Positions 1 through 64,000 of a stretch of DNA of 64,000 bases are shown in pieces. Position 1 is the stretch's first letter. The number at the start of each line of letters is the position of its first letter. The position numbers and the translations under genes were made by a program. This stretch comes from Mytilus edulis (lineage: Eukaryota). The stretch is taken from positions 18,662,001 through 18,726,000 of the forward strand of contig NC_092347.1 in assembly GCF_963676685.1 (NCBI RefSeq). Reading direction: 5' to 3'. The notes under the pieces were generated by a model. That model was not told where the DNA came from. It searched no databases and saw only the letters and a list, made by a program, of their open reading frames with translations.

Positions 1-1263
1 GGCCTCGGCTAAAAACATCTCTATAAAAATTAGAATGTGCTAACCAGATTAAACTTAGTTTTATACAGGAACAATCAAACTTCAAAACCAAATTTGATAT
101 CCAGGGAAGAATTTAGTAAAGGTTGAAAGTAATTAGTGGTAACAATTATATATAAATTATGTTCATTAAAGTTCAAAACGTCCAAACATACGCGGGCATA
201 GCGAACGAGTTGTACAATATAACATCGTAAGATCGTAAGGAGTATCACCGTCCAATAAAAAGAAATTAATAATACGGAAAGTAAAATCGTACCTTTTGTC
301 GTAAATTTTAGTGAAGAGCTTCACACGTAAAAGTGAAATATTTTATTCAAGGAAAGGACAGTTTTTGCCGTTTATATCTGATTTATTTAAATTAAGTCCC
401 TTATGGTATCTGTCGGCAGTATATTCACACATTTCTTGATTATTTAACAGAGAAAAGGATCATAATTTGTTTGACTACATGTAGTTTCAAAGACAAATGA
501 AATTGAAGACAAACTGCAGATTTTCTATAAAAAAAAATGTATGCAATCGTACTTTCTCAGGTTGCATGAAATGACTAGATAATCTAATTATATGCTCCCA
601 AATTATAGAATTGATTCTCAAATTGAATGTTAAAAAGATAACATAACATGATGTTACCGCCAGAATAATATTTACATTGTAGCCTACAAAAGACACGAAT
701 CAATAATAAAATTGAACAAGATTTATTAAACATAAGTTTACAAGAAGTATTACACAAAAAGAAATGTCAACTTAACTGTCAAAATATATGTCCGATTTTT
801 AACTTTTCTTTTTCCGGATATCTTATCGGGAATCCAATCAGAATATTTCGTTCAATAGGTCACAATCTAGTATGATGGTGTGTGTACAATAAAAGTGTCA
901 ATCCAACTGCTGATAACGTGTGAAAGTTTAACTTTAGTGTCTGTATAGATATAGTTGTCACGGAAATCAATAGAATACTGTAGAAAGGAATTTTCTAGAA
1001 CAATGTAAAAAGTTTAATTAACGCATCTTTGGTATGATCATTCTGGAATCGTTATGTAAGTCAACTTATAAGTTCCAACCATTCCGTCAGTATCTATAAT
1101 TGTTCCAGTGGTTTCTAAACTACACAGCTATAAGATTATGTAAACAATTATTAGACCACACAAAATAAATTAGACCAACATAAATAAACATAATAATTAC
1201 AATATCATAACAATGATGATATAACAGTAACGATATGTTATTTGAAAAAGATATACTATAATT

Positions 1264-1534
1264 ATAGATTATCGTTGATCATCTCAACGAGATTGACTTT
1301 CTCGCTTGAGCCGGGACGGCGAAAGCGAGAAAGGCAATCGAGTTGAGATGACCAATGATAATCTGTTTATCGCTATTTTACCTATGACGACGTTGTCAAT
1401 TTCATGTCAATTTCGTTAGCAACGCCACGTGTCTGCTTAGTTTGTAGCGATAATTTGTCAATCTCAAGCGAGTAGCATGATATGAAAATTATCACAAAAA
1501 AAGATCAAACGAAAAATGCACAAAATAGCGATAA
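1264..1534 (+). mobile_element. Small non-autonomous element with a ~100-bp 5' hairpin and 13-bp inverted repeats around the body
   Basis: Imperfect palindrome 1266-1364; ttatcgctatttt (1367-1379) / aaaatagcgataa (1522-1534). Confidence 0.7.
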
Positions 1535-1905
1535 TGTATAATATAAAATATTGATTAAGAAACCTAGACATGAAACTAAGGAGAAAGGTGTATGAGTTTA
1601 TGATTTAAAAAATCATCTTTAATAAAATCAACCATCATATCTTTAAACAAAAAAATCTGTACTGCTAAAGAGATCACTCTCAGCTTTTGGTGGGGTTCGT
1701 GTGTTAGTCTTAGGTTTTGTATGTTGTGTTTTGCATTCTCTTGTTTGGTTTTTTTTTTTTTTTTTTTATTTTTAGTCATGAATTTATCCTTTATAGTTCC
1801 AATCATGCGTTTGGATGTCCCTCTGGTATCTTTCGCTTCTCCTTTAAGAAGATACATACATAGAGTAAGTAAATCAATCATTGATTGTAGTTTCATTATA
1901 GGACA

Positions 1906-2098
1906 ATGTTGAGACAACGTTGTGCAAGAGAAGACAGTGACGATGATATAGATAAATGTTCTGATGATGCAGTGAATGTTGCCAAGTCTAAACAAAACAA
2001 GTCTGGCATGCGTTTAGTACTAAAAAGTATAGTGAAATTCGTTTCCACTGTAATAACGATAGTAGTTTCTGTTACAATAATTAATGTCATCTGTATTG
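1906..2098 (+). CDS. Gene copy 1, coding exon 1: acidic N-tail plus predicted TM helix
   Basis: Acceptor tttcattatag ends at 1901, ATG at 1906, donor G|GTAAGT after 2098 (phase 1). Peptide MLRQRCAREDSDDDIDKCSDDAVNVA...VSTVITIVVSVTIINVICIG. Paralogous to 42293-42470, including flanking splice signals. Confidence 0.8.
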
Positions 2099-2186
2099 GT
2101 AAGTCAGTTTTATCCTTTTGTTACATACGTTACAACAAGAGTAGCAAATAAACTCATCATAGATACCATGACTAAATTTTGTGTAT

Positions 2187-2230
2187 ACGCCAGACGCTCG
2201 TTTCGTCTACAAAAGACTCATCAGTGACGC
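2187..2230 (-). ncRNA. Type I hammerhead ribozyme (minimal stem III)
   Basis: Minus strand: GCGUCA-CUGAUGA-GUCU uuugu AGAC-GAAA-CGAGCG-UC/-UGGCGU; core and stems I and II intact. Confidence 0.8.
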
Positions 2231-2525
2231 TCGAATTCATAAAAGTTTAAAAGGCCAAATAAAGTTCGAAGTTGAAGAGCATTGAGGACCAAAATTCCAA
2301 AACGTTTTGCCAAATAGCGCTAAGGTAATATAATATATAATAATATATTAATATATAATATTAATTCATAAATATAACCATATCAATGATAATTCTTGTC
2401 AGCACAACAAATACTGACTACTGAACGTGTGCTACCCTTGGGGAAATAAATCTCTACCAGTAGTGGCATCGACTGAGTGGTTGTAAATAAACTCATCATA
2501 GATACCAGGGCTAAATTTTGTGTAT

Positions 2526-2569
2526 ACGCCAGACGCGCGTTTCGTCCACAAACAACTCATCAGTGACAC
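2526..2569 (-). ncRNA. Type I hammerhead ribozyme
   Basis: Minus strand: GUGUCA-CUGAUGA-GUU guuugug GAC-GAAA-CGCGCG-UC/-UGGCGU, with palindromic stem III ACGCGCGU. Confidence 0.78.
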
Positions 2570-2849
2570 TCAAATCCAAAATAGTTAAGAAAGCCAAATA
2601 AAGTACGAAGTTGAAGAGCATTGAGGACCAAAATTCCTAAATGTTTTCCAACTACAGTTCAGCCTATGCCTGAGGTAGAAAAGCCTTAGTATTTCAAAAT
2701 ATTCAAAATTCTGTAAACGAAACAGCAAGTTGATGAACTCAAATTTAGAATTAACAGCAAAATATTTATAAATAAAATTGCCAAAACAGTAATAATTTTT
2801 TTCGAACAGTGCAAACAAAAGATACACGACTTACATATAAGGTAACATA

Positions 2850-3170
2850 AAAAGTAAAATCACAAAAATACTGAATTCAAAGGAAAATTCTAAATGAAAA
2901 GTCCCATAACTCATCGCCAAATCAAAAGCTCAAACACATCAAACGAATGTATAACAACTGTCATATTCCTGACTTAGTAAAGGCATTTTCTTATGTACAA
3001 AATGTTATATTGAACCTTGTTTATTAGATAGCTAAACATCTCATTGTGATAGTCACATTACACTCCATTATATTGACAATGATGTGTGAACAAGACAAAC
3101 AAACATAACAGGTACAAATGACAAAAAAGGGGTACAACAGTCAACATTGTGTTATAATCTTTTTCATTAT
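2850..3170. repeat. Dispersed repeat family (aaaagtaaaatcacaaaaatactgaa...actgtcatattcctgactt)
   Basis: Related copies at ~18330-18560, ~20550-20700 and ~35480-35830; an inverted relative at ~31050-31463. Confidence 0.65.
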
Positions 3171-4459
3171 AAAATATTGCTACTCTAAATGGTTGACTTG
3201 GATAACAACTTGATCCTGTCCAGTAGTTAAAGACCCATGTTGAAGGAATGTCCGTTTAATGAACACGAAAATAAAAGAATGCAAGTACTGTTGAAAATTA
3301 TCCATTACATTGAGGTCAATATGGGCAAGATAATACCGTTACAAACTGAAGAAATTGTTGCAGAATCCAATGCAATGGAAAAAAACCGACAAACTATAAA
3401 ATGTTTTAAATCACAATTTGAGGTTTTAAAATATTTGTATGAGTTTAGAATATATCAATGCATACATTGATCTTATATACACCAATACAAATCAGAACTG
3501 CAAATTAGATAAGGAACATTGCAAATCACAGAAAAAACAAATTGATTATGTAGTTTACACACTTAATATCAATTTGGGGTTTATACTATGTAACATTATT
3601 CATGCTTTTCTCTTCAAACAAAAACTATAACCTGATGATTAACATAGTCATTCACTTAAATTAATCAGCGAGTAGGTCATGTATTGTACATTTTAAGAAA
3701 AGAAGCAGTACATAACTGGGCTATGATCCTTTTCGCATACAGAAACCAAATGGAAATTAACTTAACAACTTGCATCAACTCAGAATGGAGCATGACCGAA
3801 TGCGTTGTCAATGTAAATATCTCATTATATGCAAATTGTTTTTCTGTCAAAACGTAAAATTATTGGAAAGAGCAGATCTACCTACGATTATTTTATTTTG
3901 AGTTCGAAGATCGCTGAATCAAGTCTCTCATGGGTAGATCCAATCAACATTATATATGTGAAGATCTAAGACTTGAGTGATGTGAGATACAAACATAGCA
4001 TGTGTTATTTAGTGAGACAACATTATTAAAGTATTTAAATGTTAAATTAAAGTGTTTTTTATGGGGTTTTTTGTTTGTTGTAAGATTTTCATGAACTAAA
4101 AAAAAAAATGGAGAATATGGGTGTATAATACCTCTTGGTGTTCTGGCTATTTTCAAAACTAAAAAATAATAAGTCAATCTTAACATTAGGCATTTTGATG
4201 AATGGATTAACAATTTATTTTCAGATGGATTTAATTCATTTTTATTATATATAGGATTCACGTTAGATTTTGTTGGAGGATTGTTTTGACTTTTTGCCTT
4301 CTTATAAATGGAGACTTAAATCGCCCTTTTACAAGCAATGATTACACAGAAGGTGAAAAAGAATGATTTGCATTTTTTGTAAGATCTAAATTTTCTCAAT
4401 ATAGGCTCATGTCAGCTATAATTGATGGAGTTTAGTTTCCATAGTTTTTATAATTTCAG

Positions 4460-4672
4460 GCGACCCTATTATCAATGTGCAATCACGGGAAGACATTTTG
4501 ATGCTATCTGATCAGTTGAAGAGGGTATCAACAAAAATGGATGATTACTGCTCTTCATTTGAGGAGAGTAAAGGGGTTTATCTCTGCAAAGAACTGGAAG
4601 AACAAATCAGAGAACTTGAAGATCAAAACAGAAAACTGAAAACGAAACATCAAATGGCAGAAGCAGAAAAAG
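4460..4672 (+). CDS. Gene copy 1, coding exon 2: coiled coil
   Basis: Acceptor taatttcag, donor AAAG|GTAATT, phase 1/1, in frame with exon 1. Peptide GDPIINVQSREDIL...CKELEEQIRELEDQNRKLKTKHQMAEAEK. Paralogous to 42769-42957. Confidence 0.8.
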
Positions 4673-6112
4673 GTAATTTACGTTTCAGTTCTTCTCTACA
4701 AATAATAAAAAACAATGTAAACATATTTTCATTGATTGGCTCACCAAGAAAATCATCCAAATCCGTTCGAATGCCACTTTTGCTAAATGAGTTCATATTT
4801 GGCACATTGGTGCACCTTAGTAATGTAAAAAAACACAAACATTTGTTTTGGGAAAATATTAAACCGATCTGGATTCTTTTTATGGCGCCATCTTTTAAAA
4901 GGAGAAATTGCTCGAAAATGACAAAAATAAGCCTTTTTTGCATATTTCGCTGGTTTAAATAAAAAAATATGGCAACATATATACTTTTTTGATAGTTGTA
5001 CCTAGTAAAACATCACTTTAAGTGTAAGAATGCATAGAAATAACAATGCTGTCTATTAAGTGCATGTATAATCTAACTGTTTCAATATGTCTTATTTAGC
5101 ATCATGTCAAAAATGGATGATTTTGGTCATCTTTCAGAGCCGAAATACTCCAAGATCAGGTTATTATTGTAAAATAACATATCTACTTGCAAAGTATAAC
5201 TATATATACACAATTCATGAAAATATTGAGCTCGGCAAATAATGTTGGTTTCTAGTATATGCCACAACAAAATGGGGTAGCCTGCACTTTCAAATTTTGT
5301 CAATTTTGCCGTCTCATTTGTAACATCTGACATATGATAAAATCTGTACTTATAAATAAGTATAACAACAGATGAATATTAAATGTTTCATTTAATACAT
5401 TAAAAGAATAATCATACATAAATACATACATTATTCATTATAAATCTATAGGCTTCAAGGAGCCGAAATAGTGCATTGACAAATTGTGCACTTAAAACAA
5501 CAAAAAACACATATTTTAAAAAACAAAAAAATTAAAAAAGTTAAACTCTTCAGAAAAAGTTCAGACTGTAAAAGAAAATTTCTTCTGACCATTTTTACAA
5601 TTTATTCTTATAATATATTAATATATAGCTGTCGGATAATAGCAGAAAAATGTGAAAATTTGTAAATTTACACATTGCAGGGACAATAGCTCTGACATAG
5701 ATGGTATGTCCAATTTTTCAGAAAATGTTTGGGTACTTGTCATGTTAATAGTTTATTATATATATATATAAATATATATATGTATGTATATGACCACTTG
5801 TTCTAAAGTTTTAAAAATAATGGTTTAAAAGAGAAAAGATAACTACTTAAATAAGTCTAACGCATAGTAATATACTTTAATTCATTCACGGACCTACTAA
5901 AATAAAGCTAACGCACAGTAGTATACTTAAATTCATTCACGGGTGTGTTCTAGTATATATTAGTTTTCAATTAAGACTTGTTTATACTTATTCGTTTAGG
6001 CTTGTATCATATTTTCCCTCCGGTTTATATGATCCGTTCATCCTATATTGACTCTTAAAATTCAAGAGTCTATATTGAATTGAGGGTGATTTTTATGCCG
6101 TTTCGATCCCCA

Positions 6113-6156
6113 ACATCGCTGAAGAGACATTTATTGTCGAAATCCGAATCTTGTGT
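6113..6156 (+). ncRNA. Type I hammerhead ribozyme, unit 1 (stems I and III weakened)
   Basis: ACAUCG-CUGAAGA-GACA uuuau UGUC-GAAA-UCCGAA-UC/-UUGUGU. Confidence 0.7.
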
Positions 6157-6656
6157 ACTAAAAAAAATAAAAACATATTGACAGTTCATGTTTGTAGCAT
6201 AACATCTTGGCCACAAGTTTTTTGTTTTCTGTTTAGCATTAAATTTATATTTAGATCCATTGTGTTACATCTTGTGATCAATTTTATTTGTCATTTGCCA
6301 ATGGCAGTCAGCAGGGTTAAAGAACATCAGTTGTTCGACCTGTTAGTCAATTGCGTTTTGTTTAATTATACTTTTTCTTTTTCACTTTTTTGGTCTTTTG
6401 GAAAATGTTGTTTGTGCTGTATTTTGACCCTTCTACAACGAAATTTGTTTTACATGAACACGTATAAAACCGCAATCATAGGTTTTTTAGCGTTGTTTTC
6501 AATTTAGACTTGTTTATATTTTTTCGTTTGGGCTTGTATCATATTTTCCCTCCGGTTTATATGATCCGTTCATCCTATATTGACTCTTAAAATTCAAGAG
6601 TCTATATTAAATTGGGGGTAAATATTATGGCCGTGCAAATACCGCTTCGATCCCTA

Positions 6657-6700
6657 ACATCACTGAAGAGACATTTATTGTCGAAATCCGGATCTTGTGT
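6657..6700 (+). ncRNA. Type I hammerhead ribozyme, unit 2
   Basis: ACAUCA-CUGAAGA-GACA uuuau UGUC-GAAA-UCCGGA-UC/-UUGUGU (one mismatch in stem I). Confidence 0.78.
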
Positions 6701-6987
6701 ACTAAAAAAAATAAAACAATATTGACACCTCATGTTTGTGGCATAACATCTTGGCCACAAGTTTTTTGTTTTCTGTTTAGTATTAAATTTATATTTAGAT
6801 CCATTGTGTTACATCTTGTGATCAATTTTATTTGGCAATCTCCAATTGTCAGAAGGGTTAAAGAACATCAGTTGTTCGATCTGTTACATGTAGTCAAATG
6901 CGTTTTGTTTAAATATACTTTTTCACTTTTTTGGACTTTTGGAAAATGTTGTTTGTGCTTTATTTAGATAGACCCTTCTACAACAAA

Positions 6988-7556
6988 AGGAATAGGTTCA
7001 GTAAGACCCCTTTTTGGCCCAGTTTTACAAAATTGTGAAAATGTAATCTTTTAGCTATTTACTTGAAAGTAGAATGCTTCCGCTACATGAATATTGGCTG
7101 TTTTTGACAATACAATGGACATATATCGGGTACTAGCATCATTAAGTCATGCTAAAGTACTGAAATCTTCATAAATTTAGCAGTTTAGTTAAATTTTAGA
7201 CGGTTTACGTCTTAAATGAAAGTGGTCGCATTCGTGTTCATTCATAATATTGAAATGTAAGTTGTATTTGATGATAATACATAACATATATAAAGGTTGA
7301 GGATGAACACGGATGCGGACACTTTCATTTTTGACAAACACCATACGAAAAGTGACGTTTTTTGGCATATTTGATAGATTTTGCATATTTAAGCTTGAAT
7401 CGGAGCGTTTTTAATTACTAAATCAGTAAAAATCTTTCACATAAACTAATTGAATCAACTGAAATAGACACTTAAGTGTTTAGAAAGTGTCCAAAATCTT
7501 TCTTTGGATGAACCTGAAATTTGAGGCCAAAATTAGCCCTTACCGGACAAACTCCT
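6988..7556. mobile_element. MITE (TIR aggagtaggtccggtaagg), copy 1
   Basis: Degenerate TIRs at both ends; close copy at 41467-42046; interrupts an HHR repeat unit. Confidence 0.8.
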
Positions 7557-7781
7557 TTGTTTTATATGCACACGTTTAAAAAATGCGGTTTTTATCCAAC
7601 GCAATCATAGGTTTAAACGTAGTTTTCAATTTAGACTTGTTTATATTTTTTCGTTTGGGCTTGTGTTATATTTTCCCTCCGGTCTTTATGATCCGTTCAT
7701 CCTATATTGACTCTTAAAATTCAAGTCTATATTAAATTGAGGGTAAATTTTATGGCCCTTCAAATACCGTTTCGATCCCTA

Positions 7782-7825
7782 ACATCACTGACGAGACATT
7801 TATTGTCGAAATCCGGATCTGGTGT
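7782..7825 (+). ncRNA. Type I hammerhead ribozyme, unit 3 (best preserved)
   Basis: ACAUCA-CUGACGA-GACA uuuau UGUC-GAAA-UCCGGA-UC/-UGGUGU; stem I fully paired, N7 varies as expected, stem III region AUCCGGAU is palindromic. Confidence 0.85.
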
Positions 7826-8179
7826 ACTAAAAAAAAATAAAAAAATATTGACACCTCATGTTTGTGGCATAACATCTTTGCCACAAGTTTATTGTTTTCT
7901 GTTTAGTATTAAATCTATATTAAGATCCATTTTGTTACATCTTGTGATCAATTTTATTTGGCAATCACTTATGGCAGTCAGCAGGGTTAAAGAACATCAG
8001 TTGTTCGACCTGTTAGTCAAATGCGTTTTGTTTAAATATACTCTTTCACTTTTTTGGTCTTTTGGAAAATGTTGTTTGTGCTGTATTTAAACCCTTCTAC
8101 AACGAAATTTGTTTTACATGCACACGTATAAAAATTATAGGTTTGAACGTAGTTTTCAATTTAGACTTGTATATATATA

Positions 8180-9199
8180 AAGGGGCTACAAACACAGAAA
8201 TATCAAAAAAAGCTTTCAGAAAGCGGAATCAATTCCCAGGAGTGAACTATTGGAATACAAAGTTAAAAAGAAAAATAAAAGGACTCCATGTGTTCTTACT
8301 TACCACCCATCTCTCAAAAACAGCTTTGGTGTCATTCGTGAGCATTGGAAATCAGTTGAAAAGAATTCCAAACTATCCAAGATTTTTCCCGAACCTCCAA
8401 TGATAGCTTTTAGGCAACCTAGTAGTCTGCGGAACCTGCTGGTGCGGGCTGAAGTGTCTGATAATAGAAGTACTCCTGGAGAATGTCGTTCGTGTGAAGA
8501 AAAACGCTGCAAATGCTGCCTACAGATGCAGCATTCATTAACATTTCACAGTAAGGCAACCGAAAACAACTATAAGATATTTTGCAATGTTACCTGCAAA
8601 AGTATGAATGTTATTTACATACTAGAATGTTCGGTTTGTGGCCTCCAATTTGTTTGTGAGTCAAAGCAGCCTTTCCACAAACGCCTCAATGGCCATAGGA
8701 GTGATATCTCTAAGAAGCCACTTCTCCCAGTTTCTCAGCACTTCAGACAGTCGGGTCACAAACCTGATGACTTTAACCGCATGAAAATTCTAGTGATTGA
8801 ACAGAATATTCACTGGAGTGATGCCCAGCGACAGGTTAGGGAAAGCTTTTGGATAAAGGAACTTAATGTACATCATCCAAACGGCATCAATAAGAAATAC
8901 TAGCGTTTTTGTTTTTTCACTCATTTTTATTGTTAATATACACAGTCACGTATATTGATTTATAGTGTTTTGTTTATATTATGATATTCAGGCTTTTGGA
9001 TTAAAAATCAATCGACCAAAACTTACCTGTATTATTACTGATCTATTTTTACACCTTATACATTATGTATCAGTATTGTTAAAACTTGTGACACTTGAAG
9101 AAGGCCATTTGTTGAGCCGAAATATTTGTCAGCACGATTTAATAACAACATTTTCGTATTATAACATCTTATATCAGTACCGTTGTGCAAATCTTTAGA

Positions 9200-9200
<1 letters not shown>
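8180..9200 (+). mobile_element. Penelope-like retroelement 3' fragment: GIY-YIG endonuclease ORF (8250-8903) plus pseudo-LTR
   Basis: Motifs PCVLTYHP, IFPEPPMIAFRQPSSLRNLLV, CxxC..RCKCC, NVIYILECSVCGLQFV, KRLNGHRS, VSQHF, RESFWIKEL, PNGIN. Flanked by (TA)n on both sides. Confidence 0.88.
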
Positions 9201-9240
<40 letters not shown>

Positions 9241-9320
9241 CCTATAAGAATCTACCAACCAGTAAACTTAATAGGTATTGGATCATCAAAATTGACAATA
9301 CTACACAAACAGGAAAAATT

Positions 9321-9675
9321 ATATTAGTCTGAAAGATTGTGTAACAATACCGATAAATAGATGGAAAACAAAACACTAAAAAGTGTTGAATATCATTGCA
9401 CAAAGATGGAAAAACTGAACAGATGATATAAATTATACAAAACTTACCTGTATTATTAGTGATCTATGTTTACACCTTATACATTATATCTCATTATTGT
9501 TAAAACTTTTGTCACCGAAGAAGGCCATTTGTTGAGCCGAAATATTTGCAATTATTGTATAATTTATATCATCTGTTCAGTTTTTCCATCTTTGTGCAAA
9601 TGATATTCAACACTTTTTAGTGTTTTGTTTTCCATCTATTTATCGGTATTGTTACACAATCTTTCAGACTAATAT
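9321..9675. repeat. ~120-bp inverted repeat enclosing a second copy of the Penelope pseudo-LTR segment
   Basis: 9321-9439 is the reverse complement of ~9555-9675; 9437-9548 repeats 9017-9128. Confidence 0.8.
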
Positions 9676-9705
9676 GTATATATATATATATGTATATATA
9701 TATAT

Positions 9706-9868
9706 ACAACTCGTCTAAACACTAATCCAACAATGTTAGATCTGTAAATTTGCTTTCGCAAATTTTTGGTTCTTCCCTCGCCGGGATTCGAACCCATGAT
9801 ACTGTGATATCGTGACACCAAATCGCCTGCACTGCAGCCGTCCCGCTAGACCACACGACCACCTGGGC
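9706..9868 (-). mobile_element. tRNA-derived SINE
   Basis: Minus strand begins GCCCAGGTGGTCGTGTGGTCTAGCG (A box) and contains GGGTTCGAATCCC (B box); non-tRNA tail ends in (TA)n; no clean cloverleaf. Confidence 0.7.
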
Positions 9869-9869
9869 T

Positions 9870-10031
9870 ATATAAACAAGTCTAAATTGAAAACTACGTT
9901 CAAACCTATGATTGCGTTGGATATGAACCGCAATTTTTATACGTGGACATGTAAAACAAATTTCGTTTTAGAAGGGGTCTAAATATAGCACAAACAACAT
10001 TTTCCAAAATACCAAAAGAGTGAAAAAGTAT
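9870..10031 (-). repeat. Inverted partial copy of the 544-nt HHR repeat unit
   Basis: Reverse complement matches tatactttttcactc...gtagttttcaatttagacttgtttata of the array units. Confidence 0.8.
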
Positions 10032-11440
10032 ATAAATATATTCAGTATGGGTCTTGCTCATTGTTGAAGGCCATAAGGCATATGAAGACGTATAGCTTTA
10101 CTTCAATGTCATTTGTTCTCATTGGCAATCATACCACATTTGGTTTTATTCACCACTGACAGGAAATAAATTAGACAAATGTTAACGTAAGTCCCAATTG
10201 CAACATCTAATACATCTTGATACATTGTTAGATTTAGCATATTAGTTTAAAAACCAAAATAATGTATTTATTTTACATTGTTCTAGTCTTAAACATACAT
10301 GAACTATTTGCCATTGGACATTAGCAACAACCAACCAATTAATTAATCTTACAAGTGGAATATCTTCAAAAGAACAAAAAAAATCTCCCCCTTCTATATT
10401 TGAATAGGAATGTATGAATAGTTCATTAGTCATTGTTAGTTATTGAATTGAAATAGGAGCCGCCTAATATAGTAATACAAATCAAATAAGTAAAGTAATT
10501 TTCCAAGTTAACAAAGGCCTGTTCAATAAAACTGATGTATAACATGTATAATTATGTTATTATATACTTTGTATGATTCCCATATACAATGTATTATACA
10601 AACAGTTAAATAAATATATAAGTGAATAATTTCATACCAATATCTTCTTCTTTATATTGTATGTAGCATGTTTAGTTTGACCTGGCTATTGTCACTTTCA
10701 CAAAAAAATCATCTTGGTAGTGCCAGCTGGCATATAGCCCTACAAATAGAAAGTGTGAAACTATAAAATTATTCTTCAATTTTGTTTTTTTATGAAATAA
10801 AATATATCAGACAGGAAATTTAGGGTTGTGAACATGTAGCATCACTGTTTATGTAGTTTAATGTACATTTCTTTCTTTTAAAAAGGACACTATAAGTAAT
10901 CTACATGTGCAAATGTAGGGTCCTGAAATAGAACTTTGCAAAACTTTGGAAACTTTTGTTTTTTTGTTGCCTCCATGGCCTACAAGAATAATTAGTTCAC
11001 TAAGAAAGTTTATTCTCTGCATAAAGTTGTCTAGTTATACATGTACAGTATTTTGTATGTTGTATGTACAACATTTAACAGTTTTTTCAGTAGACAAAGA
11101 GCTAAATAACCTCCAGTTAGAACTGAAAATATAACGTAGGGGAAGAAAATAAAAACCTGACCTGCTAAATATTGAATATGTTGAAATAAATTTTGATTAT
11201 TATGGTTTTAAGCAGGAAAGAAATATATTGTTCCATGGTTAATTGCTTGAAAATCAAAATTCTGTCCTTAGCTGACAAGGACATAAATATTTTGACCCTC
11301 CCCCTTGCTTTTTTATATTCAAATGGTCCAAAGACAGAAAATGTATATAATAGATATAAATTTTGAAAAATAAGATCTGTTCCTACTGGAGTAACTCGTC
11401 ATATGGCTGTATACATCCTGTTATGAAATGGTGAAAAGCC

Positions 11441-14400
11441 TTGGTCAGCTTTGACGTCGCTGGAAGAGGGTTGGACAAGGATGTTGACATTTTGCTTGAC
11501 CATACAAATGGAATGTCAATGAATTCCATAAAGTCCCTGTACTTGCAACCTGAGGCAAGTTTAAGAATTAATAAATATCAGAAAATTATGGAACTTCACG
11601 AGGGAAATGATGCTGGTTTTTATTCTTTAGTACGGACACAAAGATATCCAGCAAATACTAAAACTTCTTCGCTTACTTTTAATGAATTCTCTTTTTTAAA
11701 AATAACGATAACTTGATCCGTGATGCATGGATGGATTACTTTCAAGATTTGGCATCTACTATGGATTCTGACAATTTTGATAAAGAACACTTTAGTCTAG
11801 TTGAAAATGATATAGAACATTTAACAAAAACCTTTACTGAAAATAAGATAGACAATATTGCACCTGTAACAGAAGTTGAAATGAAAAGTATTTTATTATC
11901 TATGAAAAATAATAAATCTGATGATGAAGAAAAAATAGCAGTTGAACATTTGAAATATGGTGGACCTATTATGATAATTATAATGACTTTATATGTAAAT
12001 GCTATTTTTAAACATTTACATAATCCAACTTTATTGAAAGGTGGGATTGCCTGTCCTGTTTTGAAAAATGGGAAACCAAAAATTGATCCGAACTCATATC
12101 GGGAAATAACTATTACAAGTACAGTAGGAAAATTTGTTGAGAAAACTCATGTATCTCAAAATAAAAACTCTGTAACTATAAACCAAAATAAACTTCAAAA
12201 AGAATTTACCTCTGGACAAATGCCTATTATTGCTGCTTTAATTTTAATTGAACTTATAATCCAAGCAATTAAGACAAAATCACCACTATATTTGGATTTA
12301 ATGGATGCAAGGAAAGATTTTATCATTGTTTGGCATCTTGGCCTGATGAGAGAAATGCACAAGTTTGGTTTAACGGGGACAATTTGTTATTTTTGAAAAG
12401 ATGTTACCAAAATCTTACATTTAAAATTAAATGGAAAGGGTAACAACAAGATGTACGACACGGCAGTATCTGGTCACCGACAGCCAATAAGATTTTAATA
12501 AATTCACTTTTACAAACTTGTATATAAATGATAAATTGCCAAAGTCTTGGTTATTGAATGGTAAATCAGTAACACTTTCCGAATTTGCAGTTCATCTTGG
12601 AATAGATAGAAATAAAACTAAAAATTATGGGGTTAAAGAAGTTGTGAACAAGCGTATTACTACTGCAAAGAAAACTGTATACTCTCTCATGGGTGCTGGG
12701 TTACACGGTTTGAATGGAGTCAATCCAAAAGTTTCTGTACACTTGATTCAAACATATGTTATACCTAGAATTCTGTATGGTTTAGATGTCATATCTCTCT
12801 CAAATACAGATATAAAAAGATGGAATTATTCTTTAGACAATTATCAAAGCAAATCCAGAACTTGCCTAAACGCAAATCAATAGCTGCAACTTTATTATTA
12901 TTAGGGCGTATTCTTATAGAGGGAGAAATTCATCAGAAAATTTTGAAAACATTTGGAAACATAATTAGAAATGATAAGTCCGTTGAAAGAGAAATTGCTT
13001 TAAGACAATTGACTATGAAAGATGAAAAATCTGAAAGTTGGTTTACAAAAACTACACAATTTGACTGTAATTAATGGATTACCATCGCCTTATGATATCA
13101 TTGAGAATCCACAATCAAAAATAAGCTGGAATAGACATGTGGATAACTGTATCAATAAACATTTTTAACAAAATTTAAAGAAGGAAGCGTAAAAAAAAGT
13201 CATCCTTGAAATATATTATTTTAATGATTCCAACATAGAAACTGTGCTTAATATTTGGAAAAGCAGTGGGACTGACCCGTACTCCGTAAATATGGCCGCT
13301 ATTAAAGTTAAAATTGCCACTGGAATAATGATTCTTCAGTATCAGAGGTCTAGATTTTCAAAACAATTGTATCTCTGCAAACTGTCCATTATGTAACATT
13401 GAACCAGAAGATATGACTCACTTTATACTTAAATATGAAAAGCTGTCAAGCATACGAAATCGCTTTATCCAAGAGCTGAAATCTTTTCTCGTATATTGTA
13501 ATAAGCCATCTTTGCTAATACAAGAACTATTTGATTATGAAGAAAATCTTTTACATTTAATTATAGTCTGAACATCATACCATTTTCTTACCTTTAAAGT
13601 CATAAGAAACCTCAAATAAAAAAAAAATCATGCATATGTTTTTAAAACTAAATGGATAGTTTTCATTATACAACTTATGAACATATACATTTTTTCTGAG
13701 GATCATTCTTTAATTTGTCCACATTTAGAAGAAGTTTATTTATTTTTAATTGCTTGCTTCCAGGAAGCAATTCGCCGACATATTTTCCGTATGCATAGTG
13801 ACCTGAGCGTAACCCTCCTCGTAAAAATCCGGCGATCGCAATACGCATGGATCTGTCATTAAAATAAACAATTATCTGATTGTACATGTTAAACACGTGC
13901 TCAATACCCATGCTTTTTGTTATTTGTTTACTATAAGGTGACAATCGGTAAACTTCGGCTTTGAAACACGGCATTTAATGAGCAGCCATACTTGTTAAAT
14001 CATAACAGACAGAGTGAAAAAAAATTGACGATTATACGATATTTCTGCGTAAAAAATGATAAAATCATGCACAGAGTTCTAAGTTTGTGATATATACATC
14101 CATTGGTTCAAGAATTGGATAAACATTATTTTTCACCACTCACTGGTTTCGTATGACTTTAAGGAACAGGTCCGTATAGCGACATTAACCAGATGCGTTA
14201 CAAACTATATAAAAACGTTTACTTTTAATATCTGAGTAAATTTATTATCAGTATAGGTGGTATAAGGAAAACCAAAGTATAATACATATTAGATAACATT
14301 TCGATATACATATGCATTGATCCGCATTTTCCTGGACTGTGTCAGGATTTATATAGTGATTCTTATTCTGCAATATTAAGAGGTAGATAGTGTTTGAAAT

Positions 14401-14810
14401 GAAAACTCGTATCCAAGGCTTGTATGATATCAAGTGGTTTTAGATTTTAAGTACTTTGTGTGCGTGTTATATATGGAATAATTGCTTACCAAATGAACAG
14501 TGGAAAATTTTTTAGATTTTAAGATAACAAGGATAGTGTTTGAACAGTAAACGCTAATACGAGGACAGGATTGTTTAGCCTATTTGATATGGAGATATAA
14601 ATAGTGAACCGGCTATGGAAGACTGTACTGTGTAATATATATAGTTAACTTCGTTTACATGGTGATGGATTAGTTCGCATGCTGTATATGTGTTACTGTT
14701 ATAATAACTACGTATAACTGATTTAATTAGTTCTCCGTGTGTAAGCGTTAGAGTGCAAATAAGAAGTACGCTTCAGAAGCGAAGCTTCTGCTAGAGGAGG
14801 AAGATACATA
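11441..14810 (+). mobile_element. Decayed non-LTR retrotransposon (RTE-X-like), 5'-truncated, split by a MITE
   Basis: Frameshifted RT motifs (EHLKYGG, PVLKNGK..PNSYREIT, DARKDF..VWH, decayed GVRQG at ~12445, SLMGAGLHGLNG), C-terminal CPLC..E...H zinc finger at ~13383; coding resumes after 14162. Clade and 3' end are tentative. Confidence 0.75.
13598..14158. mobile_element. MITE with TTAA target duplication and AG...CT termini (Kolobok-like), copy 1
   Basis: ttaa|agtcataagaaacc ... ggtttcgtatgact|ttaa; second copy at 40863-41450. Confidence 0.85.
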
Positions 14811-16182
14811 TAGTTGAAATCTAAGAACACCTTTTGCAGTTCATCGACTTGTTTTTCCAATTAATATTTATCATGTTAATTCACTAAATTATTGTCTGGT
14901 AAATTATTTTCATTATTGTCGAATTTCAAGTTCAGTGGTTATGCTATTTTGGTCTTTAGTGCATTCAGATATTTTAAATAGTGTGTAATATGTAGATGTG
15001 AAATGCTGGGATTGCCCACATGCTCCTCCTAGATCATTAAAGTCGCAAACTTCACTGTAGACATTTGTCTGCCAAACCATCACTGGGAGCTGACATGTTA
15101 CCCAAGGGAGATAAGTCAATGGAAGAGAATAAAAGATGTACTCCCTGGTTTCGGACAATTTATTGATTTTTGCACTTTCAGTTTTAAGACAAATTGATTT
15201 TACATTTTTAAATGATTTTATGAACCATTTTATAACTAATTGTGTTTAATCAAAATCAAAATCAAAATGTGTCAATTCGGGACTGAAATCACTATTCTTC
15301 CAAGGCTTAAATTAACATGTAATAATTTGCCAAGCTTAATATTTTGTTATAATATAAAAAAAATACCTTATAATTAAAACCGTTAAAGGTTGCAAACATA
15401 TCCGGAATGGATCTTGCAAGTTAGAAGCAAATAAAAACCATGTTAATTCATGTATGAAAAATCCCGCCTTTGTATCCGTGCTCCTGGCAATGTGCCAAAT
15501 TGCTTAAATGTTCATTTGTATTGACCATAACATAGCAAAATGGATGGGTTCCATCCGACATTCCTCTAAAAACTCTTCTACCCCATTTAATATAATTTTG
15601 GTTAATTCTTAGAAGACATAAATTGGTAAAGAATGGTGTCGTCTATAATCGACGACAACATTTTCTCCTCAGTATGTTATTAAAACAATTAAAACTGCAT
15701 CTCTTCACATAGGATTTGTATAGACATTAACAAATTTAGTACCTTTATTTTTTATGCATTAGGGATATTGACTACACAAGCAGGACATCACTCATATTGA
15801 AATACAAATGAAGATAAAATATAGAATAAAATACTATGATATAAAAATTAAAATAAAAAAACTCAAAAACTGCAAGAAAAATTTAAAACGAAAAGTTATA
15901 TATCATATTTTTGACTTGGAACAGGCAATAATGAATTACCCATTTTTTTTATACATAGATAAACCTCTTTTATCATATGTTTAGTAGTAAATACAGTAGT
16001 TTTGCATATATGTGATAAACAGTCTGCTGTTTAATCCATATCGCGCAACTTTGATGCGCACCCTTTATCACACCCCTACCCTTTATCACACCACTACTTT
16101 TTTTTTCTTTTTTTTTTTTTACTTAAAGTCAGTTTGGGTTTGTTTTTTTTTTTGCTTAAGGAAAAGTTTCCTCAACATAGGT

Positions 16183-17172
16183 AAATTTTTTGAATGACGT
16201 CATTGTTTGGTATGTGACGTCACGAACGTCGAGTTTTCATATTGTATGTGACGTCACGAACGTCAAGTTTTCATATTTTTTGGCACACTAAATGCAACTA
16301 TGAAAAATACAAAACACACAAATTAATACAATAATAAACAAAATATTTGTAAGGTAACCCAGGTGCTTCGGATAAGTAATTGAGCAGTTCTTTTAAGGTC
16401 TTTGAAACAAGACAAAAGTAGAACTGAAGGTAACCCAGTGCTATGGATCAGAAAACAGTTCATATAATATAATATTATTAATTCGTATATTTTAACAAAT
16501 TTGATTCGTTTAGGGATAGTCACATGTTAAACTATATTTTCGAAGGTAGAGAGAAAACGGCGGATAGCAAAACGCATATTGACCTGCAAAAAGCATATTG
16601 CACGGTTATTTTTAGAATATCTAAAAACCAATATACTTTGTGCCGTCATGTAATGAATTTCAGGATATTGTTTAACGTTTTGAAACACATGATATCTGTG
16701 ATGGATTATTTGACGAAAAAAATCTTCAAATACATAAGATGTCCAAAAAAAAAAGTAAATGAAATGTTGTTATTGACAAGGAGATAATTTAATATCTATA
16801 AAATTCCAACAAACCTTAACGACGATTTTGATACAATATGGTCAAAATTAATAATATAACAAATATAGCCTTTGTACGAGGTCAATACAGGATATATCGA
16901 CCCAAAGAAGTATATTGACCTCGGACTTCGTCCTCAGTCAATATACTTCTTTCAGGTCAATATATCCTTGTATCGACCTCATACAAAGGCTATATTTGTA
17001 TAATACTCTTCTGTTGAAATATATGATAAAGTGTATAATACATGGCAAAATCCGTATCACATGCCGTATCACCCTCGACCAATATCATCCCTCGGCCCTA
17101 AAGGCCCTTGGGCTGATATTGATGTCTCGGGATGATACGACATATGATACGGATTTTGCCATGTATTATTCT
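16183..17172 (-). mobile_element. Hairpin-terminated element (hairpin 17035-17169) containing a nested insertion
   Basis: 16183-16470 plus 17000-17172 is the reverse complement of 19757-20170. Confidence 0.7.
16471..16999 (-). mobile_element. Nested hairpin-terminated element (hairpin 16859-16999; 12-bp IRs at 16472-16483 / 16846-16857)
   Basis: Absent from the sister copy at 19757-20170; palindrome and IRs visible in the sequence. Confidence 0.72.
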
Positions 17173-17340
17173 CTATGTATTACAGTCGCGACATTTTGAT
17201 TTGCGACGTATTGTTCGTAATTTAAGCCACTTTATTTTGCATCATTTGAAATAGTGTGGCAATTGCTTTTTGATCCTTCGAATTATATGTACTTAAGGAT
17301 GTTCGATTCCTTATTTTTCAAAATAACAAGTTTTTTAGAA

Positions 17341-17540
17341 TATAAAAAAGAAGATGTGGTATGATTGCCAATGAGACAACTGTCCACAAGAGACCAAAAT
17401 GACACAGACATTAACAACTATAGGTCACTGTACGGCCTTCAACAATGAGCAAAGCCCATACCGCATAGTCGGCTATAAAAGGCCCCGATATGATAATTTA
17501 AAACAATTCATACGAGAAAACTAACGGCCTTATTTATGTA
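17341..17540 (+). repeat. Dispersed repeat (aagaagatgtggtatgattgccaatgagacaact...)
   Basis: Related copies at ~28449-28578, ~10045-10140 (inverted) and ~49593-49730. Confidence 0.7.
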
Positions 17541-18672
17541 ACCTGTTATCAATCTTAATTATTCAAAAAAAGGAACAAGATAACAGAAAAAATGAAGGAT
17601 CCATGTGCTAGTGTTTGGAGAAAGCATCCCTTGCAAATATGATGGAAAATATTTTTTCTAGATTATCATCATAAAAATATAACAATGATTTCATTTTATT
17701 TTCAATTATGACTATTTAAACTATACATAATTAATAAGTGAAAAGAAACGAAGGGGTTAGACTAATGTTTTAATGGCATTACATGGATAAACCAGATGAT
17801 TTCGAATATCTGTCAAAACCTCAATAAACAGCTGCGCCATGATTGCAAGCCTAGTCTGTCGCGACAATAAAACAGTTCGATTAATTCTAATTGTCGTATC
17901 AGAATAAGTGAAAACCTCAAGAGCGGTTATCTTAATAGATATACATCAGTAACAAAAGTCTCTTCAAAGCACTTGAAGATATTGTCTGAAAACTGGAAAA
18001 TCACCACTTATTTATGAAATAAAATCCAATAACTCGAAAATGTTGAATCGAAGATACATACAAAATAACGACATAATAAACAATTTACCAAGGTACATGA
18101 AAACTACTGCTTTTTTTAATTATTTTTCGAAAACTGGAAAATCCGGATTTTGTATTAAAAAAAACCCATAACTCAGAAACGTAATCTAAAATTTATAAAA
18201 ATCGAAAGGATCTTTATGTCAAAAGACACCAACAGTTCACAAAAAAAATCTTGCAAATAGGTGAATTTGTTTTTAGTAATCAAAGGAAGCTCACATCAAT
18301 AGATATAAACAATTCACCAAAATTTCATGCAAAAAGTAAAATCACAAAAATACTTAACTCCGAGGAAAATTCATTTATCAAATGGCAAAATAAAAAAGCT
18401 CAAAACACATCAAACGAATGGATAACAACTGTCATATTCCTGAATTAGGACCAACAAAAAATGTAGAAATAATTGTGGATTGAACCTGGTTTAAAAGCTA
18501 ACTAAACCTCTCACTTGTATGACAGTCGCATCAAATTCCATTGTATTGACAACAATGAAAACTGTTTAAAGCATTTTTGAGTTACTTGCCGACAAGTGGA
18601 CGACGGACAACAGTAAACAATAATACGTGTCGTAAGTGGGAGTATATAAACACGAGGAGCAAGCATCATTAA

Positions 18673-18914
18673 GTAGGTACATAAACACTACAGAAAAATA
18701 TCTCTGTAAAAATCAGCTGACCCGTTTTAATCGCGTTTTATTGTTACGGACATATTTAGATTCTCACTGATGAAAATAAGTGTTTGTCAAACTGCTATAA
18801 TTTTTTTCCGATAAAGTGTGTGGTTTATTTATTTATACTTTTTATATTCTTCGCCCAAGTTTATGAATATCAAACAAGGCAAATTAATTTTTAGTCAAGG
18901 TGCTTTGTACAACC
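18673..18914. mobile_element. Degenerate TTAA-flanked MITE
   Basis: ttaa|gtaggtacataaacac ... gtgctttgtacaacc|ttaa imperfect TIRs. Confidence 0.4.
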
Positions 18915-19756
18915 TTAACCCGTCTAGCCATCAATGCGCTTGTCGCTAATGATACGGCCATGGATCACACATGAATTGTTTTCGTAACTCTATTCTTTAT
19001 AGTGACAATACAGCTTGTGTTAATTTCAACTGTTCTAGATCTTCCTGATAATTCTGTAAGAGCAGTGTGTTTGTGTTGGGAGCTCCTATTAAGTAGGAAA
19101 ATTAACCGGTGTCGTTGTACTACCTATTTCAAAAGTTTCATTGATAACATATAGAATACGAAAATACTTCGGTTATTTCAAAATGCATGCCATTCCAATT
19201 CCAATATAGAATAATAATAGAATCGTAGGGACTAATGCATTATAATTTTTTTGACTTCGCTTATTGGCAGTCACATCACATTTTCTTTTTATATAATATT
19301 TACTTCACAACTGCATTCACATATTCGAAAAGATACACAAACATGACAAAAGCACAACAAAAGAAAAAAAAAAAAATTTTGCATCCCTTCCAAATAAGAG
19401 TTTGATAAAGCAAAAATAACATGTTCTATTTATATCATTCATATGTGATTTCAGTTTCAATCCTGATTCTAAATTCAGACTTTACTTTCCCAAAAAAAAT
19501 GCGGACGGAATAGAAAACACCCGTTTATTTTCTACACCCGTCAGGATAAAGGTTGAAAACAGAGACTAGAAAGATATATTTTTTCTTATTCCGATAAAAT
19601 CAAGAATTCTAAGTTATGAGTAGTGTTTGTGAACTGAATCCGAGATATTTTTTTCTTCTTGTGGTTTTTATTCCTTTATATGTAAATGATGCACTTCACC
19701 TTGTGATTGATTATTCCCTCTGTATCTTCTAACTTTTAAATAGAGAATAGAATAGT

Positions 19757-20190
19757 AAAATCCGTATCATATGTCGTATCATCCCGAGACACCAATATCA
19801 GCCCAAGGGCCTTTAGGCCCGAGGGATGATATTGGTTGAGGGTGATAAGGCATGTGATAGGATTTTGCCATGTTTTATACGCTTTATCATATATTTCAAC
19901 AGGAGAGTTATATTATATGAACTGTTCACTGGGTTACCTTCTTTTGTCTTGTTTTAAAAGCCTTAAAAGAACTGCTCAATTACTTATCCAAAGCACCTGG
20001 GTTACCTTACAATTTGCGTGCTGTTATTTTAAAAGTATTTTGTTTATTATTGTATTTTTTCGTGTGTTTTGTATTTTTAATAGTTGCATTTAGTGTGCGA
20101 AAAAATATGAAAACTTGACGTTCTCGACGTCATACGTACATACCAAACAATGACGTCATTCAATAAATTGCGTCACGCAGTAATTGATAA
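19757..20190 (+). mobile_element. Hairpin-terminated element, uninterrupted sister of 16183-17172
   Basis: Palindrome ~19757-19870 followed by a body matching 16183-16470 in inverted orientation. Confidence 0.72.
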
Positions 20191-21841
20191 ATGATGCAAG
20201 TTTAACATATTCGCACGCTTTCGAAAGAAGCGAAAACATGTTGGTTTACAGTATACTGGCCCTACTTTTAATTAGTTCTTTACTTTAGTATTGACTCCAC
20301 TTAAATGATGATATATTTGTTCTAATGATGATCTAAGGGTTCAACTAGCAAGCAAACTAACCGACGATACTACCTGTACTTTACTACTTGTATGTTCATT
20401 TGAATCTGAAATTAGAGGGGAAAAGCATTTCACATTTCAAGATGAAGTAATATTGTATAAATTTTTCAATTCTATTAAAGACTTCTTGAGAAATATTGAC
20501 ATGAAGTTGTTTTAAAGCACTTAAGAAATTATGATTGAAAACAAGTAAATAAAAATACTGAACTTCGAGGAAAATTCAAAACGCAAAGTCCTTATCAAAT
20601 GGCAAAAATCAAAAGCTAAAAAACTCAAAACGCACGGAAAGCAACTGTCATATTCCTGACTTGGTATAGGCATTTACTTTGGAAGAAAATTGTGGATTGA
20701 GGTTTGAATCGTGGCTTAATATGCTGAAGGTTCGATTCCCTGCATAGACAATGGAAATTAAGTGGATTTCTACATCAATTTTGAAATTTAGTTTTTATTC
20801 CGCATACATGTTTTCGAATATTATTTTGTGTTCGACATTCCTGCTAAAATGTGGCAAAACAAAAGAAATAAAATTGAGAATGGAAATGGGGAATGTGCCA
20901 AAGAGACAACAACCCGACCATAAAAAAAAACAACAGCAGAAGGTCACCAACAGGTCTTCAATGTAGCGAGAAATTCCCGCATGCAGAACAATAAAACTCA
21001 AGGCAGGGTGATTTACCCACTCAGATAAACAATGTAAAAACAAAGAAGTTGGGATGTAAAATGTAGATAAGAATTACAGATCAGACGACAAAGCCTGTAT
21101 TTAAAGATTTTTTGTATCCCCAGCCCCTTTTTCATAAGACCGCAAAAACCCATGTTGCTAGTGCGTACAAACATATAACATCGGACATCAAATGTGATGA
21201 CACTTAAAACAAACACAAATAAAAAAAACACTATATATAACACGTAGTTAAAATGATACACAACCTCAGTACATAGATTCTATACTACAAAACTATGATG
21301 CATTATTTGTGAAGTTAATATGGAATACAAATGCTTAATATATTGAAATATATCGAGTGTAATTCAAATACATTTTAGACAATTAAATTAATGTTGTATA
21401 ACAAGCTATAATTCGTTCAGAGTTGATTAAAGTTTTGACTTAACATTACAGAACAAAATCAGTGATATTCCATTGACGGTCAATTCCAAGCAAAAGAAAA
21501 TATTAACATAAAAAATGCACGAAACTTCTTCTACACATAATAATGAATATAAACATACTGTTCGGTTTATAAATGTTCCATTGGTTATTTTTGTATCATT
21601 TGCCTCTCTTTTCTGAAGTTAAATCAATTTATTATCACAACAGTAATATACCGCTGTTCAAAAGACAATAACAATCAAAACCAAGGAGAGAACAAAGACT
21701 CACAAAACCAAAGGACATTAACATCAACATTAATAAATCAGAAATAAGAAACAACACGAGCGCCACTAAAAACCGGGAGTGAAATCGGGTGCTCCAGAAG
21801 GGTAAGCATTTCCTGAACCGTACACGTCACCCGTCGTGTTA

Positions 21842-21989
21842 CAGGGGCGGATCCAGCCATTTTAAAAAGGGGGGTTCCTAACCCAGGACAAAGGGGGGGA
21901 TTCCAATTACATGTCCCCATTCAAATGCATTGATCGTCCAAAAAAAGGGGGGTTCCAGGAACCCGCCCCCCCCTCTGGATCCGCGCCTG
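21842..21989. mobile_element. GC-rich MITE (CAGG...CCTG)
   Basis: TIR caggggcggatccag / ctggatccgcgcctg, flanked by the direct repeat gtgtta. Confidence 0.8.
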
Positions 21990-22254
21990 GTGTTATTTCT
22001 TTGTTATAAAAGTCATAAATCGATAGAGAGGAAATAAACCAGGGTTACAAACTAAAACCGAGGGAAACACATCAACTTTAAGAGGGAAACAACGATTTAC
22101 AGAACACAAAAGTATTTACAAAGTAATTATAAAGTGTGTTTTCTACTACTGTATCATTAAAAGTAAATAACTGGTATGTGTGCTTATCATCTCATGTTTA
22201 CCCATTTATTTTTTTATTTGTACGCTAGCAGAGAATGTTATGACTTTTTTATAG

Positions 22255-22979
22255 ATACCTCCGAATGTGGCGAGGCGGATTGTAAAGGAAATGAGCCACC
22301 AAGATTTGTTTGCCTCTCAGCCTCTAGTAAGAACAACCTTTATACATGCGTTTTTGGCAATAGATGTTTAGCGTCTAGACTAACAGACACTTTGAATATC
22401 ATCACGAAATTCAAATTAGCATATCCCGAAATAGCTGATGACGATAAAATACTACTCGAGTTTGGATTTATGACATCAATGTCTCTTCGTTCGGATATAA
22501 TTGTTAGAGCCTTAAGGTGTATGGAGGAACCCGGAATATGTTTCTATATACTAGATGACGTATGGACAAAACTGGAAAACGTAGCATATCAAGAGATATC
22601 CGAATATGTACAAGTAGACATAACACTTGAGCTTCATCAATCCAACTTTGTTCTTCTCTCAAACTCGAAAAACATTTATATATCAAAAACGTCAAATGAT
22701 TTATCCATGGACGAGCTTTTTCCTGTGTTTGGATTTTACAATACACACCTTATCCATATTTCACAAACAATTTATTCCAAGTATGATATACGCTTTGACG
22801 GAACTACAGTTGATCCGCACCTATTTATTTCAGAAGATTTCACTACCTTGTCGACTTCCCAATTACTGGTTAAAAGACAACATCCCTATTTTTGGGGAAG
22901 TCCCGTTTTTTGCATTCCGGTAGCAGTATTGAATGCATGTACATGTATTTATTATTGTAGCAGGATGCCGAACAATTAA
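22255..22979 (+). CDS. Gene copy 1, coding exon 3: SPRY/B30.2-like domain plus C-terminal hydrophobic segment
   Basis: Acceptor ttttttatag|AT (phase 1), open to the stop at 22979. Spliced CDS 193+213+725=1131 nt, 376 aa. Strong similarity to 48820-49652. Confidence 0.8.
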
Positions 22980-25900
22980 AATGAATATTAAAAAAACAGT
23001 TGTTCAGATTAAATTGCTGAATGCTTAATAATTTATAAGAAGCTAAGATGCAGTGTACTCAAATTTACTATTGGTGTCCAATTGTATGTTTCTTTAAACT
23101 GGGTCAAGAATAACATGATTATGTCTAAAACAAGGGAGATAATTAACTACCTCCGGTTTAACAAATGTCACTTCATGTCTCATTTGTTAGCTTTAGTCAC
23201 ATTAATTCTAACAATATATTTATTCTATATAATTTTGGTTGAAAAAAGAGAAACAAATTGTAACTTCTGGTTTAAAATATTTACTTTCGAAACCATCTTA
23301 TTAGGTTACCCAAGATTGGTTCCAAAATATATCATGGTTCTAAGTATTTTCATATTTAATCAGTACAGAAACTTGCTACTACTTTGAAAACAACAACGTC
23401 ACTTTCGACTTGCCGTTTAAATGTGACATATCTACCAACCTAATGCAGAAAATCTAAAAGCTTTATTAGATTAAAATATTACATTAATCAAATCAAGACC
23501 ATAATCTTAGTTCATCAAGCATGGACCTCAAATCAAAAGACCCTGGTCTTTATAACTAAATATCATTTATTTCGGTTAAAAGCTAGATTTTAACGTAATT
23601 GCTATGTTTTGTAAAATATTTTGTCGATATCATAAACGATCTTAAAGAAAACTCGAAATAAGACAATATCAAAATTAAGAATATGACATTTACATTTGAC
23701 ATTGACCTCATTTATATTTTGGTGTACCAAGTCGCTTTGATCCAATTTTATTTTGACATCCCAAGTTTTAATGAGCCATTTGGTAAAATCTCGTCGATTT
23801 CGTGTACGTTAGCGTTTTAAAATATATAAACATGAATCAACAGCAAAATTCAAAATCTAAAACGTCAGTTTTACCATTTGAATTTGTACTAAAAACTTGA
23901 TCATGAGGAAAATATCTCAAATCAAATGACATTTCGTCTCTAATATGTAAGGAACATGATTTCTGTTTAAAATTGCAATTTCGAGTATATGAGGGTAAAA
24001 ACTCCCATTGAAGGTCAACGCACATTTTTAAACAAAATGCGTATGTTACAACATGTCGCAAATATCATCTTATTAAAAAAAAGTTGTCTTAATCCTATAC
24101 ATGTACGTTTTTTGTGAAATAACAATATCAACCTCCCCCCCAAAAACAAAAATCGGATTTTGACCTTGTTCTTTGAACTTGATCACACGGTTTCTGAAAA
24201 ATTACAATATAACCCCTAATAATAATTCTGAATCTGACTTCAATCTTTGACCTTGATCCCATTTTCCTAATGATAGACCAAGGACCTCATTTTAAAAGAC
24301 CCTATGTTTCTATCACTTATACAATTATATTATTCTTATTCAAAATACAAAAGTGGAAACATCTCCTTTATTGAGTATATAGACCGCTTTGGTCAAAATT
24401 GTTCTTACGATCCTGAGAATATAACGTTGAATTAGTGAAATGATTGTGTCGTAATTTTAAACTGTCTGCAAAGGATATGCAAACAGTGTTTTGGAGATAA
24501 CTCTTCCAAAAAAATTGTTCGGTCAAACAGGATCAGTTTCAAAAGCACACTAACTGTTCAATATCATATGCAATAAAAATTAAAGCAACATCTTGCGAAA
24601 CCAGAATACACCTTTAAACAATTGTGGCGGAAGAAAAATAGATAATCTAAATAGTTGTAAACTAATTGGTCAGAGAACACTTGAACGGTTTCTACCTGAA
24701 ACGATATATTTTGATATGAAAAAAAATCGGCCTGAAATGTCACTTTGATGGCTAATTGTACGCTGATTTCGAATATATGTTTATGTCTTAAAATTACGAA
24801 CAAAGGTGTTTTCGATTGGTGATTTGATGGTCGCAAATTGTGTTTACTGGCGACGAGTTGATGGAGCCAGTTAGGTATGTTTGTGACCATCAATTCACCA
24901 ATTGATGCCTTCGGAGCTTAAAATACAAAATTGTGATCTCCAGTCTAATGTAACTAACAGAAAACAACGTCAAATATTACATTTAAAATCTGCCGTATGT
25001 CATCTGCATTGGCGCGTACATATTCATAGCATCAATAATATAGAAAAGCTGTATAAAAAAACTAAGTTTTCTCATAAAACTTTACAAAATCTGTAAATGA
25101 ACTACGTACAACATGTGGTTTAGAAGGCAAGCTGAACAGCAAGACTGTAACAAGCCGGAGTTGAAGATGACATTATTTGAAAGACAATTGGAATGTAGAC
25201 TCGTACTTTTACGTGATTTGTAACTTCGCAAGGTATGAAAAGCACGGTAAAATGAATTGCAAAATTGAAATATTTAAAGGAAAATGCTTTACCAAGAAAC
25301 AAACAGCATTTATCTTTGATGAATTGAAGAGGGTGATATGTATTTTGAAATAAATATTCTGACCTGGGTAAAACTGAAAAACAATAGGATGTACAAGACT
25401 GAGCGACACAAAATGTAAAATGAAGATAAGCACTACAAGCAATAGATGTGAATGATTTCTACGCCCGATTTAATCTAACTACCACCAACCAAAAAAGGGA
25501 ATGCTCGAACTCTTAGCTCTTAAAATCGAGGAAGGATGTCATAGGAAAGTCTGATCCTTGCAATTGTCATACAACAAAATCAAAATAAAATTTATATACT
25601 CAAAAGTCTGACACCATGGCTCGTATGTGTGTTTTAACTTTACATTATGAAACTGTTAAAACTGTTCAACCTTTTAAAAAATATAATATATTTCACATTC
25701 ATCACAATAACGACAAATACTTTTTGCAAGGAGTCACAAGGGTAATCTGCACGTGTAAGCCAGTAATGCAATATGGACTACATTTGTAGAATGCAAAAAA
25801 TAATAATCAATTAATCCAATAGATATACATATTTGTTTTTTACAACCTTTATCTCAATACTTAGTATACAATCGATATAAATATAGATTGAACATATATC

Positions 25901-28900
25901 TCTTTGTTTTCAGTTTCTAATTAACAGTGAATACATTTTTCCGTTAAAAAGTTATCGTAGTTATGTTGTTCGTAGTTACCAACGGTTTATAAACTTAAAA
26001 CAAATGAATCATTTAAGATCTTGTATGGTAAAATGTAAAAAACTACAAAGTCCACAGAGACAAAACTACAATCGGAAGAGAACAAAACTATCTACAAACC
26101 ACACCAAGTTGTTAATATAGAGTATGTCCGAAGAGAACCTGCAGTGAGACAACACCAAAAAGCTTTGAGTATTTCATTAAAATTACCTTATTTTAAAAAT
26201 AACTGGCTGTTAAAATGTTCATAAAATAACTTCTAAAAAAGTAAATTTAAAAAGTTCTTCACATTAAAGATTCATCTTTGTAAATCCCATTTTAAAATTA
26301 TAGTAGTAAAAACTTATGAAGAAAACTTCTTGATTCTTTTGATCAACTTATCCTCAACAATTGTAAATTTAACATATCCCATTTTAGTAGAACCTTTTTT
26401 TTGTAATGTATTATCTTTACTACCTTTACTATTTAAAAAAAATATTTACAGCTTTATATATTAACAGTTATACGAGTACTCGTGATCGATACGTTCTACT
26501 TATGATTTGACTTTGCAGAATTCCATGATTTTTCTGATGAAAAAAAAACAAATTTATTCTAAGATAAATTCGTTTGATGTGTACTGTCTTTTAACTCTAT
26601 CAAAATACGACAAAATTTTCACACATGATTTTGGAACTGTTCCTCTGGTCTTAACTACAATCCTGTTCCCTCTCATAAATGGGAATCACGGAATTAGACT
26701 ATTAAACGGGTTTGTATTTACATGAATCATAAGACAGGTGCCACTTGAGATCACGCTAATTTTTTTTCTGGGGTTCGTGTTGCTCAGTCTGCAGTTTTCT
26801 ATATGTAGTGACTTTTGAACTTTTATTTGTCTGTTGGTTTTGTTTCTTTTTTAGCCATGGTATGGTCATTTTATTTTCGATATATGAGTTGCAATGACAC
26901 GCTGGTATCTTTCATTCCTCTTTTAGCTTTGAACTAGCTTTCAGCAGAGACGAGTATTCTAATATCAGTGATCTGTGTAATGTATATCACTTCAATAAAT
27001 TAAATGTTAATTTTCTTTTTTTCCTGTAATTTCGCAAATGCTTGTGAATTATTTTCTAATTGATAGCGTTAACGGTATTGGATGCATTACGATATGCAAC
27101 ACCAGTTTTTGATTGCGTTGTGTTTGTATTTGTCTCTTTTAACTGTTTAATCACGTTTTAAAAATTGCTTTGACACTTATGAATCATGGTTCGTAACTAT
27201 TTGAGATAAAAGTGAATGCTGGTAAAGACGGTCGATATGTAGTACATAATTTCTAGTTGTATGATAACCATTTTTACATCCGTCAGCGAAACATCAACTG
27301 TACATCTAAGTATGTTAATTGATTGATAACTTACCTTACATCATTCAGTGTATTTCTCTTGAACTTTTAAATATTTTCTTTTCTTTTTCTTTTATTAGAG
27401 CGCTAATGATGAGGGTTCTGAAATGCACGAAATGCTTAAGTACGAATTTATAAGCCTGGTATCTTTGATGATTTTTATTGTTTTACATTGAAACCAAAAT
27501 CCATCCAAAATGTCTGTAGATAGAAGATTAACATATCACATTCATGGATGACAACTTATGTAATAGCCATGCTCTTATAACAAAATGGTTCCCTTGATTG
27601 TCATAAATCAATTATAATGCACTTTAATACTTATAGTTATTGAATTAATCATTGATTATGATCTATATTCAAATAAAAGCTCAGAATGGGTTAATACTGT
27701 GTCTAGACCTGCATAACTTTCCCCTCAATAAACCTGTTCCTTGTTGATTTGTAAGACTTGTTATAACTTATATTAAATGTAATGTACCCCAGAATAGTCA
27801 TTTGTCGGAATCTAAAAAAAAGGTGGTGAAAGCATTCAAGTATTGGTATTTGGTTTATTACAATTATCAGATGATCAAATACATAGGATAGTTTTTCATT
27901 GGAACACATTATTGTATCAAACGTTTTAGAAAGTAGCCACAATATATTTGTTTGAGCTAATTTATAAATGTGAAATTGAGTTGTCAAGTTGAAAAAATAC
28001 TTTCTGATAACCAATCAAAGAAAAGCAAACTGGAAATCATTAAATCAAGGATGCAAAATGTATTACCAAAACGGAATTTAAAAATTCTAATTACGATTCA
28101 TATTTTAATAGTTGTTCTTCTTTAATCACAAGTGCTTCAGTAATAACGACAACATGGTTACAATGTCAAAATACGCTTAGAAAACAATACCCACAACTAA
28201 CTTTTAAAAGTATTTCATATATTACTATATACTTAGTATACAATGTGTAAAAATATATATTTCATAACCAAGTATTTCTTTTCTGTTTCGAACTTAGTGT
28301 AAACACACTTCGGCCTGAAAAAGCATGTCATATTTACCTTACAATGTATAGCTATGAAATTAGCATATGTGGTATGCGCAGGTCGTCTAAAAAAGCAATG
28401 TTCCGAATCAATGTTCGTAGTATAGCTTTCCTCTTTAGTAATAAATATAAAAGAAAGATGTGGTATGATTGCTAATGAGACAACTTTGCACAAAAGACCA
28501 AATTTAAAATGACACAGAAATTAACAACTATCGGTCAACGTACGGCCTTAAACAATGAGCAAAGCCCATACCGCATAGGTTTGATTTGAGGTTCAACATG
28601 TTCAAGTCGAATTGAAAATCTTATTGTGAGAATACATCATTTGACATTACAGCAGCTGCAGCGGGCCTTCTATCGCTGGAGGAGCTGGAGCTGTAATCCT
28701 TTCCTTATCACTAAATAGTGTTTGTTTTTATTGGAAAATCTAACATTAAAATAATTTGTCATATATTCGAATATGCATAAATAATCGACATAAAGAACTT
28801 TGTTTTATAATATTACCAATGAATGTTATTTAAACTGATCGGTCGGAGCTTATGTTTAATTTGCATTAGGCCAGTCTATTTGAAGATGTGTGTTATAAGA

Positions 28901-30826
28901 ATGATTGCCATTATAATTATTATTTAATAAACCTATCAGTGTCACCAAACGCATATACAAAAGAACTGAGTGTACGATATGGAACGAATAACTGGACACT
29001 TCATTGATGAGTTTATCCAAAAACTCCTGTCTATAGCTGAACTGGTCTTAAATAAGCAAACTTCCTAAACCCCGCCCAGTCAAGTGAAATAAATCTAGTT
29101 AGGCGTGTTTTCCCGATTTTCTGATAAAAAATTATAGTTTTGATGAGGAAATCTTAGTATACTCATTTTACCTGTTATCTTACCTAGAAAAAAAATGGTC
29201 AAAACTGCATTATACACAAAATATCTGCTAATGAGGCAAATATTGTACACGGGGAAACAAAGATACTGATATAAGACATGCATTAAGATAGACCTAATCA
29301 TCTTGGTAGGAAAAGAAATTCAACTTGGCCATTGCTTTTTATGTTGAATTACCATCTTTGATTATTTAATAGTTAAACCTTATACACTTGCATGAAGAAT
29401 ATAAACGACCATCAGATCTTTTAGAGAACACTGAATTACTATAAAAATTGTTCAGTATGCCAGCTGTTTAACAAAATCTTCTAATAGAAAACTTAGATTT
29501 TTTTAAATCCCTTGTCTCATAAATCCAATGTAACGTGTGTATCAACTGAGGATTTTGCTATACTTTATACCACTTCTTACTGAATGTTTTACTAGACAAA
29601 AATTTCTATAAATGTGGCTTTGCTTTATATTTGTCCATCCTCAACTTAAAAAGATTAAGATCAGCAGTTAAGATCTCCAAGAATTTCCCCAAAATGAACC
29701 ATCTGTTAAAGGTAATAATTGTTTTTCGGTGTTTAAAATGATATTCTAGTGCATTAAACGGCAAACAAAAATCCATGAATATTAAAATTCAATACTTAAT
29801 GAAATGGATACAAATAGAATAACTATTTGTGTAAATGAGTATATAGACATCAATAACAAGGGCGGCAAGACTAGGTCAGAAGTCAACAGCATTTCAAGGG
29901 GATATTCATAGCCGCTGCCTGTCAACAATGCCACGAATAGGTTAACAATATTGGTGAATGAATATCTTAAGTGAATACAATAACACAAAAACAAATTTTG
30001 TTCATGATTTATTGATGTACATTTTCAATCGTCAAACATATTAAAAATTGAATAATTCAGCATACGAAAATTTTTGAAAGATGTTGTCTCCGTGACAGAT
30101 TAATGACTATGTGATCATTAAATACATTAGGTTTAATATAACAGCACATACATCATTTTACTATTCATCATCCTATTTGCAAGGCTAATTTCATTACTTG
30201 TCCGATTTTCAAATAAAATTTCATTGATCATACATTAGAAAATGACAAACGATAGACTTTTAACTCTTTAAAACAATTTGCCTTTGTCTGTTTATAATTG
30301 AAATAAACAAAACAACGGCTATCTTTTACTGATACGACCAAAAGCATATACACTGCTGAAAAATTCACAATTTGTCATAATCGTACATTGTTTTTAATTT
30401 CGGATAGTTCGTGAAGCTCTATTTTTTAGGATTCCTGAGTTATGATCAACACGATTAAATTTGAAAATCAAAGGAAGTGAACTGAGATGATTTTTCTACA
30501 CAAATCACTTTGTCATAGTTACTACATGTAGTCGTTTGTTTTTGTCTGATTTTGAATCTAACGTATGTCTTATATATAGACACTCGTAACTATGACATTT
30601 AAAACCGCGATAAAGTAGATGTTTCAGGTTTGAGCGTTTCTAGTAAAGATTATCCCTTTACAAGAATTCGACAAAATTGACCTCACAAGACGTCGACAAA
30701 ATTGACCTTACAAGAATTCAAATTGTGATGAAAAAATCGGCCACAACTTATACTTGGTCAAGTAATTTGTTTAAACGATTCGAGAGCCTATATAAGGATA
30801 AATGCTGCACCAGCTAGAGCATACTG

Positions 30827-31627
30827 AACAGATATATCTTGTTAAGGAGGGGTATTTGCGAAAAATACCAGTCGAGAGAATGTAAAATTTCATGAGCCGT
30901 AAGGCGAGGGAAATTCATTCTCAAGACTGGTATTTTTCGCAAATACCCCTCAAGAACATGCTATATCTGTTTAATTACACCGAAGGTTAACGTTCAAAAC
31001 ACATTGATGATCGTGACGTTACAAGCGTCCAGTCGGATAGAGTATTTTTTGGCATGCCACAAAACCAGGTTCAACCCACCATGTTTTCCTTTTAAAATGT
31101 CCTGTAGCAAGTCAGGAATATGGCCATTGTTATATTATAGTTCGTTTCTGTGTGTGTTACAATTTAACGTTGCGTCGTTTGTTTTCTCTTATTTTTTAGT
31201 GTAAATTGACATTGCGATAAGACGTGTCACGGTACTTGTCTATCCCAAATTCTTGTATTTGGTTTTGATGTTATATTTGTTATTCTCGTGGGATTTTGTC
31301 TGATGCTTGGTCCGTTTCTGTTTGTGTTACATTGAAGTGTTGTGTCGTTGTTCTCCTTTTATATTTATGCGTTTCCCTCAGTTTTAGTTTGTTACCCCGA
31401 TTTTGTTTTTTGTCCATGGATTTATGATTTTGAACAGCGGTATACTACTGTTGCCTTTATTTTTGGCAAATACCACGGCAGAGAGGGTAAAAAAAGGCAT
31501 ATCCTTTTTGCAAATACCCCGGCGGCGTTAAAATATGAACGATATTCATTTGATAACAGTAAATTGGTGAAAAATACACTGGCTATCAACCAATCAAAAC
31601 CCAGGATTCTTACATAAGGTGTAATTA
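30827..31627 (+). mobile_element. Hairpin-terminated element (hairpin 30827-30971; IRs taattacacc / ggtgtaatta) with a nested repeat at ~31050-31463
   Basis: Palindrome and 10-bp IRs at 30972-30981 / 31618-31627. Confidence 0.7.
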
Positions 31628-31783
31628 CTCTATATTCCAAACATACTAGTAAAGGAACGTAAGTTATATATGTACTTTAAATTAACGCAAATATCATTGA
31701 TCGAGAATTTTTACCCACTTTATGATATTTAATACATTCGATCAAAGAACGAATCAATTCAAAATGAAGTAGTTTTATCTCGT

Positions 31784-32240
31784 ATATGGTCTGAGACCAC
31801 AATTGTCGTCCCTTGATTTTCGTTGTTCACGAATATAGTCCCTAGTGTTGACAGTGGGTTACTTGCCAATAAGTTTTATACCCCTTCCAAATTTATTTCT
31901 CCATGTTTAATGCCTCAAATTGCAAGAAGGGGATGAAATTACACTGTAAAAATTGGGTCCCAAATTTTAAAGGAAAGTAGTGATTTGGTCCACCTGAAAA
32001 AAAGGTCAGAAATTAGCACTTCGGAAGCTGTCAAAAGATTTCAAGACGCCCTAAACATAAAAGTGTCCATATTTCGAGTTACAGCCGATTAAGCTTTCTA
32101 TAATTTTGATATGATTTGTCCCAAAAGTAGTCCAACACACTGTAAAAATTTCATTGAGAAAGCGCAGGTGGGATTTTTAAAATTTTCATTCATGTTCTAA
32201 AAGAAATGCACTAAGAAATAATCGTGGTCTCGGACCATAT
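31784..32240. mobile_element. MITE
   Basis: TIR atatggtctgagaccac / gtggtctcggaccatat (one mismatch). Confidence 0.8.
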
Positions 32241-32492
32241 GAAAGTACATAGAAATAATTTATCAGACATAAAACGCTTCCCCGTTTTTATAGTTTTTGA
32301 CCAACGGAAGTTTTTCAGTTATTTTGATAAATGAGAAGCAGAGATACCGGAGGAACAGTCAAACTCATAAATCGAAAATTACCTGAAAACGCCATGGATA
32401 TACGTGAAAAAGACAAACAAACAAACAATAGTACCTAAGAAACACCATAGAAAACTAAAGACAGAGTGAAACGAACCCCATTAAAAACATGT

Positions 32493-33270
32493 CACATAGT
32501 AGGTTGGTCGAATCGGAGTGTTTTTTTGAAAAATAAAAAATAAAATTTTAATTGTCGCATTTCATTTTTGTTTAAAAAAATATGATTAAAAAGGGTTTCA
32601 TCTGCAGTAAAATGCACCTAATGTCTGTTTATATGTGTAGGACTCGGAGGTGCGATGTGGACGCTGAAGTGCGATGGTCACGCTGAAGTGCGATGGTCCA
32701 CGCCGAAGTACGATGATCCCTTCGCTGAAGTGCGATGGTTTTGTGTATGACGTTTGAATAATATGACGTTTTCAAAATACAACATGGATTCGCAGGCAAG
32801 AGAATATGGTTTAAAGATGAAGGTTTCATGCTAACAAAGAAAAGTAAGGAAATAAGAAACAAACAAACAATTCAAGTCTCGAACAGTTTTAAGCATTACA
32901 TGTTGAGGTTAACAAAAATATGTTTAAACATTTAAGGCAGCAAAGCGGCTGAAAGATGAACTTGGTCACCAAATGGGCTAACCAGTATTCTGAATTATGC
33001 CGCAGACTTTTTGTAAGATGAATATATTATACTAATCTAAATATTAATCTTAATTTATCTTACGGTAAGCGTCACGTGATGTTATGTGGGCAATTAAAAA
33101 AAAATAAAAATATCATAGTATATAGCAATGTTTCAATGATTTTATAATGTTGTTTTATTCCCGAGATATTTTTGTTTTGTTTTGAAAGAACACCGTCGCT
33201 CTTGTTTGTTTTTATGGTTTCAGTCTAAAACGTGTCAGACAGAAATTCACCTGACTAAACCCTACGTGTA
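32493..33270. mobile_element. Degenerate MITE with an internal ~19-bp tandem repeat (gctgaagtgcgatggtca, 32650-32740)
   Basis: Imperfect TIRs acatagtaggttggtc / gactaaaccctacgtgt and mirrored subterminal A/T tracts. Confidence 0.4.
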
Positions 33271-34689
33271 CTTCCCAATTTAGCATCCTCATCTTTGTTT
33301 TTTGTGAAATAATTGACAAGCTTCGCTATTAGTAAAGTATACATTGACTTGTTGGTATTTTTACTTCGTGGATACTGTTCCGACATTCAAGGTACAACAT
33401 GTATATATAAATTGAAGAAGAATGTGAGCAATTACTAAGTTTTATCATAATATTTAAGTAAATGAGTAGGACACTTCTTAGTACTATTATAAAGACCTAC
33501 ACGCTGAATCTTTTTTTTTATTTCTCCTTTGAACACCTGATTCCATATTCTTGCGTGCTAAAAGAATACTAGGAGACTTAGAAAATTAGATTAAAACAAA
33601 AATTAAAGTCTTTGGTTTGATCTAAACAGAAGTTAAACATCTTCCAAATAAGAGGCTAGCAGCCAAATATTTATGGTGTTATTTTATTACAACAGCCCAT
33701 GTGCATTTTGCTTTTACTCAAAGTCTTAAGTTGGCCATCACACTACAGCGTAACCACCATCGCAGTTCAGCGTAAATATCAACAAATTAACGTCACAATG
33801 TTACCATTGCACTTAATCTGCAAGTAATTGTCATATATGTACCCTATAGCTAAGTACAGTAGTTCAGATACAAGCCGATGGACACCACTGCAGTATCATA
33901 ACAAATTTACAGTTTCATTTGTTTTGCACTTACCGATTAAACTGTATGTAGGTTGATATAATACCACATTATATCTTTATGTTTATCTATCAAATATAAT
34001 ATGATAACAATGTGCAAATGTTATCTTGTTCTTTAGTGACTTTAGAAGAAGTAACAGTAGTTTGTTCATGCATAGTTATAGACGTATTTATAGAAAGGTA
34101 GGCATTTGTTACTGGCATATGATTATAGAAAGAAAACTCTAAAACTTGTTATCCTATAAATTAGAATAAGAGCGAGGTCGAATGGTAGACAAGGGTATTC
34201 AATATGTATTCTGGAACATTATCATTGATAAACAAAAATCTATTCAAATATGATGAGATATTTCAACTGAATATCTTTGCCCTTTTTGCATGGGTTATAT
34301 TTAATACCTTTCGCAACCAAAATTTTTTTTCAAAAATGCATGATTTCTTTCATATCTTTTATTTTTCAAAAGATTGATATGATTTAAAATTGAGTTTGAG
34401 TTTGAGTTGAAGTTAACATTCTAGTTTTAATGTGTGTCTTTTTTCGTTTCGATTTGTACTTACAATTGAAGTTTGATTCGGAATCATAACGCATATGTTA
34501 ATTGATAAAGCGAAATTCATAAAAGAGTTTTTTCCCCAATTCTATGGGAAATAAAATCAGACCTTGGTGAAGGCAAAATACCTTGTCATAATTTAGTGTC
34601 TTTCAATTGTTTACCTGTATGCCAATGACACTGATACGAATACAGCTATTCCTTGTTGCAGGGAAATTGAGAGATATATTACTTTAATT

Positions 34690-35148
34690 GGTTATCAAAG
34701 GTACCAGGATTATAATTTAGTACGCCAGATGCGCGTTCCGTCTACATAAGACTCATCAGTGACGCTCATATCAAAATATTTATAAAGCCAAACAATTACA
34801 AAGTTGAAGAGCATTGAGGATCCAAAATTCCAAAAAGTTGTGCCAAATATGGCTAAGGAAATCTATGCCTGGAATAAGAAAATCCTTAGTTTTTCGAAAA
34901 ATTTAAACTTTTGTTTACAAAAAAAAAAAATGACCACACTACTGATATTCATGTCAACACCGAAGTGTTGACTACTGGGCTGGTGATACCCTCGGGGACG
35001 AAACGTCCACCAGCAGTGGCATCGACCCTGTGGTGTAAATAGTTATCAAAGGTACCAGGATTATAATTTAGTACGCCAGACGCGCGTTTCGTCTACATAA
35101 GACTCATCACTGACGCTCATATCAAAATATTTATAAAGCCAAACAATT
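34690..35148 (-). mobile_element. Tandem hammerhead repeat (retrozyme-like), 351-nt unit; both HHR cores carry point mutations
   Basis: Direct repeat gttatcaaaggtaccagg... at 34691 and 35042. HHR motifs at 34722-34765 (GAAA to GGAA) and 35073-35116 (CUGAUGA to GUGAUGA). Confidence 0.82.
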
Positions 35149-37710
35149 TAAACTGATCAAACAGTTTTTTTCATTATTATTTGAACATAGATAATTGCTT
35201 TCTGAAGATAGTGTCATGAATTTCGGAGAATGCAATGTATAAGAATAAATGGTCAATATTCTAAACATTTTTTAATGATCTAATACCCTGAAATTGTAGA
35301 AAAAACGTGCCCGTTCGTCTAGCTGTCGTTTTACCATGATCAATTTATCTCCAGATTGCAACTTAAAACATTTGTTTAAGTTAACGGCTAAAAGACCTAT
35401 GTTCAACATAGGAAAACATGTAAAATGATTTTTGTTCAAATTATTTAGATACTCTTTTTCGAAGAAGTACCAAAATAAGGAAAATGACAAAGATACTGAA
35501 CTTAGAGGAAAATCAATTTGGAAAGTCAATAATCACATGACAAAATGAAATAACAAAACGCATCAAAAACGAATGGACAAGAACTGTCATATTCCTTACT
35601 TGGTACAGGCATTTTCAAATGTAGAAAATGGCGGATTAAACCTGGTTTTATTGAGCTAACCCTCTCACTTCGATGACAGTCTCATCAAATTCCGTTATAT
35701 TTACATTGATGCGTTAACTAAACGGATACAATAAATAAAATAGTCAAAATATGGGTACATCAGTCTCATCGTATAACAATTTTAAAAGGAACAATTTTAC
35801 AGAACACAAAAACATCTACTATCTACAAACACATTCATATATTACACAGTTGTGGTAGAAATAGCTCTGTTTACTTTTCAAACTATCAATTATATTTGAA
35901 GAATCATTTAATCTTTTCACTGTATACTATGTTTATTTGATCAATGGTACAATTACGATCAGATATAAGTATTACCAACCTGTAAAGATAATTGCAGTGA
36001 TGAAGATTTACATGTGGTAACCGTGACCGTAGCGGGTTTTAATTTTTCGGAATCGGCTAACTTCAGGCTAAGGCACGTGTTAATTTAAGGCATTACAACC
36101 CGTTCCAAATATTGTCACATATTGATATGGTTGAGCGGGGTTAATGAATTGTTATTAAAAGTTAACAAATGACGCGTGTCAAATAAAATGAATATAAGAA
36201 TTCGTTAATATTGTTAAACCGTATGAAGTAAAACCTTCAATATATACCTGATTAAAAACAATATTTGCCAAAATAATTTTAGTGGATCTGCTTTTTTATA
36301 TTTCTACTATAATTTTAAACACATATATATAGGTCCGGTGTCGGCCTTTTTATCTTCAAAAAACACATACAAGCACATCATCATAAAGATGAAAATTAAA
36401 TTATCGAGAGAAAAATAGGGACATGTACTATTGCTGGTTTGACGTTTTGCTTTATAATACTTTATGCAAATGTATAACCATATGTCATTTATATTGTATT
36501 TAAACTGTATATTTATCACATGTAGCTAATTTCTAACCGAAACTTGTCGTAGATATTGGATCCGTTTATCCGTTATAACATGTATTCGTAAATGATGTTA
36601 ATGATGTTTTGGATGCTAAGTGAGATATTTCTTAAAATTCTATATTTAACAATAAATCAAATCGAAGATACGAAGTTTAAGGTTTTGAATGCCAGACATT
36701 CAATTTCTTTACAAAAGACTTATTAGTAATCTTCTAATAAAGCGTGAGACAAAACACTTAATATATTGTACAAAGTATCATCTGAATGTTTATGGTTCCC
36801 AAGTATATAAAATTCTAAAACGACATGGACAAAACAATCTCTGCTAAATTGGAACCGGAAATACTTACGAGATATTTAAACTTGATCGGTGACAATCAAA
36901 CAACGCCATGGCAAAAACAAGCAACAAAAACAAAGTTTTGGAAACACAACATACAATAATAATGACTGAAGAACACGAATCTTATCATGAACCGAGTAAC
37001 ATAAGTGCTCCGAATTGGTGAACATATCCTGTGGTATATGTGCCATCCGTCGTTTTACTCGTGTTAGTTCTAACTCTGTGATCAGACTTATTATGTAGGC
37101 CACGTTCGAGGAAAAGATAAAAGGATTTTTGTTAAAATAATTGGAACATATTTGCCGTCATCTGTAAAAATAGATATTTATTTAAAAATAAATACATACT
37201 GACAAAGGAACAATATGATATTGCTGTCTTTTGAATGAAATCCCAACCACTTATTGTTGTGTACAAGTTATTATTTTGTACAAATTATAATGTGTTCAAA
37301 AAATTTGTACAACCTATAATTTGTACAGCAATTTTGTACTAATTATATTTTGTATAAACTGATAGCTTGTACACAACATATACATAGCTAAATAATGAAA
37401 TGAGCTGAAATCATCTAAACGGTACACACTTTATTTCTTAGTTTAGGAGTTGACTATTATATAATATTATTTTCTATTTAAAAAGACATGCATACAAATA
37501 ATATCACAAATGGAAATATAAAATACACTTCACTTTAACATAGAAAGACCAGTAGTTTTTTAAAATGGTAAAATAGGATAAACCGTATTTCAGTGTAGAA
37601 TATTTACTTTAAAATACAACTCTTTGTAAAAGAGATCAGTCATTAACAAACGTTTCAACCGTATCGTACGGAGCCCTGTTGGTCTCACACAGATTATAAA
37701 GTGTCTTTTT

Positions 37711-39024
37711 AAGTCCTGCGCTGAAGATGTGTAAAGTCTAGCGCTGGAGATGTAAAGTCTAGCGCTTGAGATGTAAAGTCTAGCGCTGGAGATGTAAAGT
37801 CCAGCGCTGAAGATGTAAAGTCTAGCGCTTGAGATGTAAAATCCAGCGCTTGAGATCTAAAGTCTAGGGCTTGAGATGTAAAGTCAAGCGTTGAAGATGT
37901 AAAGTCTAGCGCTGGGGATGTAAAGTCCAGCACTGGAGATGTGTAAAATCTAGCGCTGGAGATGTGTAAAATCTAGCGCTGGAGATATGCAAAGTCTAGC
38001 GCTGGAGATGTAAAGTCAAGCGCTGGAGATGTAAAGTTAAGCGCTGGAGATGTAACGTCAAGCGCTGGAGATATGCAAAGTCTAGCGCTGGAGATGTAAA
38101 GTCAAGCGCTGGAGATTTAAAGTCTTGCGCTGAAGATGTAAAGTCAAGCGCTGGAGATGTAAAGTCAAACGTTGGAGATGCAAAGTCTAGCGCTGGAGAT
38201 GTAAAGTCAAGCGCTGGTGATTTAAAGTCTTGCGCTGAAGATGTAAAGTCAAGCGCTGGAGATGTAAAGTCAAGCGTTGGAGATGTAAAGTCAAGCGCTG
38301 GAGATGTAAAGTCAAGCGCTGGAGATGTAAAGTCAAGCACTGGAGATGTAAAATCTCGACCATCGAGGCCGGCAAACTATAACCTCGGTGAAAAAAATTT
38401 ACGTGGGTGAAGATTTCATCGGGAAGCCGAACGTAAGACCCGTGCGGTCACCGCGGGTTTCTCGACCATCGAATGCCGGCAAAGTATACCTTGGAAAAAG
38501 AAAAAAATTACTACCGCGGGTTTCGAGGAGAAACTACACCTTTGGTAAAAAAATATTACATGGTGAAAAATTTTCATCGGGTAGCCGCACGTAAGAATAT
38601 TGCAGGTCTCTCGATGACAATGGCACCGTCAACGAAGGCAGGCATTGTATACCCTCGTAAGCTGCCTCTTGACGATGCACGTTCTAACCCTAACCCTAAA
38701 CCCTAACCCATCACCGTCGACCTCGATGGTCGAGATTTTACATCTCCAGCGCTGGACTTTACATCTCCAGCGCTGGATTTTACATCTCCAGCGCTGGACT
38801 TTACATCTCCAGCGCTGGACTTTACATCTCCAGCGCTTGACTTTACATCTTCAGCGCTAGACTTTACATCTCCAGCGCTTGATTTTACATCTCCAGCGCT
38901 AGACTTTGCATATCTCCAGCGCTTGACTTTACATCTCCAGCGCTTAACTTTACATCTCCAGCGCTTGACTTTACATCTCCAGCGCTAGACTTTGCATATC
39001 TCCAGCGCTAGATTTTACACATCT
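37711..39024. mobile_element. Foldback-like element: inverted arrays of a 21-bp repeat around a ~370-bp core
   Basis: (gcgctggagatgtaaagtcaa)n at 37711-38355; reverse-complement array at 38735-39024; inner inverted repeat ctcgaccatcgagg / cctcgatggtcgag. Confidence 0.8.
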
Positions 39025-40943
39025 CATAAGTTGTATAATAAAACTATCTATTTAGTTATAAAAAACATATGCATAATTTTTGTTTAATTTGAGATTTTTT
39101 ATGACTTTAATTTCATATTTTGGGAGCATATTATAATTTGTTTAAACTAAAGTTATGTCATTCAACCGGATAATGCAAGAGACTTAGCAAACTGATTGCA
39201 TTTTTTTTCTTCACTCTTATAAAACATACTGTTTGTAATTATATTTTAAATGTTCATGGATCTCTTAAACAAAATATAGTTGAACGAATAATGTTCATAA
39301 TGTTGAATAGGCAATCTAAATCAATAGCAATGCCTTTAAAAAAAATCGACATATTCTGTGGAATATATAGTCTACCTAATGTTCTAATTCTTGTAGACAT
39401 GCACGTTTTACTATTACGCTTTAATTGTGCTTACAATTAGAATTATTCTTACAAAATTGCATTTGTAAAACTGGTCATCATATATGTAATATGCATGCAG
39501 TTGGTTTTCCAAGATTATACTATTATATCGTAATTATCACTTTTCAATACATAATTTTTTATTTTCCCTTCAATTTGAAATATTATCAAGTGATAAACAT
39601 TTCCATAATTATCTTTTGTCATTGCTTATATTGGATAAAGAAGTGTGAATAGTTTCTACTCTTTCTCTAATGTATGTTTACATAATTTAAGTTTTGCAGA
39701 AATTGTAACCATGTTATTTTCCATTTAAGCTCCGCAAAGAGACTCGACATGGGTTAAAGTGTTATTCAAAGTTATAGGTAAAATTTAAAAAAAAACATAC
39801 TGCCAACGCCAATGTAAAACAGAAAACAACAGTATACAAAACAAAACACAGAAAGCAAACTCAAGACTGAGCAACATTAACCAGGAGTGATTTCCTTTTC
39901 TCAGGAAAAGTAAACATATTCTTTTTCGTCGTGTTGCTCCTACAAGGTATGTGAAAAGTTACATCAAGTAATTCATAATCACCCAACAGTGAATTGGTAA
40001 TTGACTCTCATCTAAGCTTAGAAATAACACATTCATAAACCTCTGGTCATGTAAATTTTCTCAACCAGAATCATTACTGAAAACAGAAATATATCTTGCA
40101 CGACAAAGGGTAGACAAGTCTCTTTCACGAACCCTTTAATATACTAGAGGTGATATCAGGTGCTTTTTAAAAGTTAATTAATATATTTAGAGGTCGGTCA
40201 TTTAAAGACGAATCAACCGTATCATATACGTTGACGTATCCGCATCTGCAGACATACAAAAAAAGAGTATGTGATCCCGAGCTTTAATTTTATGTACTTT
40301 CAATAATGCAAATGGGCGAAACTATTCACACTTCTTTATCCAATATAAGCAATGACAAAAGATAATTATGGAAATGTTTATCACTTGAAAATATCTCAAA
40401 TTGAATGGAAAATATAAAATTATGTATTTAAAAGTGATAATTACGATATAATAGTATAATCTTGGAAAACCAACTGCATGCATATTACATATCTGATGAC
40501 CAGTTTTACAAATGCAATTTTGTAAGAATAATTCTAATTGTAAGCACAATTAAAGCGTAATAGTAAAACGTGCATGTCTACAAGAATTAGAACATTAGGT
40601 AGACGATATATTCCACAGAATATGTCGATTTTTTTAAAGGCATTGCTATTGATTTAGATTGCCTATTCAACATTATGAACATTATTCGTTCAACTATATT
40701 TTGTTTAAGAGATCCATGAACATTTAAAATATAATGACAAACAGTATGTTTTATAAGAGTGAAAACAATGCAATCAGTTTGCTAAGTCTCTTGCATTATC
40801 CGGTTGAATGACATAACTTTAGTTTAAACAAATTATATAATGCTCCCAAAATATGAAATTAAAGTCATAAGAAATCTCAAATTAAAAAAAAATATGCATA
40901 TGTTTTTTATAACTAAATAGATAGTTTTATTATACAACTTATG
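39025..40943. repeat. Inverted duplication: arms 39025-39656 and 40318-40943, 661-bp spacer
   Basis: Arms are near-identical reverse complements; mirrored ORFs 39425-39652(+) and 40322-40549(-). Confidence 0.9.
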
Positions 40944-41450
40944 TACATATACTTTTTTCTGAGGAAAATTCTTTAAGTTGTCCACATTTAGAAGAAATTT
41001 TCTCATTTTTAATTGCTTCCTTCCAGGAAGCAATTGTAGACGATTGTATTCGTTCCAGGAAGCAATTGGCTGACACAATTTCCGTATGCATAGTGACCTG
41101 AGCGTAACCCTCCTCGTAAACATCCGGTGATCGCAATACGCATGGATCTGTCATTAAAATAAAAAATTATCTGATTGTACATGTTAAACACGTGCTCAAT
41201 ACCCATGCTTTTTTTTATTTGTTTACTATAAGGTGATAATCGGTAAACTTAAGCTTCAAAACACGGTATTTAATGAGCAGCCATATTTGTTAAATCATAA
41301 CAGACAGAGAGACAAAATGTCGATTAAACGATATATTTGCGTAAAAAATGATAAATTTGTGCACAGAGGACTTAGTTTAAGATATATACATGCATTGGTT
41401 CAAGAATTGGATAAACATTATTTTTCACCACACACTCGTTTCATATGACT
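40863..41450. mobile_element. TTAA-flanked MITE (Kolobok-like), copy 2
   Basis: ttaa|agtcataagaaa ... tttcatatgact|ttaa; homologous to 13598-14158. Confidence 0.85.
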
Positions 41451-41466
41451 TTAATCCCAATACTAA

Positions 41467-42046
41467 AGGAGTAGGTCCGGTAAGGCCCCTTTTTGGCCCA
41501 AAAATATAACAGTTTTACAAAATTGTTAAAATGTAAACTTGTAGTTATTTATTGGACAGATGAATGTTTCTGCTACATAAATATGGGCTGTTTTTGACAA
41601 TACAATGCACATATATCGGGTTGTAGCACCATTAAGTCATGCTAAATTACTGAAATCTTCAAAATTCTATCATTTTAGTTAAATTTTAGACGGTTTCCGT
41701 GTAAAACGATAGTGGCCGCATTCGTGTTCATCCTTAATATTGCAATGTAAGTTGTATTTTATGATAATACATAACATATATACAGGTTGTGGATGAACAC
41801 GGATGCGGCCACTTTCTTTTTTGACAAAACCAATCTGAAAAGTGACGTTTTTTGGCATATTTGAGAGATTTTTCATATTTGAGCTTGAATCGGATCGTTT
41901 TTAATGACTTAATCAGTTAAAATCTTTCACATAAACTAATTGAATCAAGTGAAATAGACACTTAAGTGTTTAAAAAGTGGTCAAAATCTTTCGTCAGATG
42001 AAACTGAAATTTGAGGCCAAAATGAGTCCTTACCGGACCTACTCCT
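41467..42046. mobile_element. MITE (TIR aggagtaggtccggtaagg), copy 2
   Basis: Perfect TIR aaaggagtaggtccggtaagg / ccttaccggacctactccttt. Confidence 0.85.
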
Positions 42047-42292
42047 TTGATACAAGATTACTTTATCAGACGATTTAAAAGCAACATTATGTAAAAAGTG
42101 TTTTATATCCAAAAAACTATAAATTATGATTCACCTGTAAATTAAAAAACCTAAATTATTTCGTAGATGAAAGCTATCTGCTCAAATTATTAGTCAAAAG
42201 ATACGATGGAACTCACAATAATATATATTGGGATAAAATAAAGGGGTATGCTGCAGGTTGAAAATCATTGCTTGTAGTTTCATTATAGAATA

Positions 42293-42470
42293 ATGTGTAA
42301 ACAGCGTAGGGTAGAAGACAGTGATGATGATGTAAATAAATGTTCTGATGATGCAGTGAATGTTGCTATGTCGAATGACACAACCATACTACTAACTAGT
42401 AAGGAGAAGTTAATTGGCACTGTGATAACGATGATAATACCAATTACAACACTAGTTATCATCTTAATTG
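42293..42470 (+). CDS. Gene copy 2, coding exon 1
   Basis: Acceptor tttcattatag ends at 42288, ATG at 42293, donor G|GTAAGT. Peptide MCKQRRVEDSDDDVNKCSDDAVNVA...IGTVITMIIPITTLVIILIG. Confidence 0.8.
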
Positions 42471-42768
42471 GTAAGTCAATTTGACTAGATTATAAGTTCC
42501 TAGGAGAGTTGTAAAACAAAAAGATGATGAACTCAAATGCAAAGCAATTTTGACCAAGAATATGAATAAACTGCAAAACATTAACAATTCTTTTCTTAGA
42601 CTTTATTTGACCTATTTCCGAGTAATGAATACACAGAAGTTGAAAAGACATGATTTGTGTATTCTTTTAAAATAGTTTGTTCTCTCTATATAAGCTCTTT
42701 TAGCTTTTATTGATACAAAATACCAACAGAATCAAACTTTAATTTCAATGAACTTTTATGTTTTTTAG

Positions 42769-42957
42769 GTAACCCTTTTTATCATTTTCAATCAGAGGAA
42801 GTATTTTTGGGACTATCGGATCAGTTAAAGAGTTTATCAACAAAAATGGATACTTGTACTTCATATAAGGGGGTTAAAGAGGCTTATTTCTGCACAGAAC
42901 TAGAAAAACAAAACAGACAACTGAAATCCGAACTTCAAAAAGCATCAGCAGAAAAAG
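42769..42957 (+). CDS. Gene copy 2, coding exon 2: coiled coil (not in the ORF track)
   Basis: Acceptor ttttttag, donor AAAG|GTACTT. Hand translation: GNPFYHFQSEEVFLGLSDQLKSLSTKMDTCTSYKGVKEAYFCTELEKQNRQLKSELQKASAEK, open and homologous to copy 1 exon 2. Confidence 0.8.
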
Positions 42958-45344
42958 GTACTTGATATTTGAATTATAACCTTTAATAATAATGACCAAT
43001 TACGATATAAATGCATTTAAAAAATCATATTACAAACATTATATATCGTTCCTGTGTTTAGTACTATATTATTCTGCTCGTTTTGCTGCGATTCATATAC
43101 TACTCATGTTATGTTGAAAAATATCTACAATATTGTTATTTAAGCAGACTAGCAATATTTTGTTATAATTTTCTCTGTATTTACATTTTGAAAATATTCA
43201 ATATTGTGACTGTTTTCACAGTTTCGAAACAGTTTGTAGAAAGTGGTCTATTGACCTGACACTACAAAAGTAAACAAAGTCTGATGAAAAACCTTTTTGT
43301 TTTAATTTGTCTCAATTTTAACTCGACATTCTCTTTCATACTTTTGAAAAAATTCTTGACAAAGTCTGACTTTGTCTTAAATCAATATTTGATTTTTCAT
43401 GACAACATTTGTTTTTTACAGAATCAACATTTTCTAACAATTTCGCGACACTTACTTAACTATCAGATTTGTTTCTCTATTAGTCTCCGCCAATTCACGT
43501 CTACTATAAGTTTGTAGCGATAAGCCTTAAAAATATTTACATTTTAAGCAAGTGACTGAGCTTAACCATTTGTTTTGATTTGAAAGGTAGAGGACAATAA
43601 AAATGTGTAAAAACTAAGGAGTTATTAAATGTAGAACGTATTATGTGAAAAAAAATATTTTTGTTTACCAACAGGAACCGCATCACAAAAGGATATTTGT
43701 GTTATTCTTATTTACAGAAAATAGAATCAAACTTCGTATCCCAAAAATAGAACCATTTATGAAAAAAAATCTCAGTCTCGAAATGAGACAATATGCATAT
43801 CCAGGTTTACGATATGGACTTCGCTACAGAAGAAAACGTTACCATTGCCGCCTATGAAAAATCAATTAAGCATACTGACCCATTTGTCATGTTAACATTG
43901 AAAATGATGCATGAAAAAAGAAATATGTCTACTGTATTACTATTTAATCATTAGGCAATTATTTATAATATTCAAAATCAACATTTGTAATTATATACAA
44001 ACCCACATTTAAATTGGTTCCTAACAACATACTCAAGTGGATGTGGAATTTTTATTTGTTAATATTCTTAAATTCTCATATTTTTTCTTATAAAAATATT
44101 TGTATGCGCGATATTTGTTTGTGTTGTTAAAAGTGTAACTGGAAATAACAGTATAATATAACATTGAAATAAAGCAAAAGATATACATGGTCATGGTTTA
44201 TAAAGCTAAGAATGGTCGCAATTCAAAATTTTCATAATATGTCAAGCGATGCAAAAAGGAATGTTGAGACATTTCAAAACAGTTTTTGAATGATTGAATT
44301 TGTCAGGAAATTGTAAGACCATATTCACAAGATTGCAAACATGTCCAGTACATTTGATAAAAAAAACTTCTACTTTTGGAGAATGTCAAATAATTGTTCA
44401 AGCAAATTGAGACACAAATTGGTCTTATGGACAACAGTAAGCCATGGTGTTGTCTGGTTATTTTCGAATTACAAGTTTGAATGTCCCTCTGGTATGTTCG
44501 CCCTTCTTTCTGTCCTCAATCTTGTTGGTTAATATTATTCATGGGCCAGGAAAACAGGTTTATAGCAGCATAATTAAACGTTTTGGTTTCAAGCGGTAGG
44601 TCGTGCATGTGTTGAAAATGCAACAATTAAATGAAGTTAAACTATATAATCAAGGTGATGACATTTTGAAAAAAAATATATCTAATGCATTTCAAGATTA
44701 AATTTTAACATAAGCCTTCAAAAGATAAAGATCTGGAATAAGTTTGGTAAAATTGTCACAAAAAAAAATTTAGATGACAAGTAAGATAACAGTCAACAGT
44801 ACTTATAAATAGCTATATTATCAAATGAGAAGACATTTGTATGTTGCTTCTCTTCCTTTCGCAAAAAAGTTTTCATTATGCCTTTGTGTTCTAAAGATAC
44901 CATGCATATTCGCATTTGTCACTCTTGCTTATAATATGCTTATTTATTTTTTTTTGCTTATAGTGTGAGAAAAACTAAAATAAAGGCATCTGGATATTGT
45001 TTCCGTCATCGGACGGTCTTTTTAAGTCAGACAAGACTTCCGTTTTCGACTGTTTATAAATATAGATCAATACAGTGTTTTAGCTATTTACAATCAATTC
45101 CAAGTTTACAATGAACGTCGGTCATATATCATTTAGAGATTGAATTATATGTCTTTTCATAGTATAAAGAAAAACGCGAAAATAATTGATATTAATTGAA
45201 AACGATAGAATAACAGGTTTTAAATAGGGGGAGCTAAAGAAATTGCCTGGTACACAAGTAACTATGACATATGAGACCTTTCCTGAAATGTTCCAGTTAT
45301 TAAATATTTATAAAATTCACCTTACATTAGTTTCAATAAATTAA

Positions 45345-45625
45345 ATAATACTAAATTTAGTATATACGCCAGACGAGCATTTCATCTACAAAAGACTCAT
45401 CAGTGACGCTCGAATCCAAAACAGTTAAAAAGGCAAAATAAAGTACGAAGTTGAAGAGCATTGAGAACTAAAATTCTTAAAAGTTTTGCCAAATACAGCT
45501 AAGGTGATTTATGCCTGAGCAACCACGTACTAAAGGACCGCGATTTTGCAGATGTATTCTAGTGTATGGTTAAATTGTGGAAAATAAACTCATCATAGAT
45601 ACCAGGATTTGATTTTGTATTGACG
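45345..45625 (-). repeat. Decayed HHR-repeat remnant (motif 45366-45409)
   Basis: Same family as 2150-2715; stems II and III mutated. Confidence 0.7.
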
Positions 45626-46304
45626 CAAGAATTGTGTATGTACTAGTAATATATATTGTATTTGAATATTTGAATGTGAAATGTGTACATTTACATGTAT
45701 TTTGTTTTTGTTTGAGTGCCTCAATAAATATAAGAACTATTATCATAGAGTAATCCTCTTTAGATGAAGAACTTGTAATTAAATGATTTTCATAAGTTCT
45801 TCCCTAACTTAAGTTTGAAAAAGTTTACAAATGCTTAATTTCACCAAAAAAAAACAGATTAAGTTCGGAATTGGGGTGCATAATTTTTATCGATCTAGAG
45901 TTGTGTCCGTTTTAGAATGTATGAAATATTAAATCTTTTGGTACCGTTCTCTAACTTTAGTTTACCTCAACCAAATGTTTTGAAACTCACACATTAATTA
46001 CACATTGATTACAATCTAAAATAAACTTTAACTTCGTGACTTCTGCATCATTATTTGGAAGTTGGCTTTTGTGTTTTTGCGAGCGGGAACATATGTGGCC
46101 CATAGATAATTCCTCTGTTTATTTTGAAATAAAATATCTTCAAACGTAACCTATCAATAATGTTCTGTTTATTTATTTCACCCATTAATGCTTCTATAAC
46201 TTAAAGAATCAATTTTAAATTCTTGATTTTTTAAAAGTTTCTCCTACATCCTAACGATACATATGGTATCTCCCATAATTGTGGATTGCAAATTAGTGAC
46301 ATAA

Positions 46305-46475
46305 TTGTTATCAAAGGTACCAGGCTGATTATACGTCAAACGCACGTTTCGTCTTCATAAGACTCACCAGTGACCCTCATATCGAAATAGTTAGAAAGCC
46401 AAACAAGAATACAGTTAAAGAGCATTAAAGACCCAAAGTTCCAAAATATTGTGCCAAATGCGGTGATCTATGCCT
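46305..46475 (-). repeat. Decayed HHR-repeat remnant (motif ~46333-46376)
   Basis: Same family as 34690-35148; core reads CUGGUGA. Confidence 0.65.
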
Positions 46476-46809
46476 AGTTATTGGTCTCAACTTTGATGGA
46501 ATGGCTACTGCCTGAAAAATAACATATTTTTTGTGTAAAATAGCAAACAATCTGATATCATCTGGGATATGCAAAAACGGTCAAATAATATTTTCAAAAA
46601 GAAATCAACACAGTAAACATATAAAGATTTAAGACATTTTTAAAACCAGCATATATATTCAGCACATGAACGTTCATAATTAATATAGTAAACGCTTGGC
46701 CAAGAGAACTATCAATTGTAACTTTGCAATTATTCTCCATTGCATATACCATTGAACATAAGATAATAACAAGGAACCACTACATTTTTTCAATTATGGA
46801 CCATTATTT

Positions 46810-47150
46810 CTGCCTAACTTTAACATGGTCATGGTGTCCATAAAATTTACAAAGTGTCAATTTAAATATTTCCTCCTCATCACTGTTGGAGCAGTTTCTG
46901 CTTAAGGAGCACACTCCTGTATAAGCATTACGAATAGTGTACATATGCAGGAGCCGAATGTTTAATTGAGGTATGTTAACACCGTAAGACGGAGCAGAAT
47001 GTACTTCACTTCTGGTAAAATGGAAATTGATAATTGGAAATTTCGAATTTGATATCAACCCGTTTTTCCAACTGTTTTATGTGAAATCGTCAATCTTTCT
47101 TAATATGAAAGAAAGGTTCAATCAAGGTATGATGCAGTCCGTCTTGTATC
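46810..47150 (-). pseudogene. Penelope-like reverse transcriptase remnant (thumb region)
   Basis: Decayed TASYLD, FPIINF...SAPSYGV.I.QL and LCKFYGHH motifs. Confidence 0.5.
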
Positions 47151-48819
47151 AATAGAATACTTATTTTATCATAAAAAACTACTACATGTGTATTTTATAA
47201 TGCAAATAACAACCTGCATAGGTTGTTTTTGTAAGCTGTTTCTCTTTATGAAACATTTTCAAAGATAATTATTTTTTTTTAACATATACTGGTTCCAAGT
47301 TATTATCTTTATGTTTGATCTCGTAGATACATAACTTAGGAATATCACCAGTAAATATGCATATGCATACAACTCCCATTGAAATATGTGGAAATCATAA
47401 AGTCAAGGTAGCGGTAGTACACATGTTTAGTGCAAGTTTAAACTTTAAGAAGTTCGGGGTATATAAACGTTGAAAATAAGCCGCACAGCCCGATAGTTTG
47501 ACCTTTGAAAGAAATAGTGATGCATTATAACTTTCCATTATAGGATATAGTTTTTTCAAAGCTTCATAGTAAAAGTGGTACTGTTATAACCGTAAAAGGA
47601 GTTTCTATTTGAAATCACATTGTGGATATAATCAGAAATGTATCCTATATTGGGTGAAAAACAGAACATTTCATCAAATCTAGTTTATCTCAGAGATTTA
47701 TAAAACTAACTCAAAAACAAAGTTTTATAAATATTTCATGAAGATTGACAAAATCCTGGGCCTTAACTACGACTACTTTGCATAAATTCACAGTGAACAG
47801 TATGCATAGTTTACTCAAAGCCATACATTCAAAATAAATTCATAATATATGCATGTTTGTAATTTCAATTGTTAAGAAGTGCTTATATTTACTCTTCGCG
47901 GTCATTGAAATTCATAGATTCTTCCTGAATATTATTGGTGGGATGTTTTTGTCCTGTCGTAAATTCAAAAGTAAGCCGTAAAACCAAAATAATTATGCTT
48001 TTTGTGACAGTCGCATAAAAAAAATACAAGCTAGAAATACAAAAATAACTCATCAAATTTTCCAATAGTATGGTTTATCCTAAAAATGTATTAAATTTTC
48101 AATATTGGTAGAAACAGCAGAATAATTTAGGAAATATGTGGCCAAAAAAAAAAAACTGAGAAAAATGCATACCCCTCTGTCATAAAACAAATAACTTGCA
48201 AATGCTATGTTTTGATTACGTTAAAGATCTTTTAATTAGAAAAGAATAACTGTGCTTGGAAGTTATGAGAAATTTAGATGTAAGCAGTCATCTCTATAAA
48301 ACATTTTGTGAATTCATACATCAAAACTGGTATCTTCATACAGACAACAAATACAAATATGACTTTGTTCAAACACTTCTAGTTCATATATTAACTAACT
48401 TTTGTTAGATACATGGCAAGAGATGATACTGTTGTTACAAGATTTTTAAATTCACCATTTGAGGCAAAAATTTGGAACTTTCATTCACAAAAAGGTTTAC
48501 AGCAAGATGTTAACAAGAGATATAGGCAGGATTGGATACTTGATATATTCTTCCCTGAGGTATCACCAGCCAAGTGGTCAGCACTTCGGTGTTGACATGA
48601 ATAACAATTATATGGTAAATTAAGTATATTTCCTGTTGACAAACTTTCATAAATCAGGATTTTCTTATCCCAGGAATAGAGAATAGACTACCGTAGCTGT
48701 ATTTGGCATAACTTTTTAAAATCTTGGTAAATAACTAATATCTGTGCATATTATCTTATATTTGAACTTTAATATGTTAATTGAACATACTTTGAGAATG
48801 TGACTATCTTCTTTTATAG

Positions 48820-49652
48820 ATACCATTACATGTGACGATTCAGATTATAAAGAAAATGTTCCACCTAGATTTGTTTGCCTCTCTGCGACCAGTACAAACA
48901 ACCTTTATAAATGCGTCTTTGGAAATAGAAGCCTATCATCTCAATTTACAGACAAAATAAATATCATCATAAGATTTAAATTATTATACCCAGAAATAGC
49001 GGATGACGGTAAAATATTTCTCGAGTTTGGTCTTACCACGTTAACTTCTAGTCGTCGAGATATCATTGTCAGAGGCCAAAGATGTATAGAGAAATCCGGA
49101 TTATGTTTGTATGTATTAGATGACATATGGACAAAACTAGAAGACGTTGCATATGAACAGATGTCCGAATATGTACAAGTAGGAATAACACTTGAACTCC
49201 ACCAATCAAACTTTGTTCTTCTTTCGAACAGTGCAAACATTTTCATATCAAAGACGTCAAGTAGTTTATCTATTGACAAACTATATCCAGTGTTTGGATT
49301 TTACAATACACACCTAATTAACATTTCACAAACAATTTTTTCCAAGAATGATATAAGCTTCGACGGAACTACTGTTGATCCTCACCTATTCATTTCTAAA
49401 GATAACATTACTTTATCGACTTACCAGTTGCTTAGAGAACAAAATTATTCAAGTTATTTTTGGGAAAGTGTTCTGTCGTGCATTACTATAGCAGGATTTA
49501 TAGTATGTATTTATTTACGGTGGTGGGTAATGAAAAGGCGGGAAAATAATACGGACACAATTGCAAGTATCTATGAAAATTGTTATTTATATATAAGAAG
49601 ATTAGGAATGAGTACCAATGAGTCAACTCTCCATTTCAATCATCATTTTTAA
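48820..49652 (+). CDS. Gene copy 2, coding exon 3: SPRY/B30.2-like domain, TM helix and tail
   Basis: Acceptor cttttatag|AT. Reads DTITCDDSDYKENVPPRFVCLSATS... in frame into ORF 49107-49652. Spliced CDS 178+189+833=1200 nt, 399 aa. Confidence 0.8.
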
Positions 49653-50526
49653 AAGTGAATTAATTAGTCTAGGTCAAAGTACGGTCTTCAAAACGGGGCA
49701 TTGATTCAAACCGAATAGCCATCTATAGACCAGTTAGCTGCAAATAAACAATTGCCGTGTTATTTTTATACTAATAATTAAATTTGTCTCGTAATGTTAT
49801 AAAAAATAACGATACACAGCTACATTATACTGCATATCAACAACAATTTAAAAGATTTCCATGTGCCCACCTTGTTTCTATAATATCCGTTAAAGACAAA
49901 AAATTTGAAAAGTAAACACAATATTTATTTGGCTTAGATATAAACAAATACAGAGAAAACAATATCAGTTTAGCTAAAATAAAAATAAGATAGATTAAAT
50001 AGGAAGATGAGTAATGGGTGGCAATTAGAAGTTATGAACTATAGGTCACTGTACGTATGGCTGAGTTGCAGTCTTAGCTCTAGCACAATAACACTATTTC
50101 ATAATTCAAATAATGAAAAGAAAAAAAACACTACTTAAAATAAAGGTTTCGTTAATTGCAGATGATACTTTGGCATAGATTGTCATATATATTTGATTCT
50201 CCATCATGTCGAATGTTAAAATTTGCAATATATTGTTGATTCGTCACTGACATATATAAAGATTTCATGAATAGTTGGGTTTTTTTGTAATAGTTTAAGT
50301 AGTTCACACTTGTTCCGAATCATAATGATCTCCTTACTGAACATATGTTTTATACATTGAATCTTCCCCATCAAAATTATGGCTTTATGAAAATAATAAA
50401 GACTCGAAAAGGTTCACAACTAATTTGATGAACATAAATGATTCACACTGAAATGATGTTTAGATCAGGCTGTATGCAATTGATAAACACCTAATTCCAT
50501 TTAAATTCGAATAGTACATATATATA

Positions 50527-53500
50527 TGTTCCATCGCAGGGTACCGCAATTGTTTTGTATAAATCTAAAGAGTAATGTCTGAAGAATATTTTAAGAGGTG
50601 TTAGACTTTTTAAAAAGTGTCCAAAAGGGGTTAAAAGGGGTATTATTTAAGAGTATATCAAAATCTTTATTTAACCCATATAAACAGAAAAAAGAAAATA
50701 TTACCAAGTATTCGGTACTATTTCTCTTATCAAATTGACCAAATCATATTTTATCAATACGGAGGCTAATTTTTATTTAATTTTTAAATCGTACAGGACC
50801 AAGAAAAAAAGGGGGAGGGTAGTATCCAAAATTCATGATTTTGAATGAAACAAAGCATACATACTAGTTTTCTTGTTAAAAAAGGTATATTTTTTTTACA
50901 TTGAAACATAGAGCATCAAGTAACTTAAGGCAGTTGAACAAAATTCAAAGGTAAGAAAGGAAAAAAAGATGGAATCAATGACAAACACAAACATAAGCAT
51001 TGTACATCACAGTCATTAAAAAATACACATAGTACTAAAAAAATAAAAGAACTGTCAGGGTTTCAAGATCTATATTAAAGTTCTTTTAACAACAGAATCT
51101 CTACATTTTAAGTTCATGAAGAAGGTCAATCCATAGAATCATCTTCATTTTCGTCAACACTATCTACCGAATTATCATCACCATCATCTTCACAATCTTC
51201 GTCTTCATCGTCAGCCATATCAACGATTTGATTATTCTTGTAGCTACAAGTATTCGTACATTTGCAGCCATCTGTACAGGATAAACCTTGTCAAACGTAT
51301 GAACTTCGTTTAGTGGCACAACCAGCTTTACATGAACAGCTTATCAGTAGCAATAAAGCATCTAACACTGGCGGTTGGTCTAGCCAATTGATGCTGATCA
51401 AAACGTTCTTAACAATCTAACCATGGTTGATTGGCGATGGAACAGTGTTGTTTTGAAGAGCAGATTTCCAAATCTTTGCCTGAAAGTTGGCTCGTTTGAT
51501 GTGCTTTAACATTGCATCTTTTGTTGGGGCAGTAGATGATAATTGCACATTTATTAATCTGCATTTGGAATAATAATATTAGAACTGATATAATTATGAA
51601 AATAGCAGGCCAATACTTCCACATCAGTGTTAGACGATTTTATACCAATGGAATCGTAACCTTTGTCAGCTACGTGTTTTGCACGAAGAAACATCTTTGT
51701 GTCGGCTTCTTCCTGTATGCTCAGAAGCTCAATGCAATCTATACTTGTCACTATTTCATTTTCAACATATATTTTGTGGCACATACTTCCAAAAGATACA
51801 AATAAACTGGGACTTTTATACTTATAGTATTAGTCTTAGTCTACCAACTGACAACAATTTATTCAATTGCCGAGGATTGTTTTGATCTAGAAATTGTCGT
51901 AATGATTTGACCTCCCAAGGACTAATTTTTTTAAGGATATTGTGGGATACTGATCAGTGACAAAATCAATGCGGGGAGTTCTTTCTGAAACTAAAAGGGT
52001 GTTTTGTTAAACAACAATTGCCAAATCAGAAAAAAAGTACTTGGTATCCTAGTAAAGGATTGAATAACTGCCGTACCATCAAATATCTACATGCTTTCCT
52101 CAGGAATGGCTTGCATTTGTTCAACGTCATTTTCTTAAAAACCACCTAGGACAGATTTATTTGTTTTTACAGATGTATCATCAACGTTTGTAAGAGACCA
52201 TGGAAGAGGACAAAATTTAAGTTGGAGTACCTCTCGTATATCCAACTGTCTAGTCTGGGCTATGACATGCAGGCTACCGAAAAGAGTTTTATTTGTTTTC
52301 AATATGATGCTGTTGTTATCACCCATTAACTGTTAACCTTTTATTTCCTGTGTTGAACATGTAAGCAATGATTGTCTTTTGATTAGTTTGAAGATATTGG
52401 TTGACTTATGAATAAGCCGTTCATTAATGACATTTTCTGATGCCGACTTTCCCTTTTCATACGCGTTTGGAAGGTTGCACCTTAATTCCGAAGAAGCAAC
52501 AGTACCCGAGGAAAAGCCAGATAACTGCTTAGATGTTTCAAATGGATTTGTCAACCTTTGCAGTGTCTGAACCAATTTTAATAGTCAGTTTCTTCTCGCT
52601 TCATTTGAGTTTTTCAAGTTCTTTTTGTGCGGATGTTTCAGGGTTAACAATTCCTGCCAAATCTCGACATTTTAATGATATTGAAGCTCTTTCATGTTCA
52701 TTTAACAACCAACATTTAGTAAAACTTTGATTTTAACTGAAACCAACAACGCCATCTCTTGTTTTTTGTATCTTTGTTCAATGTTTGCTCTATTGTTTGG
52801 TCAACTGGAGATCTAGAAACTCCATGAGAGCTTCTCTGAACACAAAAACAACCAGATGAAAGATATTCATGCGCATCAGGATGGATATTTTGCATATGAA
52901 GCAAATAGACTGACATGTATCGGGAATAGTTTTGACGGTCATATGCAAAAAACTGAATGCAAACAAAGTAACAAAATTATTTGACAATATGTACAAAATT
53001 TAAAAAACAAGACTAAATTCATTGAACAGTGAAGTAATATATCCAAGCAAGAAGGAAAGAAAATGGAAAAAAAACCACTATGAAATGAAGAACAATGTAT
53101 ACATTAAGAAAAGCAAATAAATAGTAACCAGACGGTATGTCAAATCGACATAGTTTTGTGCCAAAGAAAGTAAAAAGTCTTAACAAATTCCCCAACTGAC
53201 TATTTGAACTTCTTTCAAAGCAATGTTTGTCGATGAAATGACTTAAAAATCTTAACTCAATCACGAAATAGCTAAACCACAAAATGTAAACAAGCACACC
53301 TTTATTGAGTTCGATAGAGTGCACCCTTTCAGAACGCAAAAAAAATTGTCATTTTTTCATAAATATTTTTTTACACATTAACTTTATAAAATGATTTGTC
53401 TCACAAAAGCAACATACTCGTCAATTTAATGTTTGTTTTCAGTTGCAAATTAATGAGCTGAAAGTGCTTATGTGTGCTTATGTTTGAATATATTATCGAC

Positions 53501-53979
53501 TGAATCGAAGACGGTAATGTGACGATTTCCGGTATTTCACGAGTATTTGCACGTACATATGTTTTATTGAAAAATTCATATTTAAGACGATATTTTAATA
53601 TTGAAAATAGTTTAAACATTGCATACCGGTCAATTTTAAATTTTAATTCACAAAAACGGATAATTGCATTACGAATTTCTTTATGAAATGAGAAAATATG
53701 CCTTAATTTTAACCAAAAAATCGGATTGTTTGTAATGTAAATAAACTTTTTTTTAAAACAAAAAATCTTCAGAATTACATTAAATATGATAGTTTTATAT
53801 CTGTTTTAGTTGTTTAAACCTATAATTTTTTTTTAATCGCTTTATATTGAAAATTTTAATTAAGAATTACTTAGTCATGATAGCTAAATGAGGGGAACAT
53901 TGAAAGGGACGTTTTTAAACCTCTTTTGGACACTTTTTTTAGTCTAGCAAAAAAAATCGCGGTACCCTGGGGTGTAACA
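50527..53979 (-). mobile_element. Decayed Academ-like DNA transposon
   Basis: TIR core cagggtaccgc / gcggtaccctg with mirrored subterminal blocks. Minus-strand fragments: DQTIEQTLN, PLPWSL, QEEADTKMFL..H..S.NTDV (XPG/PIN-like) and Cys-rich CSCKAGC...LSCTDGCKC. Confidence 0.72.
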
Positions 53980-56169
53980 CAAACTCCTTAACTAGAGCGC
54001 TTTTGAAAACTAGCTGATGGACTAATGATAATTCTAATACTTTAATAATTAAAGATGGTGTTCTACAATCTAAACCAAAAGCATCAATAAAGATCAATAG
54101 TATTAGTCAGTGGACTGATGCATTCCTGATACATTGATATTTACTTGTCAAGTCATTTGGGAGAGACAACAAGGCTTCTGAAATACATGAGTAACATTCG
54201 ACTGGGAGCTAGTATGGTTCCCGGTTTAGGTTGAAAGAGGTATGACGAGCAATTTCGTTTAAAAAAATAAGAATGTCGTCTTGTAACTGGGGAACAGTTG
54301 ATTTAGAGCTTTAGTTACTCTTCATGTATGATGATAACACACAAAATAACCAAAACCATGTAACTAATGCGTATAAATGTTATGATTATAACAATGGATC
54401 TTGTACTAGGCCTACCTGTTATTATTCACATAGTTGTTCAGGTATTCACCCATCGGTAAACTGTACACGTTTCCATGGTGCTCAGACAAATTTTAATTTT
54501 AGGCATGGTCCTAGATTCGCTGCTGGACAACCAAATAACAGTTCGAAACGAGGCTCGAGTGTTAATCCAAGGGCAGCTGTCAGATTCCAGCGACCAGCTT
54601 TCAACGGTTCATTCAATCGCTAATACGACAATTGAAGTTGATGTTCTTTGCAAGTTTTTGGAAAATTATAGTAATAAAACAGTTGCTTCAGAATTATATT
54701 GGGGATTTTTGGAAGGTTTTCGTCTAAATTATACTGGACCTAGGATGACTACTGATTGTAGAATTCTAGTTTCTGTTTTTGGCAATGAAGTTGAAGTTGC
54801 AAAAAAATTATTGAAAGAAATTAATTTGGGAAGAATAGCTGGTCCATTTAACAATATACCACTTTTTAATTTAAGATTGTCTCAGATTGGCTTATGTCCT
54901 AAAAAGGATGGTTCTTGGAGGCATTTATCATACCCACAAGGTTTAAGCATAAATGATTTTATTGATAAAAGGGCGTGTGTTCTGTGACTTATACGCCGTT
55001 CGACCATGCACTAGATATGGTGCGTAGCCAAGGAAAGTTCGCCCTAATTTGGAAAAAAAGATATTAGCTCGGCATTTAGGATTTTACCACTAAACCCGGA
55101 GGATTTTGAGTTATTTGGTTTCAAATTTTTGGACTTTTACTTTGTGGAACGCTGTTTGCCTCAAGGTTGTAGTTTGTCTTGCGCAACGTTTGAGAAATTC
55201 TCAACATTTCTAGAATGTATCTTTAAGGACAAAACGGAATCGGAAAGTGTTATACACTACTTAGATAGTTTTTTTGTTTTCAGGCCCGGGGACTGATTCA
55301 ACTTGCCTTAACCTGATGAGTGAATTTGATTGTGTATGTGATCACTTAGGAGTTCCTTTGGCACATGATAAGACCGTCGGTCCAACTCATGTTCTTACTT
55401 TTTTGGGTTTTGAAATTGATACAATTGAAATGTCTGAAATTGAAAACAAAAATTTCAAACTTGTTAGGCAAAAAAAAAAGAACAACATTACGTGTTCTCC
55501 AGTCTTTTACAGGCATTTTGTTCGAGAGTGATCCCTACGGTTAGGACATTCAACAGACATTTTTTTATGATTCAATGTCAGGAATATCAAATCCTCGCCA
55601 TCATATAAGACTAACTGCGTCAATTAAGGAAGACATAAGGCTGTGGTCGTTATTTTTAGATTGTTTTAATGGCAAATTTTATTTTCCCGACTCCGATTGG
55701 ATATCAAATGTTGATATGGAGTTATTTACTGATAGTGCGGGGAGTGCGTTTTGTGGATGTGCTTCGTATTTACATCCAAATTGGGCTTTCTTTCCTTGGC
55801 CGTCATTTTGGTTAGGTTGTGATATATTAAAGGACATTACATTTTTAGAGTTATTACCTATTGTATTAGCCTTTCATTTGTGGTATGAGATCTTTGCGAA
55901 TAAGTTAATTATCTTACACGTTGACAATAAAGCACTTGTTCATATCTTGAATTCTAAAACGTCTAGATCAAGAAGGGTAATACACATTCTTCGTACTTTA
56001 GTCTTAAAAGCTATGTTTTATAATATTCAGTTCAAAACAATGCATATTACATCAAACAAAAACTTTATTGCGGATGCAATTTCTCGTCAACAGTGGCCAC
56101 GGTTTCGTCGCATGTCTCCAGAGGCGCTACAAGAACCAGAAAAGGTCCCACAGTCTTTTCTTCAAGTGA

Positions 56170-57091
56170 TCTCAAATTTGAATCCAACAAGTTGTCAACG
56201 GCGTCAATCTCACCAAACACAAGTGATACTTATGAAACTGCTGTCAGGTCATTTGATCAATTTAGATCTTCACACTGACATGCCATTTATTGGCCACCCT
56301 CACTTAATGTTATCTGTAACTTTATAGCATATTTATCTGTGCGAGGTTTTGCTCCGTCTACTGTCAAGTCTTATATTTTTGGTATAGCCTTTAAATGTAA
56401 AATGTTAAATATTACTGTTAACACTCACAACTTTATAATTAAGAAAATGTTAATTGGAATGGAAAGGCTTGACAAACGAGTGGATTTAAGATTGCCAATT
56501 ACACCACAGATTTTAGATAAATTGACTTCACTATAACCTTCTGTATGTCTCACATAGTATGAGACCTTACTGTTTTCGGGGTTGTTTAGTTTGACGTATT
56601 TCGGTTTCTTCAGGATAGGGGAATTAGTAGTCAGTAAATCACTGGCACATTCTCACACTTTGTCGTTAGATGATTTTAGTTTTTCAGAAAATAACGTTTC
56701 TATCAACCTTAAATTTTCAAAAACTGATCAGTTAGGCAACGGTAGTTTAATAAATATACCTTCAATTAATTCCCATGTACATTTGTATGTCCTGTTCATT
56801 TATTAAAGAAACATTTCATTGCCAGGCCCAAAAATATTGGTCCTGCATTCATACACTTCGGTGGAAACTATGTTACACGTTATCAGTTTAACCTGTTCTA
56901 AAGAAAGCTCTGAATGTGGCGAATATTACATCGGAATATTTTTAAAGTCATAGTTTTAGGATCGGCGCTGTATCTCAGTCTTTGAAAATGGGATTTTCTG
57001 ATGATGAAATTCAGGATTTTGGTCGTTGGGCATCAAAAGCTTATAAAAGATATATCAGAATACCAACGCTAAAGTTAGCAAGTCAAATTTA
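56170..57091 (+). pseudogene. Tyrosine recombinase of the Ngaro-type element (frameshifted)
   Basis: Catalytic R, K, HxxR, W and Y motifs spread across broken frames. Confidence 0.8.
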
Positions 57092-57184
57092 ATATGTGTC
57101 ATCATTTATTTGTTTGTATATATTGTACATTATTGATTTGAAATTTAAATACTCGCCTGATCGTCACTTTAAGACTTTTTTTGG

Positions 57185-57812
57185 TTGGTGGGTTCTTCAA
57201 TCATCAAACATGCATTTGTTCATGCTAGAAAGTCTGTCGATGGTGTAAATTTAGGTTTGGAACGAATAAAAACTACAATATGGTGGCAAGGAAAAAATAG
57301 AATAAGGATTTGTAAGATAATACCTAAAGTCAAACATTTGCTTACATTTGAAGAACACCCGCAAGTATTATTATTTCAATGTGGTGGAAATGATATAGGA
57401 AAAAAATTGTCATGCGTATTACAACACGATATTTTAAAAGTAATTGATTGGTTTCGGGTCTTACTACCACAGTCAAAATTTGTTTGGTCTCAAATTTTAC
57501 CCAGATTTAAATACAGGAATGAGATTGTTCACAGATCTTTGAACAGAACTAAGAGTTAAATTAAATAGTTTAGTATCTACATATATCATCAAACATGGTG
57601 GTGCTTATATTAAATATCCCGTTAAATATCCAGAAATATCTGAAGACAACCCAGATTTATTTTTAGACGGTGTTCATTTATCAGATATCGGAAATAATTT
57701 GTTTTTGTATAGGTTACAGCAAGGTTTATTTGACATTATAAAATTTTCACATACAATTTGTCCACAAAACGGCGAAGTAGGTCCATGGCTTCGGGAATCT
57801 GTTAGCTTGTAG
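57185..57812 (+). pseudogene. SGNH/GDSL-like hydrolase ORF of the Ngaro-type element (frameshifted)
   Basis: VGSSI (block I), CGGNDIG (block III), WSQILPR, DGVHLS (block V, ~57667). Confidence 0.75.
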
Positions 57813-57981
57813 TTACGGTGGTCAGATTATTTAACATACAGGTTTTTTATTTTTCAAATAAATAACCTTCATAGTACTGGTTGGTGGTAACAATTTTCGA
57901 AATATTCTGTTATGACAGAAGATTTCGAATTTGTTTAGTGGCGGACTTTATAGGCTGCACCAGTACCGATAAACTTGATTT

Positions 57982-60972
57982 TTAGATATTTAAATAAAGA
58001 TATAAATAGTCTTTTGGTTGAATTAGACACTGTTAAAGAAGATTTAGAGCAAATAGTAAATAATCAAACAAGGGGGGCTATTATACGATCACACGCCGAG
58101 CACTGTGAAGGCAATGAAAGAAATTCAAAATATTTCTTATCATTAGAAAAACGCAATTATAAAAATAAATGTATAAACAAATTAGTTGTAAACGACATTG
58201 AAATTGTGTCACAAAAAAAAAACCTAAACGAAGAGAGACATTTCTATGAAAATGTGTACGCATCTAAAGAAGACCCTGATAAATATTCAGGTGATTCTAA
58301 TTTTTTTGAATTAAATTTTATTCCTAAGCTTACAGATCTGGAAAAGGATATATGCGATGCAGATATTTCAGAATCTGAGTGCGTTAAAGTTTTAAAAACA
58401 TTTAAAAATAATAAAAGCCCTGGTACAGACGGGCTTACTGCTGAGTTTTACAACTTTTTCTGGATTGATATAAAAAAATATGTGTTAGAAAGCTATGAAT
58501 ATTCCTTCGAAACCGGAACCCTCTCAATAGACCAAAGACGGGGTATTCTTACTCTTATTCCAAAGAAAGATAAAGATAGAACACTCTTGTCAAACTGGCG
58601 TCCCCTCTCTATCTTAAATTTTGATTATAAATTATTAGCCAAAGTTATTGCGGAAAGAATTTAATTATTTCTTCCAAAGCTTATAGATCCGGACCAAACG
58701 GGATATGTGGCTGGTAGATACATTGGTAAAAATCTACGACTCATTGCTGATAATATATTGTTAACTACTTTAAAGAATTATCCAGGGCTTATATTACTGG
58801 TCGATTTCGAAAAGGCGTTTGATACGCTACAATGGAAATTTATTCAAAAAGCATTGGTTTGTTTTAATTTTGGTAGCAATTTCCGGAAATGGGTCTTAAC
58901 TTTATACTCAAATATATCTAGTCTTGTCGTTAATAATGGATTTAGTTCTAGTCCATTCACAATTGAGAGAGGTGTTCGACAAGGGTGTCCTTTGTCTCCT
59001 TTTTTTATTTATTTTGGCCGTTGAACTGCTGGCAATAAGTATTCGTAAGAACAATCAGATATCTGGTATAAAAATTGGGGATACTGAAATCAAAATTTCA
59101 CAGTTGGCTGATGATACCACTTGGTTTTTTTTGAAAGATGTTTTTTCCGCGCAAATTTTATTAGATTCCTTTAACGATTTTGAGAAGTGTTCAGGATTAA
59201 AAGTATTTTTTTCTAAAACCGAAGCAACATGGATTGGAAGAAATAAGTTTAACAAAGAAGGTTCCCTTCCTATTAAATGGACAGATGGTTTTAAAAACCT
59301 TAGGTTTAAAATTTAATGCTTGTGAGGAAATGGTTTGTTCTAATTTAGATACATGCATAGAAAAAATGGAATCAATAATTAAACTATGGAGGATCAAAAA
59401 CCTTTCCTTGATCGGAAAAATTGTAATTCTTAAATCACTTGCAATATCGAATCTTATTTATGTCATTTCATCTACATATGTACCAAGATCTTATGTAATT
59501 AAAATACAACGTGATATTAATAGTTTTTTTATGGAATGGTAGTACTCTGAAAGTTAAATCGGAAGTTATTCAAAATTCTCCTAGCGAGGGGGGACTGAAA
59601 GCTCAAAATTTTGAAGCACAGCTGTTATCCTTTCGTATTATGTGTGTTAAAAGATTTCTATCAGAACATGACTCCAAAGCATTTTTCTCTCTTTTTGATT
59701 TAGAAGGACTTGTTTATGAGCAGATGTGAATTTGAGTTTTTGAATTTGAAAGCACCTCTTTTTTATATAGAAGTGCTATCTGCATGGAAACGTTTCAAGG
59801 GTATTTTCATCCCGTTAAATGCATTTCATGTTAGAAAAGAATTTATTTGGTTCAATCCGTTTATCAAATTTGATCAAAAGAGTATTTTTTACAGATCTTG
59901 GTACATGAAAGGCATAAGGTTCATCAATGATATTGTAGATGATAAAGGCGTTTTTTGTCTCATGACGCTATTAACAAAAAAAAATAACCTGAATGTCACT
60001 TTTGTAGACATTCTATCTATCAAGCTTGCTATACCACGTGACTGGAAAGATTTTTTATTACAACAACACATGTCACCTAACAGCAAATCATTTGGATTCG
60101 TTTTTGAGCATGAGAATAAAAAAATGCCTATTAGTAAATTATTTGCTAAAGATGTATATTCACTTTTTATCGATCGGGGAAGTGTTTCTCCTATTTCACA
60201 ACAAAGATGGGAAGAAAGTTTTAATATAGAAATTAGTGACGAACAATGGAAACATATTTATTCATTAGCTTTCAAATGTACTATAGAAAGCAAACTACAA
60301 GCTTTTCAATATAAATTACTACACAGAATAGTCTCACATAATTATCTTCTTGAAAAATATAAACTTTCCTTAACTAATGAATGTGCCAGTTGTAAAGAAA
60401 TAGAAACTATAGAGCATAAATTTTTTGAATGTACAGAAATAAAACAATTTTGGAGAGATTTTTCAAATTGGTGGTATTCAGTTTTTGGAGAAAAACTATT
60501 CTTGAATTTTTGGTGTATTGAATTCTGATAACTTAGTTCTAAATTATTGCATTCTACAGGCAAAATATTACATTTATTATGTAAAGAATACACAATTAGA
60601 CAGACTGTTCATATCTGTGCAAGCTTTTCTTACATTTTTGAAAAGACGTCTGTAGATATTAGAATATTTGTATATTTCTAAAGACAAACACGAGTCATTT
60701 GTCAACAGATGGGGGGAATTTTATAAAAACTATTTATTATACTAATTAAATAAATTATTTCTTAATATTGTTATAGTATAATGTATTCCAAAGTATTCTT
60801 AAGACGTATCATATACTGAATATTCACACCACTATCTTGTAAATTTTTACTTTGTCTTATTTGCATAATGTCAATAGTATAACAATGCCATACATGTCAT
60901 GTCATTCACTTATATCTTGTAAAAATGTATGTATGCACTGTAGTTTGAACACCAAAAAGATCAATAAAAAAT
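57982..60972 (+). mobile_element. 5'-truncated Tx1/L1-clade LINE (RT plus C-terminal zinc finger), frameshifted
   Basis: KSPGTDGLTAEFY, LIPKKDKD..NWRPLS.LN.DYK, DFEKAFD, RGVRQGCPLSP, QLADDTT, CASC..ETIEH.FFEC; aataaa at the 3' end; TSD aacttgattt at 57972-57981 / 60973-60982. Confidence 0.9.
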
Positions 60973-60982
60973 AACTTGATTT

Positions 60983-61249
60983 ATTATTATTTAATTTTAT
61001 AGACCATTAATTCATTTCTTCATTTACACTTCAAACATAGTTTTTCATGTTGGTTAGGACATCTGTTGCCAGGGTTCAATTCAGCACACTATTAATTCAT
61101 AATTTCATTACATTTTAGTTTTATTTTAATTTTAATTATCTATTATATTTTAAAGATTTGATTTATAATTTTACTTTACGGTTACCCAAAGACCCTTTGT
61201 TCATGGGTTGGTAACCGACAGAAGCCGTGATCTTACTTCGCCAATAAAT
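60983..61249 (+). repeat. Probable remainder of the Ngaro-type terminal repeat
   Basis: tggcg at 57939 and cgcca-ataaa at 61239 bracket the LINE; hairpin ggttacc...ggtaacc near the end. Confidence 0.45.
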
Positions 61250-61864
61250 ATATATTATTCTTAACATGTGTTATCTCTTATTAATCATCCAAACTATCAC
61301 ACAAAACCTAAGAAGAACTATTTGAAAAAAAAAGAAACATTCGAACCTTGCCCCGCCTCCTGTTTTTAAGTTATAAAGTTCACTGTTAGAGAAGCTGACT
61401 GTTTTGTTAGACAAGTTATGAATACATTGAATTAAGAACTCTCTTTAAAGACATAGCTGAGTGAAACAACATCTAAATATATAAAATCATAACTCTACAC
61501 AAATGTGTATACCTTTAAGATTCATCTTTATGAACTCCATTTAAACTTATAGTAACATAAAAATTATAATGTAACCTACTCGCACCCGTAGATTAAACTA
61601 TTCTTAACTGTCAATTATTTAACACATCACATGAGACAAACTGCTCTAAATCACAGATCACAGGCACTTGTTACAGAATAAAACTTTCCTTTGTTCCACC
61701 TTAATATACCATTAAGGTATTTTGGGGGAAATATTCTGAAACAAGTGACTATGTCACAGAAAAAGCATCTTCCCAGTTTTCATGAAATTGCTCTCTATTA
61801 AAGCCATATCCTGGAAATTATGAAAAAAACAGGCTGGTACAGGATTGGGGAAATGTTCGTAAAT

Positions 61865-62616
61865 GTCGCCAACGTCGCCAACATTCTGAACAGTACCCGG
61901 TTCGCCAACGTCGCCAACGTCGCCAACATTTTGAACAGTACCCCTGTTCGCCAACGTCGCCAACGTCGCCAACATTCTAACCTGTTCACCAATTCGTCGC
62001 CAACATTCTAACCAGTACCCCTGTTCGCCAACGTCGCCAACGTCGCCAACATTCTAACCAGAACCCCTGTTCGCCAACGTCGCCAACGTCGCCAACATTC
62101 TAACCAGTACCCCTGTTCGCCAACGTCGCCAACGTCGCCAACATTCTAACCAGAACCCCTGTTCGCCAACGTCGCCAACATTTTAACCAATACCCCTGTT
62201 CGCCAACGTCGCCAACGTCGCCAACATTCTTACCAGTATCCCTGTTCGCCAACGTCGCCAACATTCTAACCAGTACCCCTGTTCGCCAACGTCGCCAACA
62301 TTCTAACCAGAACCCCTGTTCGCCAACGTCGCCAACGTCGCCAACATTTTAACCAGTACCCCTGTTCGCCAACGTCGCCAACGTCGCCAACATTCTTACC
62401 AGTATCCCTGTTCGCCAACGTCGCCAACGTCGCCAACATTCTAACCAGTACCTCTGTTCGGCAACGTCGCCAACGTCGCCAACATTCTAACCTGAGTACC
62501 CCTGTTCGGCAACGTCGCCAACGTCGCTAACATTCTGAACAGTACCCCTGTTTGCCAACATTCTAACCCATACCCCTGTCGCCAACATTCTTAACAGTAC
62601 CCCTGTAACAGGGGTA
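61865..62616. repeat. Satellite of 46/37-bp units built from a 9-bp subrepeat (cgccaacgt), ending in a palindrome
   Basis: (gtacccctgtt[cgccaacgt]1-2 cgccaacattctaacca)n; tacccctgt-a-acaggggta at 62598-62616. Confidence 0.9.
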
Positions 62617-63315
62617 TTGGTATTAAAACCTTTAATCAAGTTGAACAATTGCAACCTATCCAGAAACTAAATAGTGCTACATTTTTTATAATTAAATAGC
62701 TATAGCCCATAAATAGTTTCCAAAAAGGAATACAAAAATCTTCAAAAAAGACTTACCAGCCTGCTAACAACCATTTAAACATCATTATAAAATGTAACAA
62801 GTGCTTTTAAAATAAAAAGCAGTAACTCAACAGTGAAAATCAGGTCAATGACATGTACATATGACAGACATTTAAAACTTCGTAACATTATATATCTGCA
62901 TAAAATTTTTTTTAAAAAGCATTCAATTCTTTAACTTTAAAATAACTATAGGCTCTAAAGAGCCTGTGTTGTTGACCTTAGTCTAAGTGCATATTCTACA
63001 GAGGACACATACTCTCCAACATTGCTCTTGTCAGATTATCTCAATTCATTACAGTTAATAACTAAATAATAGACAAAATTGCATTTTACACAGTGTTATT
63101 TTTTTTACCATGTCTGCCATCTTCATTGGCGGGCGGACAGGGTCAGAGTACATATTTTACAAAAAAAATACATACTCCAATTATTATTGTAGCCATGTCT
63201 GGTAAAATTTTACCTACAAGTTTCAGATTATATTTTTGTTAAAGTAAACCATGTAAATAGACAATTTTAAATGATCATTGTATAAATTCAATTTATATTC
63301 AACTAAAGATTTCTT

Positions 63316-63400
63316 GCTGTTGTGCAATACACTGTGCTGTTGCGCAATACTAAGTATGCTGTTGGGCAATACTTAGTATGCTGTTGGGCAATACTTAGTA
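63316..63400. repeat. ~22-bp minisatellite (tgctgttgggcaatacttagta), about 4 copies
   Basis: Visible tandem copies. Confidence 0.75.
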
Positions 63401-64000
63401 AATCTTTTGTCAGTTTGACACATTCCCCATTTCCTTTCTCAATTTTATTCAATAACTTCTCAATGTTTCATCAAAAATTTATAAAAAAAACTAAAGGGAG
63501 GTTATCTTAATAAATAAAAATAAGTCATCAAATCTTAATAAAAACTGCTTTAAGCACTTTAAACTCGGAAACGTAAAATCTTCAATTTATAAAAACCAAA
63601 AGAAAGCTTACAACAATATAGATATAAACAATTTAAATTGACATTTTTAGGTTACTGTCCGAAGTGGAAAATCCCCCTTTTTGTATAGAATTAAACCCCA
63701 TAAATCAAAAAAGGTATAGTATAAAATTTATAAAAATCAAAAGGAAGCTCATGTAAATAAAATTTAACAATTCACCACAGTTTCTTGCAAGTTGGTGAAA
63801 TTATTTTTAAGGTTATTGTCTGTAAACTGGAGAATCTCCCCTTTTTTAATAAATAAAAGTAGGAAACGGTAAATCCAGTATATCATTATAAAAAAAGAAA
63901 AGCAAATCACGTCAATAGATATAAACAATTTACCAAAGTTTTATGCATATTAGTTAAAGCGTTTTTCAGTTAATGTCCAACATGTTAAAAACGAACGAAC

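Follow-up and report, generated by a model that had tools for sequence, protein, structure and literature searches.

The two three-exon genes in the window analyzed here, a stretch of 64,000 nucleotides from Mytilus edulis, encode proteins of 376 and 399 amino acids (aa) whose domain is very probably a circularly permuted B30.2 (PRY-SPRY) domain, with SPRY first and the PRY strands after it. Sequence comparison suggests that both genes probably derive from transmembrane TRIM ubiquitin ligases (TM-TRIMs), and the B30.2 domain is likely to face the cell exterior or a lumen. The initial annotation had described the pair as membrane proteins with two anchors, a coiled coil, and a SPRY-like domain; the SPRY-type fold holds, while the circular permutation and the TM-TRIM kinship had been missed. 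The features on which the argument rests are as follows.

1906..2098, + strand: gene 1 coding exon 1, with an acidic N-tail, a basic flank, and TM1 (aa 46-64); from sequence and hydropathy.
4460..4672, + strand: gene 1 exon 2, a helical, coiled-coil-like stalk, phase 1-1; from sequence and an RNA contig.
22255..22979, + strand: gene 1 exon 3, with a PRY remnant linker, SPRY, PRY strands, TM2, and a 5-aa tail.
Parts of gene 1 exon 3, + strand: SPRY at ~22341-22784, PRY strands at ~22785-22853, TM2 at ~22905-22961.
27302..29964, + strand: low-copy non-coding blocks 5' of gene 2, 73% like blocks 5' of gene 1.
42293..42470, + strand: gene 2 coding exon 1, with an acidic N-tail and TM1 (aa 41-59); from sequence and an RNA contig.
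42769..42957, + strand: gene 2 exon 2, the stalk with Cys89 and Cys101; absent in RefSeq isoform X2.
48820..49652, + strand: gene 2 exon 3, entire.
48820..48905, + strand: gene 2 first-PRY remnant, with Cys127 and Cys142, two cysteines that typify the decayed-tandem clade.
48906..49349, + strand: gene 2 SPRY portion of the putative permuted B30.2; from profile and structure comparison.
49350..49418, + strand: gene 2 PRY strands after SPRY, the putative permuted segment; from profile comparison.
49461..49652, + strand: gene 2 TM2 (aa 337-355) and 44-aa tail.

The gene models, proposed from splice sites, phases, and open frames, are borne out by their introns (all four GT-AG and in phase 1) and by RNA contigs, which bridge three of the four junctions. 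Both junctions of gene 2 (42470/42769 and 42957/48820) lie within a single X1 contig, the second also in an X3 contig, and the 17.6-kb intron of gene 1 (4672/22255) is spanned by contigs from runs X1 and X2. The fourth junction, 2098/4460, was not seen directly; an X1 contig of gene 1 extends 259 nt beyond exon 2 toward this side, which is compatible with exon 1 and a short stretch of UTR. Gene 2 corresponds to the uncharacterized RefSeq protein XP_071166046.1, of which a second isoform (X2, 336 aa) skips exon 2. Since contigs of gene 2 extend 56 to 161 nt 5' of an acceptor AG located 4 nt before the ATG, an additional 5' exon exists, whose location was not found. The initial annotation was to be abandoned if spliced transcripts were missing, extra exons changed the architecture, or only one TM was predicted: spliced transcripts and two hydrophobic segments were found, and the additional exon is short in the contigs. 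Practically zero reads fell on gene 2 exons in the roughly 6% of raw RNA run X24 that was read, which counts against our best reading, and gene 1 contigs were absent from runs X3 and X4. In each case, either absence or silence of the gene would fit.

As described initially, the two copies are most alike in the exon 3 domain (72% amino acid identity), less so in exons 1 and 2 (52 to 56%), and least in the TM2 region (34%). Hydrophobic anchors lie near both termini, with Kyte-Doolittle means over 19 residues of 2.5 and 2.6 for TM1 and weaker values of 1.7 and 1.85 for TM2. The coiled-coil stalk likewise stood, being helical in prediction, with heptads and AF2 helices; in gene 1 a 21-nt unit repeated three times (4590-4649) gives one extra heptad relative to gene 2. 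The non-coding blocks 5' of gene 2 are, as judged from their similarity, part of a tandem duplication unit with an offset of 35 to 40 kb, in keeping with the duplication claimed before.

Profile comparison supports the permutation. The reference profile comprised 17 single-B30.2 relatives chosen among 90 profile hits, with hits P0053, P0057, and P0077 set aside as spurious. Its first match aligns query 34-190 with template 44-206 (E 2.6e-13), and a second, non-collinear match aligns query 188-211 with template 4-27 (E 2.5e-5); with the PRY columns shifted to the front, a single match of 185 columns results (E 5e-18). The match to BTN3A1 is likewise in swapped order, if weak (E 0.17), and the canonical arrangement of PRY before SPRY was found in neither gene, the order being reversed in both. 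The predicted fold is a B30.2-type beta-sandwich. In the AF2 model of the gene 2 orthologue, the domain has a pLDDT of mostly 75 to 92 and matches the PRYSPRY domains of MID1 and MID2, the top VIA rows, with Z scores of 12.0 to 12.2 (rmsd 2.6 to 3.3; 118 to 124 residues aligned). This alignment spans residues 143 to 300 only, while circularly permuted jelly rolls extend to 324-327.

The jelly rolls of galectins and GH16 come to within roughly 1 Z unit of B30.2; Foldseek pointed to both, with galectins in the top rank. The beta-galactoside motif of galectins is H-x-N-x-R and WG-x-E-x-R, and reading both protein sequences revealed neither element; as the sequence traces are those of PRY/SPRY, an identity based on Foldseek alone was rejected. 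Of 20 members, 9 match Pfam PRY at E<=1, the best with 1.2e-5, the gene 1 match (E 0.18) stays below the cut-off, and some single-domain relatives from the reference profile match Pfam SPRY. The B30.2 motifs LDP, WEVE, and LDYE, given as such in the available text of PMC12730704, occur literally in neither protein, which have degenerate positional equivalents only. The permutation would be part of the reason that Pfam misses these proteins and that they stay "uncharacterized." In the ESM Atlas, a homologue gave only leads below 0.9, two of them being SPRY clusters. An ectodomain homodimer prediction scored 0.00, with the alignment not used and the fold uncertain, and counts neither for nor against a dimer.

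The family retains single B30.2 domains, intact tandems, tandems whose outer halves have decayed, and the permuted unit in truncated form, as expected for permutation by duplication, and would thus hold living examples of every stage of this process in a major domain. Both PRYs score 24 to 35 in four intact tandems that have both, whereas in decayed tandems PRY2 scores 31 to 46, PRY1 at most 19, and SPRY2 less than 10 bits. The closest relatives are mussel and oyster TRIMs with a TM helix between RING-B-box-coiled coil and tandem B30.2, an architecture seen in full database models from Mytilus and Ostrea. RING exons were found upstream of the paralogous exons C8 and C11; RING and B-box are present in paralogues, and neither sequence inspection nor the Pfam scan found them in gene 1 or gene 2. 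The permuted rows group with those of decayed tandems in a single clade (support 96/91). The trees comprised 53 and 30 rows chosen by hand, the former a quick version. Nesting inside the TM-TRIMs is left without a decision by the AU test (p 0.41 and 0.19), which counts against our best reading, and a search for longer fusions (843 to 2405 aa) yielded one TM-TRIM only, which is weak evidence. Among named records the permuted form occurs in Mytilus only, so that the lineage-specific family proposed initially stands for this form but not for the parent TM-TRIM layout, which oysters share. We envisage a bivalve TRIM with one TM helix in which tandem duplication gave two B30.2 domains; the outer halves PRY1 and SPRY2 would then have decayed to leave SPRY1+PRY2 as the conserved unit. 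The Mytilus genes may have lost SPRY2 and the RING-B-box exon and acquired a symmetric stalk exon of phase 1-1.

The TM-TRIM layout, charge bias, and sequon enrichment together argue for an extracellular or luminal B30.2, and the loop between the anchors is probably extracellular, as first supposed. The C-terminal flank of TM1 is more acidic than the N-terminal flank in six of seven permuted proteins, and TM2 is followed by a basic tail in gene 2 and in an oyster TRIM. Sequon enrichment is seen in the domain (30 against 18.8+-4.0; 50 against 30.8+-4.8) but not in the RING exons (24 against 22.0+-4.2), and their columns are conserved (N158 in 16 of 18 Asn rows, N318 in 16 of 16). The gene 2 loop holds the expected N-x-S/T sites, four in number. 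In C11 and the oyster TRIMs, one TM separates RING from B30.2, and wider relatives fuse B30.2 with TM+TSP1 or with a signal-peptide-like start. The sequon excess is absent from eight single-B30.2 relatives with a TM or signal peptide (21 against 21.6+-4.1), so the sequon test is not a universal marker. The pair Cys211/218 was not retained as a sign that the loop is luminal: it also occurs in cytosolic relatives and is therefore no indicator of a disulfide.

Alternatively, the termini might be luminal and the permuted B30.2 cytosolic, making the proteins membrane-tethered intracellular sensors or adaptors like butyrophilins and ordinary TRIMs. Most known B30.2 domains are cytosolic, the domain being the standard cytosolic recognition module in antiviral TRIMs, and the nearest outgroup consists of TRIM45-like cytosolic proteins. 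A second hydrophobic stretch (mean 2.1 to 2.5) in four of nine TRIM middle segments would, if membrane-crossing, place B30.2 on the cytosolic side, and database models P0015, P0021, and P0043 join a RING-side exon directly to B30.2 without a TM. This stretch and these models count against our best reading, as do the gene 1 loop, which has no sequon, and the moderate hydrophobicity of TM2. Given the charge bias at both TM1 and TM2, the enriched and conserved sequons, the single TM between RING and B30.2, and the TSP1 fusions, we nevertheless consider a cytosolic domain improbable.

Purifying selection acts on the B30.2 domain (dN/dS 0.30; 0.20 to 0.44), paralogues show values of 0.24 to 0.51 across 21 pairs, and neither positive selection nor an overall excess of amino acid changes was detected at the gene or exon level. 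Variation in the stalk and C-tail arises from the skipping of an exon, a duplicated heptad, and alleles with frameshifts. Five gene 2 records carry four distinct C-tails: the basic 44-aa tail of the window allele is replaced by ends of 0 to 14 aa in other alleles, including frameshift alleles, and one allele terminates in the hydrophobic stretch, with no tail. That the genes are functionless, decaying duplicates might be read from these frameshifts, the several broken copies in the tandem clusters, and low or patchy RNA coverage; it is highly improbable in view of the open frames, spliced transcripts from independent studies, the domain's dN/dS, and the intact relatives in four Mytilus species.

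Regarding function, we give somewhat less than an even chance to a RING-less surface binding protein acting as a capture, decoy, or co-receptor partner of receptor-like TM-TRIMs. The N-tail would be cytosolic (type II), the stalk and domain outside, and the second anchor immediately behind the domain. Lacking both a ligase and a conserved cytosolic tail, the protein would be unable to signal alone. It would rather hold or present a ligand, for which the surface of a microbe or virus or a receptor of the host is the likeliest candidate, and uptake or signaling driven by ubiquitin would come from the TM-TRIMs. Both genes may have an immune role, as suggested initially. A non-immune luminal or surface binder, such as a receptor for cargo or quality control in the secretory pathway or a protein for adhesion or gamete recognition, would suit the steady purifying selection across paralogue pairs and a fold common to lectin-type jelly rolls. 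However, the tandem clusters with their broken copies, the probable descent from TRIMs, and the YxxL motifs repeated in the cytosolic tail of some relatives suit a recognition family with rapid birth and death of genes better than a housekeeping role, which makes this reading unlikely.

It is tempting to speculate further, if with considerable doubt, that bivalves possess an as yet undescribed class of receptor ubiquitin ligases, membrane-spanning TRIMs that sense outside ligands via a B30.2 ectodomain, of which the two genes would be RING-less permuted offshoots, with a stalk whose length exon skipping and arrays of mini-exons would adjust, serving as decoys or target-selective tethers in innate immunity. 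If so, extracellular sensing would be coupled directly to ubiquitination, and the RING-less relatives would make for an activator/decoy pairing in farmed bivalves, a group in which little is known about antiviral receptors. A literature search outside subscription journals found no paper on permuted B30.2 or a mussel or bivalve TM-TRIM family, and the main text of the mussel pan-genome paper (PMC7653742) mentions neither SPRY nor B30.2.

The proteins could also be tethers with a recognition head, unrelated to tetherin, whose anchors sit in different membranes (the cell and a budding virion, vesicle, or neighboring cell) while the stalk bridges the gap and B30.2 picks the target. Two terminal anchors and a helical stalk would fit, and with no more than some twelve residues between the domain and TM2, a long stalk must either double back or bridge two membranes; the hydrophobic, tailless end of one allele resembles a GPI signal, and a neighboring paralogue holds 13 candidate 54-nt in-frame coiled-coil mini-exons. 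Yet the stalk measures only about 60 to 70 aa, is predicted as two helices able to fold back, and is missing from one RefSeq isoform, and selection is focused on the globular domain. With no tetherin family in the Pfam scan either, we hold such bridging to be rather unlikely.

Among known systems, the B30.2 domains of TRIMs (MID1, MID2, TRIM5, and TRIM25) and butyrophilins resemble the mussel domain in the predicted beta-sandwich (Z about 10 to 12) and the PRY/SPRY traces, but the latter has PRY after SPRY, is sub-threshold in Pfam, and is likely luminal. The mussel proteins also differ in having no RING, B-box, or Ig domain, the last, the butyrophilin ectodomain, being absent from both the Pfam scan and the AF2 model. 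SPRY variable loops determine substrate specificity, according to the available text of PMC13175477. PcTrim is an invertebrate TRIM reported at the cell membrane, where it binds a viral protein, and the available main text (PMC10165819) does not use the word "transmembrane" or describe an ecto-B30.2. The uncharacterized bivalve TM-TRIMs (XP_048755868, XP_076105697, and the CAC-series TRIM2_3 model P0116) share with the window genes the SPRY1+PRY2 unit, the phase-1 intron before the B30.2 exon, a TM ahead of B30.2, and in many cases a hydrophobic anchor after it; they retain RING-B-box-CC and a decayed second SPRY, whereas the window genes have neither and carry a stalk after TM1. Tetherin/BST-2 combines a short N-tail, a type II TM, a cysteine-bearing helical stalk, and a C-terminal second anchor (GPI), with no globular domain. 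An N-terminal type II TM and a helical stalk are also predicted in the mussel proteins from hydropathy, charge bias, heptads, and AF2 helices, but their loop is filled by a beta-sandwich of about 180 aa rather than by coiled coil alone; with this domain, a stalkless isoform, and no such Pfam family at E<=1, the resemblance noted initially is one of topology, and homology is not supported. Nematode SPRYSECs are secreted SPRY proteins. So are vespryns/ohanin, which act outside the producing cell according to the available text of PMC12730704. Both thus use B30.2/SPRY extracellularly, as we propose for the mussel proteins, but they are soluble, keep the canonical order, and have no membrane anchor.

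As the initial annotation had proposed, the window holds two spliced genes with conserved splice sites and phases: once their exons are joined, the reading frames stay open over 376 and 399 amino acids, with GT-AG introns in phase 1. RNA contigs span both junctions of gene 2 and, in two runs from one study, the second intron (17.6 kb) of gene 1. The gene 2 protein is identical to an uncharacterized Mytilus edulis RefSeq protein, whose entry includes an additional isoform of 336 amino acids without exon 2. That the genes form a tandem pair is likewise borne out by collinear low-copy blocks 5' of both, which show a duplication unit of 35 to 40 kb. Weak reverse transcriptase (RT) and RNase H matches lie inside and around the two genes.

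1906-22979, plus strand: gene 1 (exon 1, N-tail and TM1; exon 2, stalk; exon 3, domain, TM2, and tail)
8181-8903 and 11686-12883: further RT and endonuclease-like fragments in intron 2 of gene 1
37730-39019: 21-bp tandem array (about 30 copies), then the same unit inverted (about 13 copies)
42293-49652, plus strand: gene 2 (same layout)
54460-60528: retroelement fragments, with RNase H-like and RT matches below the Pfam cutoff
61854-62606: GC-skewed 46-bp minisatellite composed of 9-bp units

Between stalk and TM2, the proteins had been described as SPRY-like; the SPRY-type sequence and predicted fold of this domain stand, but its parts come in swapped order. The AF2 model of a gene 2 orthologue is a confident beta-sandwich, best matched in the VIA structure comparison by the PRYSPRY domains of MID1 and MID2 (Z 12.0 to 12.2, residues 143 to 300 only); circularly permuted jelly rolls align further, up to residue 327. 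Galectins and glucanases score little below MID1 and MID2, so that sequence, rather than fold alone, is decisive. Compared as a profile with 17 single-domain relatives, the domain in its gene order gave two crossed matches, SPRY first and PRY second, and after reordering a single match of 185 columns; BTN3A1 showed the identical swap in a weak match. The domain is thus very probably a circularly permuted B30.2 derivative, with PRY strands whose packing we infer.

A search of the same genome with exon 3 gave 23 matches: 15 on contig C4, 7 on C8, and 1 on C11. On C4, eight copies are short-type exons without breaks and all others are broken or partial. The close named homologues are from Mytilus in every case. 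On C8 and C11, the exons have double length, and 5' of them lie exons for RING, B-box, and coiled coil as well as a middle exon that encodes a TM helix. Judging from this order and from complete models of the same architecture in databases for Mytilus and Ostrea, the RING, TM, and B30.2 exons probably form single transcripts (TM-TRIMs). In the tandem domain of TM-TRIMs, the inner halves (SPRY1 and PRY2) are conserved and the outer halves decayed; intact tandems retain both. In the tandem structure model, residues 36 to 225 grouped together and residues 1 to 44 had low confidence. A profile search returned 90 matches, traced to mussels, oysters, pearl oyster, scallop, and Solemya where the source was looked up, among them cytosolic TRIM45-like proteins, intact tandems, and proteins combining the domain with TM and TSP1 or with a signal peptide. 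Permutation by duplication predicts a series from single domain through intact and decayed tandem to truncated form, and the family, which contains all four stages, fits this model.

In the tree, permuted sequences formed one clade (support 100/99). They grouped with decayed tandems (96/91), whereas intact tandems and, in a quick tree, single-domain sequences fell outside this group. AU tests (P values, 0.41 and 0.19) did not separate nesting of the permuted clade within TM-TRIMs from a sister relationship. Because both sides of the clade, oyster and mussel, include TRIMs, parsimony favors loss of the RING in the permuted lineage.

Several family members have features of their own. TRIM clusters with a TM exon 5' of a tandem B30.2 exon occur at loci L024-L031 (C8:84.32-84.54 Mb), L026 and L050-L052 (C11), and L053 (C25); in several of those on C8, the C-terminus is a short, GPI-signal-like hydrophobic stretch. 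The Mytilus records P0085, P0097, and P0108 are type II membrane proteins with TSP1 and a canonical B30.2, and the N-tail of P0085 has six YxxL motifs, resembling a signaling immune receptor. P0087 (Argopecten; three near-identical records) has a coiled coil and B30.2 after a signal-peptide-like start, and P0106 combines CARD, B-box, and B30.2. Permuted paralogues at L004-L007 (C4:1.35-1.39 Mb and 21.19 Mb) have at least two additional hydrophobic segments C-terminal of the domain. Broken exon-3 copies, one inverted, lie at G000:C4:18743006-18743483 (minus) and 18845135-18845879 (plus); a similar inverted piece recurs, with exons 1 and 2, at C4:21.14-21.15 Mb.

Between genes 1 and 2, dN/dS is 0.30 in the domain; the values for exon 1 (0.83), exon 2 (1.16), and the TM2 region (0.76) all have intervals that include 1. 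That the open frames represent two decaying genes is very improbable. Five gene 2 records have four distinct C-terminal ends, all keeping the hydrophobic anchor, and this variability makes signaling by the tail unlikely. The stalk varies through a heptad repeat in gene 1, exon 2 skipping in gene 2, and duplicated segments in models from other species. The next paralogue, outside the window (G000:C4:18751979-18780236, L036-L039), has between exons 2 and 3 13 candidate in-frame 54-nt mini-exons (phase 1-1), mostly about 1.2 kb apart and each encoding 18 amino acids of coiled coil, which could lengthen its stalk by up to about 230 amino acids.

The loop carrying the domain probably faces the outside of the cell. 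This orientation is suggested by a C-flank of TM1 more acidic than the N-flank in six of seven permuted proteins, basic tails after TM2, sequons above shuffled expectation in the domain and not in RING exons, a single TM between RING and domain in C11 and oyster TRIMs, and TSP1 adjoining the domain in relatives. Counted against it are the lack of any sequon in gene 1 and of sequon enrichment in the single-domain TM group, a second hydrophobic stretch in four of nine TRIM middle segments, three database models omitting the TM exon, and a Cys pair common to permuted proteins and cytosolic relatives. A sensor facing the cytosol, to which these latter points would lend themselves, is unlikely. Because the window proteins have a conserved binding domain, no catalytic or signaling part, and ligase-bearing membrane relatives with the same domain, we tentatively propose, as a reading with nearly an even chance, that they capture an outside ligand and modulate or assist related membrane ligases: the permuted domain would bind ligand outside the cell, and the ligand-holding protein would modulate or aid ligase-bearing TM-TRIMs. 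A conserved binding domain could also serve a non-immune role, which we consider fairly unlikely.

Although databases already contain the gene models, there appears to be no earlier description of the permutation, of the link to TM-TRIMs, or of the likely ecto-orientation. In a literature search confined to main texts outside subscription journals, we found no paper on a permuted B30.2, an extracellular membrane-bound B30.2, or such bivalve TRIMs. SPRY proteins that are secreted are already known (PMC12730704; PMC5071358), and a crayfish TRIM has been reported at the membrane (PMC10165819). Identity as TRIM, butyrophilin, galectin, or tetherin was rejected; the resemblance to tetherin first noted is one of topology, the domain is a B30.2 derivative, and a target-selective tether is an improbable role. 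The window domain derives from B30.2 but differs from it in the order of PRY and SPRY.

What the first reader, a model, noticed from the sequence alone, without database searches (positions are those of the whole stretch)
5962..8170. 544-nt tandem hammerhead-ribozyme array: candidate new retrozyme/circRNA family
Seen: three units, each with CUGANGA, stem II (GACA/UGUC), GAAA, a short palindromic stem III (AUCCGGAU), a UC cleavage site and a closing stem I. The first two cut sites are exactly 544 nt apart (6150, 6694). Established: tandem minimal type-I HHRs with palindromic stem III define non-LTR retrozymes, which self-cleave (often as dimers) to monomers that circularise and are thought to be mobilised by Penelope-like elements. 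Inference: this unit is unrelated in sequence to, and much longer than, the ~340-350-nt family also present here, so it may be an undescribed family yielding a ~544-nt circRNA.
Basis: partly seen in the sequence, partly recalled or inferred. Interest (0 to 1): 0.82.

Follow-up and report, generated by a model that had tools for sequence, protein, structure and literature searches.

The report
Decayed copy of a 546-nt mussel retrozyme
The three hammerhead-ribozyme motifs are real and belong to an abundant ~546-base mobile repeat of a mussel-type genome that I could not find described, but it is one more family of an already known kind (non-LTR retrozymes), this copy is old and damaged, and neither self-cutting nor RNA circles are shown.

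Summary
Observation confirmed with corrections. Three 32-nt type-I hammerhead (HHR) motifs lie on the + strand, with cut sites at 6150, 6694 and 7819. The array (5961-8176) is a decayed 3.4-unit copy: HHR1 has a broken helix III, HHR1 and HHR2 have a helix-I mismatch, and unit 2 carries a 567-nt foreign repeat.

- **Family size:** the unit consensus is 546 nt, with about 5,400 HHR copies in the genome.
- **Relation to other families:** it shares only the HHR with a ~350-nt sister family and with the published Mytilus retrozyme.
- **HHR fold:** compensatory changes across the three families support it.
- **Insertion signature:** arrays have scattered 5' starts and one fixed 3' end. At least 1,149 copies of that end run straight into (TA)n. 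This fits target-primed reverse transcription by (TA)n-targeting Penelope-like elements.
- **RNA:** public reads show strand-biased, unit-wide, head-to-tail RNA, but no read ends at the cut site. Cleavage and circularity are therefore unproven.
- **Rfam:** it reports no hammerhead here.

The scan had already reported other retrozyme families in this genome on other DNA. It had not reported this one, apart from this same stretch.

Verdict: new member of a known kind, of moderate interest.

The parts
5961..8176 (+). Whole array of the 546-nt family. It is 3.4 units long, from consensus position 343 to position 369, and is 86-93% identical to the family consensus.
   Evidence: BLAST of the 33-unit consensus against the window; direct repeats spaced 544 and 1125-1127 nt.
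5961..6150 (+). 5'-truncated first unit (consensus 343-546). It is preceded by the TA-rich GTATATAT at 5953-5960.
6119..6150 (+). HHR1. The core is intact. Helix III is broken (ATCCGAAT) and helix I has a C.U mismatch, so it is probably inactive.
6151..6694 (+). Full unit from cut site to cut site, 544 nt. It was the most diverged of the 33 units sampled (68 differences from the consensus).
6663..6694 (+). HHR2. Core, helix II and helix III are intact. Helix I has a C.U mismatch at 2.2-1.2 (TTGTGT in place of TGGTGT).
6695..6988 (+). Unit 2, first part (consensus 1-278).
6989..7555 (+). Secondary insertion: a full-length copy of an unrelated ~578-nt dispersed repeat (4,361 first-look candidates, ~90% identity). 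Its internal inverted repeat at 7204-7337 explains the weak MIR161 look-alike hit.
7556..7819 (+). Unit 2, second part (consensus 279-546).
7788..7819 (+). HHR3, the only fully intact motif here. N7 is C, helix I is a perfect 6 bp, and helix III is the palindrome ATCCGGAT.
7820..8176 (+). Last, partial unit (consensus 1-369). It ends at the family's fixed 3' terminus ...TTCAATTTAGACTTGTATATAT, in a short (TA)n.
8180..9202 (+). 5'-truncated copy of a young element that encodes a GIY-YIG-like protein (ORF 8250-8903), inserted in the (TA)n at the array's 3' end. Its own 3' end, ...CTTTAGACTGA, is followed by (TA)17 at 9203-9237. It is a candidate for the kind of autonomous Penelope-like partner, but it is not part of the retrozyme.
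   Evidence: Pfam gave no hit.
9870..10033 (-). Second, inverted, 5'-truncated insertion of the same 546-nt family (consensus 207-369, 94% identity). Its 3' end faces the main array across the (TA)n nest.

Best explanation
The stretch is an old, decayed insertion of a non-coding, non-autonomous retroelement of the non-LTR retrozyme kind, in a Mytilus-type mussel genome. The family unit is about 546 nt and carries one canonical metazoan type-I hammerhead: helix I of 6 bp, helix II of 4 bp, and helix III reduced to the palindrome AUCCGGAU.

Proposed life cycle:
1. Arrays are transcribed. There is no Pol III box and there are several T-runs, so transcription is probably Pol II read-through (inferred).
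2. Two neighbouring hammerheads pair through the palindrome into a double hammerhead and cut after C17. This releases unit-length RNA that may be ligated into circles (inferred; not shown).
3. A Penelope-like reverse transcriptase/GIY-YIG endonuclease nicks a (TA)n microsatellite. The TA 3' end anneals to the UUUAUAU at consensus positions 363-369 and primes cDNA synthesis.
4. Synthesis runs round the circle, or along a multimer, for one to several turns and stops at random.

This gives arrays with one fixed 3' end in (TA)n, scattered 5' starts and near-identical units. The insertion signature is shown. The priming detail and the partner are inferred.

The copy in this window has since lost two of its three ribozymes and taken in a foreign repeat. 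It is a fossil, not a source of a 544-nt circle.
For: **Motif and family**
- Three motifs sit at the stated places.
- The HHR 32-mer occurs 5,388 times in the genome and 0 times in the reversed control.
- 33 full units are 540-559 nt long (two shorter, 516 nt), with a 546-nt consensus and 93% mean pairwise identity.

**Ribozyme fold**
- The alignment holds 41 distinct HHRs from three families.
- 95.5% of cells are paired, and 8 of 14 pairs change on both sides.
- The covariation score is 0.239 against 0.121 when shuffled (0 of 500 shuffles reach it). Slid controls give 14-41% paired.
- Helix III changes CCGG to CUAG within the family and to GCGC in the sister family. Both keep the palindrome.
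- The 546-nt and ~350-nt families share nothing but the HHR plus helix I, at 88% over 52 nt.
- Co-folding two copies gives the double hammerhead at -26.3 kcal/mol against 2 x -9.1 kcal/mol for monomers.

**Retrotransposition signature**
- 11 of 19 sampled arrays end at unit position 363-371, counted from the cut site of the window's own 544-nt unit. Most of these run straight into (TA)n. Their 5' starts are scattered and often sit in TA-rich sequence.
- Genome-wide, the junction of the 3' end with (TA)n occurs 1,149 times. The internal continuation occurs 1,275 times. Both controls give 0.
- Units within an array are mostly 97-99.4% identical (one array 93.6%), against 93.4% between arrays.
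- Preference for (TA)n is published for Naiad and Neptune Penelope-like elements (PMC8557442).
- A young GIY-YIG element with the PLE-typical inverted head-to-head pairs ends in the same TTTAGACT box before (TA)n.

**Composition**
- There is no ORF and no A/B box, and GC is 33%.

**RNA**
- In raw-read run X21, depth is 125-410x across the whole unit on one strand, against 16-129x on the other.
- 223 reads cross head-to-tail.
- No loose end into the (TA)n flank is listed for X21 (the listing is cut off, so about 48 reads at most). In X24, 38 reads do this at a depth of about 70.
- The family is present in runs under four organism labels from 10 studies.
Against: - No cleavage is seen. No pile-up of read starts or ends occurs at the cut site in either raw RNA run (table 6).
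- Head-to-tail reads are expected equally from uncut multimeric transcripts of genomic arrays.
- Rfam's hammerhead models do not report the motif even at E<=10. They also miss the published mussel hammerhead in this window at gathering score.
- Within the family, the HHR is no better conserved than the rest of the unit: 96.4% against 95.5%, rank 315 of 546 windows.
- The predicted circular fold is only marginally more stable than shuffles (z = -1.7, 56% paired). The 'highly self-paired' trait is therefore weak.
- The partner element is not identified. The neighbouring GIY-YIG fragment has no Pfam hit, its reverse transcriptase part was not seen, and it is not linked to other arrays.
- High within-array identity could also come from unequal crossing-over or gene conversion.
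Confidence: 0.78

Rival explanations
1. It is an ordinary dispersed minisatellite or satellite that grows by DNA-level processes such as unequal crossing-over or replication slippage. The hammerhead is an inherited relic with no present role, and the RNA is passive read-through.
For: - The HHR is no better conserved than the rest of the unit within the family.
- No read ends occur at the cut site.
- The fold z-score is weak.
- The X24 reads look proportional to copy number, come from both strands, and half of them run into (TA)n flanks.
Against: - More than 1,100 separate loci share one exact 3' terminus in (TA)n while their 5' starts scatter. DNA-level array growth does not produce this pattern.
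- The HHR is the only segment conserved between two otherwise unrelated families, and it changes by compensatory substitutions.
- X21 shows a 3-10-fold strand bias with even cover of the unit.
Confidence: 0.1
2. The repeat is not a stand-alone element. It is the pseudo-LTR or tail of an autonomous Penelope-like element, and the arrays are tandem solo terminal repeats left by PLE insertions.
For: - PLEs carry minimal type-I HHRs in their pseudo-LTRs and insert as partial tandems (PMC4209133; PMC8557442).
- Xenopus retrozymes are related to PLE pseudo-LTRs.
- In the window, a GIY-YIG ORF fragment follows the array in the same orientation.
Against: - The ORF-bearing sequence downstream is not found next to the other 29 sampled loci, apart from three weak scattered matches of which two are in the opposite orientation.
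- A genome search with the unit returned only arrays.
- The GIY-YIG element's 953 terminal bases share no similarity with the unit beyond about 10-28 nt at the very 3' end.
Confidence: 0.08
3. It is a Pol III-driven SINE-like element, like the tRNA-headed ~440-nt (TA)n-targeting repeat of the same genome. In that case the hammerhead is incidental.
For: It shares (TA)n targeting and a TTTAGAC 3' box with the tRNA-derived element at 9707-9868 on the minus strand.
Against: - The unit has no A/B boxes and no tRNA-like part.
- It has four runs of five or six T on the sense strand, which would terminate Pol III.
Confidence: 0.03

Closest known systems
Non-LTR retrozymes of metazoans (Cervera & de la Pena 2020, NAR, PMC7229834; review PMC7761336)
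   Same: - Tandem, non-coding, low-GC repeats, each with one type-I hammerhead.
- Dispersed in thousands of copies.
- Transcribed.
- Co-occur with Penelope-like elements.
   Different: - The unit is 546 nt, against 170-400 nt reported for invertebrates and 350-390 nt for the mussel.
- The circular RNA, the defining product, is not shown here.
- The predicted fold is only weakly stable.
- This family shows a precise 3' terminus in (TA)n. The 2020 review said no conserved motif pointed to a partner.
Published Mytilus galloprovincialis retrozyme (construct Mg353; HHR A/B)
   Same: - Same genome type. Copies of that family lie in this window at 2193-2563, 34728-35103 and 45372-45403 on the minus strand.
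- Same HHR architecture (6-bp helix I, 4-bp helix II, palindromic loop-less helix III).
   Different: - No sequence similarity outside the HHR: 71% over 52 nt, E = 0.007.
- Helices II and III have different sequences.
- The unit is about 200 nt longer.
~350-nt sister family found here (HHR CUGAAGAGACAUGUAUUGUCGAAAUGCGCAUC; 6,096 genome hits)
   Same: The hammerhead is nearly identical (28 of 32 nt) and helix I is the same. The differences are in loop 2 and in compensatory helix III and helix I pairs.
   Different: The body is unrelated to the 546-nt unit. It is 66-75% similar to the published Mg353 type instead.
Minimal dimer-dependent hammerheads of newt satellite 2 and of Penelope-like elements (Forster 1988; Cervera & de la Pena 2014, PMC4209133)
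   Same: - A short palindromic helix III that cannot close as a hairpin.
- The predicted active form is a double hammerhead between tandem copies.
   Different: PLE min-HHRs typically have a long helix II (7-8 bp), a short helix I and often no helix III. This one has the canonical 6/4-bp layout and is not inside a coding element.
(TA)n-targeting Penelope-like elements (Naiad, Neptune; Craig et al. 2021, PMC8557442)
   Same: - Insertion bias for (TA)n.
- 5' truncation and tandem insertions.
- Nesting with other such elements.
   Different: - The retrozyme encodes nothing.
- Which PLE clade mobilises it is unknown.
- I found no similarity to the 60-nt region that earlier notes call the Naiad leader hairpin in the smaller retrozymes, but I did not test that hairpin directly.

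Membership tests
Hammerhead ribozyme, type I | Catalytic core C3-U4-G5-A6-N7-G8-A9 ... G12-A13-A14, the A15.1-U16.1 pair and H17 at the cut site. | tested here: met
   All three window motifs and 5,388 genome copies carry the core. In 41 distinct HHRs the columns CTGA.GA and GAAA were invariant, but those letters were required by the search pattern that picked the sequences. U16.1 was also invariant and was not required by the pattern.
Hammerhead ribozyme, type I | Three helices around the core, kept by compensatory change; open helix I, closed helix II. | tested here: met
   95.5% of cells are paired and 8 of 14 pairs change on both sides. The covariation score is above all 500 shuffles and all slid controls. 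Caveat: most double changes lie between three related families.
Hammerhead ribozyme, type I | Match to the curated Rfam covariance models (Hammerhead_1 and relatives). | tested here: not met
   No hammerhead hit at gathering score or at E<=10, on the window or on intact copies L013 and L010. The published mussel HHR in the same window is also missed at gathering score. I read this as the models coping poorly with a loop-less helix III.
Hammerhead ribozyme, type I | Site-specific self-cleavage. | tested here: inconclusive
   Neither raw RNA run shows enrichment of read ends at the predicted site. [quoted passage not shown] A bench assay is needed.
Non-LTR retrozyme | Tandem non-coding repeats, each with a type-I HHR; GC below 50%; no LTR, PBS or PPT. 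| tested here: met
   Arrays range from just over one unit to at least 7 units. GC is 33%. The longest open frame is 111 codons and there are no Pol III boxes. PBS and PPT were not searched for explicitly.
Non-LTR retrozyme | Accumulates as unit-length circular RNA. | tested here: inconclusive
   Strand-biased RNA covers the unit evenly, and 223 head-to-tail reads were found in X21. Short reads cannot separate circles from multimers of a tandem array.
Non-LTR retrozyme | Stable, highly self-paired predicted circle. | tested here: inconclusive
   The circular MFE is -110.4 kcal/mol, z = -1.7 against 100 dinucleotide shuffles, with 56% paired. The ~350-nt sister family gives z = -2.0.
Non-LTR retrozyme | Spread by retrotransposition (dispersed copies, retro-type insertion ends). 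| tested here: met
   One fixed 3' end and variable 5' ends. There are 1,149 junctions of the 3' end with (TA)n in the genome and 0 in the control.
Published Mytilus retrozyme family (Mg353, HHR A/B) | Sequence homology of the unit; unit size 350-390 bp. | tested here: not met
   Only the HHR aligns, at 71% over 52 nt. The unit is 546 nt. The published primer sequence matches the other family in the window.
Penelope-like element pseudo-LTR | The repeat flanks, or is continuous with, an RT/GIY-YIG ORF. | tested here: not met
   The downstream ORF-bearing sequence is absent from the other sampled arrays. Genome hits to the unit are arrays only.

The most novel reading that the evidence does not exclude
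The 546-nt family is an undescribed, recently active retrozyme whose circular RNA is reverse-transcribed by rolling circle from one defined internal origin. That origin is the UUUAUAU at positions 363-369, annealed to a nicked (TA)n. The enzyme would be a (TA)n-targeting GIY-YIG Penelope-like element that shares the terminal TTTAGAC-N(1-7)-(TA)n box. This would give metazoan retrozymes their first mapped origin of reverse transcription and a named partner.
Probability: 0.3. Interest if true: 0.6.

Novelty: new member of a known kind. Interest (0 to 1): 0.38.

Why it matters
Retrozymes are the only known genome-encoded circular RNAs with ribozymes in animals. How they are copied back into DNA, and by which enzyme, is still open. 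The 2020 review states that no conserved motif points to a partner.

This family adds three things:
- A third major hammerhead lineage in mussels, about as abundant as the published ones. Its ribozyme module has been swapped between unrelated bodies.
- A clean genome-wide insertion signature: one 3' terminus in (TA)n at more than 1,100 loci, with scattered 5' starts.
- Near-identical units within arrays, as expected from target-primed, multi-turn reverse transcription by a (TA)n-specific Penelope-like element.

The specific locus in the window is a dead copy and has no importance of its own.

Tried and rejected
- **Rfam scans.** Scans at gathering score and at E<=10 found no hammerhead. The only notable hit, MIR161 at 7204-7337, is the inverted repeat inside the foreign 567-nt insertion.
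- **Tandem Repeats Finder.** It misses the array because the period exceeds 500.
- **Core conservation within the family.** The core is not better conserved than the flanks: 96.4% against 95.5%. I treat this as uninformative, because inserted copies decay neutrally.
- **Coding or rolling-circle translation.** Rejected: every frame has many stops, although 546 is a multiple of 3.
- **Pol III/tRNA head.** Rejected.
- **Linkage to the downstream GIY-YIG ORF.** Rejected as a general feature.
- **Leader hairpin lead.** Earlier notes describe a Naiad-type leader hairpin in the smaller retrozymes. I found no sequence similarity between the 546-nt unit and the region conserved between the 340- and 350-nt families. 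I did not test the hairpin claim itself.
- **Wider array sample.** I replaced it with genome-wide pattern counts.
- **Read ends at the cut site.** None found.
- **Pfam on the neighbouring ORF.** No hit even at E<=10. Only the language-model atlas points to GIY-YIG.
- **Lunse et al. 2017.** The paper on dimeric PLE hammerheads is not held.
Full report
**What is there**

Reading 5700-8500 and a loose hammerhead pattern scan show three motifs on the + strand, at 6119-6150, 6663-6694 and 7788-7819.

Direct-repeat analysis and BLAST of a family consensus against the window define the array as 5961-8176:
- a 5'-truncated unit (consensus 343-546);
- one full 544-nt unit;
- a unit split at consensus 278/279 by a 567-nt insertion at 6989-7555;
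- a last partial unit ending at consensus 369.

The insertion is a full-length copy of an unrelated ~578-nt dispersed repeat with 4,361 first-look candidates. Its internal inverted repeat explains the spurious MIR161-like hit.

The copy is decayed. HHR1 has lost the helix III palindrome (AUCCGAAU). HHR1 and HHR2 have a C.U mismatch beside the cut site, because UUGUGU replaces the family's UGGUGU. Only HHR3 is intact. The 544-nt unit was the most diverged of the 33 units sampled.

**Is it more than chance?**

The loose pattern alone is not significant in the window: 36 matches against 13 +/- 11 expected. The specific 32-mer, with up to 3 mismatches, occurs 5,388 times in the 1.37-Gb genome. These split evenly between strands, and the reversed control gives none.

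A genome search with the unit found 2,242 first-look candidates. The best-scoring ones lie on many chromosome-sized contigs, in arrays from just over one unit to at least seven units. Thirty-three full units measure 540-559 nt (two shorter, 516 nt). They give a 546-nt consensus and are 93% identical on average.

**Is the hammerhead real?**

Rfam reports no hammerhead at gathering score, nor at E<=10, even on intact copies. It also misses, at gathering score, the published and experimentally active mussel hammerhead that lies in the same window. I therefore attribute the blank to the loop-less helix III.

Independent evidence is good:
- RNA reads and then a genome search revealed a sister family with a ~350-nt unit and 6,096 hits. 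Its hammerhead differs in 4 of 32 nt.
- The two families share nothing but the hammerhead plus helix I, at 88% over 52 nt.
- The sister family's body is instead 66-75% similar to the published Mytilus retrozyme type (PMC7229834 supplement; primer match).
- The differences are compensatory. Helix III reads AUCCGGAU, AUGCGCAU or, within the family, AUCUAGAU, and all three are palindromes. Helix I changes A-U to G-C. Helix II changes A-U to U-A in the published type.
- On 41 distinct hammerheads from three families, 95.5% of cells pair and 8 of 14 pairs change on both sides. The covariation score exceeds all 500 shuffles and all slid controls.
- Co-folding two copies gives the classical double hammerhead at -26.3 kcal/mol, against 2 x -9.1 kcal/mol for monomers that cannot form helix III. 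This matches the published view of metazoan type-I motifs (PMC4209133).

Within the 546-nt family the hammerhead is not better conserved than the rest: 96.4% against 95.5%. This is what neutral decay of dead copies predicts.

**How it spreads**

- Eleven of 19 sampled arrays end at unit position 363-371 (counted on the window's 544-nt unit; about consensus 369). The terminus reads ...TTCAATTTAGACT(C/T)GTTTATAT, and most of these ends run directly into (TA)n.
- Their 5' starts scatter over the unit and often follow TA-rich sequence.
- Genome-wide, the junction of the 3' end with (TA)n occurs 1,149 times. The internal unit-to-unit continuation occurs 1,275 times. The reversed controls give none.
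- One fixed 3' end and variable 5' ends are the mark of target-primed reverse transcription.
- (TA)n is the published preferred target of Naiad and, by hypothesis, Neptune Penelope-like elements (PMC8557442).
- Units within an array are mostly 97-99.4% identical (one array 93.6%), against 93.4% between arrays. Multi-turn copying of one RNA predicts this, but local homogenisation could also produce it.

In the window the same (TA)n tract has been hit repeatedly:
- the array itself;
- a 5'-truncated GIY-YIG-encoding element at 8180-9202;
- a small inverted element at 9240-9673 that shares that element's 3' UTR;
- a tRNA-derived element on the minus strand at 9707-9868;
- an inverted fragment of the 546-nt family at 9870-10033.

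Four of these element types end in a TTTAGAC-like box (TTTCAGAC in one of them) 1-8 nt before the TA run. I take this as a hint of a shared priming or recognition site.

The GIY-YIG element is young. It has at least 860 candidates, many of them 99% identical, and all reach the same 3' end. Seven pairs lie in the inverted head-to-head layout typical of Penelope-like elements. The protein atlas places its ORF with GIY-YIG clusters, while Pfam gives nothing. It is not linked to other arrays, so it is a neighbour and a candidate kind of partner. It is not part of the retrozyme.

**RNA**

The family is held by public runs under four organism labels from ten studies. I laid reads on a permuted near-consensus unit, L013:1217-1766, with the cut site at 1491/1492.
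- Raw-read run X21 shows 125-410x cover over the whole unit on one read direction, against 16-129x on the other. If this is a standard stranded library, the RNA is of hammerhead sense. DNA contamination cannot explain the asymmetry.
- 223 reads in X21 join the end of the unit to its start.
- No loose end into the (TA)n flank at the element's 3' terminus is listed for X21. The listing is cut off, so the number is about 48 reads at most. In the unstranded run X24, 38 reads do this at a depth of about 70.
- Much of the X21 RNA carries its own set of variants, including A instead of C at position 17. This suggests that a few source loci are expressed.
- No pile-up of read starts or ends occurs at the cut site.
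- Head-to-tail reads cannot separate circles from multimers. Transcription is therefore shown, but cleavage and circularity are not.

The predicted circle is only marginally more stable than shuffles, z = -1.7. The unit has no ORF and no Pol III boxes, and it has several T-runs.

**Comparison with what is known, and novelty**

The published mussel work describes about 5,000 hammerheads of two near-identical types, in 350-390-bp repeats (supplement). That family is the ~340-nt one in this window. The 546-nt unit shares only the ribozyme architecture with it.

No held paper contains this hammerhead string. I cannot exclude an entry in a repeat library such as Repbase.

Unit length is not exceptional for the class, since vertebrate families span 51-972 bp. 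Descent from, and dependence on, Penelope-like elements is already argued for Xenopus.

Other agents of this scan have reported the same signature, (TA)n targeting with a fixed end, for other families of this genome. I checked that signature independently for this family only.

I therefore class it as a new member of a known kind. The useful additions are the size of the family, the modular exchange of the ribozyme between unrelated bodies, and the sharply defined 3' terminus.

**Limits**

The array sample is about 22 independent loci plus pattern counts.
- The autonomous partner could not be recovered in full length.
- The species is inferred only as Mytilus-like, from the 14 chromosome-sized contigs and the match to published M. 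galloprovincialis retrozyme primers.

Noticed in passing
L031-L042 (for example L032:828-1532 on the minus strand); seen first as loose read ends at L013:1455 and 1496: A sister retrozyme family with a ~350-nt unit and the hammerhead CUGAAGAGACAUGUAUUGUCGAAAUGCGCAUC has 6,096 genome hits. Its body is 66-75% like the published Mytilus retrozyme, but its ribozyme is like that of the 546-nt family. The ribozyme module seems to have been exchanged between bodies.
   Followed up: partly
window 6989-7555: A full-length copy of an unrelated ~578-nt dispersed repeat (4,361 first-look candidates, ~90% identity) has an internal ~140-nt inverted repeat at 7204-7337. That repeat mimics a plant miRNA precursor in Rfam (MIR161, E = 6e-4, far below gathering score).
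   Followed up: partly
window 8180-9237: A 5'-truncated copy of a young GIY-YIG-encoding element carries ORF 8250-8903. Many genome copies are 99% identical, and seven pairs lie inverted head-to-head. It ends ...CTTTAGACTGA followed by (TA)17. Its 3' UTR at about 9085-9125 holds a hammerhead-like string with an off-consensus core (CUUGAAGA ... GAAAUA).
   Followed up: partly
window 9240-9673: A small element is built as an inverted pair, with arms at about 9290-9420 and 9555-9673. It shares ~110 nt with the GIY-YIG element's 3' UTR and ends ...CTTTCAGACTAATATGTATATAT in (TA)n. It looks like a non-autonomous derivative.
   Followed up: no
window 9707-9868, minus strand: A tRNA-derived SINE-like element has its T-arm GGTTCGAATCCCGGCGAGGG on the minus strand and ends ...GTTTAGACGAGTTGTATATAT in (TA)n. 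ARAGORN calls no tRNA there. The same element flanks 546-nt arrays in L002, L003 and L030.
   Followed up: partly
window 2193-2563, 34728-35103 and 45372-45403, minus strand: Copies of the published Mytilus retrozyme type lie here. The published primer GTCTTTTGTAGACGAAACGCGCGTC matches with 1-3 mismatches.
   Followed up: partly
window 37730-38356 and 38737-39019: Two 21-nt minisatellite arrays, of about 30 and 13 copies, have units that are reverse complements of each other. Together they form a large inverted repeat about 380 nt apart.
   Followed up: no
window 61854-62606: A 46/83-nt satellite built on the 9-mer TCGCCAACG has strong negative GC skew.
   Followed up: no
window 5843-5942: Two tandem copies of a 51-nt unit lie directly upstream of the array's 5' junction.
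   Followed up: no
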